Translations under genes and position numbers: made by a program
Part shown: positions 1-39,177 of the stretch, piece by piece
Layout of the letters: each line of letters opens with the position of its first letter
Position numbering within the stretch: position 1 is the first letter of the stretch
From: Candidatus Portnoybacteria bacterium RIFCSPHIGHO2_02_FULL_39_12
GTDB lineage: Bacteria > Patescibacteriota > Minisyncoccia > Portnoybacterales > UBA2143
Assembly: GCA_001819555.1 (NCBI GenBank)
Contig: MHMZ01000032.1
Span: 20,834 to 60,010 of the forward strand
Length of the DNA: 39,177 bases
Direction of reading: 5' to 3'
The notes under the pieces: generated by a model
Told to the model about the DNA's origin: nothing
The model's input: only the letters and a program-made list of their open reading frames with translations
The model's database searches: none

Positions 1-1
1 G

Positions 2-1741
2 CGTTTGAGTATTATTGATTTAGAAGGCGGTCACCAGCCGATGACCAATGAAGACAAAACAATTTGGGTTGTTTTTAACGGCGAGATTTATAATTTTCAA
101 GAATTAAAGGAAAAATTAGAAAAACAAGGACATCAATTCAAAACCAAAAGCGATACGGAAGCAATAGTTCATTTATATGAAGAAAAAGAAGAAGAATTTT
201 TAGAAGAATTGAACGGGATGTTTGCTATTGCTCTCTGGGATGAGAAAAAGGAAAAGTTGATTTTAGCCCGCGACCGGCTCGGTGAAAAACCGCTTTATTA
301 TGTTGTTTTTAATCAAAATCTGGTTTTTGGCTCTGAACTTAAAGCTCTTTTGGCTCACCCTTTAGTTAAAAAAGAGCTGGATTTAGGAAGTTTGGCTAAA
401 TACTTAATTTATGAATACGCGCCGGCGCCTCACAGTATTTTAAAAGATATTTATAAGCTCTGTCCAGGCGAGTATTTAGTTTATAAAAATAATCAAGCGT
501 CAGTTAAAAAATACTGGGAAATTAGTTTTGACAAAAATCCGGAGAATCTGACAAAAGACGAGTATTTGGGCGAGCTTGAAAAAAGATTAGAGGGAGCGGT
601 AAAAAAAAGATTAGTGGCCGATGTTCCTTTAGGCATTTTTTTAAGCGGCGGCCTGGACTCAACTTCTCTTGCTTATTTTGCCCAAAAAAATTCATCAAAA
701 AGAATTAAAACTTTCTCTATCGGCTTTGTTGACCGGTCATTTGATGAATCAGAATATGCCAGACAAGCGGCTCGATTTTTAAAAACCGAACATTATGAGA
801 AAATTTTAGAGCCCAAAGATTGTCTGAATCTTATCCCCCAAATTGCCGATTTTTTAGATGAGCCGCTGGCTGACGCTTCTCTTGTGCCCACTTATCTTCT
901 TTCTCAATTTACCAGAGAAAAAGTAACGGTGGCTTTAGGCGGGGACGGCGGCGATGAACTTTTTATGGGCTACCCCACTTTTCAGGCCTATCGTTTGGAT
1001 AGAATTTATCAAAAAATTCCGTCCTGGCTAAGAAATTATTTTATTCAGCCGCTCATTAAAAATCTGCCTCCTTCTTTCAATAATATCAGTTTTGATTTCA
1101 GATTAAAGAGATTTATCGCCGGTTCTTCGTTTAGGCCGGAAATAAAAAATCAGATTTGGTTAGGTTCTTTTGAGCCGGCCCAACTAAGGGATTTGCTGGC
1201 TCCTTCAATTTATCAGCAAATTAAATTAAACAAGATTTTTGAAGATATTGAAAATTATCTTGAGGGGGTTAAAAGCAAGTCAATAGAGAACCGGCTTATT
1301 TATTTATATTTAAAAAATTATTTACAGGACGATATTTTAGTCAAAACTGACCGGGCCAGTATGGCCGTGGGTTTAGAAGTTCGGGCGCCGTTTTTAGATT
1401 ATACTTTGGTTGATTTTATTAATTCTCTGCCGACTGAATATAAATTAAGAGGTTTTAAGACTAAATATTTATTCAAAGAATTAATGAAAAATAAATTGCC
1501 TCAAAACATTGTTTATCGGCCTAAAAAAGGATTCGGCTTGCCAATAGCCAAATGGCTTAAAAATGATTTAAAGGTCTTTGTTTTAGATTCTTTTTCTGAA
1601 TCAAAAATCAAAAGAGAAGGAATTTTTAATTTTAATTATATTAAAAATCTTCTCCAAGAGCATTTTAGCGGCCAGAAAGATAATAGAAAAGTTTTATGGA
1701 CTCTTTTAATTTTTGAAATTTGGCTGGAGAAATGGCGTTAA
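2..1741 (+). CDS. asnB: Asparagine synthase (glutamine-hydrolysing), AsnB-type amidotransferase; 5' end truncated by the window edge
   Basis: The track ORF begins at an internal TTG (nt 5), but the frame is open to the window edge (codon phase from nt 2). The first residues, R-L-S-I-I-D-L-x-G-G-H-Q-P, are a conserved motif from inside the AsnB glutaminase domain, so the true N-terminus lies upstream. A PP-loop SGGLDS is present (FLSGGLDSTS). Length and C-terminal synthetase domain are typical. Confidence 0.9.
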   Translation, partial: RLSIIDLEGGHQPMTNEDKTIWVVFNGEIYNFQELKEKLEKQGHQFKTKSDTEAIVHLYEEKEEEFLEELNGMFAIALWDEKKEKLILARDRLGEKPLYYVVFNQNLVFGSELKALLAHPLVKKELDLGSLAKYLIYEYAPAPHSILKDIYKLCPGEYLVYKNNQASVKKYWEISFDKNPENLTKDEYLGELEKRLEGAVKKRLVADVPLGIFLSGGLDSTSLAYFAQKNSSKRIKTFSIGFVDRSFDESEYARQAARFLKTEHYEKILEPKDCLNLIPQIADFLDEPLADASLVPTYLLSQFTREKVTVALGGDGGDELFMGYPTFQAYRLDRIYQKIPSWLRNYFIQPLIKNLPPSFNNISFDFRLKRFIAGSSFRPEIKNQIWLGSFEPAQLRDLLAPSIYQQIKLNKIFEDIENYLEGVKSKSIENRLIYLYLKNYLQDDILVKTDRASMAVGLEVRAPFLDYTLVDFINSLPTEYKLRGFKTKYLFKELMKNKLPQNIVYRPKKGFGLPIAKWLKNDLKVFVLDSFSESKIKREGIFNFNYIKNLLQEHFSGQKDNRKVLWTLLIFEIWLEKWR

Positions 1742-1845
1742 CCCGCCAAAATTTCAAAGAAATTTAGGAGGGTAAACCCGCCAAAATTTCAAAGAAATTT
1801 AGGAGGGTAAACCCGCCAAAATTTCAAAGAAATTTAGGAGGGTAA
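1741..1845 (+). repeat. Three perfect tandem copies of a 35-bp unit ACCCGCCAAAATTTCAAAGAAATTTAGGAGGGTAA
   Basis: Read directly: units at 1741-1775, 1776-1810 and 1811-1845. The first unit begins at the last base of the asnB stop codon. The last unit ends 1 nt before the ATG at 1847. Each unit carries an AGGAGGG Shine-Dalgarno, a TAA and a small AT hairpin (AAATTTC-AAA-GAAATTT). Confidence 0.95.
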
Positions 1846-1846
1846 A

Positions 1847-3262
1847 ATGAAAATTTTATTATTACAACCTTTGATACCGGCTGAAATAATGTGGGGCAGA
1901 TTTAATAAGGGAGAGGGTTTTGTGCCGCCGATTGGCTTGGTCAGCGTGGCCGGTTATCTGCATTCAAAAGGTTATGATATTGCGGTTTGCGACACACAGT
2001 TAGATAGATTTAGCGAGAAAAATTTAGGTGATTATTTGACGGCTGGTCAGTATGATTTAATTGGCATTCCGGCTTTTACCAATTCTTTAACTTATTCCTT
2101 TAAAACAGCCGAGATTTGTAAAAGCGTTCTGCCCGGAGCCGCCGTTGTTTTCGGCGGAGTTCATGCGACTATTATGCCCGAAGAGGTTTTAAATGATTGT
2201 CCTTTTGTTGATTTAGTAGTGGTTGGGGAAGGAGAATATATTATGGAAGATATTATTAGTCATCTTTTGTCCGGTTATCCCCCGCTTAAAGACATTAAGG
2301 GTTTGGCCTATAGAAAAGCCGGTCAAATTATGGTCAATGAAAGACGCCAGCCGATAAATGATTTAGATAAATTACCCTTTCCGTCTTATCATTTGTTGGA
2401 TATGTCTCGTTATCGGCCGCATCCGACTCAATATAAACTCCTGCCCAATTTTCCGGTGCTTGTCCAGAGGGGCTGTCCTTTTAATTGCGCTTTTTGCAGC
2501 GCCCACTTGGTTCACGGCCGGCGGATTCGCTCTAAGTCGGTTAAAAGAACGATAGAGGAATTAAAATTATTAAAAAATAAATATGGGGCTCGGGGCATAT
2601 ATTTTCAAGACAGCACTTTTACCATTAATAAACATTTTATAAAAGAATTATGCGAAAAAATGATAAAAGAGAAATTAAACTTAGCTTGGGCCTGCAATAC
2701 CAGAGTTGACTGCGTTGATGGGGAATTATTAAAACTGATGAAAAAAGCCGGCTGCTGGCTGATTGCTTATGGGATTGAGTCCGGCAATCAGAAGTCCTTG
2801 GAACTTTTGGATAAAAGGATAAATTTAGCCCAAATAGAGAAAGCGATTAGATTAACTCATCAATACGGCATTAATTCTTTGAGCAGCTATATTTTAGGCC
2901 TGCCCGGCGAGACTTTTAAGGATAGTTTAAACACTATTCAATTCGCCAAAAAATTAGCCAGCCAGATCGGATTATTTTTTCTGCCAATTCCTTATCCGGG
3001 CACTGATTTAGAAAAAATTTGTCAGGCAGACGGCGGAATGAGAGAAAATGTCAAATGGGCTGATTATTCGGCTTTTGATTTTTCCAATCCAATTTATGTT
3101 AATCCCAAGATAGGCAAAGAGGGCATGAAAAAACTTTTGAGCTTGGCTTATAGAAAATATTACACTTCGCCCCGCGTGATTTTCAATAATCTTTTAAGCA
3201 TCAATTCTTTAAGCGACCTTAAAAGATATTTTTTGGCCGGCCGGGCTTTGATAGGAATCTAA
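1847..3262 (+). CDS. Cobalamin-binding-domain (class B) radical SAM enzyme, paralog 1
   Basis: CxxxCxxC cluster motif in [10 protein letters not shown]. The N-terminal Rossmann-like region has the GGxHxT motif ([13 protein letters not shown]) typical of the B12-binding domain of class B radical SAM proteins. 471 aa. Strong SD (AGGAGGG) upstream. Confidence 0.85.
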
Positions 3263-3266
3263 AAGT

Positions 3267-3283
3267 TTAGGGTCCGACCCTAA
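3267..3283. repeat. Solo half-copy of the GGGTCCGACCC palindrome family (TTAGGGT-CCG-ACCCTAA)
   Basis: A single arm that is itself self-complementary. It lies 4 nt after the stop at 3262 and 13 nt before the ATG at 3297. Confidence 0.8.
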
Positions 3284-3296
3284 CGAACTAAAGAAA

Positions 3297-4067
3297 ATGA
3301 GTTCAGAAAAACGTTTTGGTTACGAGTGGCATAAATACCAAGAGATAGACCCTAATTACGAGATTCAATTTCTTAAATGGATTTATCCGCTTAAGCCAAA
3401 AGATTTTAAAGGCAAAAAAATTTTAGACGCCGGTTGCGGCATGGGCCGCAATAGTTATTGGGCTTTAAAATACGGCGCTAAAGATTTAACCGCTTTTGAT
3501 TATGATAAACGGAGCGTTAAGGCCGCCGTAAAAAATTTAGCTTCTTTTAAAAATGCCCGAGTTGAATTCAAAAGCATTTATGAGATAGATTACAAAAATC
3601 AGTTTGATATTGTGTTTTGTCTCGGGGTGATTCATCATCTGGCCAATCCCCATTTGGCGATAAAAAATCTGATTCAATCAATTAAGCCCGGCGGCCTGAT
3701 TTTAATTTGGGTTTACGGCTATCAGGGTAATGTTTGGATAGTTAAATTTGTTAATCCCATTAGAAAAAATATCACTTCTAAACTGCCTTTGCCGCTGGTT
3801 CATTTTTTTAGTTATTTTCTTTCTTTGCCCTTATGGTTTTGGGTTAAAATTTTTAAAGGGCCGGGGCTATATCTTAGGCAGTTATCCGGCTTTAAGTTTT
3901 GGCATATCAGAAGCATTGTTTTTGACCAGCTGATTCCTGAAATTGCCAATTATTTTACCAAAGAAGAGGCCAAAAAATTATTAGCCGACTTTAATGAACT
4001 TAAAGAGATAGAGATTTACCCTGTCAATAACAACAGCTGGACTGTTTTAGGTCAAAAATATGATTGA
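3297..4067 (+). CDS. Class I SAM-dependent methyltransferase
   Basis: Motif I ILDAGCGMGRN. Post-motif LIQSIKPGGLILIWVYG. C-terminal hydrophobic segment. Confidence 0.85.
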   Translation: MSSEKRFGYEWHKYQEIDPNYEIQFLKWIYPLKPKDFKGKKILDAGCGMGRNSYWALKYGAKDLTAFDYDKRSVKAAVKNLASFKNARVEFKSIYEIDYKNQFDIVFCLGVIHHLANPHLAIKNLIQSIKPGGLILIWVYGYQGNVWIVKFVNPIRKNITSKLPLPLVHFFSYFLSLPLWFWVKIFKGPGLYLRQLSGFKFWHIRSIVFDQLIPEIANYFTKEEAKKLLADFNELKEIEIYPVNNNSWTVLGQKYD

Positions 4068-4962
4068 TAAAAAGAAAAAAATATTAAAAAATTTAGTTTG
4101 TCCCAACTGCTTTAAAGAATTAAACTTATTTTCTGATAAGTTGATTTGCGGCCATTGCCCAAAGGAATACCCCTTAATAGATAAAAGACCCTTTCTCTTA
4201 GATGAGTCGGGCCGGGGCTTTAAGGAATCAAGCAACGATATTTTAATCAATAAATTGAAAATTTTTTTTAAGAAATATCCTTTGATTTTTAATTTATTCT
4301 TTTATGTTTTCGGCGCTTCTTTAGTTGGGAAAAGTCCCAAAAAAGCGATTGAAGGAATCGGTTCTCATAAGCTCATTCTCAATTTAGGTTCCGGTATCAG
4401 AAAAATCAGAGAAGATGTGATTAATATTGATTTTTATCCGTTTAATAATGTTGATTTAATAGCTGATATTTCTCATTTGCCTTTTAAAGACAATTCAATT
4501 GAAGCCGTAATTAATGAATTTGTTTTAGAGCATATTAAAGAGCCGGAGAAAGTTATCGCTGAAATTTATCGAGTTTTAAGGCCCGGCGGTTTGATTTATT
4601 TGACCGCGCCCTTTTTAGTCAGTTTTCATTCTTCGCCTGATGATTATTGCCGCTGGTCAAAAAACGGCTTAAAAGAATTAATGAAAGAGTTTCAGGCAGA
4701 TGAAATCGGCATCAGGTCCGGGCCCACAGCTAGCCTTCTTTCAATTTTAAACGGCTGGCTGGCGCTTGTTTTGAGTTTTGGCTCTAAAACAATACAGCAG
4801 GTTTTATTGATGTTTTTGACAATTTTAACCAGCCCTTTTAAGGTTTTGGATTATTTTTTATCTAAACTGCCCAACGCGGAAAATATCGCCTTGGGTTTTT
4901 ATTATCTTGGCAGAAAGAAAGTTGAAGTGACACGGGGGCAGCCCCCAAGGCAGCAGGCCTGA
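4060..4962 (+). CDS. SAM-dependent methyltransferase (Methyltransf_11-like) with N-terminal Trm112-like Cys4 zinc ribbon and hydrophobic C-terminus
   Basis: CPNC...CGHC ribbon at the N-terminus. Motif I LILNLGSGIRK. LRPGGLIYLTAP. The start overlaps the upstream stop by 8 nt (ATGATTGA). The last ~11 codons and the stop codon lie inside the GC-rich hairpin at 4929-4981. Confidence 0.75.
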   Translation: MIDKKKKILKNLVCPNCFKELNLFSDKLICGHCPKEYPLIDKRPFLLDESGRGFKESSNDILINKLKIFFKKYPLIFNLFFYVFGASLVGKSPKKAIEGIGSHKLILNLGSGIRKIREDVINIDFYPFNNVDLIADISHLPFKDNSIEAVINEFVLEHIKEPEKVIAEIYRVLRPGGLIYLTAPFLVSFHSSPDDYCRWSKNGLKELMKEFQADEIGIRSGPTASLLSILNGWLALVLSFGSKTIQQVLLMFLTILTSPFKVLDYFLSKLPNAENIALGFYYLGRKKVEVTRGQPPRQQA

Positions 4963-4981
4963 TGGGGGCTGCCCCCGTGTC
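4929..4981. repeat. GC-rich perfect inverted repeat, 19-bp arms (GACACGGGGGCAGCCCCCA / TGGGGGCTGCCCCCGTGTC), 15-nt loop
   Basis: Read directly. Each arm contains its own palindrome, GGGGGC-A-GCCCCC. The TGA stop of the 4060 gene (4960-4962) lies in the loop. The next ATG is at 4993. Confidence 0.9.
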
Positions 4982-4992
4982 CATAAAGTAAA

Positions 4993-6783
4993 ATGAAAAT
5001 TATTATTCAACATAAATGGGCTGTTATTTTGGCTGTTTTGGTTGGTTTAATAATTGCTTTCCCTCATCTTTATTTTCGTTTTGAATACAGAGACATTTAT
5101 CAAGGGATTGGTTTTAGCGGGGCTGATGAAGAGGCCTATTTAACCCGGCTTCAGGAAATAAGAGACGGTCACTACGCCACGGCCAACTATGTTTGGCTGG
5201 AAGGCAAAGATTTACCCTATTTACTGCCGCCTCTTTCAGAGATTATAACCAGTTTTTTAGGCAGGATTTTCGGCCTTAATTTGATTGACACGGCTGTCTT
5301 GGCCAGATTTGTTTTCCCGGCTTTTGTTTTTTTGCTTATTTACGCTTTGGTTTATCAGCTAACCCGTCAGAAAAAGATTGCCTTAGCCGCCTCTTTGACC
5401 GTTTTATTGTCAACTAATTTAGTTGAGCCAAGAGCCCTTTGGGATTTATTAATTGAGCAAAAAACCGATAATGATTTTTTGCCCTTTAGCCGGTTAATCG
5501 CCCCGCCGGTCCATTCGCTTTTTCTTTTTGGTTTTTTGCTTCTTTTTTGGTTTTTTCTTCAGAATAAAAAATGGGTTTACCCCGCGCCTTTCAAAGGCTT
5601 GATGTCTCCGGTGGTAAAAAAAATAAAGGTCTTTGAAAGGCGCGGGGTTTACGGCATTTTTAGCGGTCTTGTTTTGGGCCTGTCTTTTTATACTTATCCC
5701 TACACCTGGACATTTATTTTCGCTTTTTTAGGCGCGCTCTTGGTGATTTTTGTCTGTCAGAAACGATGGTCTCAAATAAGAAGCATATTTTTAATCTCAA
5801 GCATCGCTTTATTAGCGGCCCTGCCTTATTTTTGGAATTTATGGCAGGCCATCAAACAGCCGCTTTATTCGGAAGTGGCGCTTCGCCACGGCTTAGTCAA
5901 AACGCATCAGCCCCAAATCGGCCTTTTGGTCTTGGCTCTTTTGATTATTTTTTTGTTATTATTTTCCAAAGAGCGGAAGGAGAGATATTCGTATTGTTTG
6001 GCGCTTGTTTTAGCTCCTTTAATTGTTTTAAACCAGCAGCTCGTCACCGGCCGGCTTCTGATTCCAGACCATTATCATTGGTATTATCATCGGCCCTTGG
6101 CTATTATTATTTTTATTATTATTATTTTTGAAAAACTTGAAAAAATCATCAATCAGCCGCGGCTGAAAAGATACGGTCTTTGGGGATTGACCGGCCTTAT
6201 TTTATTTGTTAATTTTTACAACGCTTGGCTGGTTCAAAGTTTCTCTTATAAATTCAGAGTTTCTAATGCCGTAGAAAGCCAGCGTTACGGGCCGGTTTTA
6301 AAATGGCTCAATGACCACGCCAAAAAAGACGAGGTGGTCATGGGAGATGAAACAATTTCTTATCTAACGCCTATTTATACAACCCTTAACGCGGTGAGCG
6401 CCCAAGACGGCCACTACGCGCTGATAGCCAGCGAAGAACAAATTACAGAAAGAGCTTTTTTATTGTTTCGCCTTAACGGCTTAAAAGCGGAAGAAGCGAA
6501 TAAATTCTTTTTTGAAAACAGGAGCAGAATTTCCGGCGGCATTTACGGCCAATATTATCGCAAACAATTAGGCGAATATGGTTTAATTCCGGATGCCAAG
6601 CTCTATTTTTTAGTTGATCGGTATAAAGAATTTTTATCCGCGCCCTTAGAGGAAATGTTAAGGAAATATCATACTGATTATTTAATTTGGGACACTCTGA
6701 AACATCCCGAATGGCAGATTGAAGAGTATTCATTTCTTAAACAAATCTATCAGGCCGAAGGCTTGAAAATATACAAAATATGA
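4993..6783 (+). CDS. Large polytopic membrane protein with C-terminal soluble domain; possible GT-C-type glycosyltransferase (function uncertain)
   Basis: 596 aa with many hydrophobic helices in the first ~420 aa, followed by a hydrophilic C-terminal domain. Neighbours are GT-C/YfhO-type genes. I could read no diagnostic motif. Confidence 0.45.
   Translation: MKIIIQHKWAVILAVLVGLIIAFPHLYFRFEYRDIYQGIGFSGADEEAYLTRLQEIRDGHYATANYVWLEGKDLPYLLPPLSEIITSFLGRIFGLNLIDTAVLARFVFPAFVFLLIYALVYQLTRQKKIALAASLTVLLSTNLVEPRALWDLLIEQKTDNDFLPFSRLIAPPVHSLFLFGFLLLFWFFLQNKKWVYPAPFKGLMSPVVKKIKVFERRGVYGIFSGLVLGLSFYTYPYTWTFIFAFLGALLVIFVCQKRWSQIRSIFLISSIALLAALPYFWNLWQAIKQPLYSEVALRHGLVKTHQPQIGLLVLALLIIFLLLFSKERKERYSYCLALVLAPLIVLNQQLVTGRLLIPDHYHWYYHRPLAIIIFIIIIFEKLEKIINQPRLKRYGLWGLTGLILFVNFYNAWLVQSFSYKFRVSNAVESQRYGPVLKWLNDHAKKDEVVMGDETISYLTPIYTTLNAVSAQDGHYALIASEEQITERAFLLFRLNGLKAEEANKFFFENRSRISGGIYGQYYRKQLGEYGLIPDAKLYFLVDRYKEFLSAPLEEMLRKYHTDYLIWDTLKHPEWQIEEYSFLKQIYQAEGLKIYKI
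5580..5647. repeat. GC-rich palindromic element inserted in-frame inside the 4993..6783 CDS
   Basis: 17-bp perfect arms: CCCCGCGCCTTTCAAAG (5580-5596) and CTTTGAAAGGCGCGGGG (5631-5647). Flanked by the 8-nt direct repeat GGGTTTAC (5573-5580 and 5645-5652), exactly 72 bp apart (24 codons). Confidence 0.85.
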
Positions 6784-8114
6784 AGAGAATAAAAAATAAA
6801 AAATTCGTTTTATTCTTGTTTTTTTTGTCCATAGCCAGCGCCGTTGTCTGGGCCTGGCCGTTCAGCCGGCCCGGCGACACCAGTTTGGATACGGCCAAAG
6901 CGATTCTGGAAAATGGCCTTTTTAGCAACCATTATTTAATGGAATTTATGATGGATCGGATATCCTATCCAATTTTTATGGCCGGAGTTTTTAAGGTTTT
7001 TGGGCAGAATCTGATGATTATCAGAATAATTCAGGTCTTTATCTACGCCGGTTTGGTCTTATTGATTTACAAGTTTTGTCAGGATTTTTTTGGCGAACGA
7101 ACAGCCAAGTTAGCCGGTTTTATCGCGGCCGTCAGCTATACTTTAGCCAGTTTTACCGGCTGGCTTTACCGGGAAATTATTTTTACCACTTTGGTTTTCT
7201 TGTTGGTCTATCTTCTTTATCAAGCCCAAAGGAGGGAAAAAAATATTTGGTTTGTTCTGGCCGGCCTTGTTTTCGGCCTGGCTGTTTTAACCAACAGCAT
7301 TATTCAGTTTTTTCTTTTTATAATTATCGCCAATTTTTTGTTTTTAAACAGAGGCGGAATTAAAAAGGTAATTCCCCAGCTCGCTTTATTTTTTATGGCG
7401 GTTCTTTCAATAATATCTCCATTTATTATCAGTAATTATTTAAACTTTAAGGTATCCCCTTTCCCTTTTGGGGCCAGAGAAGGTCTGGTCATCTATATGC
7501 GGGTTGAAAAGATGAAAGCGATTGAAGGAAAGTATCTTTCGCATTTTATCGGCAATGCGACCGGCGATTTTATTGCCCAGAAACTATTTGATGATTATGA
7601 CCCAAACGAAGCGCGGCTCGGCTGGCAAAATCGGGAAGAATGGAAAAAAATGATATATCAAGAAGGAAGAGATGTTAAAGAGGTAGACAGGGAGCTGACC
7701 GAAAAATCAATCAGAGAGATATTTAAACATCCGGTTCAGTTTTTAAAAATGAGCTCAATAGATTTTTTAAAGTATAATACGCCGATGGTGCCGGATGTAA
7801 GAATGCAGCATATGTTTGCCGAACCGGGCTCTCATCCGGAGTTTTCCGATTTCACCAAAATAGCCATTATTTTATCTATCAGGTTTATCTATCTGATATT
7901 TGCTATTTTGATTATTTATGCGATAGTTAGAAACATTAAAAATTGGCCGAAAATAGGCTGGCCTGTTCTGATTATTGTTTATTTTAATTTAATTTTCAGC
8001 AACCTTCACGCCATCGCCCGCTATTCTCTTCCAATTTATCCATTTTATATTATTTTTTTGGCCCTGGGGGTATTGATAATTTGGGATAAGTTAATAAAAG
8101 AGAAAAGCAGATAA
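6780..8114 (+). CDS. GT-C fold membrane glycosyltransferase, ArnT/PMT_2-like (GT39/GT83-like)
   Basis: 444 aa and polytopic. The N-terminal third has the ArnT/PMT_2-like pattern (GQNLMIIRIIQVFIYAGLVLLIYKFCQDFFGERTAKLAGFIAAVSY). ATGA overlap with the upstream gene. Confidence 0.6.
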   Translation: MKRIKNKKFVLFLFFLSIASAVVWAWPFSRPGDTSLDTAKAILENGLFSNHYLMEFMMDRISYPIFMAGVFKVFGQNLMIIRIIQVFIYAGLVLLIYKFCQDFFGERTAKLAGFIAAVSYTLASFTGWLYREIIFTTLVFLLVYLLYQAQRREKNIWFVLAGLVFGLAVLTNSIIQFFLFIIIANFLFLNRGGIKKVIPQLALFFMAVLSIISPFIISNYLNFKVSPFPFGAREGLVIYMRVEKMKAIEGKYLSHFIGNATGDFIAQKLFDDYDPNEARLGWQNREEWKKMIYQEGRDVKEVDRELTEKSIREIFKHPVQFLKMSSIDFLKYNTPMVPDVRMQHMFAEPGSHPEFSDFTKIAIILSIRFIYLIFAILIIYAIVRNIKNWPKIGWPVLIIVYFNLIFSNLHAIARYSLPIYPFYIIFLALGVLIIWDKLIKEKSR

Positions 8115-8128
8115 TTTTATGGAGAAAT

Positions 8129-10561
8129 ATGAACCAAAAGAATAAATTCAACGCTTTTATTAGAGAGGTGGCTAATTTTTCCTTTATCGGTATTATTTTA
8201 TTGGTTCTTTTTTGGCCAATTTTATTCGGCCATAAAGTATTTTTCGGCGGAGACGCTGCTCTTCAATTTTACCCTTTTTTTTCATTTTTTAAAGACAATC
8301 TTAATGGTTTTACTTTCTGGCTTTCTGATATTTTATCCGGCTTTCCTGTCTATCTAAGTTTAGTCGGCGGCTTTTTCTATTTTTTAAATATATTTTTTTA
8401 TAGCTTCTTGGATTTTATTTCTGCTTATCATTGGGTTACTTTCATAAATTTCTTTCTTGGCGGTTGCTTCGCTTATTTTCTGGCCAGAAATCTTCAATTA
8501 GACAAAACCGCTTCTTTGATTGCTTCAATTACTTATACTTTAAGCGGTTTTTTGCTTAATTATCAGACTGCGGCGACCACAACTAATCTTTATTTTATCC
8601 TGCCGTTTTTATTTTTATCTCTTTTAAAAATCAGTCAAAGAAATTATAAATATATTCTCTTAGGCGGAATTGCTTTAGGTTTGGGCTGGCTTTCTTCACA
8701 TCTTCAACTTTTTCTCTTTATTGTTTCAGCCGGCATTTTTTACGCTTTTTTTCTGGATTGGCAAAACTATAACAGAGAAAAATCGTTTTTAAGAAATTTT
8801 TCCGTTTTGAAATCATTGGCGGTTATCGGAATTTTGAGTCTTTTGATCGGTTCCTTTCAAATATGGCCCTCCAATAAATTTAGCGGTTTAAGCGGCCGGG
8901 CTTTGGGCTTGAGCTATCAAGAAGCGTCCGCTGGCGCCCTGGGTCCGGTTTCTTTAATTAGTTATCTATTTCCTTATTTTGAAATACCGTATTTTAATTG
9001 GGGCACTCCAGGCATATTTTATCTCGGTTTTTTGCCTTTTTTCTTTTTTTTGGCTGCCTGGTTTTATCGCCGGGAAAACAAAAATATTTTCTTTTTTGTT
9101 CTTTTATTTATTTTTAGTTTTCTAAGCGCTATTCCTTTTTCGCCTTTTTTCTATTTGATGCATTTTTTGCCCGCCTTTAAATATTTTAGAGCGCCTTTTC
9201 GCTGGATGTTTATCGGAACTTTTGCTTCGGCTCTTTTAGCCGGTTACGGTTATCAGTATTTTCTGAATAATTCCCAAAAAATAAAAAAAATAATCAGCGT
9301 TTTTAAATACCTTATCTATCTGATTGTTCTTTTTGCCGTCACAGGCAATCTTTTGTTTTATTTGGCCGGAGATAAAATAATTGATTTTTTGAAAAGTTAT
9401 TTTGAAAAAAATCTCTATCAGAAAACCACTCAATTGCCGTTAGTCCATTATGAGAGTTTGATAGAAAAATATGTTTTGGAAATGTTTAATAATATTGATT
9501 TGAAGAATTATAAGTTTCTGATTCCTTTCGGTTTTATCCTTTTTGGGTTTTATTTAATCGGGATTTATTATCAAAAAAGAATTAGCTTGGACAAGTTCAA
9601 GTTCTTTGTCGTTTTGACTATCATCACCAATCTTTTATTGGTTTATAAACTAAAAGACCAATATATTCCGCGTCAGTTATATTTAAGAACATCAGAGACG
9701 GCCGAATTTATCAAAAGCCGCGAAAACAACTTTAATAGTTTTAGAATGTTCAGTTTTATGCCGGGATTTTCTGAATACGAGCGATTAGCCGTTCCTCATA
9801 CTCCCACTTTAGAAGATTTATTTATTTTTCAGTCAGAAATGGCCGCGCCTAATTTGAATATACTTTACGGACTTTCCAGTATTGATGGTTATGATAATTT
9901 AATGCCGCGCCGTCAGGCCAGAGTTTTAGCGGAATTAGGCAGCGACCGGGCTACCTTAGGCAATAAATTAACCGATAAAAAAAATAGCTTAGAAGAAAAA
10001 ATAAAAGAGTTTTTATTAAGAATTAATCTTTTAAGCGCGCAGAATGTTAAATATATTATCAGTGCTTATCAATTGCCGACTGATAAATTGAATTTGGTTT
10101 GGGAGAAAGGAATTACCCGTTTTAAGATTCCAATTTATATTTATGAAAATCCGCAGGTTTTGCCCCGGATTTATTTCGCCAAAGAGATTCAATTTATCGG
10201 GCTTGACGAAATTAAAAATTTTGATTTACTGCTTAATCCCGAGCTGGACTTTCGTAAAACAACTCTTATTGAATGTTTGAAATGTTATGTTCAGCGGAAA
10301 GAAGAAAATAATTTTTCAAAAATTAATATAGAGGAATATAGAAATGGCCTGCTAAGATTAAAAACCGAAACCAGCCAGCCAGAGTGGCTGATTTTCGGCG
10401 AGAGTAATTTACCGGGCTGGCAAGCCAAGATAGACGGAGAAATAACCGATATCTATATGGCTGATTATCTTTTTCAGGCCATTGCGGCGCCGGCTGGAGA
10501 GCATTTTATAGAATTTAGATATCGGGGCGCCACTAAAATTGAACATTTTCTTTTTAGATAA
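8129..10561 (+). CDS. YfhO-family membrane protein (extracytoplasmic glycosyltransferase family)
   Basis: 810 aa with a polytopic N-terminal two-thirds. The C-terminal beta-rich end, LPGWQAKIDGEITDIYMADYLFQAIAAPAGEHFIEFRY, is characteristic of YfhO proteins. GGAG SD upstream. Confidence 0.7.
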   Translation: MNQKNKFNAFIREVANFSFIGIILLVLFWPILFGHKVFFGGDAALQFYPFFSFFKDNLNGFTFWLSDILSGFPVYLSLVGGFFYFLNIFFYSFLDFISAYHWVTFINFFLGGCFAYFLARNLQLDKTASLIASITYTLSGFLLNYQTAATTTNLYFILPFLFLSLLKISQRNYKYILLGGIALGLGWLSSHLQLFLFIVSAGIFYAFFLDWQNYNREKSFLRNFSVLKSLAVIGILSLLIGSFQIWPSNKFSGLSGRALGLSYQEASAGALGPVSLISYLFPYFEIPYFNWGTPGIFYLGFLPFFFFLAAWFYRRENKNIFFFVLLFIFSFLSAIPFSPFFYLMHFLPAFKYFRAPFRWMFIGTFASALLAGYGYQYFLNNSQKIKKIISVFKYLIYLIVLFAVTGNLLFYLAGDKIIDFLKSYFEKNLYQKTTQLPLVHYESLIEKYVLEMFNNIDLKNYKFLIPFGFILFGFYLIGIYYQKRISLDKFKFFVVLTIITNLLLVYKLKDQYIPRQLYLRTSETAEFIKSRENNFNSFRMFSFMPGFSEYERLAVPHTPTLEDLFIFQSEMAAPNLNILYGLSSIDGYDNLMPRRQARVLAELGSDRATLGNKLTDKKNSLEEKIKEFLLRINLLSAQNVKYIISAYQLPTDKLNLVWEKGITRFKIPIYIYENPQVLPRIYFAKEIQFIGLDEIKNFDLLLNPELDFRKTTLIECLKCYVQRKEENNFSKINIEEYRNGLLRLKTETSQPEWLIFGESNLPGWQAKIDGEITDIYMADYLFQAIAAPAGEHFIEFRYRGATKIEHFLFR

Positions 10562-10566
10562 TCAGA

Positions 10567-12006
10567 ATGAAAAATAAAACAATCATTCGCAAGATATTTT
10601 CTTATTTGATAGTTTTTACCATTTTTTTCTTTTTAGGGAAAGGTTTGATTGAAAATTGGCAGAAGTTAAAAGAATACAATTTTTCTTTTAATTATTTTTA
10701 TCTAATTTCATCTTTTGTTTTTTTGATTCCGGGGATAGTCCTTCTGGGTTTTATTTGGAATGCGATTTTAAGGAGTTTAGAGCCGAATAAAAAACTGCCT
10801 TTTCTAAAGGCACTCTGGTTTTTTGTCTGCGGTTGGCTTTATCGTTATTTGCCCGGCGCGGTCTGGATGTATCTGGCCAGAATCTATTTAGGAGCTAAAG
10901 AGGGATTGTCCAAAAAAACTCTCACTTTGAGTGTTTTTTATGAAGCGGCTTTAGCCATTGCCTCGGCTTTTTTATTGTCAATTTTTCTTTTAGGCCTTGT
11001 TTTTGGTTCTAAGTTTTTAGGGCTAGTCCCTGATTTTTATATTCTTTTTCCTGTCTTGGCGATGGGGGCCGGTTTAGTTTTTATCCACCCGAAAATTTTT
11101 AATTTTTTTCTTAACCTTTTCTTAAAGCGAATTAAAAAAACAGAACTATTGACTGGTGATTTTTTAAGTTATTCGGCGGTGCTTAAAATTATTCTTTATT
11201 ATTTTATAAGTTATATTTTAATCGGCGCGGGATTTTTCTTTTTAGTCAGAAGCCTTGCTTATTTGCCGTTTTATGATATATTAGGGGCAATCGGTATTTA
11301 TATTTTAGCGTCTGTTTTAGGCACGCTGGCGGTTTTTGCGCCGAGCGGGCTCGGCGTCCGAGAGGCCTTTTTGGCGATATTTTTACAGCTTTATTTTCCT
11401 TTAAGTATTGCTACCCTGATTGCTTTATTGGCCAGAGTTTGGACTACTTTAGGCGAAATAACTATTTTCATGGGCCTTTATAGTTTTATGAATAAAAAAG
11501 ATTTTTTTAGAGTTTTGGCCCACTTTATTTTTAGAATCCGCCAATTTAATAATAGATGCCTGAAAAATCTCGCTGGCGATATTAGAAATAAAAGAATATT
11601 AGAAATAGGGAGCGGTCAGGGGGATTATTATTCGGCTAAACATTTTTTTGACAGTTCCAATGAATTTATCCAGTCTGATATTGTTGAGGGATACGGCCAT
11701 AAAATTATAGATGTCGTTCAGATGAATTACAAAAATGAATTTGATATTATTTTATCTTTGAGTGTTTTAGAACATATTTTTGATATTCATCAGGCCATTG
11801 AAAATATCTACCGGGCCCTCAGACCCGATGGACTCGCTGTCTTTTTTGTTCCCGGTTTTTATCCTCTTCACGGGGAATCTAATGATTACTGGAGATTTAC
11901 CGAACACTCTCTTAAAAGATTATTAAAAAAATTTAAAAGAATAAAAATTAAACATTCAGGCCTCAAACAATTTCCATTCGCTTATTACATAGAAGCGGTA
12001 AAATAA
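10567..12006 (+). CDS. Fusion protein: LPG-synthase-TM / 'flippase-like' (UPF0104, TIGR00374-type) membrane domain plus C-terminal class I SAM methyltransferase domain
   Basis: The N-terminal ~310 aa are polytopic and carry the family motif APSGLGVREA. The C-terminus has motif I ILEIGSGQG, then LSVLEHI and LRPDGLAVFFVPG. Confidence 0.7.
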   Translation: MKNKTIIRKIFSYLIVFTIFFFLGKGLIENWQKLKEYNFSFNYFYLISSFVFLIPGIVLLGFIWNAILRSLEPNKKLPFLKALWFFVCGWLYRYLPGAVWMYLARIYLGAKEGLSKKTLTLSVFYEAALAIASAFLLSIFLLGLVFGSKFLGLVPDFYILFPVLAMGAGLVFIHPKIFNFFLNLFLKRIKKTELLTGDFLSYSAVLKIILYYFISYILIGAGFFFLVRSLAYLPFYDILGAIGIYILASVLGTLAVFAPSGLGVREAFLAIFLQLYFPLSIATLIALLARVWTTLGEITIFMGLYSFMNKKDFFRVLAHFIFRIRQFNNRCLKNLAGDIRNKRILEIGSGQGDYYSAKHFFDSSNEFIQSDIVEGYGHKIIDVVQMNYKNEFDIILSLSVLEHIFDIHQAIENIYRALRPDGLAVFFVPGFYPLHGESNDYWRFTEHSLKRLLKKFKRIKIKHSGLKQFPFAYYIEAVK

Positions 12007-12083
12007 AGCGATTTCATAAATTAAGATAAGAGATTTTTAGAAAATATGAAACTATTAGTAATTATTCCCGCTTATAACGAAGC
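12002..12083 (+). repeat. 82-bp perfect direct repeat, copy A (leader plus first 38 nt of GT2 gene)
   Basis: Identical base for base to 13162-13243 (offset 1160). Identity ends at 12084 vs 13244. Confidence 0.95.
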
Positions 12084-12999
12084 GGATTCTATTGTTGAAG
12101 TAATTAAAAATATTCCTCAAAACATCAGGAGGATTGACCAGATTAATATTTTGGTGATTGATGACGGCTCAACTGATAAGACTGTTTTTAAGGTTAAATC
12201 AGAAACCAAGGCAACAGTTATTTCTCATCAGGGGAATAGGGGAGTGGGCGTCGCTTTTGGAACTGGTATTAGTTATGCCTTGGAGAATAGAGCTGACTTG
12301 GTTGTTAATATTGACGCTGATGGCCAGTTTAATCCTTTGGATATTCCTCAATTAGTTCAGCCAATTTTAAATAATCAGGCGGATTTTGTCACGGCCTCGC
12401 GATTTATTAAAAAAGACTTTATCCCTCAAATGCCGCGGATTAAATTATGGGGCAACCGGAGAGTGGCCAGCTTAATCAGTTGGCTGACCCGGGAGAAATT
12501 TTATGATGTTTCTTGCGGTTTTAGGGCTTATAATAAAGAAGCGCTTTTAAGTCTTAATTTATTCGGGCAGTTTACTTATACCCAAGAAGTTTTTCTGGAC
12601 TTGAGTTTTAAGGGATTAAGAATAAAAGAAATCCCGATTAAAGTGAGATATTTCCCTCAAAGGCGGTCAAGAGTTTATCAAGGAATTTTTCATTACGGCT
12701 TTAATACTTTAAAAATAATTCTCAAGACGCTGCGCGATTATCGGCCTTTCAGGTTTTTCGGCTCGATTGGTTTAATTATATTTTTTATCGGTTTAATTTT
12801 AGATATTTTTATGATGGCTTTTTATTTAAAGACCGGCGGCTTTACGCCCTATAAAGTAGTTGGTTTAACCGGCCTTTCATTAAATGTCATCGGTTTAGGG
12901 GTCTTATTTTTAGCTCTGATCGCCGATATGCTTTATCGTCTTCGGATAAATCAGGAAAAACTGCTTTATTATGAGAAAAAGAGACGATATTATTCGTAA
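12046..12999 (+). CDS. GT2 glycosyltransferase, GtrB/DPM1/ArnC-like polyprenyl-phosphate sugar synthase with C-terminal TM helices
   Basis: IIPAYNE, VIDDGSTDKT and the DxD region NIDADGQ. Two C-terminal hydrophobic helices, typical of GtrB-like enzymes. Confidence 0.9.
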   Translation: MKLLVIIPAYNEADSIVEVIKNIPQNIRRIDQINILVIDDGSTDKTVFKVKSETKATVISHQGNRGVGVAFGTGISYALENRADLVVNIDADGQFNPLDIPQLVQPILNNQADFVTASRFIKKDFIPQMPRIKLWGNRRVASLISWLTREKFYDVSCGFRAYNKEALLSLNLFGQFTYTQEVFLDLSFKGLRIKEIPIKVRYFPQRRSRVYQGIFHYGFNTLKIILKTLRDYRPFRFFGSIGLIIFFIGLILDIFMMAFYLKTGGFTPYKVVGLTGLSLNVIGLGVLFLALIADMLYRLRINQEKLLYYEKKRRYYS

Positions 13000-13028
13000 G
13001 GGTCCGACCCTCATGATGGTCGGACCCT
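12999..13028. repeat. GGGTCCGACCC palindrome family copy (11-bp stem, 8-nt loop)
   Basis: AGGGTCCGACC-CTCATGAT-GGTCGGACCCT, starting at the last base of the TAA stop of the 12046 gene. Confidence 0.9.
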
Positions 13029-13036
13029 AATGGAAA

Positions 13037-13129
13037 CGCTCGGCCGCTTCCAGCGGCGGCCTCGCTCAATACTCAGCGCGGTGCCCCGCCTTTTAGGCGG
13101 GGACCAAGCCGCCGCGCTTCCGCATGGTC
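13037..13129. other. Non-coding GC-rich structured island of unknown function
   Basis: About 90 nt, far more GC-rich than its surroundings. Hairpin CCCCGCC-TTTTA-GGCGGGG (13084-13102) is nested between GCGGCGGC (13053-13060) and GCCGCCGC (13108-13115). CGCTTCC occurs on both flanks. No plausible ORF. Confidence 0.6.
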
Positions 13130-13161
13130 AAAAAAGTGTAAACAATGCTAGAATTTCTTAT

Positions 13162-13243
13162 AAATAAAGCGATTTCATAAATTAAGATAAGAGATTTTTA
13201 GAAAATATGAAACTATTAGTAATTATTCCCGCTTATAACGAAG
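13162..13243 (+). repeat. 82-bp perfect direct repeat, copy B
   Basis: Identical to 12002-12083. Confidence 0.95.
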
Positions 13244-14181
13244 AAGAATCTATAGGATTGGTTATTAAAGAAATTCCTAGGCAGATAGAGGGAGTCAATA
13301 AAGTGGAAGTCTTAGTCATAGACGATGGTTCTGTTGATAAAACAGTTCAGTTGGCTAAAGGGGCAGGAGCTGATTATGTTTTCTCCAATAAGACAAACAG
13401 GGGACTCTCTTTTTCTTTTAAGAGAGGATTAGAAGAAGCTCTGAAATTAGGAGCAGATATTATCGTCAACACAGATGCTGATTTTCAATATGACCAATCA
13501 GAAATAGTAAAACTTATTCAGCCGATACTACAAGATAAAGCCGATTTAGTTTTTGGCGATAGGCAAATAAAGAAAATTGACCATATGAGCTTAAAAAATA
13601 AATACGGGAATATCATCGGCAGTTTTTTTCTTCGCTTAATCACCGGTTCTAATATTATTGATGCTTCTAGCGGTTTTCGGGCATTTTCTAAAAAATCAGC
13701 AATGCAATTTTCAATTTTTTCCGATCATACTTATACTCACGAAACAATTATTCAGGCCGTTGATAAAAGAATGCGCCTTGCTCAAATACCGGTAACCTTT
13801 AGAAAAAGACAAACAGGCCAATCGCGGCTAATTAGGGGATTTTTTAAGCATATAGAAAGATCGTTATTGGTTATAGTTAAAGTTGTTTTAATTTATAAAC
13901 CGCTTAAAGTGTTTTTTATCTTAGGCGGAGTCAATTTTTTATTGGGAATTTTGATCGGCTTGAGGTATTTATACTTTTTTTTCATTGGCGGCGCCGGCGG
14001 TCATATCCAGTCATTAATTTTAGCTTCTATTTTAATCAGTATTGGAGTCATTATTATTGTGATGGGCCTATTGGCAGATTTAATAAATACCAATAGGAAA
14101 ATTATTGAAGAAATACTTTTGCGATTACGAAAAAAAGATTATCAGAAAAAAAATTATAAAAGAGACAATCAAAAAGAATAA
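13207..14181 (+). CDS. GT2 glycosyltransferase, GtrB/DPM1-like polyprenyl-phosphate sugar synthase (diverged paralog of 12046)
   Basis: IIPAYNEE, VIDDGSVDKT and NTDADFQ. C-terminal TM helices and a lysine-rich tail. Confidence 0.9.
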   Translation: MKLLVIIPAYNEEESIGLVIKEIPRQIEGVNKVEVLVIDDGSVDKTVQLAKGAGADYVFSNKTNRGLSFSFKRGLEEALKLGADIIVNTDADFQYDQSEIVKLIQPILQDKADLVFGDRQIKKIDHMSLKNKYGNIIGSFFLRLITGSNIIDASSGFRAFSKKSAMQFSIFSDHTYTHETIIQAVDKRMRLAQIPVTFRKRQTGQSRLIRGFFKHIERSLLVIVKVVLIYKPLKVFFILGGVNFLLGILIGLRYLYFFFIGGAGGHIQSLILASILISIGVIIIVMGLLADLINTNRKIIEEILLRLRKKDYQKKNYKRDNQKE

Positions 14182-14194
14182 AAAAAATATTTTA

Positions 14195-15394
14195 GTGGTA
14201 ACCACAAGTTTTCCGCGCTGGCCGGGTGATTTTAGCGGTGTTTTTATTTTAGAATTACTGAAGAGATTGACTGACAGTTTTAATATTTTTGTTTTAGCGC
14301 CTCATTTTCCCAAAAGCGCCTTTAAAGAGACTTGGTTTGGTTTAACGATTTATCGGTTTAGATATTTTCTTCCAACTAAGCGACAAGAGGTTTGTTATGG
14401 ACCAGGCATTTTATCAAATTTAAATAGAAACAGACTCCTCATTTTTATTTTGCCATTTTTATTTATCAGTCAATCTTTAAAAATAATTTATTTAATCAAG
14501 AAAGAAAACATAGATTTAGTTCACGCTCATTGGTTTTTACCTTCCGGTTTAACCGCTAGTTTAGCAACTAAAATCTATCAACGACCCTTAATCGTGACTA
14601 GCCATGGTCCGGACATTCTTTCTCTTAAAGGCGTCTTTTTTGATAAGATTAGAAGTATAGTATTTAATCGGGCTGAAGCCATAACATTTATCAGTCCGAT
14701 CTTTATCAGGCAGTTTATCAAGAATCAGCCGATTAAACTGAATAAGGTTTATAGTATTTCTATGGGAGTAGATACTAATTTATTTCAGTCCTCGGCCAAA
14801 ATAAAAGAAGATGGAGAAGCGCGTTTGAGAGAAAAATTAGGATTTTACCCCTCTCCGCCAATTTTACTTTTTGTCGGCGCTTTAGCTGAACGTAAGGGCG
14901 TTTCTTATTTAGTGAAATCAATGCCCGCGATCATTAAAAATTTCCCAAAAGCTGCTTTGCTTATTATCGGCAGCGGGCCCGAAAGAGAAGAATTAGAAAA
15001 TCTGTCTTTAAATCTAAACTTAAAAAAGAATGTATTTTTTTTAGGCAATATTGAGCCTCAAGAGTTGCCTTATTATTATAATCAAGCCGATGTTTTTGTC
15101 TTACCTTCTTTAGTTGAGGGATTGCCGGTGGTTTTAATGGAGGCCTTGGCTTGCGGTTTGCCAATAGTGGCGACCAGAATTGCCGGTATCCCGGATATGA
15201 TAAAAGACGGCCAAAATGGTTTTTTAGTCAGTCCTCAATCGCCAAAAGAATTAAGCCGGGCCGTGATAAATATTTTATTAAATGGTGAGTTAAGAAAAAA
15301 CATAGCCAAAGAAGCCCAAAAAACAGCCAGAGAAAAATATGATTGGTCGGTGATTGTCGAGCAATTTAAATTGCTTTATCAAAACACTTTATGA
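14195..15394 (+). CDS. GT4-family (Glycos_transf_1) glycosyltransferase
   Basis: EX7E-type region PSLVEGLPVVLMEALACGLPIVATRIAGIPDMIKDGQNGFLV. The track ORF starts at TTG 14105, which would overlap the upstream gene by 77 nt. The in-frame GTG at 14195, 13 nt after the upstream stop, is the more likely start. The start remains uncertain. Confidence 0.85.
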   Translation: MVTTSFPRWPGDFSGVFILELLKRLTDSFNIFVLAPHFPKSAFKETWFGLTIYRFRYFLPTKRQEVCYGPGILSNLNRNRLLIFILPFLFISQSLKIIYLIKKENIDLVHAHWFLPSGLTASLATKIYQRPLIVTSHGPDILSLKGVFFDKIRSIVFNRAEAITFISPIFIRQFIKNQPIKLNKVYSISMGVDTNLFQSSAKIKEDGEARLREKLGFYPSPPILLFVGALAERKGVSYLVKSMPAIIKNFPKAALLIIGSGPEREELENLSLNLNLKKNVFFLGNIEPQELPYYYNQADVFVLPSLVEGLPVVLMEALACGLPIVATRIAGIPDMIKDGQNGFLVSPQSPKELSRAVINILLNGELRKNIAKEAQKTAREKYDWSVIVEQFKLLYQNTL

Positions 15395-17118
15395 AAATTT
15401 TAGGGATTTCCAGCGGACATGACGCTGGCGCGGCCATTATTGAAGATAATCAGGTTTTGGCCGCTATTAATGAGGAACGATTGAATCGGGAAAAGTTATA
15501 TTGGGGGTCGCCGCTTTTATCTATTTCAGAATGTTTAAGAATCGCTAATTTGTCTTTGAAAGATATTGATGAGGTGGTTTTTGCTAATTTAACTAACGGC
15601 GCCGGCATCCAGCGGGAATTTAGAAGCGGCCGGCTCACTTTTAAAAAGCGGCTGTTTGACGCATCTTCCTATACTGGCCTCCTTGATAAAAAAATTATTA
15701 AAAAAATATATCTTTTTCTTTTAGGCGGATTGAGAAGCGAGAGAGAAACTTTTAAATTGATTCGGGAAAACGGTTTTAATTCATCTTGCCGATATCTTGA
15801 ACATCATTTAGCGCATGCGGCCTCTGCTTATTATACTTCTCCTTTTAATTTGGATGATAAGGTTTTGGTAGTAACTACTGACGGTTCAGGTGATGGAATT
15901 GGCGCCGCTATTTTTACCATTAATCAAAACGGCTTTCTAAAGCGAAGGAATGAAACTTCTTTTTATCATTCACCCGGCGCTTTTTACAGTAATATCACCT
16001 ATAATTTGGGTTTTAAGCCCTTAAATCAGGAAAGCAAGATTACTGGCTTGGCTGCTTACGGCCAGCCGGAAAAAACCTTGGATATTTTCAGAAAATACTT
16101 AAAAGCAGACTTAAAAAAGCTTGAATATCGTTCAAAACTCGGCTGTTTTGGCCGGCCGGCGGCCAAAAAACTTCATCTGCTTTGTCAGGGTCAGAAAAGA
16201 GAAGACATTGCGGCCGGTCTCCAAAAAAGAATAGAAGAAGTTTGCGCCGCTTTGATTCAAGCCGCTCTTCAAAAATATCAATGTAATAAAGTTTGTTTAG
16301 CCGGCGGTTTATTTGCTAATGTTCGTTTAAATCAGGCGATTTTAGAATTGCCTAATGTAGAGGATATTTATATTCATCCTCATATGGGAGATGGCGGATT
16401 AGCGGTTGGGGCGGCTTTGGCTCTTTGGGCAGAAACTTGCCAAAGGAAAAACCAGCCGGTTTTTCCACAGAAACTTTCTCATGTTTATTTAGGCCCTTCT
16501 TTTACTGACGAGGAAATTGAAATAGTTTTAAAAAATAGCGCTTTTGATTATCATTATTCAGAAAACATTGAGTTAGCCATAGCTGAATTATTGGCTTCTG
16601 GCAAAGTAGTGGCTCGCTTTAACGGGAAGATGGAATACGGTCCCCGGGCTTTAGGCAACCGTTCTATTCTTTATCAAGCAAATGACCCGACGGTTAACGA
16701 TTGGCTGAATAAAAGATTGCGTCGCTCGGATTTTATGCCCTTTGCGCCGATTATTTTATTTGAGGAAGCCGCTAATTATTTTGAAAATTTTGACCCGGCG
16801 CATAGTTTTGCTTCTGAATTTATGACCATCACTTACCGGACCACTGAAAAATGTCAAAAACAAGCGCCGGCTGTTGTTCATGTTGACGGCACGGCGCGAC
16901 CCCAGGCAATTAAAGAGGAAGTAAATCCTTCAATGTATAAAATTATTAAAGAATATCAAAAAATAACCGGCTTGCCCATTATGATTAACACCAGTTTTAA
17001 TATTCATGAAGAGCCGATTGTTTGTACGCCAAAAGACGCTCTGCGGGCTTTTCAAATCGGCCATTTGGATGTTTTAGTCATCGGCGATTATTTTATTAGG
17101 GGCCGGCCCTCATTATGA
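15391..17118 (+). CDS. Carbamoyltransferase, NodU/CmcH/TobZ family
   Basis: N-terminus MKILGISSGHDAGAAIIEDNQVLAAINEERLNREK. Metal motif EHHLAHAASAYY. 575 aa with a two-domain layout. ATGA overlap. Confidence 0.9.
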   Translation: MKILGISSGHDAGAAIIEDNQVLAAINEERLNREKLYWGSPLLSISECLRIANLSLKDIDEVVFANLTNGAGIQREFRSGRLTFKKRLFDASSYTGLLDKKIIKKIYLFLLGGLRSERETFKLIRENGFNSSCRYLEHHLAHAASAYYTSPFNLDDKVLVVTTDGSGDGIGAAIFTINQNGFLKRRNETSFYHSPGAFYSNITYNLGFKPLNQESKITGLAAYGQPEKTLDIFRKYLKADLKKLEYRSKLGCFGRPAAKKLHLLCQGQKREDIAAGLQKRIEEVCAALIQAALQKYQCNKVCLAGGLFANVRLNQAILELPNVEDIYIHPHMGDGGLAVGAALALWAETCQRKNQPVFPQKLSHVYLGPSFTDEEIEIVLKNSAFDYHYSENIELAIAELLASGKVVARFNGKMEYGPRALGNRSILYQANDPTVNDWLNKRLRRSDFMPFAPIILFEEAANYFENFDPAHSFASEFMTITYRTTEKCQKQAPAVVHVDGTARPQAIKEEVNPSMYKIIKEYQKITGLPIMINTSFNIHEEPIVCTPKDALRAFQIGHLDVLVIGDYFIRGRPSL

Positions 17119-17678
17119 CTCGCGAACAAATTATCATTAAATATATCAAGGGCAAAGATGTTTTGGATATTGGCAGTGTCGGTCAGACCGATAAATATAA
17201 TCTGTGGGTTTTTTTGAAAAAGGAGGCCGGGCAATTGGTCGGCTTAGACACAGAGCCGTCTGATAATCCAGATATTATTCAGGGCAATATGGAAACTTAT
17301 AACTTTCATAAGCAATTTGATGTTATTTTAGCCGGCGATGTCTTAGAGCATATTGACAATCAGGGCCTTTTTTTAGACAACATTAGAAAACATCTTAAAA
17401 AAGACGGGTATTTTATTTTAACCACGCCTAATGCCAAGTGGTTCAATGTTTTGCTTAGGCCCAATCCGACTCATACTCTTTGGCATGATAAATATACGCT
17501 TTTTCATATTTTAAATAAATATGGATTTAAAGTAATCTTTTTTAGATATTATTATGGCAATAAGCCCCATTATAATTTTTTTAAAAAACTCCTTGTCTTA
17601 AGACAAGGAGTGATTTTAGTCGCCCAAGCTAAAGGGTCCGACTCTCGCGAGGGTCGGACCCTCATGGGTTTTCAATGA
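17115..17678 (+). CDS. Small class I SAM-dependent methyltransferase
   Basis: VLDIGSVGQ motif I, GDVLEHI and LKKDGYFILTTPN. The last ~30 codons are encoded by two palindromic elements. Confidence 0.7.
   Translation: MTREQIIIKYIKGKDVLDIGSVGQTDKYNLWVFLKKEAGQLVGLDTEPSDNPDIIQGNMETYNFHKQFDVILAGDVLEHIDNQGLFLDNIRKHLKKDGYFILTTPNAKWFNVLLRPNPTHTLWHDKYTLFHILNKYGFKVIFFRYYYGNKPHYNFFKKLLVLRQGVILVAQAKGSDSREGRTLMGFQ
17588..17611. repeat. 24-bp perfect palindrome ACTCCTTGTCTTAAGACAAGGAGT inside the 3' end of a CDS
   Basis: Read directly. It contains AAGGAG in the right arm and is followed by GATTTTAG. It lies 21 nt upstream of the family palindrome at 17633. Confidence 0.85.
17633..17662. repeat. GGGTCCGACCC palindrome family copy (one arm mismatch)
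   Basis: AGGGTCCGACTCTCGCGAGGGTCGGACCCT. It lies inside the 3' end of the 17115 CDS and 12 nt before the ATG at 17675. Confidence 0.9.
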
Positions 17679-19696
17679 GAAAAATATTTCAAACAATTAA
17701 GTTGGATTTTATAGATGTTGTTATTTTGGTTTTTTATTATCTTTTTGTCTGTTTTTTATTTTTGGGGCTGTCCGGACTTTTCAATCGGTTTTTAGTCGGA
17801 CTGGTTTTGGCGATTTTATTGGTCATACTTTTTTTCTTCCGTCGTTCCATTTATTTCCCTAAAAATTATTTATGGTTTTTTGCGTTAGTTCCCTTAGTTG
17901 CTTCCGGCTTTGGTTTGTTAAGAGGGTTTTTTACCGGCGATACTTATGGGCAATGGCTGCCGGCCGCCAGAGACATTATTTTGACTGGCCGTTTTCCCGG
18001 CTTTGAAACCAATTATTATTTTTCCGGAATGCCCTTAATGTCTTTTTTATTCGCCGGCACTTTTTTGATATCTAATTCTCTTAATGAAATTTTAAATATT
18101 TGGATACCATTTTTTTTCACCGCCGCTTCTCTGATAGTTATTATTCAATGGGCTAAAGACAGGAATTTAGATAAAAAGTTTTTATTTTTTATTCCGGTTC
18201 TTTTTTTAACTAATACCCTAGTTCAGTTCTACGGCAGTTGGAATTTATTACAGGAATCATTGGTCTTGTTTTTCGCCACTGCTTTTTTTTATTATTACGA
18301 AAAATATTCGGCCAATCAAGAGACAAAGGATTTAATATTTTTATTTTTAAGTTTAACTCTGGCCAGCGCCTCAAAGATTTCCGGCTTGTTTTTATTTATA
18401 ATAGTTCCCTTTTTATTTTTTAAGAGCCGAAGAAAAACACAGCTTTTATCTTATTTATTTTTCTTTTCCCTGCCGATAATTATTTGGTTAATCAGAAATT
18501 ATTTAGTTTTTGATAATCCGGTTTTCCCTGTTTTTAACGGGTTTTTTAAGGGAAGATATTACGAGGTAAACCGGCTTTTTGGAGCTTATCATGTTTTGCC
18601 CGCTTCTTTGATTAGTTTTTGGGGCAGATATTTATGGGTGATTAAAAATTATTTGTTTATCGCTTTTCCTTTTATTATTTTATCGCTTTACGGATTTATT
18701 AAAGAACGGCGTTATGATTATTTATTTTTAGTCGGTTTGTATTTTTTAATTAAAGAATATTTTCTTTTTACGCCCAATGATTCTTCAATCAGATATTTTT
18801 ATATGTTTTTAGGATTATTTTTGGTTTACGCTTTGTTGGGTTTGGCCCGGTTGAAATCAAGATGGTTTATTACTTTATTGACTGGCTTGGCTTTGGCCGG
18901 CTTGCTTTTGACGCCAATAGCTAATTCTTCCAGCGCCTTTATCTATTTATTTGAGAATAGATTATTTTTATTGAGACAAATTTTTAATTATCTTCATAAT
19001 TACTGGTATTTGTTTATCGTTGTTTTAACGCCGTTTATTTATCGGGCCAGTCAAAAAGAGGAATTGAAAATATTTTTAATTTTTCTTTATTCTTTTTTCA
19101 TTTTTCATTTGCGATTTGTGGCCAACAAGAGCTGGCTGAATACCTGGCCTTTTATTGTTTTAGCCCTATTATTTTTATTACTCTTTATTTTTAAGGAAAG
19201 AATCAAATATCTAAAAGAAATAATCATTATTTCAGTTGTTTTAGCTGTTTTTGTTAATTCTTGGGCTATGGCTTCGGTTTATTATTTGCGTCAAGGAAAA
19301 ATCAGCTTTCCGGTTGAATATCTTTTTAAAGAAAGCAAGTGGGCTCGTTCTGTTTTAAATAGTCAGACAATCTCCGGCCAGCGGAAAGATTTTTATGTTT
19401 TAATATCAGCTCAAACTGGTTATTTTGCCTGGTGGACAGACTATCAATCCCTCACTCTTTTTAGCCGTAATTTCTGGCATAAAATCGGAAATTATAGAAA
19501 TAATTTATCAGACGAAGAACTTCGGCGTCTGCTTAAAGACAATCGGGTTAAATATATTATTAAAAATGAAGTTAGTTTTGATTATTATTCTCAAGAATAT
19601 GAAAAGTTTTTTCAAAAGATTGCCAATAGCGATATTTTCCAACTTTTAGCCCAAAAAGAAGGGCAATATTTTGTTTGGCAAGTTTATGAAAATTAA
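17675..19696 (+). CDS. Large polytopic membrane protein, probable GT-C (ArnT/PMT_2-like) glycosyltransferase
   Basis: 673 aa with more than 12 hydrophobic helices. N-terminal loop GDTYGQWLPAARDIILTGRFPGF is followed by an ArnT-like helix pattern. Hydrophilic C-terminal domain. Confidence 0.5.
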   Translation: MRKIFQTIKLDFIDVVILVFYYLFVCFLFLGLSGLFNRFLVGLVLAILLVILFFFRRSIYFPKNYLWFFALVPLVASGFGLLRGFFTGDTYGQWLPAARDIILTGRFPGFETNYYFSGMPLMSFLFAGTFLISNSLNEILNIWIPFFFTAASLIVIIQWAKDRNLDKKFLFFIPVLFLTNTLVQFYGSWNLLQESLVLFFATAFFYYYEKYSANQETKDLIFLFLSLTLASASKISGLFLFIIVPFLFFKSRRKTQLLSYLFFFSLPIIIWLIRNYLVFDNPVFPVFNGFFKGRYYEVNRLFGAYHVLPASLISFWGRYLWVIKNYLFIAFPFIILSLYGFIKERRYDYLFLVGLYFLIKEYFLFTPNDSSIRYFYMFLGLFLVYALLGLARLKSRWFITLLTGLALAGLLLTPIANSSSAFIYLFENRLFLLRQIFNYLHNYWYLFIVVLTPFIYRASQKEELKIFLIFLYSFFIFHLRFVANKSWLNTWPFIVLALLFLLLFIFKERIKYLKEIIIISVVLAVFVNSWAMASVYYLRQGKISFPVEYLFKESKWARSVLNSQTISGQRKDFYVLISAQTGYFAWWTDYQSLTLFSRNFWHKIGNYRNNLSDEELRRLLKDNRVKYIIKNEVSFDYYSQEYEKFFQKIANSDIFQLLAQKEGQYFVWQVYEN

Positions 19697-20861
19697 AAAT
19701 TACCAAGAAAATATTTTTTTCTTAATTTTCACCTTTCTTTTAGCCCCGTTTTTTTACGGGTTAATTTTGATTAACCGCTCTAAAAAAAATGAATTAAAAA
19801 GACCATTAAAATTTTTAGTTATTCAATTCGCTAAAATAGGCGATTTAGTTTGCAGCACGCCGGTTTTTAGAGAAATTAAAAAACATTATCCCTCAAGTTT
19901 TTTAAGCGTTTTAGTTATCCCAAGAGTTGAGGGTATTTTAATAAACAATCCGCATCTAGATGAAATTATTCTGCTTGACCGGGAAAAATACCAGGGTATC
20001 AGGGGGATTTTTAAATTAATTAAAGAGATAAGAGACAGACATTTTGATTGGAGTTTTAGTTTACTGCCCGGTCTTTTGAATAATCTGATTCCTTTTTGGG
20101 CGGCTGTTCCTCATCGGGCGGCGACTACTTCTAAATATACTACCAAGGGAGCTAAGGTTTTTTCTATTTTCAATAATTATCGCTTAGAGTATAAGAGGCA
20201 TACCTTGGCTTTAAGGCATTATTTAAATTTATTAAGATTTATTAATATTACAAAATTTAGCGAGAAAAAAGAGCTTTTTGTCGGCTTAAAAGAAGAAAAA
20301 AAAGCTCTTCATTTTTTAGAAGAACATAATTTGAAAAAAGAAGATTTTTTAGTTGGTATTTCAGTAACGGCCGGCAATAAATTTAAGGAATGGTCTTTGG
20401 AAAAATTCGCCCGCTTAGCCGATAGATTGATTCAGGAATTTGACGCTAAAATAATTTTCATGGGCGCGGCTCAGGAAAAAGCGTTTATTTCTCAAGCCCA
20501 AATCCTGATGAAAGGAAAAAGCATTGATTCAAGCCAGTTTTTTAGTTTATCGGAAGCGCCGGCCCTGTTTCAATATTTGAAAATGTTTATTAGCGTGGAT
20601 ACCGGTTCTTTGTATATGGCCAATGCGATGGGCGCGCCGATAGTTGACATTTCAGGGCCGATTGATATTTATGAGCAGCCGCCCTTGGGAGATAAGTGCG
20701 AGATTGTTCAGAAAAAGTTAGCTTGTCTACCCTGTTCTTTTATTGTGCCGCCGGCCCGATTCTGCAGAAAAGGAACTCGTCAATGCATTGAAGATATTAC
20801 AGTTGACGATGTTTTTGAGGCAGTCAAGCGATTATACTTTTCTGAAAAGAAAAAGATATAA
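19686..20861 (+). CDS. GT9-family glycosyltransferase (heptosyltransferase-like) with N-terminal TM helix
   Basis: LVIQFAKIGDLVCSTPVFREIKKHYP is the typical GT9 N-terminal motif. C-terminal SVDTGSLYMANAMGAP. The track start is TTG 19671. ATG 19686 is the more likely start. Confidence 0.8.
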   Translation: MKIKNYQENIFFLIFTFLLAPFFYGLILINRSKKNELKRPLKFLVIQFAKIGDLVCSTPVFREIKKHYPSSFLSVLVIPRVEGILINNPHLDEIILLDREKYQGIRGIFKLIKEIRDRHFDWSFSLLPGLLNNLIPFWAAVPHRAATTSKYTTKGAKVFSIFNNYRLEYKRHTLALRHYLNLLRFINITKFSEKKELFVGLKEEKKALHFLEEHNLKKEDFLVGISVTAGNKFKEWSLEKFARLADRLIQEFDAKIIFMGAAQEKAFISQAQILMKGKSIDSSQFFSLSEAPALFQYLKMFISVDTGSLYMANAMGAPIVDISGPIDIYEQPPLGDKCEIVQKKLACLPCSFIVPPARFCRKGTRQCIEDITVDDVFEAVKRLYFSEKKKI

Positions 20862-22112
20862 AAAAACATTAAATGTCCTGGCGAAAAGCGCGCTTAAAAT
20901 AGCCCCCCAGATTCCATATAAAGGGATTAAAACAACAGACAAGCCGATTTTCACTAAAGGACCGATGATTCTTATTTGATAAATTTCTTTAATTACCATT
21001 TTTGCTTTAAAAATTTCGCTAATCATAGAAAAGGATACAGGAATTACGGATAAGGCATATAATTGAGAATAAGGAATGGCTGTTAGATATTTAGGAAAGA
21101 GAATTTTATAGACCCAAGGAGCAATAATAATGTAGAATATCACTAAAACGCTTATCAGGGCGGTTAGATAGTAGATTTTTTTAATAAAGGTTTTTTTTAA
21201 TTCTTCTCGAGAGCGAATTGATAATTTAGGCAAAGACAGAACGGCAATATGGTCGATAACCACTCTGATTTGTTTAGGTACCAAAACAGCGAAAGAATAA
21301 ACGGCTAATTCGATGGCGCCCAAATAATGAAAAAGGAGAATTTTATCTAAATATTCGGACAGGGTTCCGATAAATCCAGTCAGGGTTAAATGTTTGCCAT
21401 AGGAAACAGTTTCAGCTTCCTCTTGGCTATTAGGATTAAATTTCCTTTTTGTTTTAATAAGAAAGAAAAGCCGCAATAAAGTCCTCGAAAGGTAGTAAAT
21501 AAAAATTATTAAAAGAAGAACAATAAAGTTCGGGGCGTTGGATAGAAAATGTTTAACGGAAAAAAGAGTTAAAATCATTATTGAAGCCGCGGCAACTTGG
21601 GTAAGAGAATCGTATTTTACCTGAAAATTAAATAATTTTTTACCGCTTAAGAAGCTGGCGTAAATTAAAGAAGCGTTGAAAAGCGGAAGAAAGGCGGCGA
21701 CTACTAAAAAGCATAAAGCGAGAAGGACATTATCTTTAAGCCAATAATAATATCCGGCGGCAGTTAGAGAGGCCAGACTGGCTAAAATCCCCCATTTGAG
21801 CTGTGTTTTAAAGCCGCGCATAAATGAGCCTTCTAAATTTCTGGCTACGGCTTGGACCACGGCTGTTTCTAATTCGGGCAGGGAAAAAACAGAAATGATT
21901 GCCGTTAAGGAAAGAATATATTGGTAATTGCCGTAGATTTCCGGATTAATCCAATTAGCCCAAGCCAGAGCCACTACAAAGGCAGACGTCAGATTAACTG
22001 CTTTACCCAACATTAAATAGGACCCGCCCTTAACGAGATAAAGAAGGTCAATTTTAAAATAATTTTGAAGTTTATAGATAAAAGACGCAGTTAATTCTTG
22101 AATTTTAGGCAT
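20832..22112 (-). CDS. Polysaccharide biosynthesis protein / Wzx-like flippase (MOP superfamily)
   Basis: 426 aa and polytopic throughout. The N-terminal pattern (LVKGGSYLMLGKAVNLTSAFVVALAWANWINPEIYGNYQYILSL) is typical of Wzx-like proteins. It is the only minus-strand gene. Its 3' end overlaps the convergent GT9 gene by 30 nt. Confidence 0.75.
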   Translation of the reverse strand: MPKIQELTASFIYKLQNYFKIDLLYLVKGGSYLMLGKAVNLTSAFVVALAWANWINPEIYGNYQYILSLTAIISVFSLPELETAVVQAVARNLEGSFMRGFKTQLKWGILASLASLTAAGYYYWLKDNVLLALCFLVVAAFLPLFNASLIYASFLSGKKLFNFQVKYDSLTQVAAASIMILTLFSVKHFLSNAPNFIVLLLIIFIYYLSRTLLRLFFLIKTKRKFNPNSQEEAETVSYGKHLTLTGFIGTLSEYLDKILLFHYLGAIELAVYSFAVLVPKQIRVVIDHIAVLSLPKLSIRSREELKKTFIKKIYYLTALISVLVIFYIIIAPWVYKILFPKYLTAIPYSQLYALSVIPVSFSMISEIFKAKMVIKEIYQIRIIGPLVKIGLSVVLIPLYGIWGAILSALFARTFNVFLYLFLFRKV

Positions 22113-22153
22113 ATATGAATTTTAAGATAAATAAAGCAATTTAGCAATAATTT

Positions 22154-23311
22154 ATGTCTAAAGAGCCAAAAAGAGAATCTCTTAATAATTTACAAAATAT
22201 CTTTCATAGAATCTTAGAAAGATATCTTCAAACTTCAGATAAATATTATCTTAATTTTATTCAGGATGAATTGCCGAGATATTTATCCATTAGAAACAGA
22301 GAATTTTCATTCTACTCTAAACCCGTTTTTAAAGCTAATCCCAGAAATCAATCACAGTTGATAATAGATTTATATAATGATTTAAATGAAATTAAAATAC
22401 AGATTCTGGCCGAGCTCAATTTAAAAGTTTTTACTTTAAATATCAAGCGGTTTAATTACATCTATTTTAAAAGTTCGGGCTGGCAATACCAAGTTATTCA
22501 TTTTCTCCAGAAAGAAAGCAGTAAAAGATTAAATCAGTTTATCACTTCTTTTCTTATCCACGGCAGTTTTGCCACCGGGGATTTTTTGAAAGACTGGAGC
22601 GATTTGGACACTAAAATAATCCTTAACGATTTCGTTTTCCAAAGCTCCCGTCATTTAGATTACGCCGCCAAATGGTTTAGAAAACTCTCTCTTTTATGCG
22701 ACAAAATTGACCCTTTATCCCACCATCGTTTTTCTTTTTTAACTAATTTTGATTTAAGTTATTACCCCGCCTTTTTTCTGCCCAAAGAGGTTTATAATTA
22801 CGCTTTGCTTTTAAACGGCCAACCGGAGATAAAAATCAATTTGAGGCCGGATAAGGACGAAATAAAAAAGCAAATGATTAAATTTGTCGGTTATTTTAAA
22901 GACAAGGTCTTAGATAAAAAATACAGCCGAAATCAGGGTCAGTTTAAAAATGATTTAGCCCGTTTGATGCTTTGGCCTTCTTTGATGCTTCAGACGAAAG
23001 ATATTTATATTTATAAAAAATATTCTTTTAAAAAAGCTAAACAGGAATTTCCTCAAGTTGATTTTAGTCTTGTTGACGAGGCCGGCGCCATAAGAGAGCA
23101 GTGGTCGGGCTCTAATCTTTTAAGGTACTATCCGGATTCCCTTTTCACTCTTTTGCCCTTTCGCTTTAATCAAATAATAATTAATCAATATAAGAGATAT
23201 TTAAACGGCCGGCCGCTTCCGAAAACCAGAAAAGAAATTGAGATATTTACCCGGGAAGCTTATTATTTTTTAAAAAAAACATTTAATTTAATTAAAAATG
23301 AACAAAAATAA
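22154..23311 (+). CDS. Uncharacterised protein with Pol-beta-type nucleotidyltransferase-fold signature
   Basis: hG[GS]x(9-13)DhD signature in IHGSFATGDFLKDWSDLDTKII. 385 aa with no TM segments. Confidence 0.5.
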   Translation: MSKEPKRESLNNLQNIFHRILERYLQTSDKYYLNFIQDELPRYLSIRNREFSFYSKPVFKANPRNQSQLIIDLYNDLNEIKIQILAELNLKVFTLNIKRFNYIYFKSSGWQYQVIHFLQKESSKRLNQFITSFLIHGSFATGDFLKDWSDLDTKIILNDFVFQSSRHLDYAAKWFRKLSLLCDKIDPLSHHRFSFLTNFDLSYYPAFFLPKEVYNYALLLNGQPEIKINLRPDKDEIKKQMIKFVGYFKDKVLDKKYSRNQGQFKNDLARLMLWPSLMLQTKDIYIYKKYSFKKAKQEFPQVDFSLVDEAGAIREQWSGSNLLRYYPDSLFTLLPFRFNQIIINQYKRYLNGRPLPKTRKEIEIFTREAYYFLKKTFNLIKNEQK

Positions 23312-24461
23312 TTTTAAAAAATATCATTTTTTTAATCTCCCCCAGCCCTTAAAAGAAGCTGATTATCAAGGGGCTTGTGATTTAGTCGTTAGTGATTTGA
23401 AGGACAACCCTAATGTTTTTTCACTTTATCTATGCGGCAATCAATGGTTGCCGGGGGTCTCTGATATTGATATTATTGTGGTAACAAGAGATGCCAAACC
23501 TCTAAAAATTAAAATGCCCTGGCAACTTTCAGATAATTCTAAATTTATCTTCATTCATAAATACGGCTTATTAAACAAAAAAAATTTTCAGAAAGTATTT
23601 TATCTATTGAAGCTATTCCCGGAGAAAAACCGATTTTTAGCCGGTCGAAGAATAAAGATAAGAAAACCACTTAAAGAATTAGATAGAGACAGTTATAACT
23701 CCTTACAGGCTTTTTTTGTTTTTGATTATCTGATTAATAAACTACTGCTTATTCCTAAGTATTTACAAATAGATAATTTTAATGTAAGAAATGTTTTGGG
23801 AGAGATTTATTCTATCGGTCATACAATAGCTTTAATTAAGCAACTGACCGATAAAGACATCGCTCCGGATTTTTGTCAAAAAATAGAGCAATTGAGACAT
23901 AATTGGTTTAGTTTATCAGAACAAGCCAATCTTGGTTTATTATTGAAATACTTATCTGAAGCGCCGGGAATCCTCTTGGAAATAGTTTCTGCTTTGGATT
24001 GGTATACTCAAAATAAATTCCCCCTTGGTCAGCTGCCGTCAAAAATTACTTTTTCTAATGAAAGATATTATATTAAGTTTATTAAAAATTGGCATAAAGA
24101 AAATTTCTTGAATGATTTTAAAAAAACTATTCATCTCAAAAATCCATTTTCTCAAAGAGATATTTTTAATTTTTATTTAGTCTTGCCAAGGAGTTTGGTT
24201 TTTTATCTTTATGCTTATTCTAGCGCTCCCGGCTGTTTGGCTGATCTTTTATCCCAAGCGCTTTCATTTAAAACCGAGGTTAAAATGGATCAGGGAATTG
24301 AGAAACATGCTCGTTATATCAATGAACTTCTTTCCGATGTCAAAAAAAGTAATGGCTTTTTAAGTCCTGTTTTCCCTTATGGTTTTTTCTTTTCTCAAAG
24401 GACTTTACCTAGTAAAATAGGCAGTTATTCGTTAAAATTTTTGCGTTTTTTTATTAGATAA
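23298..24461 (+). CDS. Uncharacterised protein, probable diverged paralog of 22154 (degenerate nucleotidyltransferase-fold signature)
   Basis: LYLCGNQWLPGVSDIDIIVV at a position comparable to the signature in the upstream protein. 387 aa. 14-nt overlap with the upstream gene. Confidence 0.4.
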   Translation: MNKNNFKKYHFFNLPQPLKEADYQGACDLVVSDLKDNPNVFSLYLCGNQWLPGVSDIDIIVVTRDAKPLKIKMPWQLSDNSKFIFIHKYGLLNKKNFQKVFYLLKLFPEKNRFLAGRRIKIRKPLKELDRDSYNSLQAFFVFDYLINKLLLIPKYLQIDNFNVRNVLGEIYSIGHTIALIKQLTDKDIAPDFCQKIEQLRHNWFSLSEQANLGLLLKYLSEAPGILLEIVSALDWYTQNKFPLGQLPSKITFSNERYYIKFIKNWHKENFLNDFKKTIHLKNPFSQRDIFNFYLVLPRSLVFYLYAYSSAPGCLADLLSQALSFKTEVKMDQGIEKHARYINELLSDVKKSNGFLSPVFPYGFFFSQRTLPSKIGSYSLKFLRFFIR

Positions 24462-24466
24462 CTAAT

Positions 24467-25216
24467 ATGGATAACGAAATTGAATTTAAGAAATACCAAG
24501 AACGGGGCGCTTGCCATATTAAAGAGACCAAAAAGTCTATTTTCCATTTTAACGCTGTTCAACAGGCGCGTTTTGATTTGATATTGAAACATCTGGACAG
24601 CATTCAGGGAAAGACGGTTTTGGATTTGGGTTGCGGCGATGGAGCTTTGACCAGTTTTATTTGTCAAAAGGGGGCCAAGGTAATCGGCCTTGATAATCAG
24701 GAATTGGGGTTGAAGTTTGCTAAGGAATTTCTAAAGAGTCAAGGATTAGAAGCGGAATTAATTTTAGCCGATGTCTATCAAATTCCCCTAAAGGATAATT
24801 CGGTTGATTTTGTAGTTGCTTCTGATATTATTGAACACGTGAGAAAGCCGGATAAATTGCTTAGAGAAGCTCAGCGGGTTTTAAAAACAGGAGGAACAAT
24901 TATTATTACCACTCCCTATCGTTTGACTGAAAAGCCAATGGACCCGTTTCATTACAGAGAGTTTTACCCTAAAGAACTTAAGAAATTAGTTAGGCCCTAC
25001 TTTAAAGATATTGAGATTAAAGAATTTCAACCGGCTTTTTGGTTTTGTCTTTATAATTATGAGCCGCGCTTTCCAAAATGCCAGTATCTTTTGAGGTATC
25101 TTATTAATCTTTATGTTCTTTATTTTAATAGAAATCCATTATTAAAAGATTCGAGCATGAACATAAGGAGAAAAAGAGATTTTTATACTCATATTTTTAT
25201 CAAGGCTAGAAAGTAA
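24467..25216 (+). CDS. Class I SAM-dependent methyltransferase
   Basis: Motif I VLDLGCGDGALT, SDIIEHV and LKTGGTIIITTPY. Confidence 0.9.
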   Translation: MDNEIEFKKYQERGACHIKETKKSIFHFNAVQQARFDLILKHLDSIQGKTVLDLGCGDGALTSFICQKGAKVIGLDNQELGLKFAKEFLKSQGLEAELILADVYQIPLKDNSVDFVVASDIIEHVRKPDKLLREAQRVLKTGGTIIITTPYRLTEKPMDPFHYREFYPKELKKLVRPYFKDIEIKEFQPAFWFCLYNYEPRFPKCQYLLRYLINLYVLYFNRNPLLKDSSMNIRRKRDFYTHIFIKARK

Positions 25217-25219
25217 ATT

Positions 25220-26692
25220 ATGCCAAGCGTTAAAAATCCTAAAATTATTTTAGTTGATCCGTATATCAGCAGCATTCCTGGTTTGGGTTTAGCTTATTTG
25301 GCCGCTTATTTAAGAAAATATCTTCAAATTAAAGATATTAAGATATTAAAAAGGAATCTTTTTCCTTTATTAGGCAAAGCGATTATTGGGGAAGAACCTG
25401 ATCTAGTGGGTTATTTTTCTCTAACTGTTGGTTTGGATTATACTCATCAGCTAATAGAAGAAGTAGCCGAAAAGCGGCCATCAACTATTCAGATTATGGG
25501 AGGACCGCATATCACTGCTTTACCGGAGAGTTTATCGCCTCAAGCTCAAGTCGGTATAATTGGCGAAGGAGAAGAAACATTGGTTCAATTGGTTAGATTA
25601 TTCCAATCTTACGGAAGCTTACCGACTAATGAATTATCTAAGATATTGGGGATAGCTTTTTATGAACAAGGTCATTTAATAAAAACAGATAATCGGCCGC
25701 TAATTATGGATTTAGATAGTCTGCCTAAGCCAGCTCGGGATTTATTAGACATTAAAAGCTATTATCCTGTTCGGTTAAGGGCTTTTCCAACAAAAGTTTA
25801 TCGTTCTTCTTGTTTAATGACTACTCGAGGATGTCCTTACCGGTGTGTTTTTTGCCAAGAAGGCAAGTATGGTCCTCGATTCCGTTACCATTCCGCCAGT
25901 AGAGTAGTTGAAGAAATAGAAGAGTTAATTGAGCAATATAATTGTAATTATGTAGAGATACAAGACGACCAGTTTTTATGCCACAAACAGAGACTAAGAG
26001 ATATTGTCAGCGGTGTCAAAAGTAAGGGTTTAGAAAAAAAAGCGGCTTTCTACTGCTACCTTAGAGCCACTCAAGTTGATGAAGAAGTTATCTGTTTATT
26101 AAAAGAGATGAATACCAGATTAGTTTTTATTGGTTTTGAATCCGGTTCGGATAAAATATTAAAATACCTGAAAGATAAAACCTGTTCCGTGGAAATTAAC
26201 CAGCGAGCTTATGACTTATGTCGTCAGCATGATATTTATGTTTACGGCGCTTTTATTTTTGGCTCTCCCTTAGAGACAATGGATGATATGGAAAAAACTT
26301 ATCAATTTATGAAAAAAAATCCGATGGCCTTATGCGAGGTTTCCAGATTAACTCCTTTGCCCGGGACTGGTATTTGGGATTATGCTTTTAAAAAGGGTCT
26401 AGTCAATCCGATGATGGATTTCGAAAATCTAAGAGTCAGAGTGAGAGATGACAACTTAAACCAACTTTGGTTAGCTGAAAATGTAACCAAAGAAAAATTT
26501 TTAGAATTTTTTAATAAAAAAGTCAAACCGCTTGCTTGGCGATATTCTCAGGCCGCTAATGATTTTAAGATAATAGACTTATTTAATATTGAATTTATCA
26601 AAATTTTTATTAAAAACCCTAAATTTTATTTCTCGGTTTTTAAAAGAAGCCTAGAAAATATTTTTTATCGTATATTCAAGGGCAAAGATTAA
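25220..26692 (+). CDS. Cobalamin-binding-domain (class B) radical SAM enzyme, paralog 2
   Basis: RGCPYRCVFC. B12-domain motif IMGGPHITALPES. 490 aa. Confidence 0.85.
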   Translation: MPSVKNPKIILVDPYISSIPGLGLAYLAAYLRKYLQIKDIKILKRNLFPLLGKAIIGEEPDLVGYFSLTVGLDYTHQLIEEVAEKRPSTIQIMGGPHITALPESLSPQAQVGIIGEGEETLVQLVRLFQSYGSLPTNELSKILGIAFYEQGHLIKTDNRPLIMDLDSLPKPARDLLDIKSYYPVRLRAFPTKVYRSSCLMTTRGCPYRCVFCQEGKYGPRFRYHSASRVVEEIEELIEQYNCNYVEIQDDQFLCHKQRLRDIVSGVKSKGLEKKAAFYCYLRATQVDEEVICLLKEMNTRLVFIGFESGSDKILKYLKDKTCSVEINQRAYDLCRQHDIYVYGAFIFGSPLETMDDMEKTYQFMKKNPMALCEVSRLTPLPGTGIWDYAFKKGLVNPMMDFENLRVRVRDDNLNQLWLAENVTKEKFLEFFNKKVKPLAWRYSQAANDFKIIDLFNIEFIKIFIKNPKFYFSVFKRSLENIFYRIFKGKD

Positions 26693-27333
26693 TGTATATT
26701 TATCAACCGGATAGAGTTTTACTTAAACGACAAATTGAGAAATACAGTCATTATATTAAAGGAAAAGTATTAGACGTGGGAGCGGGTAAAACCAGCCGTT
26801 ATAGGGATTTATTTGATTGTCGGGAGTATATCAAGATGGATATTGAAAAAAGCGATAATATAGACATTGTTGGCCAGGCGGAGAATATTCCTTTTGAAAA
26901 TAATACCTTCGATTCTATTATTTGTACCCAAGTTTTAGGCGATGTTGAGGATATATTTGAGGCCATTAAGGAATGTTATAGGGTTCTAAAACCTAATGGA
27001 ATGATTTTACTAACCGAATCAATGGTAGAAGAAATACATAACAAACAAAGAGATTCTTGGAGGTTTACCAGATTAGGAATGAAGCGCCTTTTTAAAAAGG
27101 CAGGATTTAAGATTATTATTCTTAGCCGGAGGGGGGGATTTTTTTCAATAAAAGCGCAAATTAATACCCGCTATCTAATTGATAAATTTAATCTTTATTC
27201 TCATAAATATGGAAGAGTATTAAGCCCGTTTTTTAGAGCTTATAGCGAGTTTATGTTTTTTTTAGATAAAATAGACCAAAGCCAAGCGAATAAGAAGTTT
27301 GCTTTAGGTTGGTGTATAATAGCTAAAAAATGA
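26692..27333 (+). CDS. Class I SAM-dependent methyltransferase (Methyltransf_11-like)
   Basis: VLDVGAGKT and LKPNGMILLTESM. TAATG 1-nt overlap with the upstream stop. Confidence 0.85.
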   Translation: MYIYQPDRVLLKRQIEKYSHYIKGKVLDVGAGKTSRYRDLFDCREYIKMDIEKSDNIDIVGQAENIPFENNTFDSIICTQVLGDVEDIFEAIKECYRVLKPNGMILLTESMVEEIHNKQRDSWRFTRLGMKRLFKKAGFKIIILSRRGGFFSIKAQINTRYLIDKFNLYSHKYGRVLSPFFRAYSEFMFFLDKIDQSQANKKFALGWCIIAKK

Positions 27334-28115
27334 ATAAAACAATTATCACAACCAGCTGGGATGACGGGAGCAGGGAAGATTTAAGGGTGAGCCGGCTTTT
27401 AAATACTTTTAATCTTAAGGGCACTTTTTATGTCCTTCAAGCGCGCGAATTCCGGTCTTTAACCGATGAAGAGATTAAGGAATTAAGTAAAACCCAGGAA
27501 ATTGGGGCCCACACCCTAAATCATTACGACTTGACTAAGTTGAGCTTAGTTCGGGCCAAAAAGCAGATAATCGGTTCAAAAAAAAATTTAGAGGATATTT
27601 TACATAAACCAATAAAAATGTTTTGCTATCCGAAGGGGAAATATAATTCAGAAATTAAAGAAATAGTTCAGGAGGCAAATTTTTTAGGGGCCAGAACGAC
27701 AAAGGAATTTTCTTTTAGAGAGCCAAAAGATTTTTTTGAATTTGGCGCGGCTCTTCATGTTTATCCTTTTCCCTTGAGAAAAAGAGATAGAGAGCATTAT
27801 CATTTATCCCGATTTTTATTTCAGCCGTTAGGAAGAAAATTTTTTAAAATTTTAAAATTAGGCCTGCCATTTTCTTCTTTTTTAAACTGGCCGAATTTAG
27901 CCAAAGCTCTTTTTGATTATGTTTATAAAAACGGCGGAATTTACCATTTGTGGGGCCATTCTTGGGAAGTAGAGCGTTACGGCATGTGGCTGGAATTAGA
28001 AGATTTATTTAGATATATAAGCCGGAGAGAGAATGTTTTGTATTTGACTAATGGCCAGGCCTTAGAATTCTTTAGGGTCCGACCCTCGCTAGGGTCGGAC
28101 CCTCACAATCTATGA
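27330..28115 (+). CDS. Polysaccharide deacetylase (NodB-homology, CE4-like; ArnD-like role possible)
   Basis: Motif 1 TTSWDDGS (TFDDG-like). Motif 2 GAHTLNH (HxxxH). ATGA overlaps at both ends. The C-terminal 10 residues are encoded by the palindrome at 28074-28103. Confidence 0.75.
   Translation: MNKTIITTSWDDGSREDLRVSRLLNTFNLKGTFYVLQAREFRSLTDEEIKELSKTQEIGAHTLNHYDLTKLSLVRAKKQIIGSKKNLEDILHKPIKMFCYPKGKYNSEIKEIVQEANFLGARTTKEFSFREPKDFFEFGAALHVYPFPLRKRDREHYHLSRFLFQPLGRKFFKILKLGLPFSSFLNWPNLAKALFDYVYKNGGIYHLWGHSWEVERYGMWLELEDLFRYISRRENVLYLTNGQALEFFRVRPSLGSDPHNL
28074..28103. repeat. GGGTCCGACCC palindrome family copy
   Basis: AGGGTCCGACCCT-CGCT-AGGGTCGGACCCT. It lies inside the 3' end of the deacetylase CDS and 8 nt before the ATG at 28112. 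Confidence 0.9.
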
Positions 28116-29431
28116 GGATTTTGTTTTTACAAGACGATTTTCCGCCGGAAAGTTTAGGCGGCGCCGGGACGGTTGCTTTTAATTTGGCCCAAGAATTTAG
28201 AAAGAAAGGCCATCAGGTTTATGTTATTTGCGCGGTTAAAGATAAAGATAAGGCCGGCCAGCGGATTGAAGAAGGGTTAGCGGTTTTTCGGCTTTACGCT
28301 AATTATCACGAGCGCTGGCGCGCTTATTTAGGGCTTTACAATCCCCAAATAATCAATCAGATAAAAAAATTATTCAGCCAAATCCGGCCGGATATCGCTC
28401 ATTTTCACAACGTTCATTATTATTTATCCTATGCTTCCTTAAAAATAGCTAAAAAATACAGCCGGGCGGTTTTTCTGACGGCTCATGACGTAATGTCTTT
28501 TCATTACGGTAAATTGATAGAATTCATCAATCCAAATAATTTATCAATTCCTAAAACTTTTAATTATAGAATCACTCCTTTAAAACAAATCAAAAGATTT
28601 AAAAAAAGATACAATCCTTTGAGAAATATTATTATCAGGCATTATTTAAAAAAGGCCAATAAGATTTTCCCGGTTAGTTCCGCTTTAAAAGAGGCCCTAA
28701 AACAGAATGGGATAGAGAACACAGAAGTAATTTATAATGGCATAAACGCGGACGAATGGCAGATTGATGATAAATTGATAGATGATTTCAAAAAGAAATA
28801 CCGGCTTTTTAATAAAAAAGTGATTTTTATGATTGGCCGGTTAAGCGATTTAAAAGGCGGGGAGAAAATTATCAGGGCGATGGAAATAGTCAATCAAAAA
28901 ATACCAGAGGCGGTTTTAATGGCCGCGGGCGATAAACAAGGTTATGCTCAAAAGATGTTAAGCTTGGCTGAAAATAAAAATATCCAATTGCTTCTGACCG
29001 GATATTTACGAAGAGATGAATTAAAAGCGGCAACCCGGAGCAGTGATTTAGCGGTTGTTCCTTCTATTTGTTTTGATTCTTTTCCGACATCTAATTTGGA
29101 AGCCATGGCTTGTCAGAAGCCGGTTATCGGCACTTGTTTCGGGGGAACGCCGGAAATTGTTCTGGATAATATAACCGGCTATATTGTTAATCCTTTTAAT
29201 ATAGAAAAAATGGCGGAAAAAATCATAGCGCTTTTAAGCGATTCCCAAAAAGCCGAACAATTCGGACAAGCCGGCTATGAACGGGTCAAGAGATATTTTT
29301 CTCTTCAAGAACAAGCGGAAAAGATTCTTAAATATTATGAACAATTCCTAAGAGGTTCTTTAGGGTCAGACCCTCGCGAGGGTCTGACCCTAAAGAACCC
29401 TCAAGAAAAATATGCGCGTCCTCTTAATTAA
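28112..29431 (+). CDS. GT4-family (Glycos_transf_1) glycosyltransferase
   Basis: FPTSNLEAMACQKPVIGTCFGGTPEIVLDNITGYIV. N-terminus MRILFLQDDFPPESLGGAG. The C-terminal ~25 residues are encoded by the palindrome at 29354-29399 and its flank. Confidence 0.9.
   Translation: MRILFLQDDFPPESLGGAGTVAFNLAQEFRKKGHQVYVICAVKDKDKAGQRIEEGLAVFRLYANYHERWRAYLGLYNPQIINQIKKLFSQIRPDIAHFHNVHYYLSYASLKIAKKYSRAVFLTAHDVMSFHYGKLIEFINPNNLSIPKTFNYRITPLKQIKRFKKRYNPLRNIIIRHYLKKANKIFPVSSALKEALKQNGIENTEVIYNGINADEWQIDDKLIDDFKKKYRLFNKKVIFMIGRLSDLKGGEKIIRAMEIVNQKIPEAVLMAAGDKQGYAQKMLSLAENKNIQLLLTGYLRRDELKAATRSSDLAVVPSICFDSFPTSNLEAMACQKPVIGTCFGGTPEIVLDNITGYIVNPFNIEKMAEKIIALLSDSQKAEQFGQAGYERVKRYFSLQEQAEKILKYYEQFLRGSLGSDPREGLTLKNPQEKYARPLN
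29354..29399. repeat. GGGTCCGACCC palindrome family copy: 46-bp perfect palindrome with a compensated arm substitution
   Basis: GGTTCTTTAGGGTCAGACCCTCG|CGAGGGTCTGACCCTAAAGAACC. Arms read GGGTCAGACCC / GGGTCTGACCC instead of GGGTCCGACCC / GGGTCGGACCC. Confidence 0.95.
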
Positions 29432-30854
29432 TCCGCCCAGATTTAACGAAGTTTTGGCCGATAACCCGTCTTTTATTGACGAAGAACGGGGGTTTAATCC
29501 GCCCTTGGGCTTGCTTTACATAGCCGGTTATTTAAAAAAATATAGCGGGCATCGGGTTTTTTGTTTAGACGCTCAAGTAGAAGGTCTAAATTACAATAAA
29601 GGGTTTAAAAAAAGAATAGAAGCGATAAGCCCGGATGTCGTTGGCATGACCGTGATGACTTTTACTTTGATTGACGCTTTAAAAACGATTGAATTAATCA
29701 GAGAAGCGGAAGAAGGGCTTAATAAAAAAATTATTATTGTTTTAGGGGGGCCTCATGTTCATTTATTCCCCAAAGAGACAATTCAATTAAAGGGTGTTGA
29801 TTTTATAACCAAAGGAGAAGGCGAGCGGCCTTTTTTTAATTTACTGGAAGCCCTTGAAGGACGCGGTCAATTAGCCGATGTTAAGGGCTTGGCTTATCGG
29901 GAAAAAGACGTAATTATTGATAATCCGGTCGGCGATTTTATTGAAAATTTGGACGAATTGCCTTTTCCGGACAGAAATTTATTGCCAATTGAAAAATATA
30001 ATTCAATTTTGGGCCACGGCCGAATTGTGACAACGATGTTTACTTCGCGGGGCTGTCCTTTTAAATGCGCCTTTTGCGACCGGCCTCATTTGGGCAAAAG
30101 ATTTAGAGCCAGAAGCGCCAAAAATGTGGTTGATGAAATGGAAGAATGTCTTAAATTAGGCATTGAAGAGATTTTAATTTATGACGATACTTTTACCGTT
30201 AACCGGCAAAGAACAATTGATATTTGCGACGAAATTCTTAAAAGGGGATTAAAGTTTATTTGGGATATCCGGGCCCGGGTTGACACGGTTGATGAAGAGG
30301 TCTTAAAAAAACTAAAGCGGGCCGGCTGTCAAAGGATTCATTTTGGAGTTGAGGCCGGCACAGAGAAAATTTTAAAGGTCTTAAATAAAGGGATTCATTT
30401 AAATCAGATAGAAAACGCTTTTAGGTCAGCTAAAAAAGCTGGCCTTGAGACATTGGCTTATTTTATGATTGGGGCGCCGACCGAGACCAAAGAAGATATT
30501 TTAGAGACGATTAAATTTGCCAAAAAAATAAAACCGGCTTATGCTCATATCACTATTTTAACCCCTTATCCGGCCACCGCTATCTATTATCAGGCCTTAG
30601 CCCAAGGGGTAATTCAGAGTGATTATTGGCGCGCCTTTGCCAGCCAGCCGGAAAAAGGCGTGGTGACCCGATATTGGGAAAAAGAATTAACCAGAGAGGA
30701 ATTATTTTATTTTTTGAATAAATTTTATAAGGAGTTTTACGGCCGGCCGGCTTATCTTATCCGGCAGATATTAAAAGTTCGTTCTTTTGACGATTTGAAA
30801 AGAAAAGTAAGAGCTGGTTTAAAGGTATTAAACATCAGGGTCCGACCCTCATGA
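29412..30854 (+). CDS. Cobalamin-binding-domain (class B) radical SAM enzyme, paralog 3
   Basis: SRGCPFKCAFC and VLGGPHVHLFPKE. 480 aa. The stop codon lies in the centre of the palindrome at 30837-30866. Confidence 0.85.
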   Translation: MRVLLINPPRFNEVLADNPSFIDEERGFNPPLGLLYIAGYLKKYSGHRVFCLDAQVEGLNYNKGFKKRIEAISPDVVGMTVMTFTLIDALKTIELIREAEEGLNKKIIIVLGGPHVHLFPKETIQLKGVDFITKGEGERPFFNLLEALEGRGQLADVKGLAYREKDVIIDNPVGDFIENLDELPFPDRNLLPIEKYNSILGHGRIVTTMFTSRGCPFKCAFCDRPHLGKRFRARSAKNVVDEMEECLKLGIEEILIYDDTFTVNRQRTIDICDEILKRGLKFIWDIRARVDTVDEEVLKKLKRAGCQRIHFGVEAGTEKILKVLNKGIHLNQIENAFRSAKKAGLETLAYFMIGAPTETKEDILETIKFAKKIKPAYAHITILTPYPATAIYYQALAQGVIQSDYWRAFASQPEKGVVTRYWEKELTREELFYFLNKFYKEFYGRPAYLIRQILKVRSFDDLKRKVRAGLKVLNIRVRPS

Positions 30855-30866
30855 GGGTCGGACCCT
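30837..30866. repeat. GGGTCCGACCC palindrome family copy, 30-bp perfect palindrome
   Basis: AGGGTCCGACCCTCA|TGAGGGTCGGACCCT. The central TGA (30852-30854) is the stop of the 29412 gene. It ends 15 nt before the ATG at 30882. Confidence 0.95.
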
Positions 30867-30881
30867 TATATTTCCCTCAAA

Positions 30882-32294
30882 ATGCGAGTGTTATTTATTA
30901 ATAAATTTTTAGACAAACATACCATTTACCGGGTTCCCTTGGGCATTTTGTATTTGTCGGCCTCTCTTAAACAGGCCGGCCATCAAGTTTTTATCGGCGA
31001 GCCGCAAAGAGAGAATATTATTGATAAAATAAAAAAGATTAGGCCGGATATTATCGCTTATTCTTTAAGGACCGGATTTCATCGTTATTATATTGACTTA
31101 AATAAAAAACTAAAAAAGCAATTTAATTTTTTTTCAATCTTTGGCGGTCCCCACGCGACATTTTTCCCGGAGATGATTAAAGAAGAAGGAATTGATTGCG
31201 TCGCTCAAGGCGAAAGCGAGAAAGCTTTGGTTGATTTGGCAAATCGTTTAGCCAATGGCGGCGATTATCTTCAAACCAAGAATTTTTGGTTTAAAACCAA
31301 AGAAGGATTTTTAAAAAATTCTTTAAGGGAGTTGGAGCAGGACTTAGATAAAATACCTTTTCCCGATCGGGACCTGCTTAATTATTTTAAAGAAATCAGA
31401 CTTTCCCCGATTCATAATTTTCTTACTTCAAGGGGTTGTCTTTATAACTGCAGTTATTGTTTTAATCACCGGCTAAGGGCAATGCACAGCGGGCAAAAAT
31501 ACCTTAGGAGAAGAAGCGTCGATAATGTCATAGAAGAGATTAACCGGGTGGCTAAAAATTATAATTTAGAGAGAGTTCTTTTTGAAGATGATACTTTTAA
31601 TATGGACAAACAGTGGCTCAAGGAGTTTAGCTTAAAATATCCCAAAATTCCCTTTAAGTGCAACTTGAGAGCTAATTTAGCCGATGAAGAGACGATTTGG
31701 TTGTTAAAAGAAGCTAATTGTTTGAGCGTGACCTTTGGCATCGAGGCCGGCAACGACATGATTCGTAATCAAGTTTTGCATAGAAATATGACTAAGGAAC
31801 AAATTATTAATTGCGCGAATTTGTTAAAAAAATATAAGATAAAATTTATTACTGAAAATATATTGGCCAACCCTACTTCCAGTTTGTCGGACGATATAGA
31901 AACCTTAGATTTAAATTTGGTTTGCCGGCCGGACTACGCCAATGTTTCTTTACTTCAGCCGTATCCGCGAACGAGGGTATTTGATATTGCTTTGGAGAAT
32001 AATCAGTTTAATAAAGAAGACATTGACGATATCAAATCTTTTTTTAGGTTTTCGCCGCTTAAAATTTCCAATAAAACGGAAAGAATCAATCTTCAGAGAA
32101 TTTTTGCCATTGTCGTGGCTTTTCCATTTTTAAGAAGATATTTGGATTTTTTAATTAAGCGGCGAAAATTAACATTAATTTATTCTTTGGGTTATAATGT
32201 CTGGAGGCCTTATTGTTTATTTTTTAAGATAATGCCCCATAAATTGTCTTTAAAAAAATTATATTGGGCAACCAAACGTTATCTGTTTGGTTAA
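30882..32294 (+). CDS. Cobalamin-binding-domain (class B) radical SAM enzyme, paralog 4 (most divergent)
   Basis: SRGCLYNCSYC and IFGGPHATFFPEM. 470 aa. Confidence 0.8.
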   Translation: MRVLFINKFLDKHTIYRVPLGILYLSASLKQAGHQVFIGEPQRENIIDKIKKIRPDIIAYSLRTGFHRYYIDLNKKLKKQFNFFSIFGGPHATFFPEMIKEEGIDCVAQGESEKALVDLANRLANGGDYLQTKNFWFKTKEGFLKNSLRELEQDLDKIPFPDRDLLNYFKEIRLSPIHNFLTSRGCLYNCSYCFNHRLRAMHSGQKYLRRRSVDNVIEEINRVAKNYNLERVLFEDDTFNMDKQWLKEFSLKYPKIPFKCNLRANLADEETIWLLKEANCLSVTFGIEAGNDMIRNQVLHRNMTKEQIINCANLLKKYKIKFITENILANPTSSLSDDIETLDLNLVCRPDYANVSLLQPYPRTRVFDIALENNQFNKEDIDDIKSFFRFSPLKISNKTERINLQRIFAIVVAFPFLRRYLDFLIKRRKLTLIYSLGYNVWRPYCLFFKIMPHKLSLKKLYWATKRYLFG

Positions 32295-32330
32295 AAATTT
32301 TTTGCCAAAGGTCTCTAGCGGTTAATTTTA

Positions 32331-32377
32331 CCCCGGCCGGCGGGATGGATAGATATTAGTCCGCGGCGCCGGGCCGG
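32331..32377. repeat. GC-rich imperfect hairpin in a 91-bp intergenic gap
   Basis: CCCCGGCCGGCGGG ... CCGCGGCGCCGGGCCGG with a 16-nt AT-rich loop. About 10 bp can pair with one bulge. It is strongly GC-rich against the AT-rich spacer. Confidence 0.6.
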
Positions 32378-32385
32378 CTTAAGAA

Positions 32386-33816
32386 ATGAAAGTTTTATTG
32401 ATTAACCCGCCATATGATATAGAAAATTATTATGGGAATTTAAGCGAGCTGGCTTTTATTTTTCCGCCGGTTGGTTTAACTTATTTAGCCGGTTATCTTC
32501 GGCAATACGAACATCAGATGGCTATTTACGATTTTCAGGTAGAGGAAAGAGATTTTAATTATTTTATTCAGGATTTTCAACCGGATTTAGTCGGCATCAC
32601 TTGTCAAACAGCTTTATTTTTTAATACTCTTAAGCTAGCCGAAAAGATTAAAAAAGCTTTCCCCCAAATACCTATAATAGTCGGCGGCGCTCATCCCACT
32701 TATCGGCCTGATGATTTTTTTGAAAACCCGGTTATTGACGCGGTGGTCAGAGGCGAAGGCGAAGAAACAATGCGGGAATTGTTATCTTATTATCATCAGA
32801 AGAACGGTTCTTTAACGGATATTTGCGGCATCAGCTTTAAAAAGGATAGTCAAATAATTCATAATCCAAACAGAGCCTTGATAAGAAATCTTGACATTCT
32901 TCCTTTGCCGGCCATTGATTTACTGCCCTTAGAGAAATATCGGGTCAGTCCAGATAATTACTTAGGCGGACGGGCCGGCTTAATCACTACTTCGCGCGGC
33001 TGTCCCTTTAGTTGTATTTTTTGCGCCAATAAAGAGGCATTTAACCGGACTTATCGGCCCCGCCGGCTGGAAAATGTTTTTGAAGAGATTGAATATTATC
33101 TTAAACATTATCAGATTTCAGAGCTTTTTGTTATGGATGATTGTTTTGGTTTGGACAGAAAAAGAGCTTTCCGGTTTTGTCAGGGAATGATTGATCGGGG
33201 CTATCATCAGAAACTATTATGGTGGTGTCAGATCAGAGTTGATTTAGTTGACCAAGAGCTTTTAAATCAAATGAGAAAAGCCGGCTGTAAAATAGTTTCT
33301 TTTGGCATTGAATCTGGCGTTCAGAGAATTTTAGACATAATAACTAAAAGGATTACCTTAAAACAAATCAGAGAAGCGGTTAAAATGACAAGAAAAGCGG
33401 ATTTAGAAACCAGAGGGAGCTTTATTTTGGGTTTGCCGACCGAAACCTTAAAGGATTCTTTAAAAACCATTCTCTTCTCTTTGATACTTCCTTTAAGCCA
33501 AGTAAAGTTTGGATTAGCCACTCCTTATCCCGGAACAAAATTATGGGAGATCGCTTTAGCCGAGGGCCAAGTTAAAGACCGGGGAGAGGATTGGAATCGG
33601 TTTACCCAGATGGCCGCCTATACAAAATACCGGGCTTCTTATATTCCCCAAGGCAGAAGCGCCGCTGAATTAATGTTTTTGCAAAAATTCGCCAATCTTA
33701 TTTTTTATTTTAAACCAAGCGTTATCATTTCATTTATTAAGAGAATCAAAAGTTTTAATGATTTTAAATATTTTTTAAAATCGCTGTTTAAGTTTTTATT
33801 AAGTTCAATTCGGTAA
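32386..33816 (+). CDS. Cobalamin-binding-domain (class B) radical SAM enzyme, paralog 5
   Basis: SRGCPFSCIFC and IVGGAHPTYRPDD. 476 aa. Confidence 0.85.
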   Translation: MKVLLINPPYDIENYYGNLSELAFIFPPVGLTYLAGYLRQYEHQMAIYDFQVEERDFNYFIQDFQPDLVGITCQTALFFNTLKLAEKIKKAFPQIPIIVGGAHPTYRPDDFFENPVIDAVVRGEGEETMRELLSYYHQKNGSLTDICGISFKKDSQIIHNPNRALIRNLDILPLPAIDLLPLEKYRVSPDNYLGGRAGLITTSRGCPFSCIFCANKEAFNRTYRPRRLENVFEEIEYYLKHYQISELFVMDDCFGLDRKRAFRFCQGMIDRGYHQKLLWWCQIRVDLVDQELLNQMRKAGCKIVSFGIESGVQRILDIITKRITLKQIREAVKMTRKADLETRGSFILGLPTETLKDSLKTILFSLILPLSQVKFGLATPYPGTKLWEIALAEGQVKDRGEDWNRFTQMAAYTKYRASYIPQGRSAAELMFLQKFANLIFYFKPSVIISFIKRIKSFNDFKYFLKSLFKFLLSSIR

Positions 33817-33831
33817 TCAAAAATAATAACG

Positions 33832-33862
33832 TAAATTAACGTAATTCAATTACGTTAATTTA
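33832..33862. promoter_or_regulatory. 31-bp perfect AT-rich palindrome with ACGT cores; candidate operator or weak hairpin
   Basis: TAAATTAACGTAATT-C-AATTACGTTAATTTA, with a third direct TAACGTAA half-site just upstream (33828-33835). It ends 7 nt before the ATG at 33870. Confidence 0.4.
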
Positions 33863-33869
33863 GATTAGT

Positions 33870-35288
33870 ATGAAAGTCCTGTTGTTAAATCCTCCTTTTA
33901 CTGATTACGGCGGCTTAGAGGGCCACGGCGGCAAGGCCCTGCCTTTGAATTTGGCTTATTTAGCCGCTTATTTAAGAGTCAAAAGGCCGGAGATAGAAAT
34001 TAAAGTTTTAGATTGCGAGGGCTTGGGCTTGTCGTATTTTCAAATTGAAGAGGAAATAAAAACCATTCGGCCGGCTATTGTCGGTTTGACGGCTCCGACG
34101 CCCGCTTTTGCCCAGGTCTTAGAAGTTTGCCGAATAATTAAAAATATCTCCAGAGATATTGTGGTTGTAGTCGGCGGGCCCCATCCGACCGCTCTGCCCA
34201 AAGAGACCGTGGCTGAAAAAGATATTGACGCGGCTGTGCTCTACGAAGGAGAATACACTTTTTTTAACCTGATTGAAGCGATTGAAAATAACAAAGGACT
34301 AAGCGAAGTGAAAGGGATTGCCTATAAGGACCGAGAGGGGAATGTTTGCCTGAATCCTCCCGGGGAAATTATTAAAGATTTAGACGCTTTGCCTTTTCCG
34401 GCCCGCGACCTTTTTCCCTTAGACATTTATTTTCCGCCGCCCACTAAAAGAATGAGCGATAAAAAAGCCGGCAATATGATTACTTCGCGGGGCTGTCCTT
34501 ATCAATGCACTTATTGTATGGCCAGCTACATGTGGCAGAGAAAAGTGAGGTTTAGAAGCATTAAAAATGTGGTTGATGAAATTGAAGAATGCATTAATAA
34601 ATACGGGCTGGGCGAATTTAATTTTCACGACGAGCTTTTTACGGTCAATAAAAAAAGAACCATAGAATTTTGCCAGGAAGTCAAAAAACGGGATTTGGAT
34701 ATTGTCTGGGTTTGCATGTGCCGGGTAGATTATCTTGATGAAGAAACTTTAAGGGAAATGAAATCAGCCGGCTGTCGGAAAATAATGTTTGGTTTTGAAT
34801 CTGGCTCGCAGATGATTTTAGATATTATGAAAAAAAGAGTGGCTTTGGATAAAGCCGAAGAAGCGGTTAAATTGGTTAAAAAAGCGGGTATTAAAACAGC
34901 CGGTAATTTTATGCTGGGCAATATCGGCGAAACCGAAGAAACGATAAGAGAGACCATAAATTTAGCCAAGAAATTAAATTGCGATACCATGGCTTTTTTT
35001 GTGGCCAGCCCTTATCCGGGCACGGAATTTTATGAGACGGCCAAGGCCAGAGGATATTTCAGAAAAGACATTGAATGGAAGGATTTTACTTTGGTCTCTA
35101 ACAACTTGCCGCCTCTTAATTTGCCGGGCCTGCCGGCCGAGCGAATTTTATACTGGCAGAAAAGAGCTTTTCGCGAATATTATTTAAGGCCCCGATATGT
35201 CTTAATGAAAATTGCCGGCGTTAATAGCTGGGTTGATTTAAAAAATTTATACAACGGCGCTAAATTATTTTTGAGAATAGAGCGATAA
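33870..35288 (+). CDS. Cobalamin-binding-domain (class B) radical SAM enzyme, paralog 6
   Basis: SRGCPYQCTYC and VVGGPHPTALPKE. 472 aa. Confidence 0.85.
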   Translation: MKVLLLNPPFTDYGGLEGHGGKALPLNLAYLAAYLRVKRPEIEIKVLDCEGLGLSYFQIEEEIKTIRPAIVGLTAPTPAFAQVLEVCRIIKNISRDIVVVVGGPHPTALPKETVAEKDIDAAVLYEGEYTFFNLIEAIENNKGLSEVKGIAYKDREGNVCLNPPGEIIKDLDALPFPARDLFPLDIYFPPPTKRMSDKKAGNMITSRGCPYQCTYCMASYMWQRKVRFRSIKNVVDEIEECINKYGLGEFNFHDELFTVNKKRTIEFCQEVKKRDLDIVWVCMCRVDYLDEETLREMKSAGCRKIMFGFESGSQMILDIMKKRVALDKAEEAVKLVKKAGIKTAGNFMLGNIGETEETIRETINLAKKLNCDTMAFFVASPYPGTEFYETAKARGYFRKDIEWKDFTLVSNNLPPLNLPGLPAERILYWQKRAFREYYLRPRYVLMKIAGVNSWVDLKNLYNGAKLFLRIER

Positions 35289-35297
35289 ATTCTCATT

Positions 35298-36263
35298 ATG
35301 CTTTCTCATAAAAAAATAAAAATCTTTTTCCAAATTTTGGGCCCGCTGGTTTTTCTTTATATTCTATCCAAAATAGATTATCAATTTCTTTTTGAAGAAA
35401 TTAAATTATTAAAATGGCATTTTTTAATCTTAGCTGTTGGCTTGATGATTTTTAAGATTACTTTTAAAGCCCTACGTTGGCGGATTATCTTATTGTCTTT
35501 AAATGTATCTATTTCAAAAATCAGCGCTTTAAACTTATACTGGTCAGGCGCTTTAACCGGCCTGGCCACCCCGGGTCATTTTGGCGAGTTGATTAAAGTT
35601 TATTTTCTTAAAAATAGGGGCCATAATGTTTTCCATTCTTTTTTCAGCTTAATTTTAGACCGGATAATTGATATTTTAACTTTATTAATTTTTGGTTTTT
35701 TGATTTTCTTATTTTTCTTAAAAAATATCGGCGTCTATGTGATTTCTCTCGGCCTTATCTTTTTATTTATTATCATTTTTATTTTTTTAATTTTAGATCA
35801 GAGAACCTTTCTCCATAAAGTTTTCAACAAGCTGTTTCAAAGATTTTTACCGGTTGATTTCAGCGATTATTCCCGCTTTTCTTTCTCTAAATTCTTTAAA
35901 GGCCTCAAAGACCTAAAAAAGAAAGAAGTATTTTATTTTTTTGCGTATTTAATCATCGGCTGGTTTTTTTATTTTTTATCCCGATATCTGGTTGCTTTGT
36001 CTTTGGGTTTGGATTTGTCTTTTATGACTATTACCGCTATTTCTATTTTAGTGGCCATCATTACCGCTCTGCCGATTTCTATTGCCGGTTTGGGCACTAG
36101 AGAAGCCGCGGTCATCTATTTTTTCAGCTTATTTGGACTTAATAAAGAAATAGCCGTTTTATTTTCTTTATTGATTTTTACCGTTGATATTTTAGTTATT
36201 TCTTTAGGTTTGATTTTTTATCTTAGAGAATTAAGCTTGATTAATAAAGTTAAACAAATATAA
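35298..36263 (+). CDS. LPG-synthase-TM / 'flippase-like' (UPF0104, TIGR00374-type) membrane protein
   Basis: 321 aa and polytopic. RWRIILLSLNVSIS and the family motif LPISIAGLGTREAA. Confidence 0.75.
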   Translation: MLSHKKIKIFFQILGPLVFLYILSKIDYQFLFEEIKLLKWHFLILAVGLMIFKITFKALRWRIILLSLNVSISKISALNLYWSGALTGLATPGHFGELIKVYFLKNRGHNVFHSFFSLILDRIIDILTLLIFGFLIFLFFLKNIGVYVISLGLIFLFIIIFIFLILDQRTFLHKVFNKLFQRFLPVDFSDYSRFSFSKFFKGLKDLKKKEVFYFFAYLIIGWFFYFLSRYLVALSLGLDLSFMTITAISILVAIITALPISIAGLGTREAAVIYFFSLFGLNKEIAVLFSLLIFTVDILVISLGLIFYLRELSLINKVKQI

Positions 36264-36266
36264 AAA

Positions 36267-37139
36267 ATGATAGGGATGTTATTAGCTTTTTTTGCCGGGC
36301 TTTCTTATTCAGCTAGGGATGCCTTTAGCAAAAGAGCTTTAAAAAACTTAGATGAATACGTGACTGCTTGGGCTCTTAGGTTTTTTGCCTTGCCATTAAT
36401 TATAGTGTTGTTATTTAGCTTTGAAATGCCGGAAGTTAAGCCGGCTTTCTGGTGGTGGTTAGTCATTGTCACGATAATAGATATTATAATTATGGTAATT
36501 TTTATGAAAGCCGTTAAGATTTCTGACCTTTCATTAGTTATTCCGATACTTGCTTTTACGCCTTTATTTATTTTAATTATTTCTCCTTTTTGGATTCACG
36601 AGCTGCCAAATATCTATGGTATTATTGGTATAGTTTTAGTGGTTATTGGCGCCTATATTTTAAATATTAAGGAAAAAAATAAAGGTTGGTTATTTCCCTT
36701 AAAAGCATTGTTAATTAATAAAGGTTTGCGCCTAATGTTTTTCGCTTCTTTTTTAATGGCTATAACCACCATTATTGACAGAGTAGCGATTGAGAATTCA
36801 TCGCCAATTTTTTATCTGATTTTTATTCATCTATTGTATGTCTTGATGTTTTTGCCGATTGTTTTGTATCGGCTGAAAGGCAAAATAAAATCAACTTTTA
36901 TTTTTAAGAACATCAAATTAATGTTGCCAGTCGGCCTATCTAGCGGATTTTTTTTGCTTTTTCATATGTTAGCTATTCCCTTGACATATGTGTCCTATGT
37001 TTCAGCCATTGAAAAGCTAAGTATTATTATCAGCGTTATATTCGGCTATTTTATTTTTAAGGAGAGAAATATAAAGGGACGTTTAACTGGCGCAGTTATT
37101 ATGGTTTTAGGGATTTTGTTTATAATATTAGGTAGATGA
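36267..37139 (+). CDS. EamA/DMT-superfamily transporter
   Basis: 290 aa with about 10 TM helices in two similar halves and small hydrophilic loops. In glycan loci such proteins can act like ArnE/F-type lipid-linked sugar flippases (inference). Confidence 0.65.
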   Translation: MIGMLLAFFAGLSYSARDAFSKRALKNLDEYVTAWALRFFALPLIIVLLFSFEMPEVKPAFWWWLVIVTIIDIIIMVIFMKAVKISDLSLVIPILAFTPLFILIISPFWIHELPNIYGIIGIVLVVIGAYILNIKEKNKGWLFPLKALLINKGLRLMFFASFLMAITTIIDRVAIENSSPIFYLIFIHLLYVLMFLPIVLYRLKGKIKSTFIFKNIKLMLPVGLSSGFFLLFHMLAIPLTYVSYVSAIEKLSIIISVIFGYFIFKERNIKGRLTGAVIMVLGILFIILGR

Positions 37140-37200
37140 TATTTAAAATTAAGTTTAGTTAACAAAGTTAAATGGAGATAAAAACATACTAAGGGAGTAT

Positions 37201-37599
37201 ATGAGCATAGATAAAGAACATATTCAAAAAGAAGAAGAACAATGGAGAAAAATTATAGCCGTTGGAAATCAAGACGCAGGCATGGTTTTGATTTATGACC
37301 AAAAACTATGCGCTTTTGCGCATGAAATAGGCGCGGCGCTTGAAAAGAAAATAACTTTTGATTATATTTTCGCAGCCTCTAGGCTAATAGAAAGGATCAA
37401 TGTGCTTTTAAGTAAATTGCCTAAAGAAAAATTTGAGACTGTGGTTGGGATATTTTTAAATATTAAACAACGTTTAAAAGAAGAGGTGATACAAGGAAAA
37501 ACCGCTCAAAGAAAGAAGGCCTTAAATTCTTTTCCAGAAGAAATTCATCAGGCCAGCCATAAACTTTGTGATGAGCTGGAAAAAAGATTTTGTAAATGA
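37201..37599 (+). CDS. Hypothetical soluble, helical 132-aa protein
   Basis: Good SD (AAGGGAG, 5 nt upstream of the ATG). No TM segment and no recognisable motif. Immediately followed by a terminator-like hairpin. Confidence 0.55.
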   Translation: MSIDKEHIQKEEEQWRKIIAVGNQDAGMVLIYDQKLCAFAHEIGAALEKKITFDYIFAASRLIERINVLLSKLPKEKFETVVGIFLNIKQRLKEEVIQGKTAQRKKALNSFPEEIHQASHKLCDELEKRFCK

Positions 37600-37601
37600 T
37601 G

Positions 37602-37636
37602 TTCGGTAATTTTTTGGAAAATTGACCGAATCTTTT
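37602..37636 (+). terminator. Candidate rho-independent terminator
   Basis: 12-bp stem with one bulge (TTCGGTAATTTT / AAAATT(G)ACCGAA), 4-nt loop TTGG, followed by TCTTTT. It starts 3 nt after the TGA at 37597-37599. Confidence 0.5.
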
Positions 37637-37656
37637 AAATCTTTTATGCTGAAGTT

Positions 37657-38532
37657 ATGTTAAAAGACGAAATAATTTATAGGCGGGCAGTGAGCATTGT
37701 GATTCCTGCCTACAATGAGGAGTCAAGAATCGGAGCCGTGCTTAATGATTTGTTAGCTATGATTAAGTCGTGGAATATAGAGTGTGAAATTATTGTGGTT
37801 GATGACGGTTCAAAGGATAAAACCGCCCAAATCGCCGGGGGATTTGACGTTCAATTGGTTCAACATAAGCAGAATAAAGGATACGGCGCCTCTCTTAAAA
37901 CCGGAATTCGGCAAGCCCGCTATAATATTATTGGCATCGCTGACGCGGACGGCACTTATCCGGTTGAGCGCGTCCCCGAGCTGGTTCGTTTTATTGGTGA
38001 ATATGATATGGCGGTCGGCGCGAGAGTTGGCAAAAACGTCAAGATGCCTTTATTTAGGCGGCCGGCCAAGTGGCTTTTAAACAAATACGCCAATTATCTT
38101 GTTCAAGAAAAGATACCAGACCTTAATTCCGGTCTGCGGGTTTTTAAAAAAGATGTCTTTGAAAAATTCAGAAGCATTCTGCCGAACGGTTTTTCTTTTA
38201 CCACTACCCTTACTTTGGCCTTATTAAGCAATGATTATCAGGTTAGATACATACCGATTGATTATTTTGAAAGAGGCGGCAAATCAAAAATCAGGCCGTT
38301 CCGCGATACCGTCAATTTTTTTACTTTAATCACTAAAACCTCGCTCTATTTTAATCCCTTGAGGGTTTATATGCCCATTGCGCTTTCGCTTTTGGGTTTT
38401 GGCGCCATCTCTTTTGGCTATGATATATTCGTTTTGCAAAACATAACCGACCGGACAATGGCGCTTTTTTTATGGGGCGTTCAATTAGGGGTCATCGGTC
38501 TTTTAGCTGATATGATGAGCCATCGGAGATAA
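37657..38532 (+). CDS. GT2 glycosyltransferase, GtrB/DPM1/ArnC-like polyprenyl-phosphate sugar synthase
   Basis: VIPAYNEE, VVDDGSKDKT and IADADGTY. C-terminal TM helices. Confidence 0.9.
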   Translation: MLKDEIIYRRAVSIVIPAYNEESRIGAVLNDLLAMIKSWNIECEIIVVDDGSKDKTAQIAGGFDVQLVQHKQNKGYGASLKTGIRQARYNIIGIADADGTYPVERVPELVRFIGEYDMAVGARVGKNVKMPLFRRPAKWLLNKYANYLVQEKIPDLNSGLRVFKKDVFEKFRSILPNGFSFTTTLTLALLSNDYQVRYIPIDYFERGGKSKIRPFRDTVNFFTLITKTSLYFNPLRVYMPIALSLLGFGAISFGYDIFVLQNITDRTMALFLWGVQLGVIGLLADMMSHRR

Positions 38533-38566
38533 ATTAGGGTCCGACCCTTAAGGGTCGGACCCTAAT
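38533..38566. repeat. GGGTCCGACCC palindrome family copy, 34-bp perfect palindrome
   Basis: ATTAGGGTCCGACCCTT|AAGGGTCGGACCCTAAT. It starts immediately after the TAA at 38530-38532 and ends 11 nt before the ATG at 38578. Confidence 0.95.
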
Positions 38567-38577
38567 GAAATTAAATT

Positions 38578-39177
38578 ATGAGTCATGACAATAAGAAAAA
38601 ACGTCCAAAGATAGCCGTCATTGGCACCGGCGCCGCGGCTTTTGGCGTTTTAACCGCTTTATTGGACAAGCGCTCTGACTTTGATATTGTTGTTTACGAT
38701 ATCGGCAAACAGGTGGCTGAAATTTCCCCTCCTGACAATCCTTCAGAAGAGTGGATTATTTCATTTTACGATAAAATTTATAAAGATATCCGGTCGCTTT
38801 ATCCGTTTAAGTTTCCGCCGCCCAAGACACATTTCGGCGAGCAGATTCCCAGACATTTTCTCGGCCAAAATATAGATATTTTTAAAAGCGAATCATTCGG
38901 CGGGCTGACTAATTATTGGGGGACAACTATGCTTCCTCTAACTGATAGGGAAATGGCCAAATGGCCAATCTCTAAAGAATCCCTTGAGCCGTATTATCAA
39001 AAAATTGCCGAAATAGTCGGAATAGCCGGCTGTCCTGACGCGCTCAATGAATATTTTATCAGGGATTTTTCCACCCGGCCGCCAATTCGTCCGACTCCTG
39101 TTTTGGCTCTTCTTAATGAGGCGGTTAATCAGTTTAAAGGCGGACCAGTTCGCAATGTTTCGCGAAGCGAGTCGGGC
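38578..39177 (+). CDS. FAD/NAD(P)-binding oxidoreductase (GMC-like?), 3' end truncated by the window edge
   Basis: Not in the supplied track because it has no stop. I translated it by hand from ATG 38578: 200 codons are open to the window end. It has the N-terminal dinucleotide-binding fold KIAVIGTGAAAFGVLTALL...DIVVYD. The track ORF 38681..38875 is in another frame and nested inside this one. Confidence 0.7.
   Translation, partial: MSHDNKKKRPKIAVIGTGAAAFGVLTALLDKRSDFDIVVYDIGKQVAEISPPDNPSEEWIISFYDKIYKDIRSLYPFKFPPPKTHFGEQIPRHFLGQNIDIFKSESFGGLTNYWGTTMLPLTDREMAKWPISKESLEPYYQKIAEIVGIAGCPDALNEYFIRDFSTRPPIRPTPVLALLNEAVNQFKGGPVRNVSRSESG

What the first reader, a model, noticed from the sequence alone, without database searches (positions are those of the whole stretch)
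3267..38566. Seven-copy GC-rich palindrome family (TTAGGGTCCGACCCT - loop - AGGGTCGGACCCTAA) placed precisely at gene junctions
Copies: 3267-3283 (half copy), 12999-13028, 17633-17662, 28074-28103, 29354-29399, 30837-30866 and 38533-38566.

The 11-nt arm cores are essentially invariant, while the central loop varies (CTCATGAT, CGCG, CGCT, CATG, TTAA). Each arm is itself self-complementary (AGGGT-CCG-ACCCT). The RNA or DNA could therefore fold as one long hairpin or as two short ones.

Every copy sits at the 3' end of a + strand gene. In 6 of 7 cases the right edge is only 8-15 nt upstream of the next start codon, which is where a Shine-Dalgarno would normally lie. Those downstream genes have no visible SD. 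Genes without the element do have one (AGGAGGG before 1847, GGAG before 8129, AAGGGAG before 37201).

The element is far more GC-rich than the background. This resembles REP/BIME-type elements, but the strict junction placement inside coupled operons suggests a role. Possibilities are mRNA processing or stability, control of translational coupling, intra-operon attenuation, or protein binding.
Basis: seen in the sequence. Interest (0 to 1): 0.72.

Follow-up and report, generated by a model that had tools for sequence, protein, structure and literature searches.

The report
Mini REP palindromes in a groundwater bacterium
The GC-rich palindromes are real, but they are most likely small selfish repeats (REP/REPIN type) spread by a tyrosine transposase family common in ultra-small Patescibacteria, and they sit at gene ends mainly because insertions are tolerated there.

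Summary
All seven copies are at the stated coordinates. The arm GGGTCCGACCC (up to 1 mismatch) gives 24 strand-matches against 0.14 expected. The unit is a 13-nt odd palindrome, AGGGTC-N-GACCCT. Six copies are inverted doublets of 28-46 nt and one is a singlet.

The same doublet occurs in more than 116 genome loci from many phyla. In 10 of them it flanks a ~215-aa HUH/Tyr protein, in 9 within 70 nt and usually on both sides. That protein matches Pfam Y1_Tnp, and its best NCBIfam match is REP-associated tyrosine transposase (RAYT). This RAYT family is very large in Patescibacteria, and its genes carry short RGGNN-N-NNCCY palindromes upstream.

So the window holds REP/REPIN-like (TIRYT-type) repeats. 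Junction placement is strongly biased but not strict. Two further doublets just upstream of the window lie in-frame inside GT4 glycosyltransferase linkers. Four window copies overlap the upstream ORF's 3' end. Related operons lack them.

The Shine-Dalgarno argument fails: 27 of 30 genes lack an SD whether or not a palindrome is nearby.

I did not find the RAYT gene of this genome. Effects on the mRNA are plausible but untested.

Verdict: a new member of a known kind, of moderate interest.

The parts
3267..3283 (.). REP singlet TTAGGGTCCGACCCTAA (one 13-nt odd palindrome plus TT/AA flanks). It lies 5 nt after the stop of the B12-radical SAM gene 1847-3262 and 13 nt before the ATG at 3297.
   Evidence: small hairpin of -7.8 kcal/mol, z -1.35
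12999..13028 (.). REP doublet whose right arm has decayed (ATGGTCGGACCCT). Its first base is the last A of the TAA stop of GT2 gene 12046-12999. A 178-nt spacer follows.
   Evidence: (I18); hairpin -26.2 kcal/mol
17633..17662 (.). 30-nt REP doublet (left arm GACTC variant). It lies in-frame inside the last 15 codons of methyltransferase ORF 17115-17678 (tail ...KGSDSREGRTLMGFQ*). The ATGA overlap with the next gene (17675) is kept.
   Evidence: (I19); hairpin -27.9 kcal/mol
28074..28103 (.). 30-nt REP doublet in-frame inside the 3' end of polysaccharide deacetylase ORF 27330-28115 (tail ...RVRPSLGSDPHNL*). The ATGA overlap with GT4 gene 28112 is kept.
   Evidence: hairpin -26.7 kcal/mol
29354..29399 (.). 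46-nt perfect palindrome, the A/T-centred subfamily (GGGTCAGACCC-TCGCGA-GGGTCTGACCC with 8-nt extensions). It lies inside the 3' end of GT4 ORF 28112-29431. It encodes part of a C-terminal extension of about 26 aa that is absent from paralogues and orthologues. Its 31-nt core is identical to the repeat upstream of a RAYT gene in metagenome locus L162.
   Evidence: (I2); hairpin -41.9 kcal/mol
30837..30866 (.). 30-nt REP doublet. The TGA in its TCATGA centre is the stop codon of B12-radical SAM gene 29412-30854 (tail ...RVRPS*). It ends 15 nt before the ATG at 30882.
   Evidence: (I5); hairpin -27.0 kcal/mol
38533..38566 (.). 34-nt perfect palindrome (doublet with a 2-nt spacer, TTAA centre). 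It starts 1 nt after the TAA of GT2 gene 37657-38532 and ends 11 nt before the ATG at 38578.
   Evidence: (I10); hairpin -29.5 kcal/mol
4929..4981 (.). Doublet of a second family with the same architecture but a different core: GGGGGC-A-GCCCCC ... GGGGGC-T-GCCCCC. It has 19-nt arms and a 15-nt spacer and spans the stop of gene 4060-4962. It was not part of the finding and is probably a sister REP family.
   Evidence: (I6); -52.5 kcal/mol, z -8.1; further copies at L222 7312-7342, L126 20442-20474 and L126 15084-15108

Best explanation
The palindromes are REP-type repeats: short, non-autonomous mobile DNA.

**Anatomy.**
- The unit is a 13-nt odd palindrome, AGGGTC-N-GACCCT. On single-stranded DNA it can form a 5-bp stem with a 3-nt loop.
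- Most copies are inverted doublets (C-centred arm, 2-4 nt spacer, G-centred arm).
- A doublet looks like a REPIN, or like the two ends of a RAYT/IS200-type element with the interior deleted.

**How they spread (inferred).**
- They belong to the repeat class that flanks a large family of HUH/Tyr (Y1) transposase genes. These are RAYT/TIRYT-like proteins with subclass 2.1 motifs, and they are very common in Patescibacteria.
- By analogy with E. coli TnpA-REP and IS200/IS605 TnpA, such an enzyme would bind the hairpin on single-stranded DNA and cut and rejoin it. Copies would thereby spread in trans.

**Why they sit at gene ends.**
- This genome is about 98% coding, so most insertions would be lethal or harmful.
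- Copies survive where they do little harm: between cistrons, in the last codons of a gene, and in flexible protein linkers.
- All four coding copies preserve an open reading frame, and three of them are exactly 30 nt (10 codons).

**Side effect (inferred, not shown).** Once transcribed, the doublets form very stable hairpins at cistron ends. As with REPs in E. coli, these may protect upstream mRNA or impede ribosomes near the stop and start codons.
For: **Shown.**
1. The motif is far above chance in the window.
2. The same doublet occurs in more than 116 loci of species-representative genomes, multi-copy in many lineages.
3. Unsupervised clustering of all ORFs in those loci gave one recurrent neighbour, a ~215-aa protein present in 10 loci.
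4. That protein has the HUH motif PNHFHLL and the Tyr motif YIHLNP. It matches Pfam PF01797 Y1_Tnp. Its best NCBIfam match is NF047646, REP-associated tyrosine transposase.
5. In 9 of those 10 loci the motif is within 70 nt of the gene, usually on both sides, which is a REPtron-like arrangement. L129, L138 and L162 show the same.
6. Of 77 further RAYT loci from metagenomes, 42 have a perfect odd palindrome within 90 nt upstream of the ATG. Control windows give 11%. The cores follow RGGNN-N-NNCCY, and GGGTC-N-GACCC is one of the commonest.
7. 113 of 137 doublets have complementary centre bases, so the two arms are inverted copies.
8. The window's A/T-centred copy shares an identical 31-mer with the repeat upstream of the RAYT in L162.
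9. Copies lie in-frame in coding sequence: GT4 linkers at L123 2133 and L222 5067, where orthologues carry unrelated linker residues.
10. One copy produces a C-terminal extension.
11. These behaviours match published REP behaviour: proximity to 3' ends, supplying stop codons, in-frame intragenic copies, and repeats inside the transposase gene (PMC3733652 section 15; PMC6006769 section 12).
12. Similar glycan operons in related species lack the junction copies.
13. No match in 2.9 million viral contigs.

**Inferred.** Catalysis by a RAYT, the single-stranded DNA mechanism, and any RNA effect.
Against: - I did not find the RAYT gene of this genome. About 67 kb of it was seen. Three candidate RAYTs turned out to lie on other contigs or in other lineages. 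Activity in this genome is therefore unproven, and the copies could be orphans.
- The canonical 5' GT[AG]G foot of classical REPs is absent. The window copies have TTAG, TAAG, AAAG or TCAG.
- Doublets of 28-46 nt are much shorter than described REPINs (about 100 bp, 10.1101/2021.07.10.451892).
- The RAYT subclass that matches by motifs (2.1, Bertels group 1) is reported as not associated with REPs (PMC6006769).
- No presence/absence polymorphism (an empty site) was seen among near-identical strains.
- The GT4 linker copy adds only about 1 residue relative to orthologues, so it is not a simple 30-nt insertion.
- All ten copies seen lie within roughly 50 kb of one glycan-synthesis cluster. None lies in the next 10 kb. 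A locus-specific role is therefore not excluded.
Confidence: 0.77

Rival explanations
1. Selected intercistronic RNA hairpins. The palindromes would be kept at cistron boundaries because the hairpin stabilises upstream mRNA segments, directs processing, or tunes translational coupling and stoichiometry in the long glycan operon.
For: - The hairpins are very stable (-26 to -42 kcal/mol, z down to -8.3).
- All 7 window copies lie in the 5% of positions near a stop codon (P about 1e-9) and on the transcribed strand of a co-directional operon.
- Three copies start within 5 nt after the stop. In E. coli, REPs closer than 16 nt to a stop lower translation (cited in PMC12306157).
- In-frame copies keep the ATGA overlaps with the next gene.
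Against: - Similar glycan operons in related species work without them.
- Copies also occur mid-gene in GT4 linkers and, in other genomes, inside unrelated genes.
- The same sequence flanks transposase genes in many phyla.
- Spacers are often palindromic to the centre, which suggests DNA-level inverted duplication rather than a selected RNA loop.
- Two arms show uncompensated substitutions.
- The SD argument fails.
- This may still be a real secondary effect of the inserted repeats.
Confidence: 0.12
2. Double-stranded DNA operator sites. Each 11-bp palindrome GGGTC-N-GACCC would bind a dimeric regulator or nucleoid protein that controls the glycan cluster.
For: - The half-sites are symmetric with a free central base.
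- Paired sites show a fixed 17-bp spacing (15 bp in one copy).
- The copies cluster in one biosynthetic locus.
Against: - The sites lie at 3' ends and inside genes, not at promoters.
- The central bases of the two arms are complementary in 113 of 137 doublets. Independent duplex sites would not require that.
- The same motif is dispersed in unrelated contexts in many phyla and next to RAYT genes.
- No regulator gene recurs beside it. Only the transposase family does.
Confidence: 0.03
3. Intrinsic terminators or attenuators inside the operon.
For: They are GC-rich stems. Two copies (17633, 30837) pass a lenient terminator-like scan.
Against: - No copy has a real U-tract. The tails are CATGGGTTTT, TATATTTCCC, CACAATC and TAATGAA.
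- Three copies are translated as part of ORFs that overlap the next gene's start.
- Terminator-like hits in the region are not above shuffles (28 against 20.2 +/- 5.5).
Confidence: 0.03
4. Recognition sites of a GIY-YIG or other nuclease (centre TCNGA) or of a site-specific recombinase that shuffles glycan-gene cassettes.
For: - An 88-aa GIY-YIG gene lies just upstream of the window (L124 7756-8022).
- From memory, TCNGA is the site of the GIY-YIG enzyme Hpy188I.
- The cluster holds many paralogous cassettes, and the two GT2 genes share a duplicated 5' region.
Against: - Only 1 of 116 motif loci carries a GIY-YIG ORF, so there is no enrichment.
- No recombinase recurs near the motif.
- The paralogue boundaries do not coincide with the palindromes, except at 12999.
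Confidence: 0.02

Closest known systems
REP / REPIN - RAYT systems (E. coli TnpA-REP and BIMEs; Pseudomonas REPINs)
   Same: - A short palindromic unit of about 13-14 nt, present in many copies.
- Units paired in inverted orientation, so they fold either separately or as one hairpin.
- Mostly extragenic and close to the 3' ends of co-directional genes.
- The same repeats flank a single HUH/Tyr transposase gene.
   Different: - No GT[AG]G foot.
- Doublets of 28-46 nt with 2-4 nt spacers, instead of about 100 bp with variable spacers.
- Often perfect palindromes through the centre.
- The associated protein is only distantly related to E. coli TnpA-REP. The CPR profile does not reach PDB 4ER8, and the proteobacterial member reaches it only at E = 0.02.
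- The host is a Patescibacteria genome.
- The cognate gene was not located in this genome.
TIRYT / TIRtrons (Di Nocera et al. 2013, PMC3733652), equivalent to TnpA-Y1 subclass 2.1 / Bertels group 1 (Quentin et al. 2018, PMC6006769)
   Same: - Protein motifs NH[YF]H, FQ, Y[IV]HLNP and an SS tail, with a length of about 210-235 aa. These match the subclass 2.1 row of Table 1 in PMC6006769.
- The flanking inverted repeats can be self-complementary, can be repeated in the genome and can be organised as dimers.
- The published TIR motif GGGGWSAS fits the GGGGTCAG start of the proteobacterial copies found here.
   Different: - Quentin et al. report no REP-like sequences for subclass 2.1. Here the flanking repeats are short hairpin-forming palindromes that are also dispersed.
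- The window's own copies (AGGGTCCG) do not fit GGGGWSAS.
- I assigned the subclass from motifs, not with the authors' profiles.
Intragenic REPs and Rickettsia palindromic elements (RPEs)
   Same: In-frame residence in protein-coding genes at linkers and termini, adding short peptides (here GSDP..., RVRPS......GRTL) without destroying the ORF. Di Nocera et al. list many such REP-decorated genes, including DNA repair genes. Here they are RecG, PriA, DNA ligase, TGT and GT4.
   Different: RPEs are 100-150 bp and restricted to Rickettsia. Here the insert is 30 nt (10 codons), and in the GT4 linker it replaces the linker rather than lengthening it.
IS200/IS605 ends and their MITE-like derivatives
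   Same: Subterminal hairpins recognised by a Y1 transposase on single-stranded DNA. A doublet equals a left end plus a right end without the gene. In L138 the RAYT has a C-centred unit on the left and a G-centred unit on the right, in the same order as the window doublets.
   Different: The RAYT-like genes appear to be single-copy chromosomal genes rather than multi-copy insertion sequences. No tnpB is present, and no defined target-site signature was seen.

Membership tests
REP/REPIN-RAYT (REPtron) system | Short hairpin-forming palindromic unit, repeated many times in one genome | tested here: met
   There are 7 copies in the window and 10 in about 67 kb of this genome. The arm search gives 24 strand-matches against 0.14 expected. 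Only part of the genome could be inspected.
REP/REPIN-RAYT (REPtron) system | Units paired in inverted orientation (REPIN/BIME-like doublets) | tested here: met
   6 of 7 window copies are inverted doublets. Across genomes, 113 of 137 doublets have complementary centre bases.
REP/REPIN-RAYT (REPtron) system | Predominantly extragenic, close to the 3' ends of genes | tested here: met
   7 of 7 window copies lie in the 5% of positions around stop codons. Exceptions exist: there are mid-gene in-frame copies, as also described for classical REPs (PMC3733652).
REP/REPIN-RAYT (REPtron) system | Conserved 5' GT[AG]G tetranucleotide at the foot of the hairpin | tested here: not met
   The window copies have TTAG (x4), TAAG, AAAG and TCAG at the foot. 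GTAG occurs in a few relatives, for example the L129 3' flank and L108.
REP/REPIN-RAYT (REPtron) system | A cognate HUH/Tyr transposase gene flanked by the same repeats | tested here: inconclusive
   Met in other genomes: 9 of 10 genome loci, plus L129, L138 and L162. Not found in the roughly 67 kb of this genome that could be read. Three candidates proved to be from other contigs or lineages. The whole assembly could not be searched.
REP/REPIN-RAYT (REPtron) system | Transposase binds and cleaves the repeat on single-stranded DNA | not testable with these tools
   This needs biochemistry. Only the catalytic motifs HUH (NHFH) and Y (YIHLNP) are shown to be conserved.
TIRYT / TnpA-Y1 subclass 2.1 | Protein signature NHVH or NH[YF]H; W[EQ] or FQ; YIELNP or Y[IV]HLNP; SS tail; median length about 238 aa | tested here: met
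   Alignment A1 shows PNHFHLL, LFQG, YIHLNP and SSY at 208-235 aa. The proteobacterial member L025 shows NHIHLL, LWQG and YIELNP. The comparison is with Table 1 of PMC6006769, by motif only.
TIRYT / TnpA-Y1 subclass 2.1 | Flanking inverted repeats sharing GGGGWSAS | tested here: inconclusive
   GGGGTCAG in the high-GC loci fits. The window's AGGGTCCG and the other centre variants do not. The published figure with the sequences is not held.
Intrinsic (Rho-independent) terminator | GC-rich stem followed directly by a U-tract | tested here: not met
   No copy has a U-tract. Only 2 pass a lenient scan, and the region total is not above shuffles.
Any curated RNA family (Rfam 15) | Match at gathering score | tested here: not met
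   There were no matches in the window or in five related loci.

The most novel reading that the evidence does not exclude
RAYT subclass 2.1 (Bertels group 1, 'TIRYT') is described as lacking REPs. It may in fact drive an overlooked mini-REP system.

- The units would be 13-nt RGGNN-N-NNCCY hairpins, usually seen as doublets of about 30 nt.
- The system would be pervasive in Patescibacteria and share the core GGGTC-N-GACCC with Proteobacteria and other phyla.
- The elements would routinely settle in-frame in protein linkers and C-termini (peptides GSDP, RVRPS, GRTL) and at the ends of tightly coupled cistrons.
- In that way they would reshape proteins and operon junctions in ultra-small, roughly 98%-coding genomes.
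Probability: 0.4. Interest if true: 0.55.

Novelty: new member of a known kind. Interest (0 to 1): 0.38.

Why it matters
It explains a striking sequence feature without invoking a new regulatory device, and it corrects the Shine-Dalgarno inference.

If the wider reading holds, it extends REP-transposase systems to streamlined Patescibacteria genomes, where repeats are thought to be scarce. It would link a RAYT subclass reported as REP-less to a dispersed repeat family. It would also show that 30-nt palindromes can be absorbed in-frame into enzymes, for example GT4 interdomain linkers.

The motif and the RAYT profile could serve as annotation aids. Gene callers currently extend ORFs through these repeats.

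Tried and rejected
- **GIY-YIG link** (centre TCNGA, and a small GIY-YIG gene at L124 7756-8022). Only 1 of 116 motif loci has such an ORF, so I rejected it.
- **Rfam.** No match at gathering score in the window or in related loci. No tRNA genes in the window.
- **Literature search for the exact 11-mers.** Only irrelevant hits. No paper links RAYT or REPIN with Patescibacteria.
- **Terminator reading.** No U-tracts.
- **SD displacement.** Not specific to palindrome-adjacent genes.
- **Finding this genome's RAYT.**
  - P0008/L129 is from Rifle-type groundwater but lies on a different contig and has G-first repeats.
  - P0029/L215 is from another site.
  - A search with the L138 RAYT returned named relatives only from Levybacteria, Daviesbacteria and Curtissbacteria, and no exact match.
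- **Empty-site evidence.** Sister-strain contigs carry the same copies, with one point change inside a repeat. No presence/absence polymorphism was found.
- **Phage carriage.** No hit in viral contigs.
- **Archaeal occurrence.** The 'Pacearchaeota' locus L012 is the same locus as a Patescibacteria MAG (L054) and encodes a bacterial-type prepilin peptidase. The 'Bathyarchaeia' contig has no diagnostic genes. I make no claim about archaea.
- **PDB by sequence.** Only weak hits, to ISDra2 TnpA and to 4ER8.

Full report
**1. Observation**

- GGGTCCGACCC with up to one mismatch gives 24 strand-matches in the window against 0.14 expected from shuffles.
- The inverted-repeat search recovers the doublets at 12999, 17633, 29354, 30830 and 38533. 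The copy at 28074 comes from the motif search and direct reading.
- Reading the sequence shows one singlet (3267-3283) and six inverted doublets. Each arm is a 13-nt odd palindrome, AGGGTC-N-GACCCT.
- The centre is C in the left arm and G in the right arm. In the 46-nt perfect palindrome at 29354-29399 the centres are A and T.
- Two arms carry single uncompensated substitutions (13017 and 17634).
- The spacers (TCATGA, TCGCGA, TTAA) mostly continue the palindrome through its centre.
- The window is about 36% GC.
- As RNA, each doublet folds into one hairpin of -26 to -42 kcal/mol (z -4.6 to -8.3). The singlet is unremarkable.
- The region is 100% identical in assemblies from several independent samples, so the palindromes are not assembly artefacts.

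**2. Context**

Nearly all genes are on the + strand. They form a cell-envelope glycan cluster:
- asparagine synthase;
- seven B12-binding radical SAM enzymes;
- many SAM methyltransferases;
- GT2, GT4 and GT9 glycosyltransferases;
- PMT_2, YfhO and LPG_synthase_TM membrane proteins;
- a carbamoyltransferase and a deacetylase.

The window is part of contig MHNB01000015.1 of NCBI assembly GCA_001821655.1. Near-identical sister-strain contigs come from assemblies labelled groundwater metagenome. Close homologues are named Patescibacteria or Parcubacteria. Coding density is 97.8%.

**3. What the repeat is associated with**

They come from Gammaproteobacteria, Burkholderiales, Planctomycetota, Omnitrophota, many Patescibacteria and others, often multi-copy per genome.
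- I clustered all ORFs of these loci all-against-all. One family stood out: a ~215-aa protein in 10 loci of very different taxa.
- It matches Pfam Y1_Tnp (IS200-like).
- Its best NCBIfam match is REP-associated tyrosine transposase. The proteobacterial member reaches the curated cutoff. The Patescibacteria members score about 40 bits, below the cutoff.
- HUH (PNHFHLL) and the catalytic-Tyr motif (YIHLNP) are invariant.
- In 9 of the 10 loci the palindrome lies within 70 nt of the gene, usually on both sides.
- A profile search found at least 8000 clusters at E <= 1e-10, which is the cap. The few hits that carry a source name are labelled Patescibacteria, Levybacteria or Roizmanbacteria.
- I fetched 80 metagenomic loci encoding this protein. 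Of the 77 with enough upstream sequence, 42 have a perfect odd palindrome within 90 nt upstream of the ATG. Control windows give 11%.
- The cores follow RGGNN-N-NNCCY: AGGTC.GACCT 8, AGGTT.AACCT 6, GGGTC.GACCC 5, AGGCC.GGCCT 5.
- The repeat core therefore varies with the transposase, and GGGTC-N-GACCC is one common allele.
- L138 has a C-centred unit to the left of the gene and a G-centred unit to the right, in the same order as the window doublets.
- L162 carries, upstream of its RAYT, a 31-mer identical to the core of the window's 29354 copy.
- Repeat units also sit in-frame inside the RAYT genes themselves. The peptide GSDP occurs in 37 of the 120 listed proteins. The literature describes this for another RAYT subclass (PMC6006769, section 12).

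**4. Placement relative to genes**

Within the window the bias is strong. All seven copies fall in the 5% of positions around stop codons (P about 1e-9).

The placement is not strict, however.
- Three copies are wholly inside the upstream ORF's last codons. One supplies the stop codon.
- The GT4 protein encoded at 28112-29431 has an extra C-terminal tail of about 26 residues, encoded by the palindrome, that paralogues and orthologues lack.
- Just upstream of the window, two more doublets lie in-frame in the interdomain linker of GT4 genes (L123 2133-2162 and L222 5067-5094). At L123 2133, orthologues at 66% identity have unrelated linker residues of almost the same length.
- A related species has an AAGGTCCGACCTT doublet at the equivalent linker of another GT4 gene.
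- In other genomes the doublet lies inside TGT, PriA, ATP-dependent DNA ligase and RecG.
- Similar glycan operons in related species have ATGA-type overlaps and almost none of these repeats.
- The 8-15 nt distance to the next start is what results from placing about 30 nt into junctions that are otherwise -25 to +15 nt wide.
- Only 3 of 30 genes have an SD-like motif (0 of 6 next to a palindrome, 3 of 24 elsewhere). The SD argument fails.
- No copy has a U-tract.
- No Rfam family matches.

**5. Mechanism**

*Shown:*
- sequence identity with the repeats that flank RAYT-like genes;
- inverted-pair architecture;
- tolerance in coding sequence only where an open reading frame is preserved.

*Inferred from what is known of IS200/IS605 TnpA and E. 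coli TnpA-REP (cited in PMC6006769 and PMC8266576):*
- The Y1 enzyme recognises the small hairpin on single-stranded DNA, cleaves it and rejoins it, spreading the repeats in trans.
- Selection in a 98%-coding genome then leaves copies only at cistron ends, C-termini and linkers.

*Also inferred:* the transcribed hairpins may stabilise upstream mRNA or hinder ribosomes close to stop codons, as reported for E. coli REPs lying fewer than 16 nt from a stop (PMC12306157).

**6. Comparison with known systems**

- The anatomy matches the REPIN definition: two inverted REPs, each a palindrome of about 14 bp (10.1101/2021.07.10.451892). It is far more compact, at about 30 nt against about 100 bp, and it lacks the GT[AG]G foot.
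- By motifs and length the protein matches TnpA-Y1 subclass 2.1 (Bertels group 1, TIRYT) in Table 1 of PMC6006769.
- That paper reports no REPs for this subclass.
- Di Nocera et al. (PMC3733652) describe TIRYT genes flanked by inverted repeats that share GGGGWSAS. Some of those repeats are self-complementary, repeated and dimeric. GGGGTCAG in the high-GC loci fits that motif. The window's AGGGTCCG does not.
- Proximity to 3' ends, donation of stop codons and in-frame intragenic copies are all described for REPs in PMC3733652 (section 15).

**7. Limits**

- I did not find the RAYT of this genome. About 67 kb of it could be read, and three candidate genes proved to be from elsewhere.
- No empty-site polymorphism was seen among strains.
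- The archaeal attributions of two loci are doubtful.
- RNA-level effects are untested.

**8. Verdict**

- This is a new member of a known kind (REP/TIR repeats of RAYT/TIRYT transposases).
- Some novelty lies in host range, compactness, in-frame residence and the link to a subclass reported as REP-less.

Noticed in passing
window 4929-4981; also L222 7312-7342, L126 20442-20474, L126 15084-15108: A second palindrome family has the same architecture but a different core: GGGGGC-A-GCCCCC ... GGGGGC-T-GCCCCC. The window copy has 19-nt arms (-52.5 kcal/mol) and spans the stop of gene 4060-4962. One copy lies in-frame inside a GT4 gene. One singlet sits between convergent genes. It is probably a sister REP family with its own transposase.
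   Followed up: partly
window 3235, 7259, 16150, 17101, 23207, 28252, 30741, 30974, 38060: The octamer GGCCGGCC occurs 9 times against 0.47 expected from shuffles, mostly inside coding sequence of a 36% GC genome. It is unexplained. It could be a third tiny palindromic repeat or a codon-context effect.
   Followed up: partly
window 1740-1846: A perfect 35-nt tandem repeat (3.1 copies, AACCCGCCAAAATTTCAAAGAAATTTAGGAGGGTA) lies upstream of the radical SAM gene at 1847. The NCBI and one ENA assembly (L124, L125) have one unit fewer. A related copy lies upstream of the GIY-YIG gene in L124.
   Followed up: partly
window 13029-13161 and 12001-12117 / 13162-13278: The two GT2 paralogues (12046-12999 and 13207-14181) share a duplicated 5' region (91% identity over 119 nt). 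Between them lies a stretch of about 130 nt, visibly GC-rich by eye, with a hairpin CCCCGCC-TTTTA-GGCGGGG. It has no Rfam match and no convincing ORF.
   Followed up: no
L124 7756-8022 (about 170 nt upstream of window position 1): An 88-aa stand-alone GIY-YIG nuclease-family gene lies inside the glycan cluster. I tested it as a candidate partner of the TCNGA-centred palindrome and found no enrichment (1 of 116 loci).
   Followed up: yes
L137 2319 and 2592; L138 3524 and 3794; L040 2847: Single repeat units (TAGGGTCSGACCCTA) sit in-frame inside the RAYT genes themselves, at two recurrent positions, one of them just after the YIHLNP motif. They encode GSDP. 37 of the 120 listed family members contain GSDP.
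   Followed up: partly
L123 2133-2162; L222 5067-5094; L219 5109-5136 and L220 5087-5116: The interdomain linker of GT4 glycosyltransferases (between GxDxxxF and the hhhhxGR strand) hosts a repeat doublet in three different GT4 genes from two species. In L222 it sits next to a unit of another family (GGAGGTT-C-AACCTCC). Where orthologues were aligned (L123 copy), linker length is almost unchanged, so the repeat replaces the linker rather than lengthening it.
   Followed up: partly
L129 10387; L167 1036: The conserved RAYT motif RVGPLFQG is itself encoded by GGTCGGACC, which is the repeat core. This may be coincidence or a clue to the origin of the repeat.
   Followed up: no
L012 202-232 and L054 2932-2961: A MAG labelled Pacearchaeota and a Patescibacteria MAG share the same locus: a bacterial-type prepilin peptidase with the doublet at its 5' end. 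This suggests mis-binning of the 'archaeal' contig.
   Followed up: partly

What the first reader, a model, noticed from the sequence alone, without database searches (positions are those of the whole stretch)
5573..5652. 72-bp GC-rich palindromic element inserted in-frame in a membrane-protein gene, with flanking direct repeats (MITE/RPE-like)
Inside CDS 4993..6783 there is a perfect 17-bp inverted repeat, CCCCGCGCCTTTCAAAG (5580-5596) and CTTTGAAAGGCGCGGGG (5631-5647). It is flanked by the direct repeat GGGTTTAC at 5573-5580 and 5645-5652.

The repeat period is exactly 72 bp, or 24 codons. The reading frame is therefore preserved and the protein gains the basic, hydrophilic segment PAPFKGLMSPVVKKIKVFERRGVY. 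Precise excision would join ...QNKKWVY directly to GIFSGLVLGL..., a short loop between two hydrophobic helices.

The direct repeat (TTTA/TTTAC core) looks like a target-site duplication. GC content is strongly anomalous for this AT-rich gene. The arm sequence is unrelated to the GGGTCCGACCC family.
Basis: seen in the sequence. Interest (0 to 1): 0.7.

Follow-up and report, generated by a model that had tools for sequence, protein, structure and literature searches.

The report
Tiny palindromic mobile element inside a gene
A 68-bp hairpin-forming mobile DNA element has landed in-frame in a membrane glycosyltransferase gene of a tiny groundwater bacterium (Candidatus Portnoybacteria), and a sister copy sits in the intron-like insertion in the same genome's 16S rRNA gene; this is a small new family of a known kind of selfish DNA, in a bacterial group where none had been described.

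Summary

- **The repeat is real.** There is a perfect inverted repeat of 18 bp (5579-5596 / 5631-5648). It forms a 22-bp RNA stem of -47 kcal/mol (z = -8). GGGTTTAC flanks it on both sides, 72 bp apart.
- **The insert is derived.** All 36 homologues of the 596-aa host protein lack exactly these 24 residues. A relative's DNA reads ATGGGTTTACGGCATT, which is the window sequence after precise removal of the 72 bp.
- **The host tolerates it.** The host is a GT-C-fold glycosyltransferase. The insert is the main low-confidence stretch of the AlphaFold model and is a basic, probably cytoplasmic, loop.
- **A second copy exists.** A chimeric scaffold led to it, in the same MAG (locus-tag prefix A3I88). 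It lies at the 5' edge of the LAGLIDADG-carrying insertion in the 16S rRNA gene.
  - Its arms are the same, with a one-base deletion in each arm that preserves pairing.
  - Its loop is unrelated.
  - It has the same TTTAC flanks.
  - Three related 16S insertions lack it exactly.

Two independent insertions at TTTAC|G, each with empty sites in relatives, indicate a miniature mobile element. It measures 68 or 72 bp, has 16-20-bp terminal inverted repeats, and probably duplicates TTTA.

The genome-wide copy number and the mobilising enzyme remain unknown. I class it as a new member of a known kind.

The parts
4993..6783 (+). Host gene. It encodes a 596-aa polytopic membrane protein with a GT-C glycosyltransferase fold and no Pfam match. 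It sits in a surface-glycan gene cluster.
   Evidence: ORF. No Pfam hit; the neighbouring genes match PMT_2 and YfhO. The AF2 model has pLDDT 90.9. Foldseek matches PglB, AftA and ArnT at E = 4.5e-7 to 2.7e-4.
5580..5647 (.). The inserted element under the symmetric reading: 68 bp, CCCC...GGGG.
   Evidence: It is absent from 36 homologues and from the empty site in L149. It is identical in 8 contigs.
5580..5596 (+). Left terminal inverted repeat, CCCCGCGCCTTTCAAAG. Perfect pairing starts at A5579.
   Evidence: The first 15 nt are shared with copy 2 in L158.
5597..5630 (+). 34-nt A-rich loop. It is unrelated to the loop of copy 2.
5631..5647 (+). Right terminal inverted repeat, CTTTGAAAGGCGCGGGG. 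Perfect pairing ends at T5648.
   Evidence: The 21-mer TTGAAAGGCGCGGGGTTTACG (5633-5653) is identical in L158 9896-9916.
5576..5579 (.). Left copy of the probable target-site duplication, TTTA. It lies within the observed direct repeat GGGTTTAC (5573-5580).
   Evidence: D7. The empty site in L149 has a single TTTAC. The same TTTAC flanks copy 2.
5648..5651 (.). Right copy of the probable target-site duplication, TTTA. It lies within the observed direct repeat GGGTTTAC (5645-5652).
5581..5652 (+). The 24 extra codons, PAPFKGLMSPVVKKIKVFERRGVY. The equivalent 24-residue register VYPAPF...ERRG (residues 195-218) has K+R = 6 and D+E = 1.
   Evidence: The AF2 low-confidence stretch covers residues 191-215.

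Best explanation
The element is a copy of a miniature, non-autonomous mobile DNA element of the MITE or 'small mobile repeat' kind. It is 68 bp long with perfect 17-18-bp terminal inverted repeats (CCCCGCGCCTTTCAAAG).

**The insertion event.** The element inserted at the target 5'-TTTAC|G-3' in the codons W-V-Y of a GT-C glycosyltransferase gene. It most likely duplicated TTTA, so 68 + 4 = 72 bp were added. The addition is a multiple of three and falls in one of the element's two stop-free frames. The gene therefore stays open. The protein gains a 24-residue, net +5, probably disordered loop between two transmembrane helices, on the side that is probably cytoplasmic. There it is tolerated.

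**The second member.** A second family member inserted at another TTTAC|G site, inside the intron-like insertion of the same genome's 16S rRNA gene that carries a LAGLIDADG gene. It has the same arms, a different loop, and adds 76 bp.

**Shown.** The insertion is derived at both loci. The arms and flanks are shared. Both copies are in the same MAG. The reading frame is preserved.

**Inferred.** A transposase supplied in trans recognises the arms. The exact element/duplication boundary is TTTA, though TT or TTTAC also fit. The loop is cytoplasmic. The insertion is neutral or nearly so.
For: - **Derived state at locus 1.** There is a 24-aa gap in 36 of 36 homologues. The empty site ATGGGTTTACGGCATT is present in L149.
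- **Second copy.** L158 9835-9915 reads TTTAC-CCCGCGCCTTTCAAG...CTTGAAAGGCGCGGGG-TTTAC, with a 20-bp perfect stem and a 34-nt loop. It shares an exact 21-mer and a 19-mer with the window copy.
- **Derived state at locus 2.** Three related 16S insertions align on both sides and lack exactly the hairpin. Their LAGLIDADG genes are 61-67% identical to P0050. Their empty sites read ...TTAAC|GATGACCC and ...CTTAC|GATTGACCC.
- **Same genome.** Genes next to the window and the LAGLIDADG gene carry the same locus-tag prefix, A3I88, of one Ca. Portnoybacteria MAG. The two loci also co-occur in the same samples.
- **No ORF of its own; tolerated position.** This is shown by the frames, the AF2 low-confidence loop at 191-215 and the charge count.
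- **Precedent.** In-frame insertions of small palindromic elements are known: RPEs, ERIC and QMITE (PMC10969869, PMC5896051). Elements of 80-110 bp with inverted termini and no known transposon relative are also known: the SMRs of Haloquadratum (PMC3119063).
Against: - Only two copies were found. There is no further copy in about 66 kb of this genome.
- No protein in 5.8 billion carries the element's peptides in any frame.
- No paired arms were found in the genome, metagenome or viral scans. Those genome and metagenome scans used copy-1-specific arms, and the source genome appears to be absent from both collections.
- No transposase or full-length element with these termini was found.
- The loops of the two copies are unrelated. 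That is unusual for copies of one MITE.
- There is no presence/absence polymorphism. All sampled strains carry both copies with identical sequence. Current activity is therefore not shown.
Confidence: 0.75

Rival explanations
1. This is a single-hairpin element moved as folded single-stranded DNA by an HUH/Y1 enzyme (IS200/IS605 TnpA or a RAYT-like enzyme). It integrates 3' of the tetranucleotide TTAC, as IS608 does, with no true target duplication. On this view the right-hand TTTAC belongs to the element.
For: - Both copies lie immediately 3' of TTAC and end in TTAC, followed by G.
- Only the hairpin arms are conserved and the loops are free.
- The arms stay perfectly complementary through a one-base deletion in each arm. 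This fits recognition of a folded hairpin.
- The TTAC target of IS608 is from my own knowledge.
Against: - IS200/IS605 ends and PATEs have two separate subterminal hairpins and no terminal inverted repeats (PMC3119063). Here the two ends pair with each other, and the foot of the stem abuts the cleavage site.
- No TnpA or RAYT gene was seen in the accessible loci.
- The symmetric TTTA-duplication reading explains the same bases.
Confidence: 0.13
2. The hairpin is kept, or was recruited, for a function in RNA. Candidates are an RNase III cleavage site, a structure that slows ribosomes or destabilises the mRNA of the glycosyltransferase gene, or a processing signal in the 16S insertion. This is compatible with a mobile origin.
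For: - The stem is 22 bp and essentially perfect, at -47 kcal/mol.
- The arms are perfect in both copies despite an indel difference.
- An RNase III gene is present in the genome (L158).
Against: - No Rfam family matches; only generic long-hairpin models score, far below threshold.
- It is not terminator-like.
- Relatives manage without it at both loci.
- There is no sequence variation that could show covariation within a locus.
Confidence: 0.08
3. The origin is not mobile. On this view the insert is a one-off filler or fold-back repair product or a template-switch mutation, or it is an assembly artefact.
For: - This arm sequence occurs only once in the window.
- The microhomology at the junction could in principle come from repair.
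Against: - A second locus has the same 16-nt arms and the same flanks, and it is also an insertion relative to its relatives.
- The sequence is identical in independent assemblies from several sources.
- Both arms are new relative to the empty site, so this is not a template switch on pre-existing sequence.
Confidence: 0.02

Closest known systems
Rickettsia palindromic elements (RPEs; Ogata et al. 2000, as summarised in PMC10969869)
   Same: Both are palindromic selfish DNA inserted in-frame in protein-coding genes. Both add a peptide segment that the protein tolerates, and the host gene stays intact.
   Different: - RPEs are about 100-150 bp, belong to Rickettsia-specific sequence families, and occur in tens to hundreds of copies.
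- This element is 68-72 bp and only 2 copies are known.
- It comes from a different phylum and only its arms are conserved.
- The second copy is not in a protein-coding gene, and its added length (76 bp) is not a multiple of three.
Prokaryotic MITEs, e.g. Correia elements, Coxiella QMITE1/2, Nezha (PMC10969869, PMC5896051)
   Same: It is small, has no transposase and has terminal inverted repeats. It has short flanking direct repeats, an empty site in relatives, and can overlap or extend ORFs.
   Different: - It is much shorter than typical MITEs.
- No parent IS with the same termini is known.
- The internal sequence is not conserved between copies.
- The flanking repeat is the same sequence at both loci, which points to target specificity.
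Small mobile repeats (SMR-A/B) of Haloquadratum walsbyi (PMC3119063)
   Same: Both are 80-110-bp elements with prominent inverted termini that are unrelated to any known transposon, and both are mobilised by an unknown mechanism. Both tend to land inside other mobile elements; here copy 2 sits inside a homing-endonuclease-carrying rRNA insertion.
   Different: SMR-A elements are described as causing no target duplication. They are archaeal and there is no sequence relationship.
IS200/IS605-derived PATEs and IS608-type target choice
   Same: Both copies lie immediately 3' of TTAC, and the element is dominated by a hairpin.
   Different: PATEs lack terminal inverted repeats and have two separate subterminal palindromes. 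Here one hairpin spans the whole element.
Translational-bypass inserts (T4 gene 60; mitochondrial 'byps' of Magnusiomyces)
   Same: It is a GC-rich hairpin insert in an AT-rich coding sequence, flanked by identical codons (GUU UAC ... GUU UAC).
   Different: Those inserts interrupt the frame or carry a stop codon just after the take-off codon. This one is in-frame and stop-free, so no bypass is needed.

Membership tests
MITE (miniature inverted-repeat transposable element) | Small, and too short to encode a transposase | tested here: met
   The elements are 68 and 72 bp and carry no ORF of their own.
MITE (miniature inverted-repeat transposable element) | Terminal inverted repeats | tested here: met
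   The arms are perfect for 18 bp (window) and 20 bp (L158).
MITE (miniature inverted-repeat transposable element) | Flanking direct repeat (target-site duplication), with a single copy at the empty site | tested here: met
   TTTA(C) lies on both sides of both copies. The empty sites in L149, L167 and L169 carry a single TTTAC, TTAAC or CTTAC. The exact length of the duplication (2-5 bp) is ambiguous.
MITE (miniature inverted-repeat transposable element) | Several dispersed copies in the genome | tested here: inconclusive
   Two copies lie at unlinked loci of one MAG. There are no more in about 66 kb.
MITE (miniature inverted-repeat transposable element) | A cognate autonomous IS with the same termini | tested here: inconclusive
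   No locus with two arms kilobases apart appeared among 140 exact-arm hits. The scans were exact-match only and did not include the source genome.
Rickettsia palindromic elements (RPE) | In-frame insertion in a protein-coding gene, adding a tolerated peptide | tested here: met
Rickettsia palindromic elements (RPE) | Sequence membership in one of the RPE families, with a conserved RPE-encoded peptide present in many proteins | tested here: not met
   No other protein among 5.8 billion shares the element's peptides in any frame. The organism is a Patescibacterium. The DNA was not compared directly with RPE consensus sequences.
REP/BIME (RAYT-associated) | A short (20-40 nt) extragenic palindrome with a conserved 5' GTAG, no target duplication, and an associated RAYT gene | tested here: not met
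   The element is intragenic, has a 34-nt loop, has a flanking repeat and has no GTAG. The presence of a RAYT gene is not testable here.
IS200/IS605-derived PATE | No terminal inverted repeats; two separate subterminal palindromes; no duplication | tested here: not met
   The two ends are complementary to each other and form a single hairpin. Defining features are as given in PMC3119063.
IS200/IS605-derived PATE | Insertion 3' of a fixed tetra- or pentanucleotide | tested here: met
   Both copies follow TTAC. With n = 2 this cannot be told apart from a sequence-specific target duplication.
Intrinsic (Rho-independent) terminator | A GC-rich stem with a short loop, followed by a T-run | tested here: not met
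   The terminator scan did not call it. The loop is 34 nt and the tail is TTTACGG.
Known structured RNA families (Rfam 15), including group I/II introns | A score at or above the family's gathering threshold | tested here: not met
   Only generic miRNA-precursor hairpin models matched, at 28 bits against thresholds of 93 or more.
Programmed translational-bypass insert (gene 60 / byp type) | The insert breaks the frame or has a stop just after the take-off codon; take-off and landing codons match | tested here: not met
   Matching GUU-UAC codons are present, but the insert is 72 nt, in-frame and stop-free. Actual bypass is not testable here.

The most novel reading that the evidence does not exclude
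The family may not be a classical inverted-repeat/target-duplication MITE. It may instead be a minimal single-hairpin element that moves as folded single-stranded DNA and integrates 3' of 5'-TTAC (IS608/HUH-type target choice). The apparent direct repeat would then be the element's own 3' TTTAC.

Only the shape and foot of the hairpin would be recognised. That would explain the perfect arms, the one-base deletion matched in both arms, and the unrelated loops.

Once transcribed, the same 22-bp stem is flanked by identical GUU-UAC codons. It could also act as an RNase III site or allow occasional ribosome hopping, which would yield both the 596-aa and the ancestral 572-aa form.
Probability: 0.12. 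Interest if true: 0.75.

Novelty: new member of a known kind. Interest (0 to 1): 0.5.

Why it matters
- **A new host group.** Patescibacteria (CPR) have very small, streamlined genomes. Their known mobile DNA is mostly the rRNA-gene insertions that carry homing endonucleases. I found no report of MITE-like elements in them. The survey of CPR rRNA insertions does not use the words palindrome, hairpin or inverted repeat (PMC11270868).
- **A clean example of protein remodelling.** A 68-bp selfish element remodels a protein (+24 aa in a GT-C glycosyltransferase) without breaking it. The empty sites pin down the event to the base.
- **A practical warning.** The shared 21-mer between the two copies produced a chimeric scaffold in a public metagenome assembly (L157).
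- **Rare precedent.** If the family proves to be larger, it would be a rare case outside Rickettsia of palindromic elements surviving in-frame in genes. It would also give a handle on what mobilises such minimal elements.

Tried and rejected
1. **Exact-match scans for other copies.**
   - The two-arm pattern CGCCTTTCAAAG-N20-50-CTTTGAAAGGCG found 0 hits in genome contigs.
   - The 17-mer arm found 64 hits in genomes, 72 in metagenomes and 4 in viral contigs.
   - All of these were single-arm hits, mostly in GC-rich genomes, with no partner arm and no extension. Their number matches chance expectation.
   - The scans were designed before copy 2 was known. They require CAAAG, so they would miss copy-2-type arms.
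   - The source genome itself was not returned, so it is evidently not in those collections.
   - Patterns that fit both copy types could be run only on viral contigs, where they found 0 hits.
2. **One recurrent low-GC hit.** L024, L042 and L100 represent one locus. It matches 19 nt of the arm next to a short repeat array, has no partner arm, and I judged it to be chance.
3. **Composite six-frame peptide query.** Only 8 candidates shared words with the query, and none scored E <= 10.
4. **BLASTN of the element.** Searches against phages and plasmids found nothing relevant.
5. **Covariance model of the two copies.** Run over 174 kb of held CPR DNA, it recovered only the two copies and one other hit. 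That hit, in L169, is the natural V3 helix of its 16S rRNA.
6. **Within-population variation.** I looked for an empty-site allele or for covariation and found none. All strains are identical.
7. **Alternative identities.** Intrinsic terminator and known RNA family or intron were both rejected.
8. **The truncated 229-aa 'protein' P0044.** It first looked like a rearrangement at the element's edge. It is an assembly chimera joined through the 21-mer shared by the two copies. That chimera is what revealed copy 2.
Full report
**1.
- The two 17-nt arms are exact reverse complements at 5580-5596 and 5631-5647.
- Perfect pairing is 18 bp (5579-5596 / 5631-5648).
- As RNA the stem reaches 22 pairs and folds at -47.3 kcal/mol. 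Shuffles average -23.1 +/- 3.0, giving z = -8.0. As DNA, z = -7.1.
- GGGTTTAC occurs at 5573-5580 and 5645-5652, exactly 72 bp apart.
- CDS 4993-6783 reads through the element.
- The sequence between the flanking TTTACs is 51% GC, against about 36% for the window.
- Eight independently assembled contigs from NCBI, JGI and ENA carry the identical sequence. It is therefore not an assembly artefact.

**2. The 72 bp are an insertion.**
- The protein has 42 homologues, all from Patescibacteria-type sources.
- In an alignment of 36 of them (33-64% identity), every one has a gap of exactly 24 residues between ...KW and VYG....
- At the DNA level, a 63%-identical relative (L149) reads AAATGGGTTTACGGCATT. 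The window reads AAATGGGTTTAC[72 bp]GGCATT.
- The 90%-identity cluster contains only 596-aa full-length members, so no empty allele was seen in the population.

**3. The host gene tolerates the insert.**
- The host protein has no Pfam match.
- An AlphaFold model is confident, with mean pLDDT 90.9. It matches GT-C glycosyltransferases (PglB, AftA, ArnT; E = 4.5e-7 to 2.7e-4).
- The gene lies in a cluster of glycosyl-, methyl- and radical-SAM enzymes.
- The main low-confidence stretch is residues 191-215, and the only run of pLDDT below 50 is residues 194-204. This is the insert, which lies between helices 172-190 and 208-234.
- The insert has 6 K+R and 1 D+E and extends an already basic loop, QNKKW.
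- From the positive-inside rule and the N-in topology of GT-C enzymes, I infer that the loop is cytoplasmic.
- Only two of the element's six frames are stop-free. The gene uses one of them.

**4. The search for other copies was at first negative.** Exact-arm scans of the genome, metagenome and viral collections gave only single-arm hits in numbers expected by chance. A six-frame peptide query found no other protein. About 66 kb of the same genome held no further copy.

**5. A chimeric scaffold gave the lead.**
- A 229-aa cluster member, P0044, ends right after the insert.
- Its scaffold, L157, matches the window at 4982-5653 and then matches another locus. The two matches overlap by the 21-mer TTGAAAGGCGCGGGGTTTACG.
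- The scaffold is a chimera made through a repeat. The other locus therefore holds a second copy.

**6. The second copy.**
- In L158 and eight other 16S-locus contigs fetched via P0050 (L159-L166, which include NCBI LBVM01000048), positions 9835-9915 read TTTAC-CCCGCGCCTTTCAAG-[loop]-CTTGAAAGGCGCGGGG-TTTAC.
- It lies 7 nt inside the 962-bp insertion that interrupts the 16S rRNA gene. Exon 1 ends ...GCACGGTT and exon 2 resumes at 10795.
- It is 85 nt upstream of a LAGLIDADG_3 homing-endonuclease ORF. Such rRNA insertions are common in CPR bacteria (PMC11270868, PMC11809585).
- Three related 16S insertions align on both sides and lack exactly the hairpin (76-77 nt). Their endonucleases are 61-67% identical to P0050. 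Their empty sites read ...TTAAC|GATGACCC and ...CTTAC|GATTGACCC.
- Genes next to the window (A3I88_02610, A3I88_02630) and the endonuclease gene (A3I88_03180) share one locus-tag prefix of a Candidatus Portnoybacteria MAG. Both copies are therefore in one genome.

**7. Anatomy of the family.**
- The shared parts are TTTAC, a 15-16-nt arm core, and TTTAC followed by G.
- Copy 2 has one base fewer in each arm (CAAG/CTTG against CAAAG/CTTTG), so pairing stays perfect. Its pairing also extends inward to 20 bp.
- Both loops are 34 nt long between the perfect stems and are unrelated in sequence.
- The added lengths are 72 and 76 bp. The family is therefore not constrained to multiples of three. The in-frame state in the gene reflects which insertions can survive there.
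- The boundary can be placed anywhere within the repeat. The symmetric reading gives an element CCCC...GGGG with a 4-bp duplication, TTTA. The readings TT (with 18-bp arms) or TTTAC are equally compatible.

**8. Mechanism.**
- The best-supported explanation is a non-autonomous element with terminal inverted repeats, mobilised in trans, with a preference for TTTAC|G. Two independent insertions, each with an empty site in relatives, are the core evidence.
- The main rival is hairpin-directed single-strand transposition 3' of TTAC, in the manner of IS608. It fits the flanks and the structure-preserving indel. It does not fit the architecture of known IS200/IS605 ends or PATEs (PMC3119063).
- A secondary RNA role for the 22-bp stem cannot be tested here. 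No Rfam family, terminator or intron model fits.

**9. Comparison with known systems.**
- In behaviour the closest match is the Rickettsia palindromic elements, which insert in-frame and are tolerated (PMC10969869).
- In anatomy the closest matches are very small MITEs and the 80-110-bp 'small mobile repeats' of Haloquadratum, which also land in other mobile elements (PMC3119063).
- The element is not a member of any named family. Four of the five defining MITE features were examined. Three are met and copy number is inconclusive. A cognate transposase is unknown.
- I found no description of such elements in CPR bacteria.
- The verdict is a real, validated finding of moderate interest, and a new member of a known kind.

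**10. Limits.**
- Only two copies are known.
- The rest of the genome could not be read with the tools available.
- There is no polymorphism or expression data.

Noticed in passing
window 4929-4981 (also L145 20439-20477): A second family of GC-rich perfect palindromes has the core GGGGGCAGCCCCC. The window copy has 19-bp arms and a 15-nt loop, and it straddles the stop codon of the upstream methyltransferase gene (4060-4962). It encodes that gene's last 13 residues (VEVTRGQPPRQQA). The 61%-identical relative in L149 ends at ...GRKK and has only an 11-nt spacer with no hairpin. This looks like another palindromic insertion that alters the end of a coding sequence.
   Followed up: partly
window 3270-3280, 13000-13027, 17634-17661, 28075-28102, 29363-29390, 30838-30865, 38537-38562: The GGGTC(C/G)GACCC family. 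It gave 24 strand-hits at up to 1 mismatch, at seven sites: six are inverted pairs about 15-17 bp apart and one (3270-3280) is a single palindromic unit. The expected number is 0.14. The units sit at or just past the 3' ends of genes and several overlap the last codons. None was found in the 16S locus or in the relatives' loci.
   Followed up: partly
window 1741-1847: A 35-bp tandem repeat (aacccgccaaaatttcaaagaaatttaggagggta) lies directly upstream of the radical-SAM gene's start codon and includes its ribosome-binding site. The repeat's 10-mer GGGTAAACCC occurs 1, 2 or 3 times in assemblies of the same population (L002/L004: 1; window/L001/L003/L005: 2; L008: 3).
   Followed up: partly
L157 (ENA ERZ28563808 scaffold_11633), positions 1130-1801: This is a chimeric public scaffold, reported from 2 samples. 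It joins window 4982-5653 to the 16S-insertion locus through the 21-mer shared by the two element copies. Its left junction falls exactly at the end of the 4929-4981 palindrome and leads into unrelated HEPN/TM2 genes. That left junction remains unexplained.
   Followed up: partly
L158 863-904, 3059-3102, 4123-4166: A third palindrome family in the same genome has three copies of TTTAGGAGCCTCGCTCCTAAA / TTTAGGAGCGAGGCTCCTAAA. The arms are 20-21 bp perfect with a 2-nt loop. The copies at 3059-3102 and 4123-4166 lie between small pilin-like (N_methyl) genes; the copy at 863-904 falls inside a protease/PDZ gene call (748-1587).
   Followed up: no
window 5658-5667 and L158 9924-9933: Downstream of both insertion sites there is a near-identical 10-mer: TTTTAGCGGT at +6 and TTTTAGCAGT at +9. 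In the window it is conserved coding sequence. In L158 it is one strand of a helix in the 16S insertion that covaries among relatives. This is probably coincidence, but it could reflect wider target recognition.
   Followed up: no
window 4993-6783 and homologues P0002-P0043: The host protein family (about 570-590 aa, no Pfam domain) appears to be restricted to Patescibacteria. It is predicted with high confidence to have a GT-C glycosyltransferase fold plus a C-terminal soluble domain. One homologue, P0002, has a different 11-aa insertion in the same loop.
   Followed up: partly

What the first reader, a model, noticed from the sequence alone, without database searches (positions are those of the whole stretch)
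29412..35288. Six paralogous cobalamin-domain (class B) radical SAM enzymes in one glycan locus, four in an uninterrupted tandem array
Six proteins share one architecture: 1847..3262, 25220..26692, 29412..30854, 30882..32294, 32386..33816 and 33870..35288. They are 470-490 aa. Each has an N-terminal Rossmann-like domain with GG-x-H-x-T/P (for example VLGGPHVHLFPKE), a conserved LD-x-LPFP linker, (S/T/Q)RGC-x3-C-x2-C, and a TIM-barrel remainder.

They are clearly diverged from each other, so they are old paralogs and presumably have distinct substrates or steps. Characterised class B radical SAMs perform chemically difficult C-methylations and related reactions on unactivated carbons or phosphorus. 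Examples are GenK/GenD1 on aminoglycoside sugars, Fom3, TsrM, and HpnP/HpnR on hopanoid lipids.

Six of them sit next to six ordinary SAM methyltransferase domains, a carbamoyltransferase, an amidotransferase and a deacetylase. This predicts an exceptionally decorated product. Candidates are multiply C-methylated or branched sugars, or a modified polyprenyl or lipid anchor. I cannot map it to any described pathway.

If the host is a reduced-genome, CPR-like organism, the implied cobalamin dependence would itself be notable.
Basis: partly seen in the sequence, partly recalled or inferred. Interest (0 to 1): 0.72.

Follow-up and report, generated by a model that had tools for sequence, protein, structure and literature searches.

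The report
Radical SAM paralog array, glycan locus
A groundwater Parcubacteria (candidate phyla radiation, CPR) genome carries six, and with one just upstream seven, old paralogs of a B12-domain radical SAM enzyme inside a large cell-surface sugar locus; they are uncharacterised members of a very large family, and similar arrays recur in many uncultivated bacteria and archaea.

Summary
Six ORFs at the stated coordinates each have a B12-binding domain (PF02310), a Radical_SAM domain (PF04055), one CxxxCxxC motif and the quoted motifs. They share 25-38% identity. A seventh copy lies about 6 kb upstream of the window.

The glycan context also holds and is more specific than stated. The window has three polyprenyl-phosphate-sugar synthase-type GT2s, flippase-like proteins, and three GT-C transferases, one identified here by fold.

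Three paralogs (r3 at 29412, r5 at 32386, r6 at 33870) have 51-66% orthologs in other phyla. These sit next to the same GT2, flippase-like and GT-C genes, and in one genome they form a tandem triad.

The chemistry is unresolved. No named family cutoff is reached. The nearest HMM families are HpnJ and BchE, which are not methylases. The nearest solved structure is AprD4, which does not use cobalamin. However, the N-terminal domains match only cobalamin-binding N-domains.

The array is not exceptional. Of 80 related loci, 9 have four or more copies, and the largest has eight.

My best reading is radical tailoring of a lipid-carrier-linked sugar before it is flipped and transferred. This is uncharacterised and of moderate interest.

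The parts
1847..3262 (+). r1, B12-domain radical SAM paralog (471 aa)
   Evidence: PF02310 69 bits and PF04055 85 bits. CPFNCAFC at residue 210 and GGVH at 103. Best NCBIfam hit is BchE at 228 bits against a cutoff of 481.
25220..26692 (+). r2, B12-domain radical SAM paralog (490 aa), flanked by two methyltransferases
   Evidence: PF02310 54 bits and PF04055 75 bits. Best NCBIfam hit is HpnJ at 143 bits against a cutoff of 578. 28-32% identical to the other paralogs.
29412..30854 (+). r3, first gene of the tandem array (480 aa); its start overlaps the upstream GT4 gene by 20 nt
   Evidence: Orthologs of 52-58% identity occur in Methanosarcinales, Nealsonbacteria, Saccharibacteria, a PVC-group bacterium, Omnitrophota and L093.
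30882..32294 (+). r4, most diverged paralog (470 aa), with a C-terminal insertion that includes a hydrophobic segment
   Evidence: PF02310 57 bits and PF04055 61 bits. 25-29% identical to the others. Hydrophobic stretch at residues 407-425. About 40% identical relatives in Chloroflexota loci.
32386..33816 (+). r5 (476 aa)
   Evidence: PF02310 96 bits and PF04055 74 bits. A 51% ortholog lies immediately after the r3 and r6 orthologs in L093.
33870..35288 (+). r6 (472 aa), last gene of the array, 9 nt upstream of the flippase-like gene
   Evidence: AlphaFold2 model with pLDDT 93 and pTM 0.90. Foldseek top hits are AprD4, QCMT, TsrM, OxsB, CysS and TokK. Orthologs of 50-87% identity occur in Patescibacteria, Omnitrophota, Woesearchaeota and Acidobacteria.
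35298..36263 (+). LPG_synthase_TM flippase-like membrane protein; a conserved neighbour of r6 orthologs
   Evidence: PF03706 150 bits. TIGR00374 flippase-like domain at 84 bits, with HpnL as second hit. Adjacent to r6 orthologs.
36267..37139 (+). EamA-family membrane protein, a candidate small-molecule or lipid-linked-sugar transporter
   Evidence: PF00892 94 bits. About 8 hydrophobic segments.
37657..38532 (+). GT2c, polyprenyl-phosphate-sugar synthase-type GT2 with two C-terminal transmembrane segments
   Evidence: PF00535 111 bits. Best NCBIfam hits are AglJ, Dol-P-hexose transferase, PpgS and ArnC. Orthologs lie next to r3 or r6 orthologs in L013 (4-nt overlap), L019, L012 and L010.
12046..14181 (+). 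GT2a (12046-12999) and GT2b (13207-14181), two more polyprenyl-phosphate-sugar synthase-type GT2s
   Evidence: PF00535. AglJ, Dol-P-hexose transferase, PpgS and ArnC are the best hits. C-terminal transmembrane segments.
4993..6783 (+). unk596, a GT-C-fold membrane glycosyltransferase with no Pfam family
   Evidence: No Pfam or NCBIfam hit. AlphaFold2 model with pLDDT 88.7. The top 26 Foldseek PDB hits are all GT-C enzymes: STT3/AglB/PglB, AftA, DPY19, ArnT, AftD and ALG3. One homolog is fused to GtrA. A homolog scoring 437 bits sits in the eight-copy locus L016.
6780..10561 (+). PMT_2 (6780-8114) and YfhO (8129-10561) GT-C family membrane glycosyltransferases
   Evidence: PF13231 58 bits and PF09586 61 bits. 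8-9 hydrophobic segments each.
10567..12006 (+). LPG_synthase_TM domain fused to a SAM methyltransferase domain
   Evidence: PF03706 61 bits plus Methyltransf_23 42 bits.
27330..28115 (+). Polysaccharide deacetylase (carbohydrate esterase 4 type)
   Evidence: PF01522 64 bits. The same family follows the rSAM cassette in L093 and L009.
28112..29431 (+). GT4b glycosyltransferase immediately upstream of the array
   Evidence: PF00534 122 bits and PF13439 86 bits.
3297..4962 (+). Two SAM methyltransferases (3297-4067 and 4060-4962) downstream of r1
   Evidence: Methyltransf_11/25/31 hits.
24467..25216 (+). SAM methyltransferase upstream of r2
   Evidence: Methyltransf_11 86 bits.
26692..27333 (+). 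SAM methyltransferase downstream of r2
   Evidence: Methyltransf_11 52 bits.
14105..17678 (+). GT4a (14105-15394), NodU-like carbamoyltransferase (15391-17118) and a methyltransferase (17115-17678)
   Evidence: NodU is the best NCBIfam hit at 165 bits, far below its cutoff.
5..1741 (+). AsnB-type glutamine amidotransferase; its N-terminus is cut by the window edge (623 aa in full)
   Evidence: PF00733 335 bits. Closest to the XrtA/PEP-CTERM exopolysaccharide-associated amidotransferase at 549 bits. The full gene is seen in L092.
19671..22112 (.). GT9 heptosyltransferase-like gene (19671-20861, +) and Wzx-type Polysacc_synt flippase (20832-22112, -)
   Evidence: PF01075 70 bits and PF01943 46 bits.

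Best explanation
The six proteins, seven counting the upstream copy, are anciently diverged paralogs of a B12-domain radical SAM enzyme. Each has an N-terminal Rossmann cobalamin-type domain and a [4Fe-4S]/SAM barrel. They form an uncharacterised branch near HpnJ and BchE.

They sit in one long, co-directional surface-glycan locus of a Parcubacteria (CPR) bacterium. The locus is built around lipid-carrier glycosylation. It has three GT2 enzymes of the type that load a sugar onto polyprenyl phosphate, flippase-like and EamA membrane proteins, and at least three GT-C transferases that use such lipid-linked sugars outside the membrane.

My proposed mechanism is inferred, not shown:
1. A GT2 loads a hexose or N-acetylhexosamine onto polyprenyl phosphate at the cytoplasmic face.
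2. The deacetylase, methyltransferases, carbamoyltransferase and amidotransferase decorate its heteroatoms.
3. The radical SAM paralogs each abstract a hydrogen from an unactivated sugar carbon. The outcome would be either methylation via methylcobalamin or rearrangement, as proposed for HpnJ on hopanoid-linked glucosamine.
4. The flippase-like protein encoded directly after r6 moves the product across the membrane, and a GT-C enzyme attaches it to a surface acceptor.

Different paralogs would act at different positions or steps. The orthologs of r3, r6 and r5 form a conserved cassette.
For: **Shown**
- Domains and motifs are present in all six.
- The r6 model has a Rossmann N-domain and a barrel, and matches OxsB, TokK, TsrM, QCMT and CysS at TM 0.66-0.75.
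- An N-domain-only profile hits only cobalamin-binding rSAM N-domains significantly: OxsB 2e-15, TokK 1e-14, CysS 1e-9, TsrM 3e-6, QCMT 1e-5 and 4Q37 2e-5. AprD4 is not found at E<=1.
- All three GT2s best match AglJ, Dol-P-hexose transferase, PpgS and ArnC, and have C-terminal transmembrane segments.
- PMT_2 and YfhO are present, and unk596 has a GT-C fold.
- The locus is tightly packed, with overlapping or very short intergenic gaps.

**Comparative**
- r6 orthologs in seven independent genomes, both bacterial and archaeal, all have a GT2 nearby. An LPG_synthase_TM gene lies directly next to the ortholog in four of the seven and within 10 kb in two more.
- In L013 a GT2c ortholog overlaps the start of an r3 ortholog by 4 nt.
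- L093 has r3, r6 and r5 orthologs in tandem, followed by a deacetylase, an epimerase, a GT2 and a carbamoyltransferase.
- Among 46 related loci of at least 15 kb, 28 hold a homolog of the window's GT2s and 33 hold some glycosyltransferase.

**Precedent**
- HpnI (GT2), HpnK (deacetylase) and HpnJ (B12 rSAM) convert lipid-linked GlcNAc to a cyclitol ether. Calditol synthase (Cds) is proposed to contract a lipid-linked glucose ring (PMC13459092).
Against: - No enzyme of this branch has been characterised, and the substrate assignment rests on gene neighbourhood alone.
- The radical SAM enzymes could act on nucleotide sugars or on the finished glycan rather than on the lipid-linked sugar.
- The nearest solved structure and the best PDB sequence match for the barrel half is AprD4, which does not bind cobalamin (PMC12931638). 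A PF02310 hit does not prove cobalamin use.
- The GT2 enrichment has no matched background control.
- phmmer found LPG_synthase_TM homologs in only 5 of the 80 more distant loci, so that link may hold only for the r6 group.
- No cobalamin riboswitch occurs on the 82 kb examined, and cobalamin uptake genes could not be surveyed.
Confidence: 0.45

Rival explanations
1. They are conventional class B radical SAM C-methyltransferases acting on soluble sugar intermediates (nucleotide sugars or oligosaccharides), as GenK and GenD1 do on gentamicin sugars. The result would be a multiply C-methylated glycan.
For: - The N-domains match cobalamin-binding domains of radical methylases (TokK, CysS, QCMT).
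- Methylation is the commonest known function of this superfamily (PMC13459092, PMC12931638).
- At the alignment column of the lower-axial residue (TsrM R69, OxsB N186), r1, r2 and r3 carry F, L and M. A hydrophobic residue there is typical of radical methylases (PMC12931638).
Against: - All named methylase HMM families score far below their cutoffs: PhpK 87-153 bits against 600, HpnR 56-140 against 650, KedN5 36-108 against 700, and the RiPP C-methyltransferase family 47-113 against 282.
- The top families are HpnJ and BchE, which are not methylases.
- At the same column r4, r5 and r6 carry R, Q and P, so the signal is mixed and depends on the alignment.
- The conserved pairing with a flippase-like gene and a polyprenyl-phosphate GT2 points to a lipid-linked substrate.
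Confidence: 0.25
2. Some or all are cobalamin-independent AprD4-like enzymes. They would dehydrate a sugar 1,2-diol, and with a partner reductase would make deoxy sugars. The N-terminal Rossmann domain would be structural only.
For: - AprD4 (6fd2) is the top Foldseek hit over the full length (TM 0.74-0.77, 24% identity).
- AprD4 is also the top PDB sequence hit for the barrel half (165 bits).
- AprD4 acts on an aminosugar.
- Oxidoreductase genes sit next to orthologs elsewhere: nitroreductase-family genes in L012 and L019, and GFO_IDH_MocA genes in L009 and L093.
Against: - The AprD4 family HMM gives 53-136 bits against a cutoff of 500.
- The AprD4 N-domain aligns at only 8.7 bits to the six-paralog profile and is absent from the N-domain-only search, which finds six cobalamin-type domains.
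- No AprD3-like reductase is encoded in the window.
Confidence: 0.12
3. They modify a lipid rather than a sugar. The target would be the polyprenyl carrier or scavenged membrane lipids, modified by methylation, cyclisation or cross-linking as in HpnP/HpnR, GrsA/B, or the ladderane-associated B12 rSAM.
For: - Hits to the lipid-biosynthesis B12 rSAM family TIGR04072 reach 89-152 bits.
- Many lipid-modifying rSAMs carry B12 domains (PMC13459092).
- LPG_synthase_TM proteins handle lipids.
- r4 has a hydrophobic C-terminal segment.
Against: - TIGR04072 scores are well below its cutoff of 360.
- No lipid or isoprenoid biosynthesis genes occur in the 39-kb window or the 20 kb of flanks seen.
- Every conserved neighbour is a sugar-handling enzyme.
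Confidence: 0.1
4. They mature a ribosomal peptide (RiPP), as ApyD or PoyC do.
For: ApyD-family hits of 71-196 bits.
Against: - The ApyD cutoff is 750.
- There is no room for a precursor gene in the array gaps of 27, 91 and 53 nt.
- No protease, transporter or RiPP recognition element genes are present.
- The whole neighbourhood is glycan machinery.
Confidence: 0.03

Closest known systems
HpnJ with HpnI, HpnK and HpnL (hopanoid side-chain module)
   Same: - HpnJ is the best or second-best NCBIfam family for all six (112-250 bits, alignments covering about 400 residues).
- The module logic matches: a GT2, a deacetylase, a B12-domain rSAM and an LPG_synthase_TM-type membrane protein.
- The window's flippase-like protein has HpnL as its second-best hit.
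- HpnJ is proposed to rearrange a lipid-linked glucosamine (PMC13459092).
   Different: - Scores are less than half the HpnJ cutoff of 577.6.
- No squalene-hopene cyclase, hpnH or other hopanoid genes are present.
- The GT2s are of the polyprenyl-phosphate type, not HpnI.
- The deacetylase is PF01522 rather than the HpnK family.
- There are seven paralogs instead of one.
AprD4 (apramycin C3' deoxygenation, PDB 6fd2)
   Same: It is the closest solved structure (TM about 0.75) and the closest PDB sequence for the radical SAM half. It has the same length and two-domain layout, and its substrate is an aminosugar.
   Different: AprD4 does not bind cobalamin (PMC12931638). Its N-domain is not detectably similar to these N-domains. 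The family HMM scores far below cutoff.
Class B radical SAM sugar C-methyltransferases (GenK, GenD1, Fms7)
   Same: Same superfamily and architecture. They tailor sugars inside a biosynthetic gene cluster alongside ordinary methyltransferases (PMC12931638).
   Different: Those act on soluble aminoglycoside intermediates in actinomycete antibiotic clusters. The locus here is cell-surface glycan machinery.
BchE (anaerobic Mg-protoporphyrin monomethyl ester cyclase)
   Same: It is the best NCBIfam hit for r1 and r5 (228 and 213 bits). Public pipelines often give this name to relatives.
   Different: Scores are below the cutoff of 481. No tetrapyrrole genes are present. The name on relatives is annotation carry-over.
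Arn and Gtr type lipid-carrier glycosylation (ArnC/D/E/F/T; GtrA/B/V; archaeal AglD/AglJ)
   Same: The context genes match these roles: a polyprenyl-phosphate-sugar GT2, a PF01522 deacylase acting before flipping, small or flippase-like membrane proteins, and a GT-C transferase. One unk596 homolog is fused to GtrA.
   Different: Known systems of this kind contain no radical SAM enzyme. Here up to seven are embedded, together with six methyltransferases, two carbamoyltransferases (one of them upstream of the window) and an amidotransferase.

Membership tests
B12-binding-domain radical SAM superfamily (class I layout: N-terminal Rossmann domain plus rSAM barrel) | Radical SAM core with a CxxxCxxC cluster motif | tested here: met
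   PF04055 at 61-105 bits in all six. One CxxxCxxC in each of the seven paralogs.
B12-binding-domain radical SAM superfamily (class I layout: N-terminal Rossmann domain plus rSAM barrel) | N-terminal cobalamin-type Rossmann domain | tested here: met
   PF02310 at 54-96 bits against a cutoff of 32.1. The r6 model has a five-strand Rossmann N-domain. The N-domain profile hits OxsB, TokK, CysS, TsrM, QCMT and 4Q37.
B12-binding-domain radical SAM superfamily (class I layout: N-terminal Rossmann domain plus rSAM barrel) | No DxHxxG histidine ligand (base-off, His-off binding mode) | tested here: met
   No DxHxxG in any of the seven, and GGxH is invariant. The base-off mode is general in solved members (PMC12931638).
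B12-binding-domain radical SAM superfamily (class I layout: N-terminal Rossmann domain plus rSAM barrel) | Actually binds and uses cobalamin | not testable with these tools
   AprD4 and ArsL show that proteins grouped with this superfamily can lack cobalamin (PMC12931638). This needs purified protein.
Class B radical SAM methyltransferases | Belongs to a named methylase family (PhpK, HpnR, KedN5, RiPP C-methyltransferase, MCR glutamine methylase, TsrM) | tested here: not met
   All scores are far below the curated cutoffs.
Class B radical SAM methyltransferases | Hydrophobic residue under the cobalt, as in radical methylases | tested here: inconclusive
   The column aligned to TsrM R69 and OxsB N186 reads F, L, M, R, Q, P in r1-r6. 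The column aligned to TokK W76 reads N, V, F, G, A, P. The result depends on the alignment.
HpnJ (TIGR03471) | Score at or above the equivalog cutoff of 577.6 | tested here: not met
   112-250 bits.
HpnJ (TIGR03471) | Hopanoid gene context (shc, hpnH, hpnI, hpnK) | tested here: not met
   None occur in the window or the flanks seen. Only an HpnL-like second hit for the flippase-like protein.
BchE (TIGR02026) | Score at or above the cutoff of 481.35, with tetrapyrrole gene context | tested here: not met
   95-228 bits. No bacteriochlorophyll genes.
AprD4 family diol dehydratase (NF033070) | Score at or above the cutoff of 500 | tested here: not met
   53-136 bits, covering the barrel half only.
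AprD4 family diol dehydratase (NF033070) | Degenerate, non-cobalamin N-domain like that of AprD4 | tested here: not met
   The AprD4 N-domain aligns at only 8.7 bits to the six-paralog profile and is absent from the N-domain search at E<=1.
Lipid-carrier (polyprenyl-phosphate-sugar) glycosylation system: the context, not the rSAMs | GT2 polyprenyl-phosphate-sugar synthase, a flippase candidate and a GT-C transferase encoded together | tested here: met
   GT2a, GT2b and GT2c best match AglJ, Dol-P-hexose transferase, PpgS and ArnC. PF03706 occurs twice and EamA once. PMT_2 and YfhO are present, and unk596 has a GT-C fold.

The most novel reading that the evidence does not exclude
Conserved cassettes of several B12-domain radical SAM paralogs (orthologs of r3, r6 and r5) carry out successive C-H functionalisations on a sugar while it is attached to polyprenyl phosphate. 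The reactions could be C-methylation, ring contraction to a carbocycle, or deoxygenation. This would be a previously undescribed branch of surface-glycan tailoring, shared by horizontal transfer among CPR bacteria, DPANN and other archaea, and anaerobic bacteria. It would imply unknown sugar or cyclitol structures on the surfaces of these uncultivated cells.
Probability: 0.3. Interest if true: 0.75.

Novelty: new variant of a known kind. Interest (0 to 1): 0.5.

Why it matters
B12-domain radical SAM enzymes form one of the largest enzyme groups that remains mostly uncharacterised. For r6 alone there are 16,085 clusters at 50% identity with E<=1e-30.

This locus and its relatives give a concrete, testable starting point:
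- a small conserved cassette of r3, r6 and r5 orthologs, a polyprenyl-phosphate GT2, a deacetylase and a flippase-like protein;
- a predicted substrate class, namely lipid-carrier-linked sugars.

If the prediction holds, it would:
- extend radical SAM sugar chemistry from antibiotic pathways and hopanoid or archaeal lipid head groups to ordinary surface glycans;
- point to unusual surface sugars in CPR and DPANN cells, whose surfaces are thought to mediate their attachment to hosts;
- make cobalamin supply a factor in building those surfaces.

If the enzymes prove ordinary, the finding is simply a correct annotation of a gene-rich glycan locus.

Tried and rejected
- **Named families.** All NCBIfam equivalogs were checked (HpnJ, BchE, ApyD, PhpK, BzaD, HpnR, AprD4, ArsL and others). 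None reaches its cutoff.
- **Recent duplication.** Rejected. Identity is 25-38% at protein level and no DNA repeats occur beyond motif-coding stretches.
- **Cobalamin riboswitch or any Rfam RNA.** None found on the window plus flanks, 82 kb in all.
- **RiPP reading.** Rejected for lack of a precursor gene, the space for one, or accessory genes.
- **Literature.** Eight searches combined radical SAM or cobalamin with CPR, Patescibacteria, Parcubacteria, glycosyltransferase, undecaprenyl, HpnI/J/K or AprD4. None found a paper on such loci. Several of these returned zero papers, so I make no literature claim about cobalamin use in CPR.
- **Genome-contig scan.** It served as a census instead.
- **unk673 (17675-19696).** It could not be assigned: no Pfam, NCBIfam or PDB sequence hit, and hhalign to the unk596 family gave only 23% probability.
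- **Cultured organisms.** The ten nearest r6 cluster representatives are all from metagenomes. The only cultured organism among the related loci is Paramagnetospirillum kuznetsovii (L081), a relative of about 33% identity.
- **Phylogeny with characterised class B enzymes.** HMM score profiles were used as a proxy.

Full report
**1. What is there**

The window is positions of about 21326-60502 of contig MHNB01000015.1 (78,885 bp) of NCBI assembly GCA_001821655.1. An identical contig carries an ANAN16 groundwater sample label. I take this, from my own knowledge, to be the Rifle aquifer set.

The closest named relatives of its proteins come from Parcubacteria, Tagabacteria and "Patescibacteria group" bins. 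GC content is about 36%.

- Each passes the Pfam gathering cutoffs for PF02310 B12-binding (54-96 bits) and PF04055 Radical_SAM (61-105 bits).
- Each has a single CxxxCxxC preceded by (Q/T/S)RG, an invariant GGxH, and an L-D-x-[LI]-P-x-P linker.
- Pairwise identity is 25-38%. r3/r6 (38%), r3/r5 and r5/r6 (35%) are the closest pairs; r2 and r4 are the most diverged.
- The DNA shows no repeats beyond short motif-coding stretches, so the duplications are old.
- The gaps within the four-gene array are 27, 91 and 53 nt, with nothing encoded between the genes.

**2. The locus is larger than the window**

Walking upstream on the same contig shows the following:
- a seventh paralog (L092 4154-5584, 476 aa, 26-33% identical to the six);
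- a second carbamoyltransferase and a second PF01522 deacetylase;
- another methyltransferase, two GT4s and a GT2;
- the full 623-aa AsnB gene, which the window edge truncates.

Downstream lie a DegT-type aminotransferase, a Bac_transf initiating phosphoglycosyl transferase and a UDP-glucose dehydrogenase.

**3. What the neighbours are**

Thirty of the 31 genes in the window are co-directional, many with overlapping stops and starts.
- All three GT2s (12046, 13207, 37657) best match AglJ, dolichyl-phosphate hexose transferase, PpgS and ArnC. These enzymes load a sugar onto polyprenyl phosphate. The three GT2s also carry C-terminal transmembrane segments.
- There are two LPG_synthase_TM flippase-like proteins (10567, fused to a methyltransferase, and 35298), an EamA protein (36267) and a Wzx-type flippase (20832-22112, minus strand).
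- There are PMT_2 and YfhO GT-C glycosyltransferases.
- The unannotated 596-aa membrane protein at 4993-6783 was modelled at pLDDT 88.7. Its top 26 PDB fold matches are all GT-C enzymes: STT3/AglB/PglB, AftA, DPY19, ArnT, AftD and ALG3.
- That protein's family has only 43 detectable members. The named ones are all Patescibacteria, and one is fused to GtrA.

The locus is therefore built largely around lipid-carrier-linked monosaccharides that are flipped and transferred outside the cell. This is the logic of the Arn, Gtr and archaeal AglD/AglJ systems (own knowledge for those systems).

**4. Fold and cofactor**

An AlphaFold2 model of r6 from a 45-sequence alignment has pLDDT 93 and pTM 0.90. 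It shows an N-terminal Rossmann domain, a partial TIM barrel and a C-terminal helical region.

The Foldseek hits against the PDB are:

| Rank | Structure | What it is |
|---|---|---|
| 1 | AprD4, 6fd2 (TM 0.74-0.77, 24% identity) | sugar 1,2-diol dehydratase that does not bind cobalamin |
| then | QCMT/MgmA (9ccb), TsrM, OxsB, CysS, TokK | all solved with cobalamin, or known to use it |

A 2026 review states that AprD4 and ArsL cluster with B12 radical SAM enzymes but do not bind cobalamin (PMC12931638). A PF02310 hit is therefore not proof of cobalamin use.

Two results argue against an AprD4-like degenerate domain here.
- In the profile search, AprD4 aligns strongly only with the barrel half (165 bits) and at 8.7 bits with the N-domain. 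OxsB, TokK, QCMT, CysS and TsrM align through the N-domain.
- A profile of the seven N-domains alone finds OxsB (2e-15), TokK (1e-14), CysS (1e-9), TsrM (3e-6), QCMT (1e-5) and 4Q37 (2e-5). It does not find AprD4 at E<=1.

None of the seven has a DxHxxG histidine ligand. This matches the base-off, His-off mode of all solved members (PMC12931638).

I conclude that cobalamin binding is likely but unproven. No cobalamin riboswitch occurs on the 82 kb examined. The rest of the genome could not be surveyed.

**5. Family placement**

No NCBIfam equivalog is reached. The best scores for the six paralogs are:

| Family | Score (bits) | Cutoff (bits) |
|---|---|---|
| HpnJ | 112-250 | 578 |
| BchE | 95-228 | 481 |
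| ApyD | 71-196 | 750 |
| AprD4 | 53-136 | 500 |

The methylase families (PhpK, HpnR, KedN5 and the RiPP C-methyltransferase) also fall far below their cutoffs.

[quoted passage not shown] This mixes the hydrophobic type seen in radical methylases with the polar type seen in non-radical-methylase members (PMC12931638). It hints at different chemistries among the paralogs, but it depends on a remote alignment.

The family is very large. r6 alone finds 16,085 cluster representatives (50% identity) at E<=1e-30. Its ten nearest representatives are all from metagenomes.

**6. Comparative evidence**

r6 has orthologs of 50-87% identity in Patescibacteria, Omnitrophota, Woesearchaeota and Acidobacteria.

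I looked at seven independent genomes carrying an r6 ortholog.
- All have a GT2 nearby.
- Five of the seven have a PMT_2 GT-C gene nearby.
- An LPG_synthase_TM gene lies directly beside the r6 ortholog in four: the window (9 nt), a 464-kb JGI contig (4-nt overlap), L094 (246 nt) and L010 (about 290 nt).
- It lies within 10 kb in two more (L009, L007).

r3 has orthologs of 52-58% identity in Methanosarcinales, Nealsonbacteria, Saccharibacteria, a PVC-group bacterium and Omnitrophota.
- In L013 a GT2c ortholog overlaps the start of the r3 ortholog by 4 nt.
- In L019 and L012 a GT2c ortholog is close by, and a nitroreductase-family gene directly precedes the r3 ortholog.

Several paralogs also travel together.
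- In L009 (Omnitrophota), r3 and r6 orthologs are adjacent.
- In L093, r3 (54%), r6 (65%) and r5 (51%) orthologs form an uninterrupted triad. A PF01522 deacetylase, an epimerase, a GT2 and a carbamoyltransferase follow.

At least three of the paralogs are therefore distinct, conserved ortholog groups. They move together with a polyprenyl-phosphate GT2, a deacetylase and a flippase-like protein, across bacterial phyla and into archaea.

**7. How unusual is the array?**

I counted B12-rSAM genes (profile E<=1e-30) in the 80 loci it returned (31-38% identity to r6, from many phyla).

| rSAM genes per locus | 0 | 1 | 2 | 3 | 4 | 5 | 7 | 8 |
|---|---|---|---|---|---|---|---|---|
| Number of loci | 1 | 41 | 21 | 8 | 5 | 2 | 1 | 1 |

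- The seven-copy locus (L050) is an uninterrupted tandem run followed by a GT9.
- The eight-copy locus (L016) spans 16.7 kb and includes a 437-bit homolog of the GT-C-fold protein unk596.
- Twenty-four of the 80 loci have directly adjacent copies.
- Of the 46 loci of at least 15 kb, 28 contain a homolog of the window's GT2s and 33 contain some glycosyltransferase. There is no matched background for these two figures.

Six or seven copies is at the high end but not unique. The phenomenon is widespread and, as far as my searches show, undescribed.

**8. Mechanism proposed**

Shown: the domain identities, the fold, the motifs, the operon-like packing and the conserved synteny.

Inferred:
1. A GT2 loads a hexose or HexNAc onto polyprenyl phosphate.
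2. The deacetylase, methyltransferases, carbamoyltransferase and amidotransferase decorate its heteroatoms.
3. Each radical SAM paralog uses 5'-deoxyadenosyl radical chemistry, probably with cobalamin, on an unactivated carbon of the carrier-linked sugar.
4. The flippase-like protein translocates the product, and a GT-C enzyme attaches it to a surface acceptor.

The closest working analogy is the hopanoid module (PMC13459092). There HpnI (a GT2) adds GlcNAc to a lipid, HpnK deacetylates it, and HpnJ (a B12-domain rSAM) is proposed to contract the ring to a cyclitol ether. An HpnL protein of the same family as the window's flippase-like protein is encoded nearby, and its function is still unknown (bioRxiv 10.1101/2025.07.29.667474). 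Calditol synthase (Cds) is a second precedent for a proposed radical ring contraction of a lipid-linked hexose (PMC13459092).

I put about 0.45 on the carrier-linked-sugar model. The rivals are:
- 0.25 on conventional C-methylation of soluble sugar intermediates;
- 0.12 on cobalamin-independent AprD4-like dehydration;
- 0.10 on lipid modification;
- 0.03 on peptide maturation.

**9. Novelty and verdict**

The proteins are clear members of a known superfamily, but they lie outside every named family. The conserved multi-paralog cassette tied to lipid-carrier glycosylation is not described in the literature I could search. I rate it a new variant of a known kind, with interest 0.5.

It is a good, testable lead into a large uncharacterised enzyme group and into CPR and DPANN surface chemistry. 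However, nothing in the sequence forces a surprising conclusion, the array is not unique, and the cobalamin point remains open.

Noticed in passing
window 3269-3281, 12999-13028, 17633-17662, 28074-28103, 29362-29391, 30837-30866, 38536-38563: A GC-rich, roughly 30-nt palindrome, AGGGTCCGACCCT-(N4)-AGGGTCGGACCCT, recurs at seven gene junctions (13 half-sites against 0.01 expected by shuffling). Several copies lie inside the 3' ends of genes. One contains the stop codon of r3 and encodes its C-terminal RVRPS. The element occurs only in contigs of this organism, not in the 84 unrelated loci. It resembles a REP element or a terminator or stabiliser hairpin.
   Followed up: partly
L092 4154-5584 (contig MHNB01000015.1, upstream of the window): A seventh B12-domain radical SAM paralog lies just outside the window, together with a second carbamoyltransferase, a second deacetylase, a methyltransferase, two GT4s and a GT2. 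The glycan locus spans at least 47 kb.
   Followed up: yes
window 4993-6783: A 596-aa membrane protein with no Pfam or NCBIfam family is predicted to have a GT-C glycosyltransferase fold. Its family has only 43 detectable members; the named ones are all Patescibacteria, and one is fused to GtrA.
   Followed up: yes
window 17675-19696, 22154-23311, 23298-24461, 37201-37599: Four genes have no assignable role: a 673-aa protein with about 12 transmembrane segments, a 385-aa protein with a weak NTP_transf_2 hit, and proteins of 387 aa and 132 aa with no hits.
   Followed up: partly
P0174, P0177, P0226, P0232 and similar: Some relatives of r6 in the 50%-identity library are 1,000-2,331 aa long and contain two to five B12-rSAM modules. 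They are either genuine fusions of tandem arrays or gene-calling artefacts.
   Followed up: no
L005 11429-15647 (ENA ERZ5996431): One contig encodes an identical r6 protein but has a different downstream context: an LPG_synthase_TM-MFS fusion, then cobW and NMT1 genes. This is either a strain rearrangement or a chimeric assembly.
   Followed up: no
L092 7756-8022 compared with L091: A small GIY-YIG ORF lies between the GT2 and AsnB genes in the NCBI contig. No such ORF is called in the otherwise near-collinear ENA contig, which suggests a mobile insertion polymorphism.
   Followed up: no
L019 9331-9999 and L012 9240-9905: In two other CPR genomes a nitroreductase-family flavoprotein gene directly precedes the r3 ortholog. 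It could be an electron donor or a partner reductase. The window has no such gene.
   Followed up: partly
window 38579-39177: After the palindrome, a new gene begins with a GxGxxG dinucleotide-binding motif (KIAVIGTGAAAFG). It corresponds to a 543-aa ORF with no Pfam hit in sister contigs.
   Followed up: no
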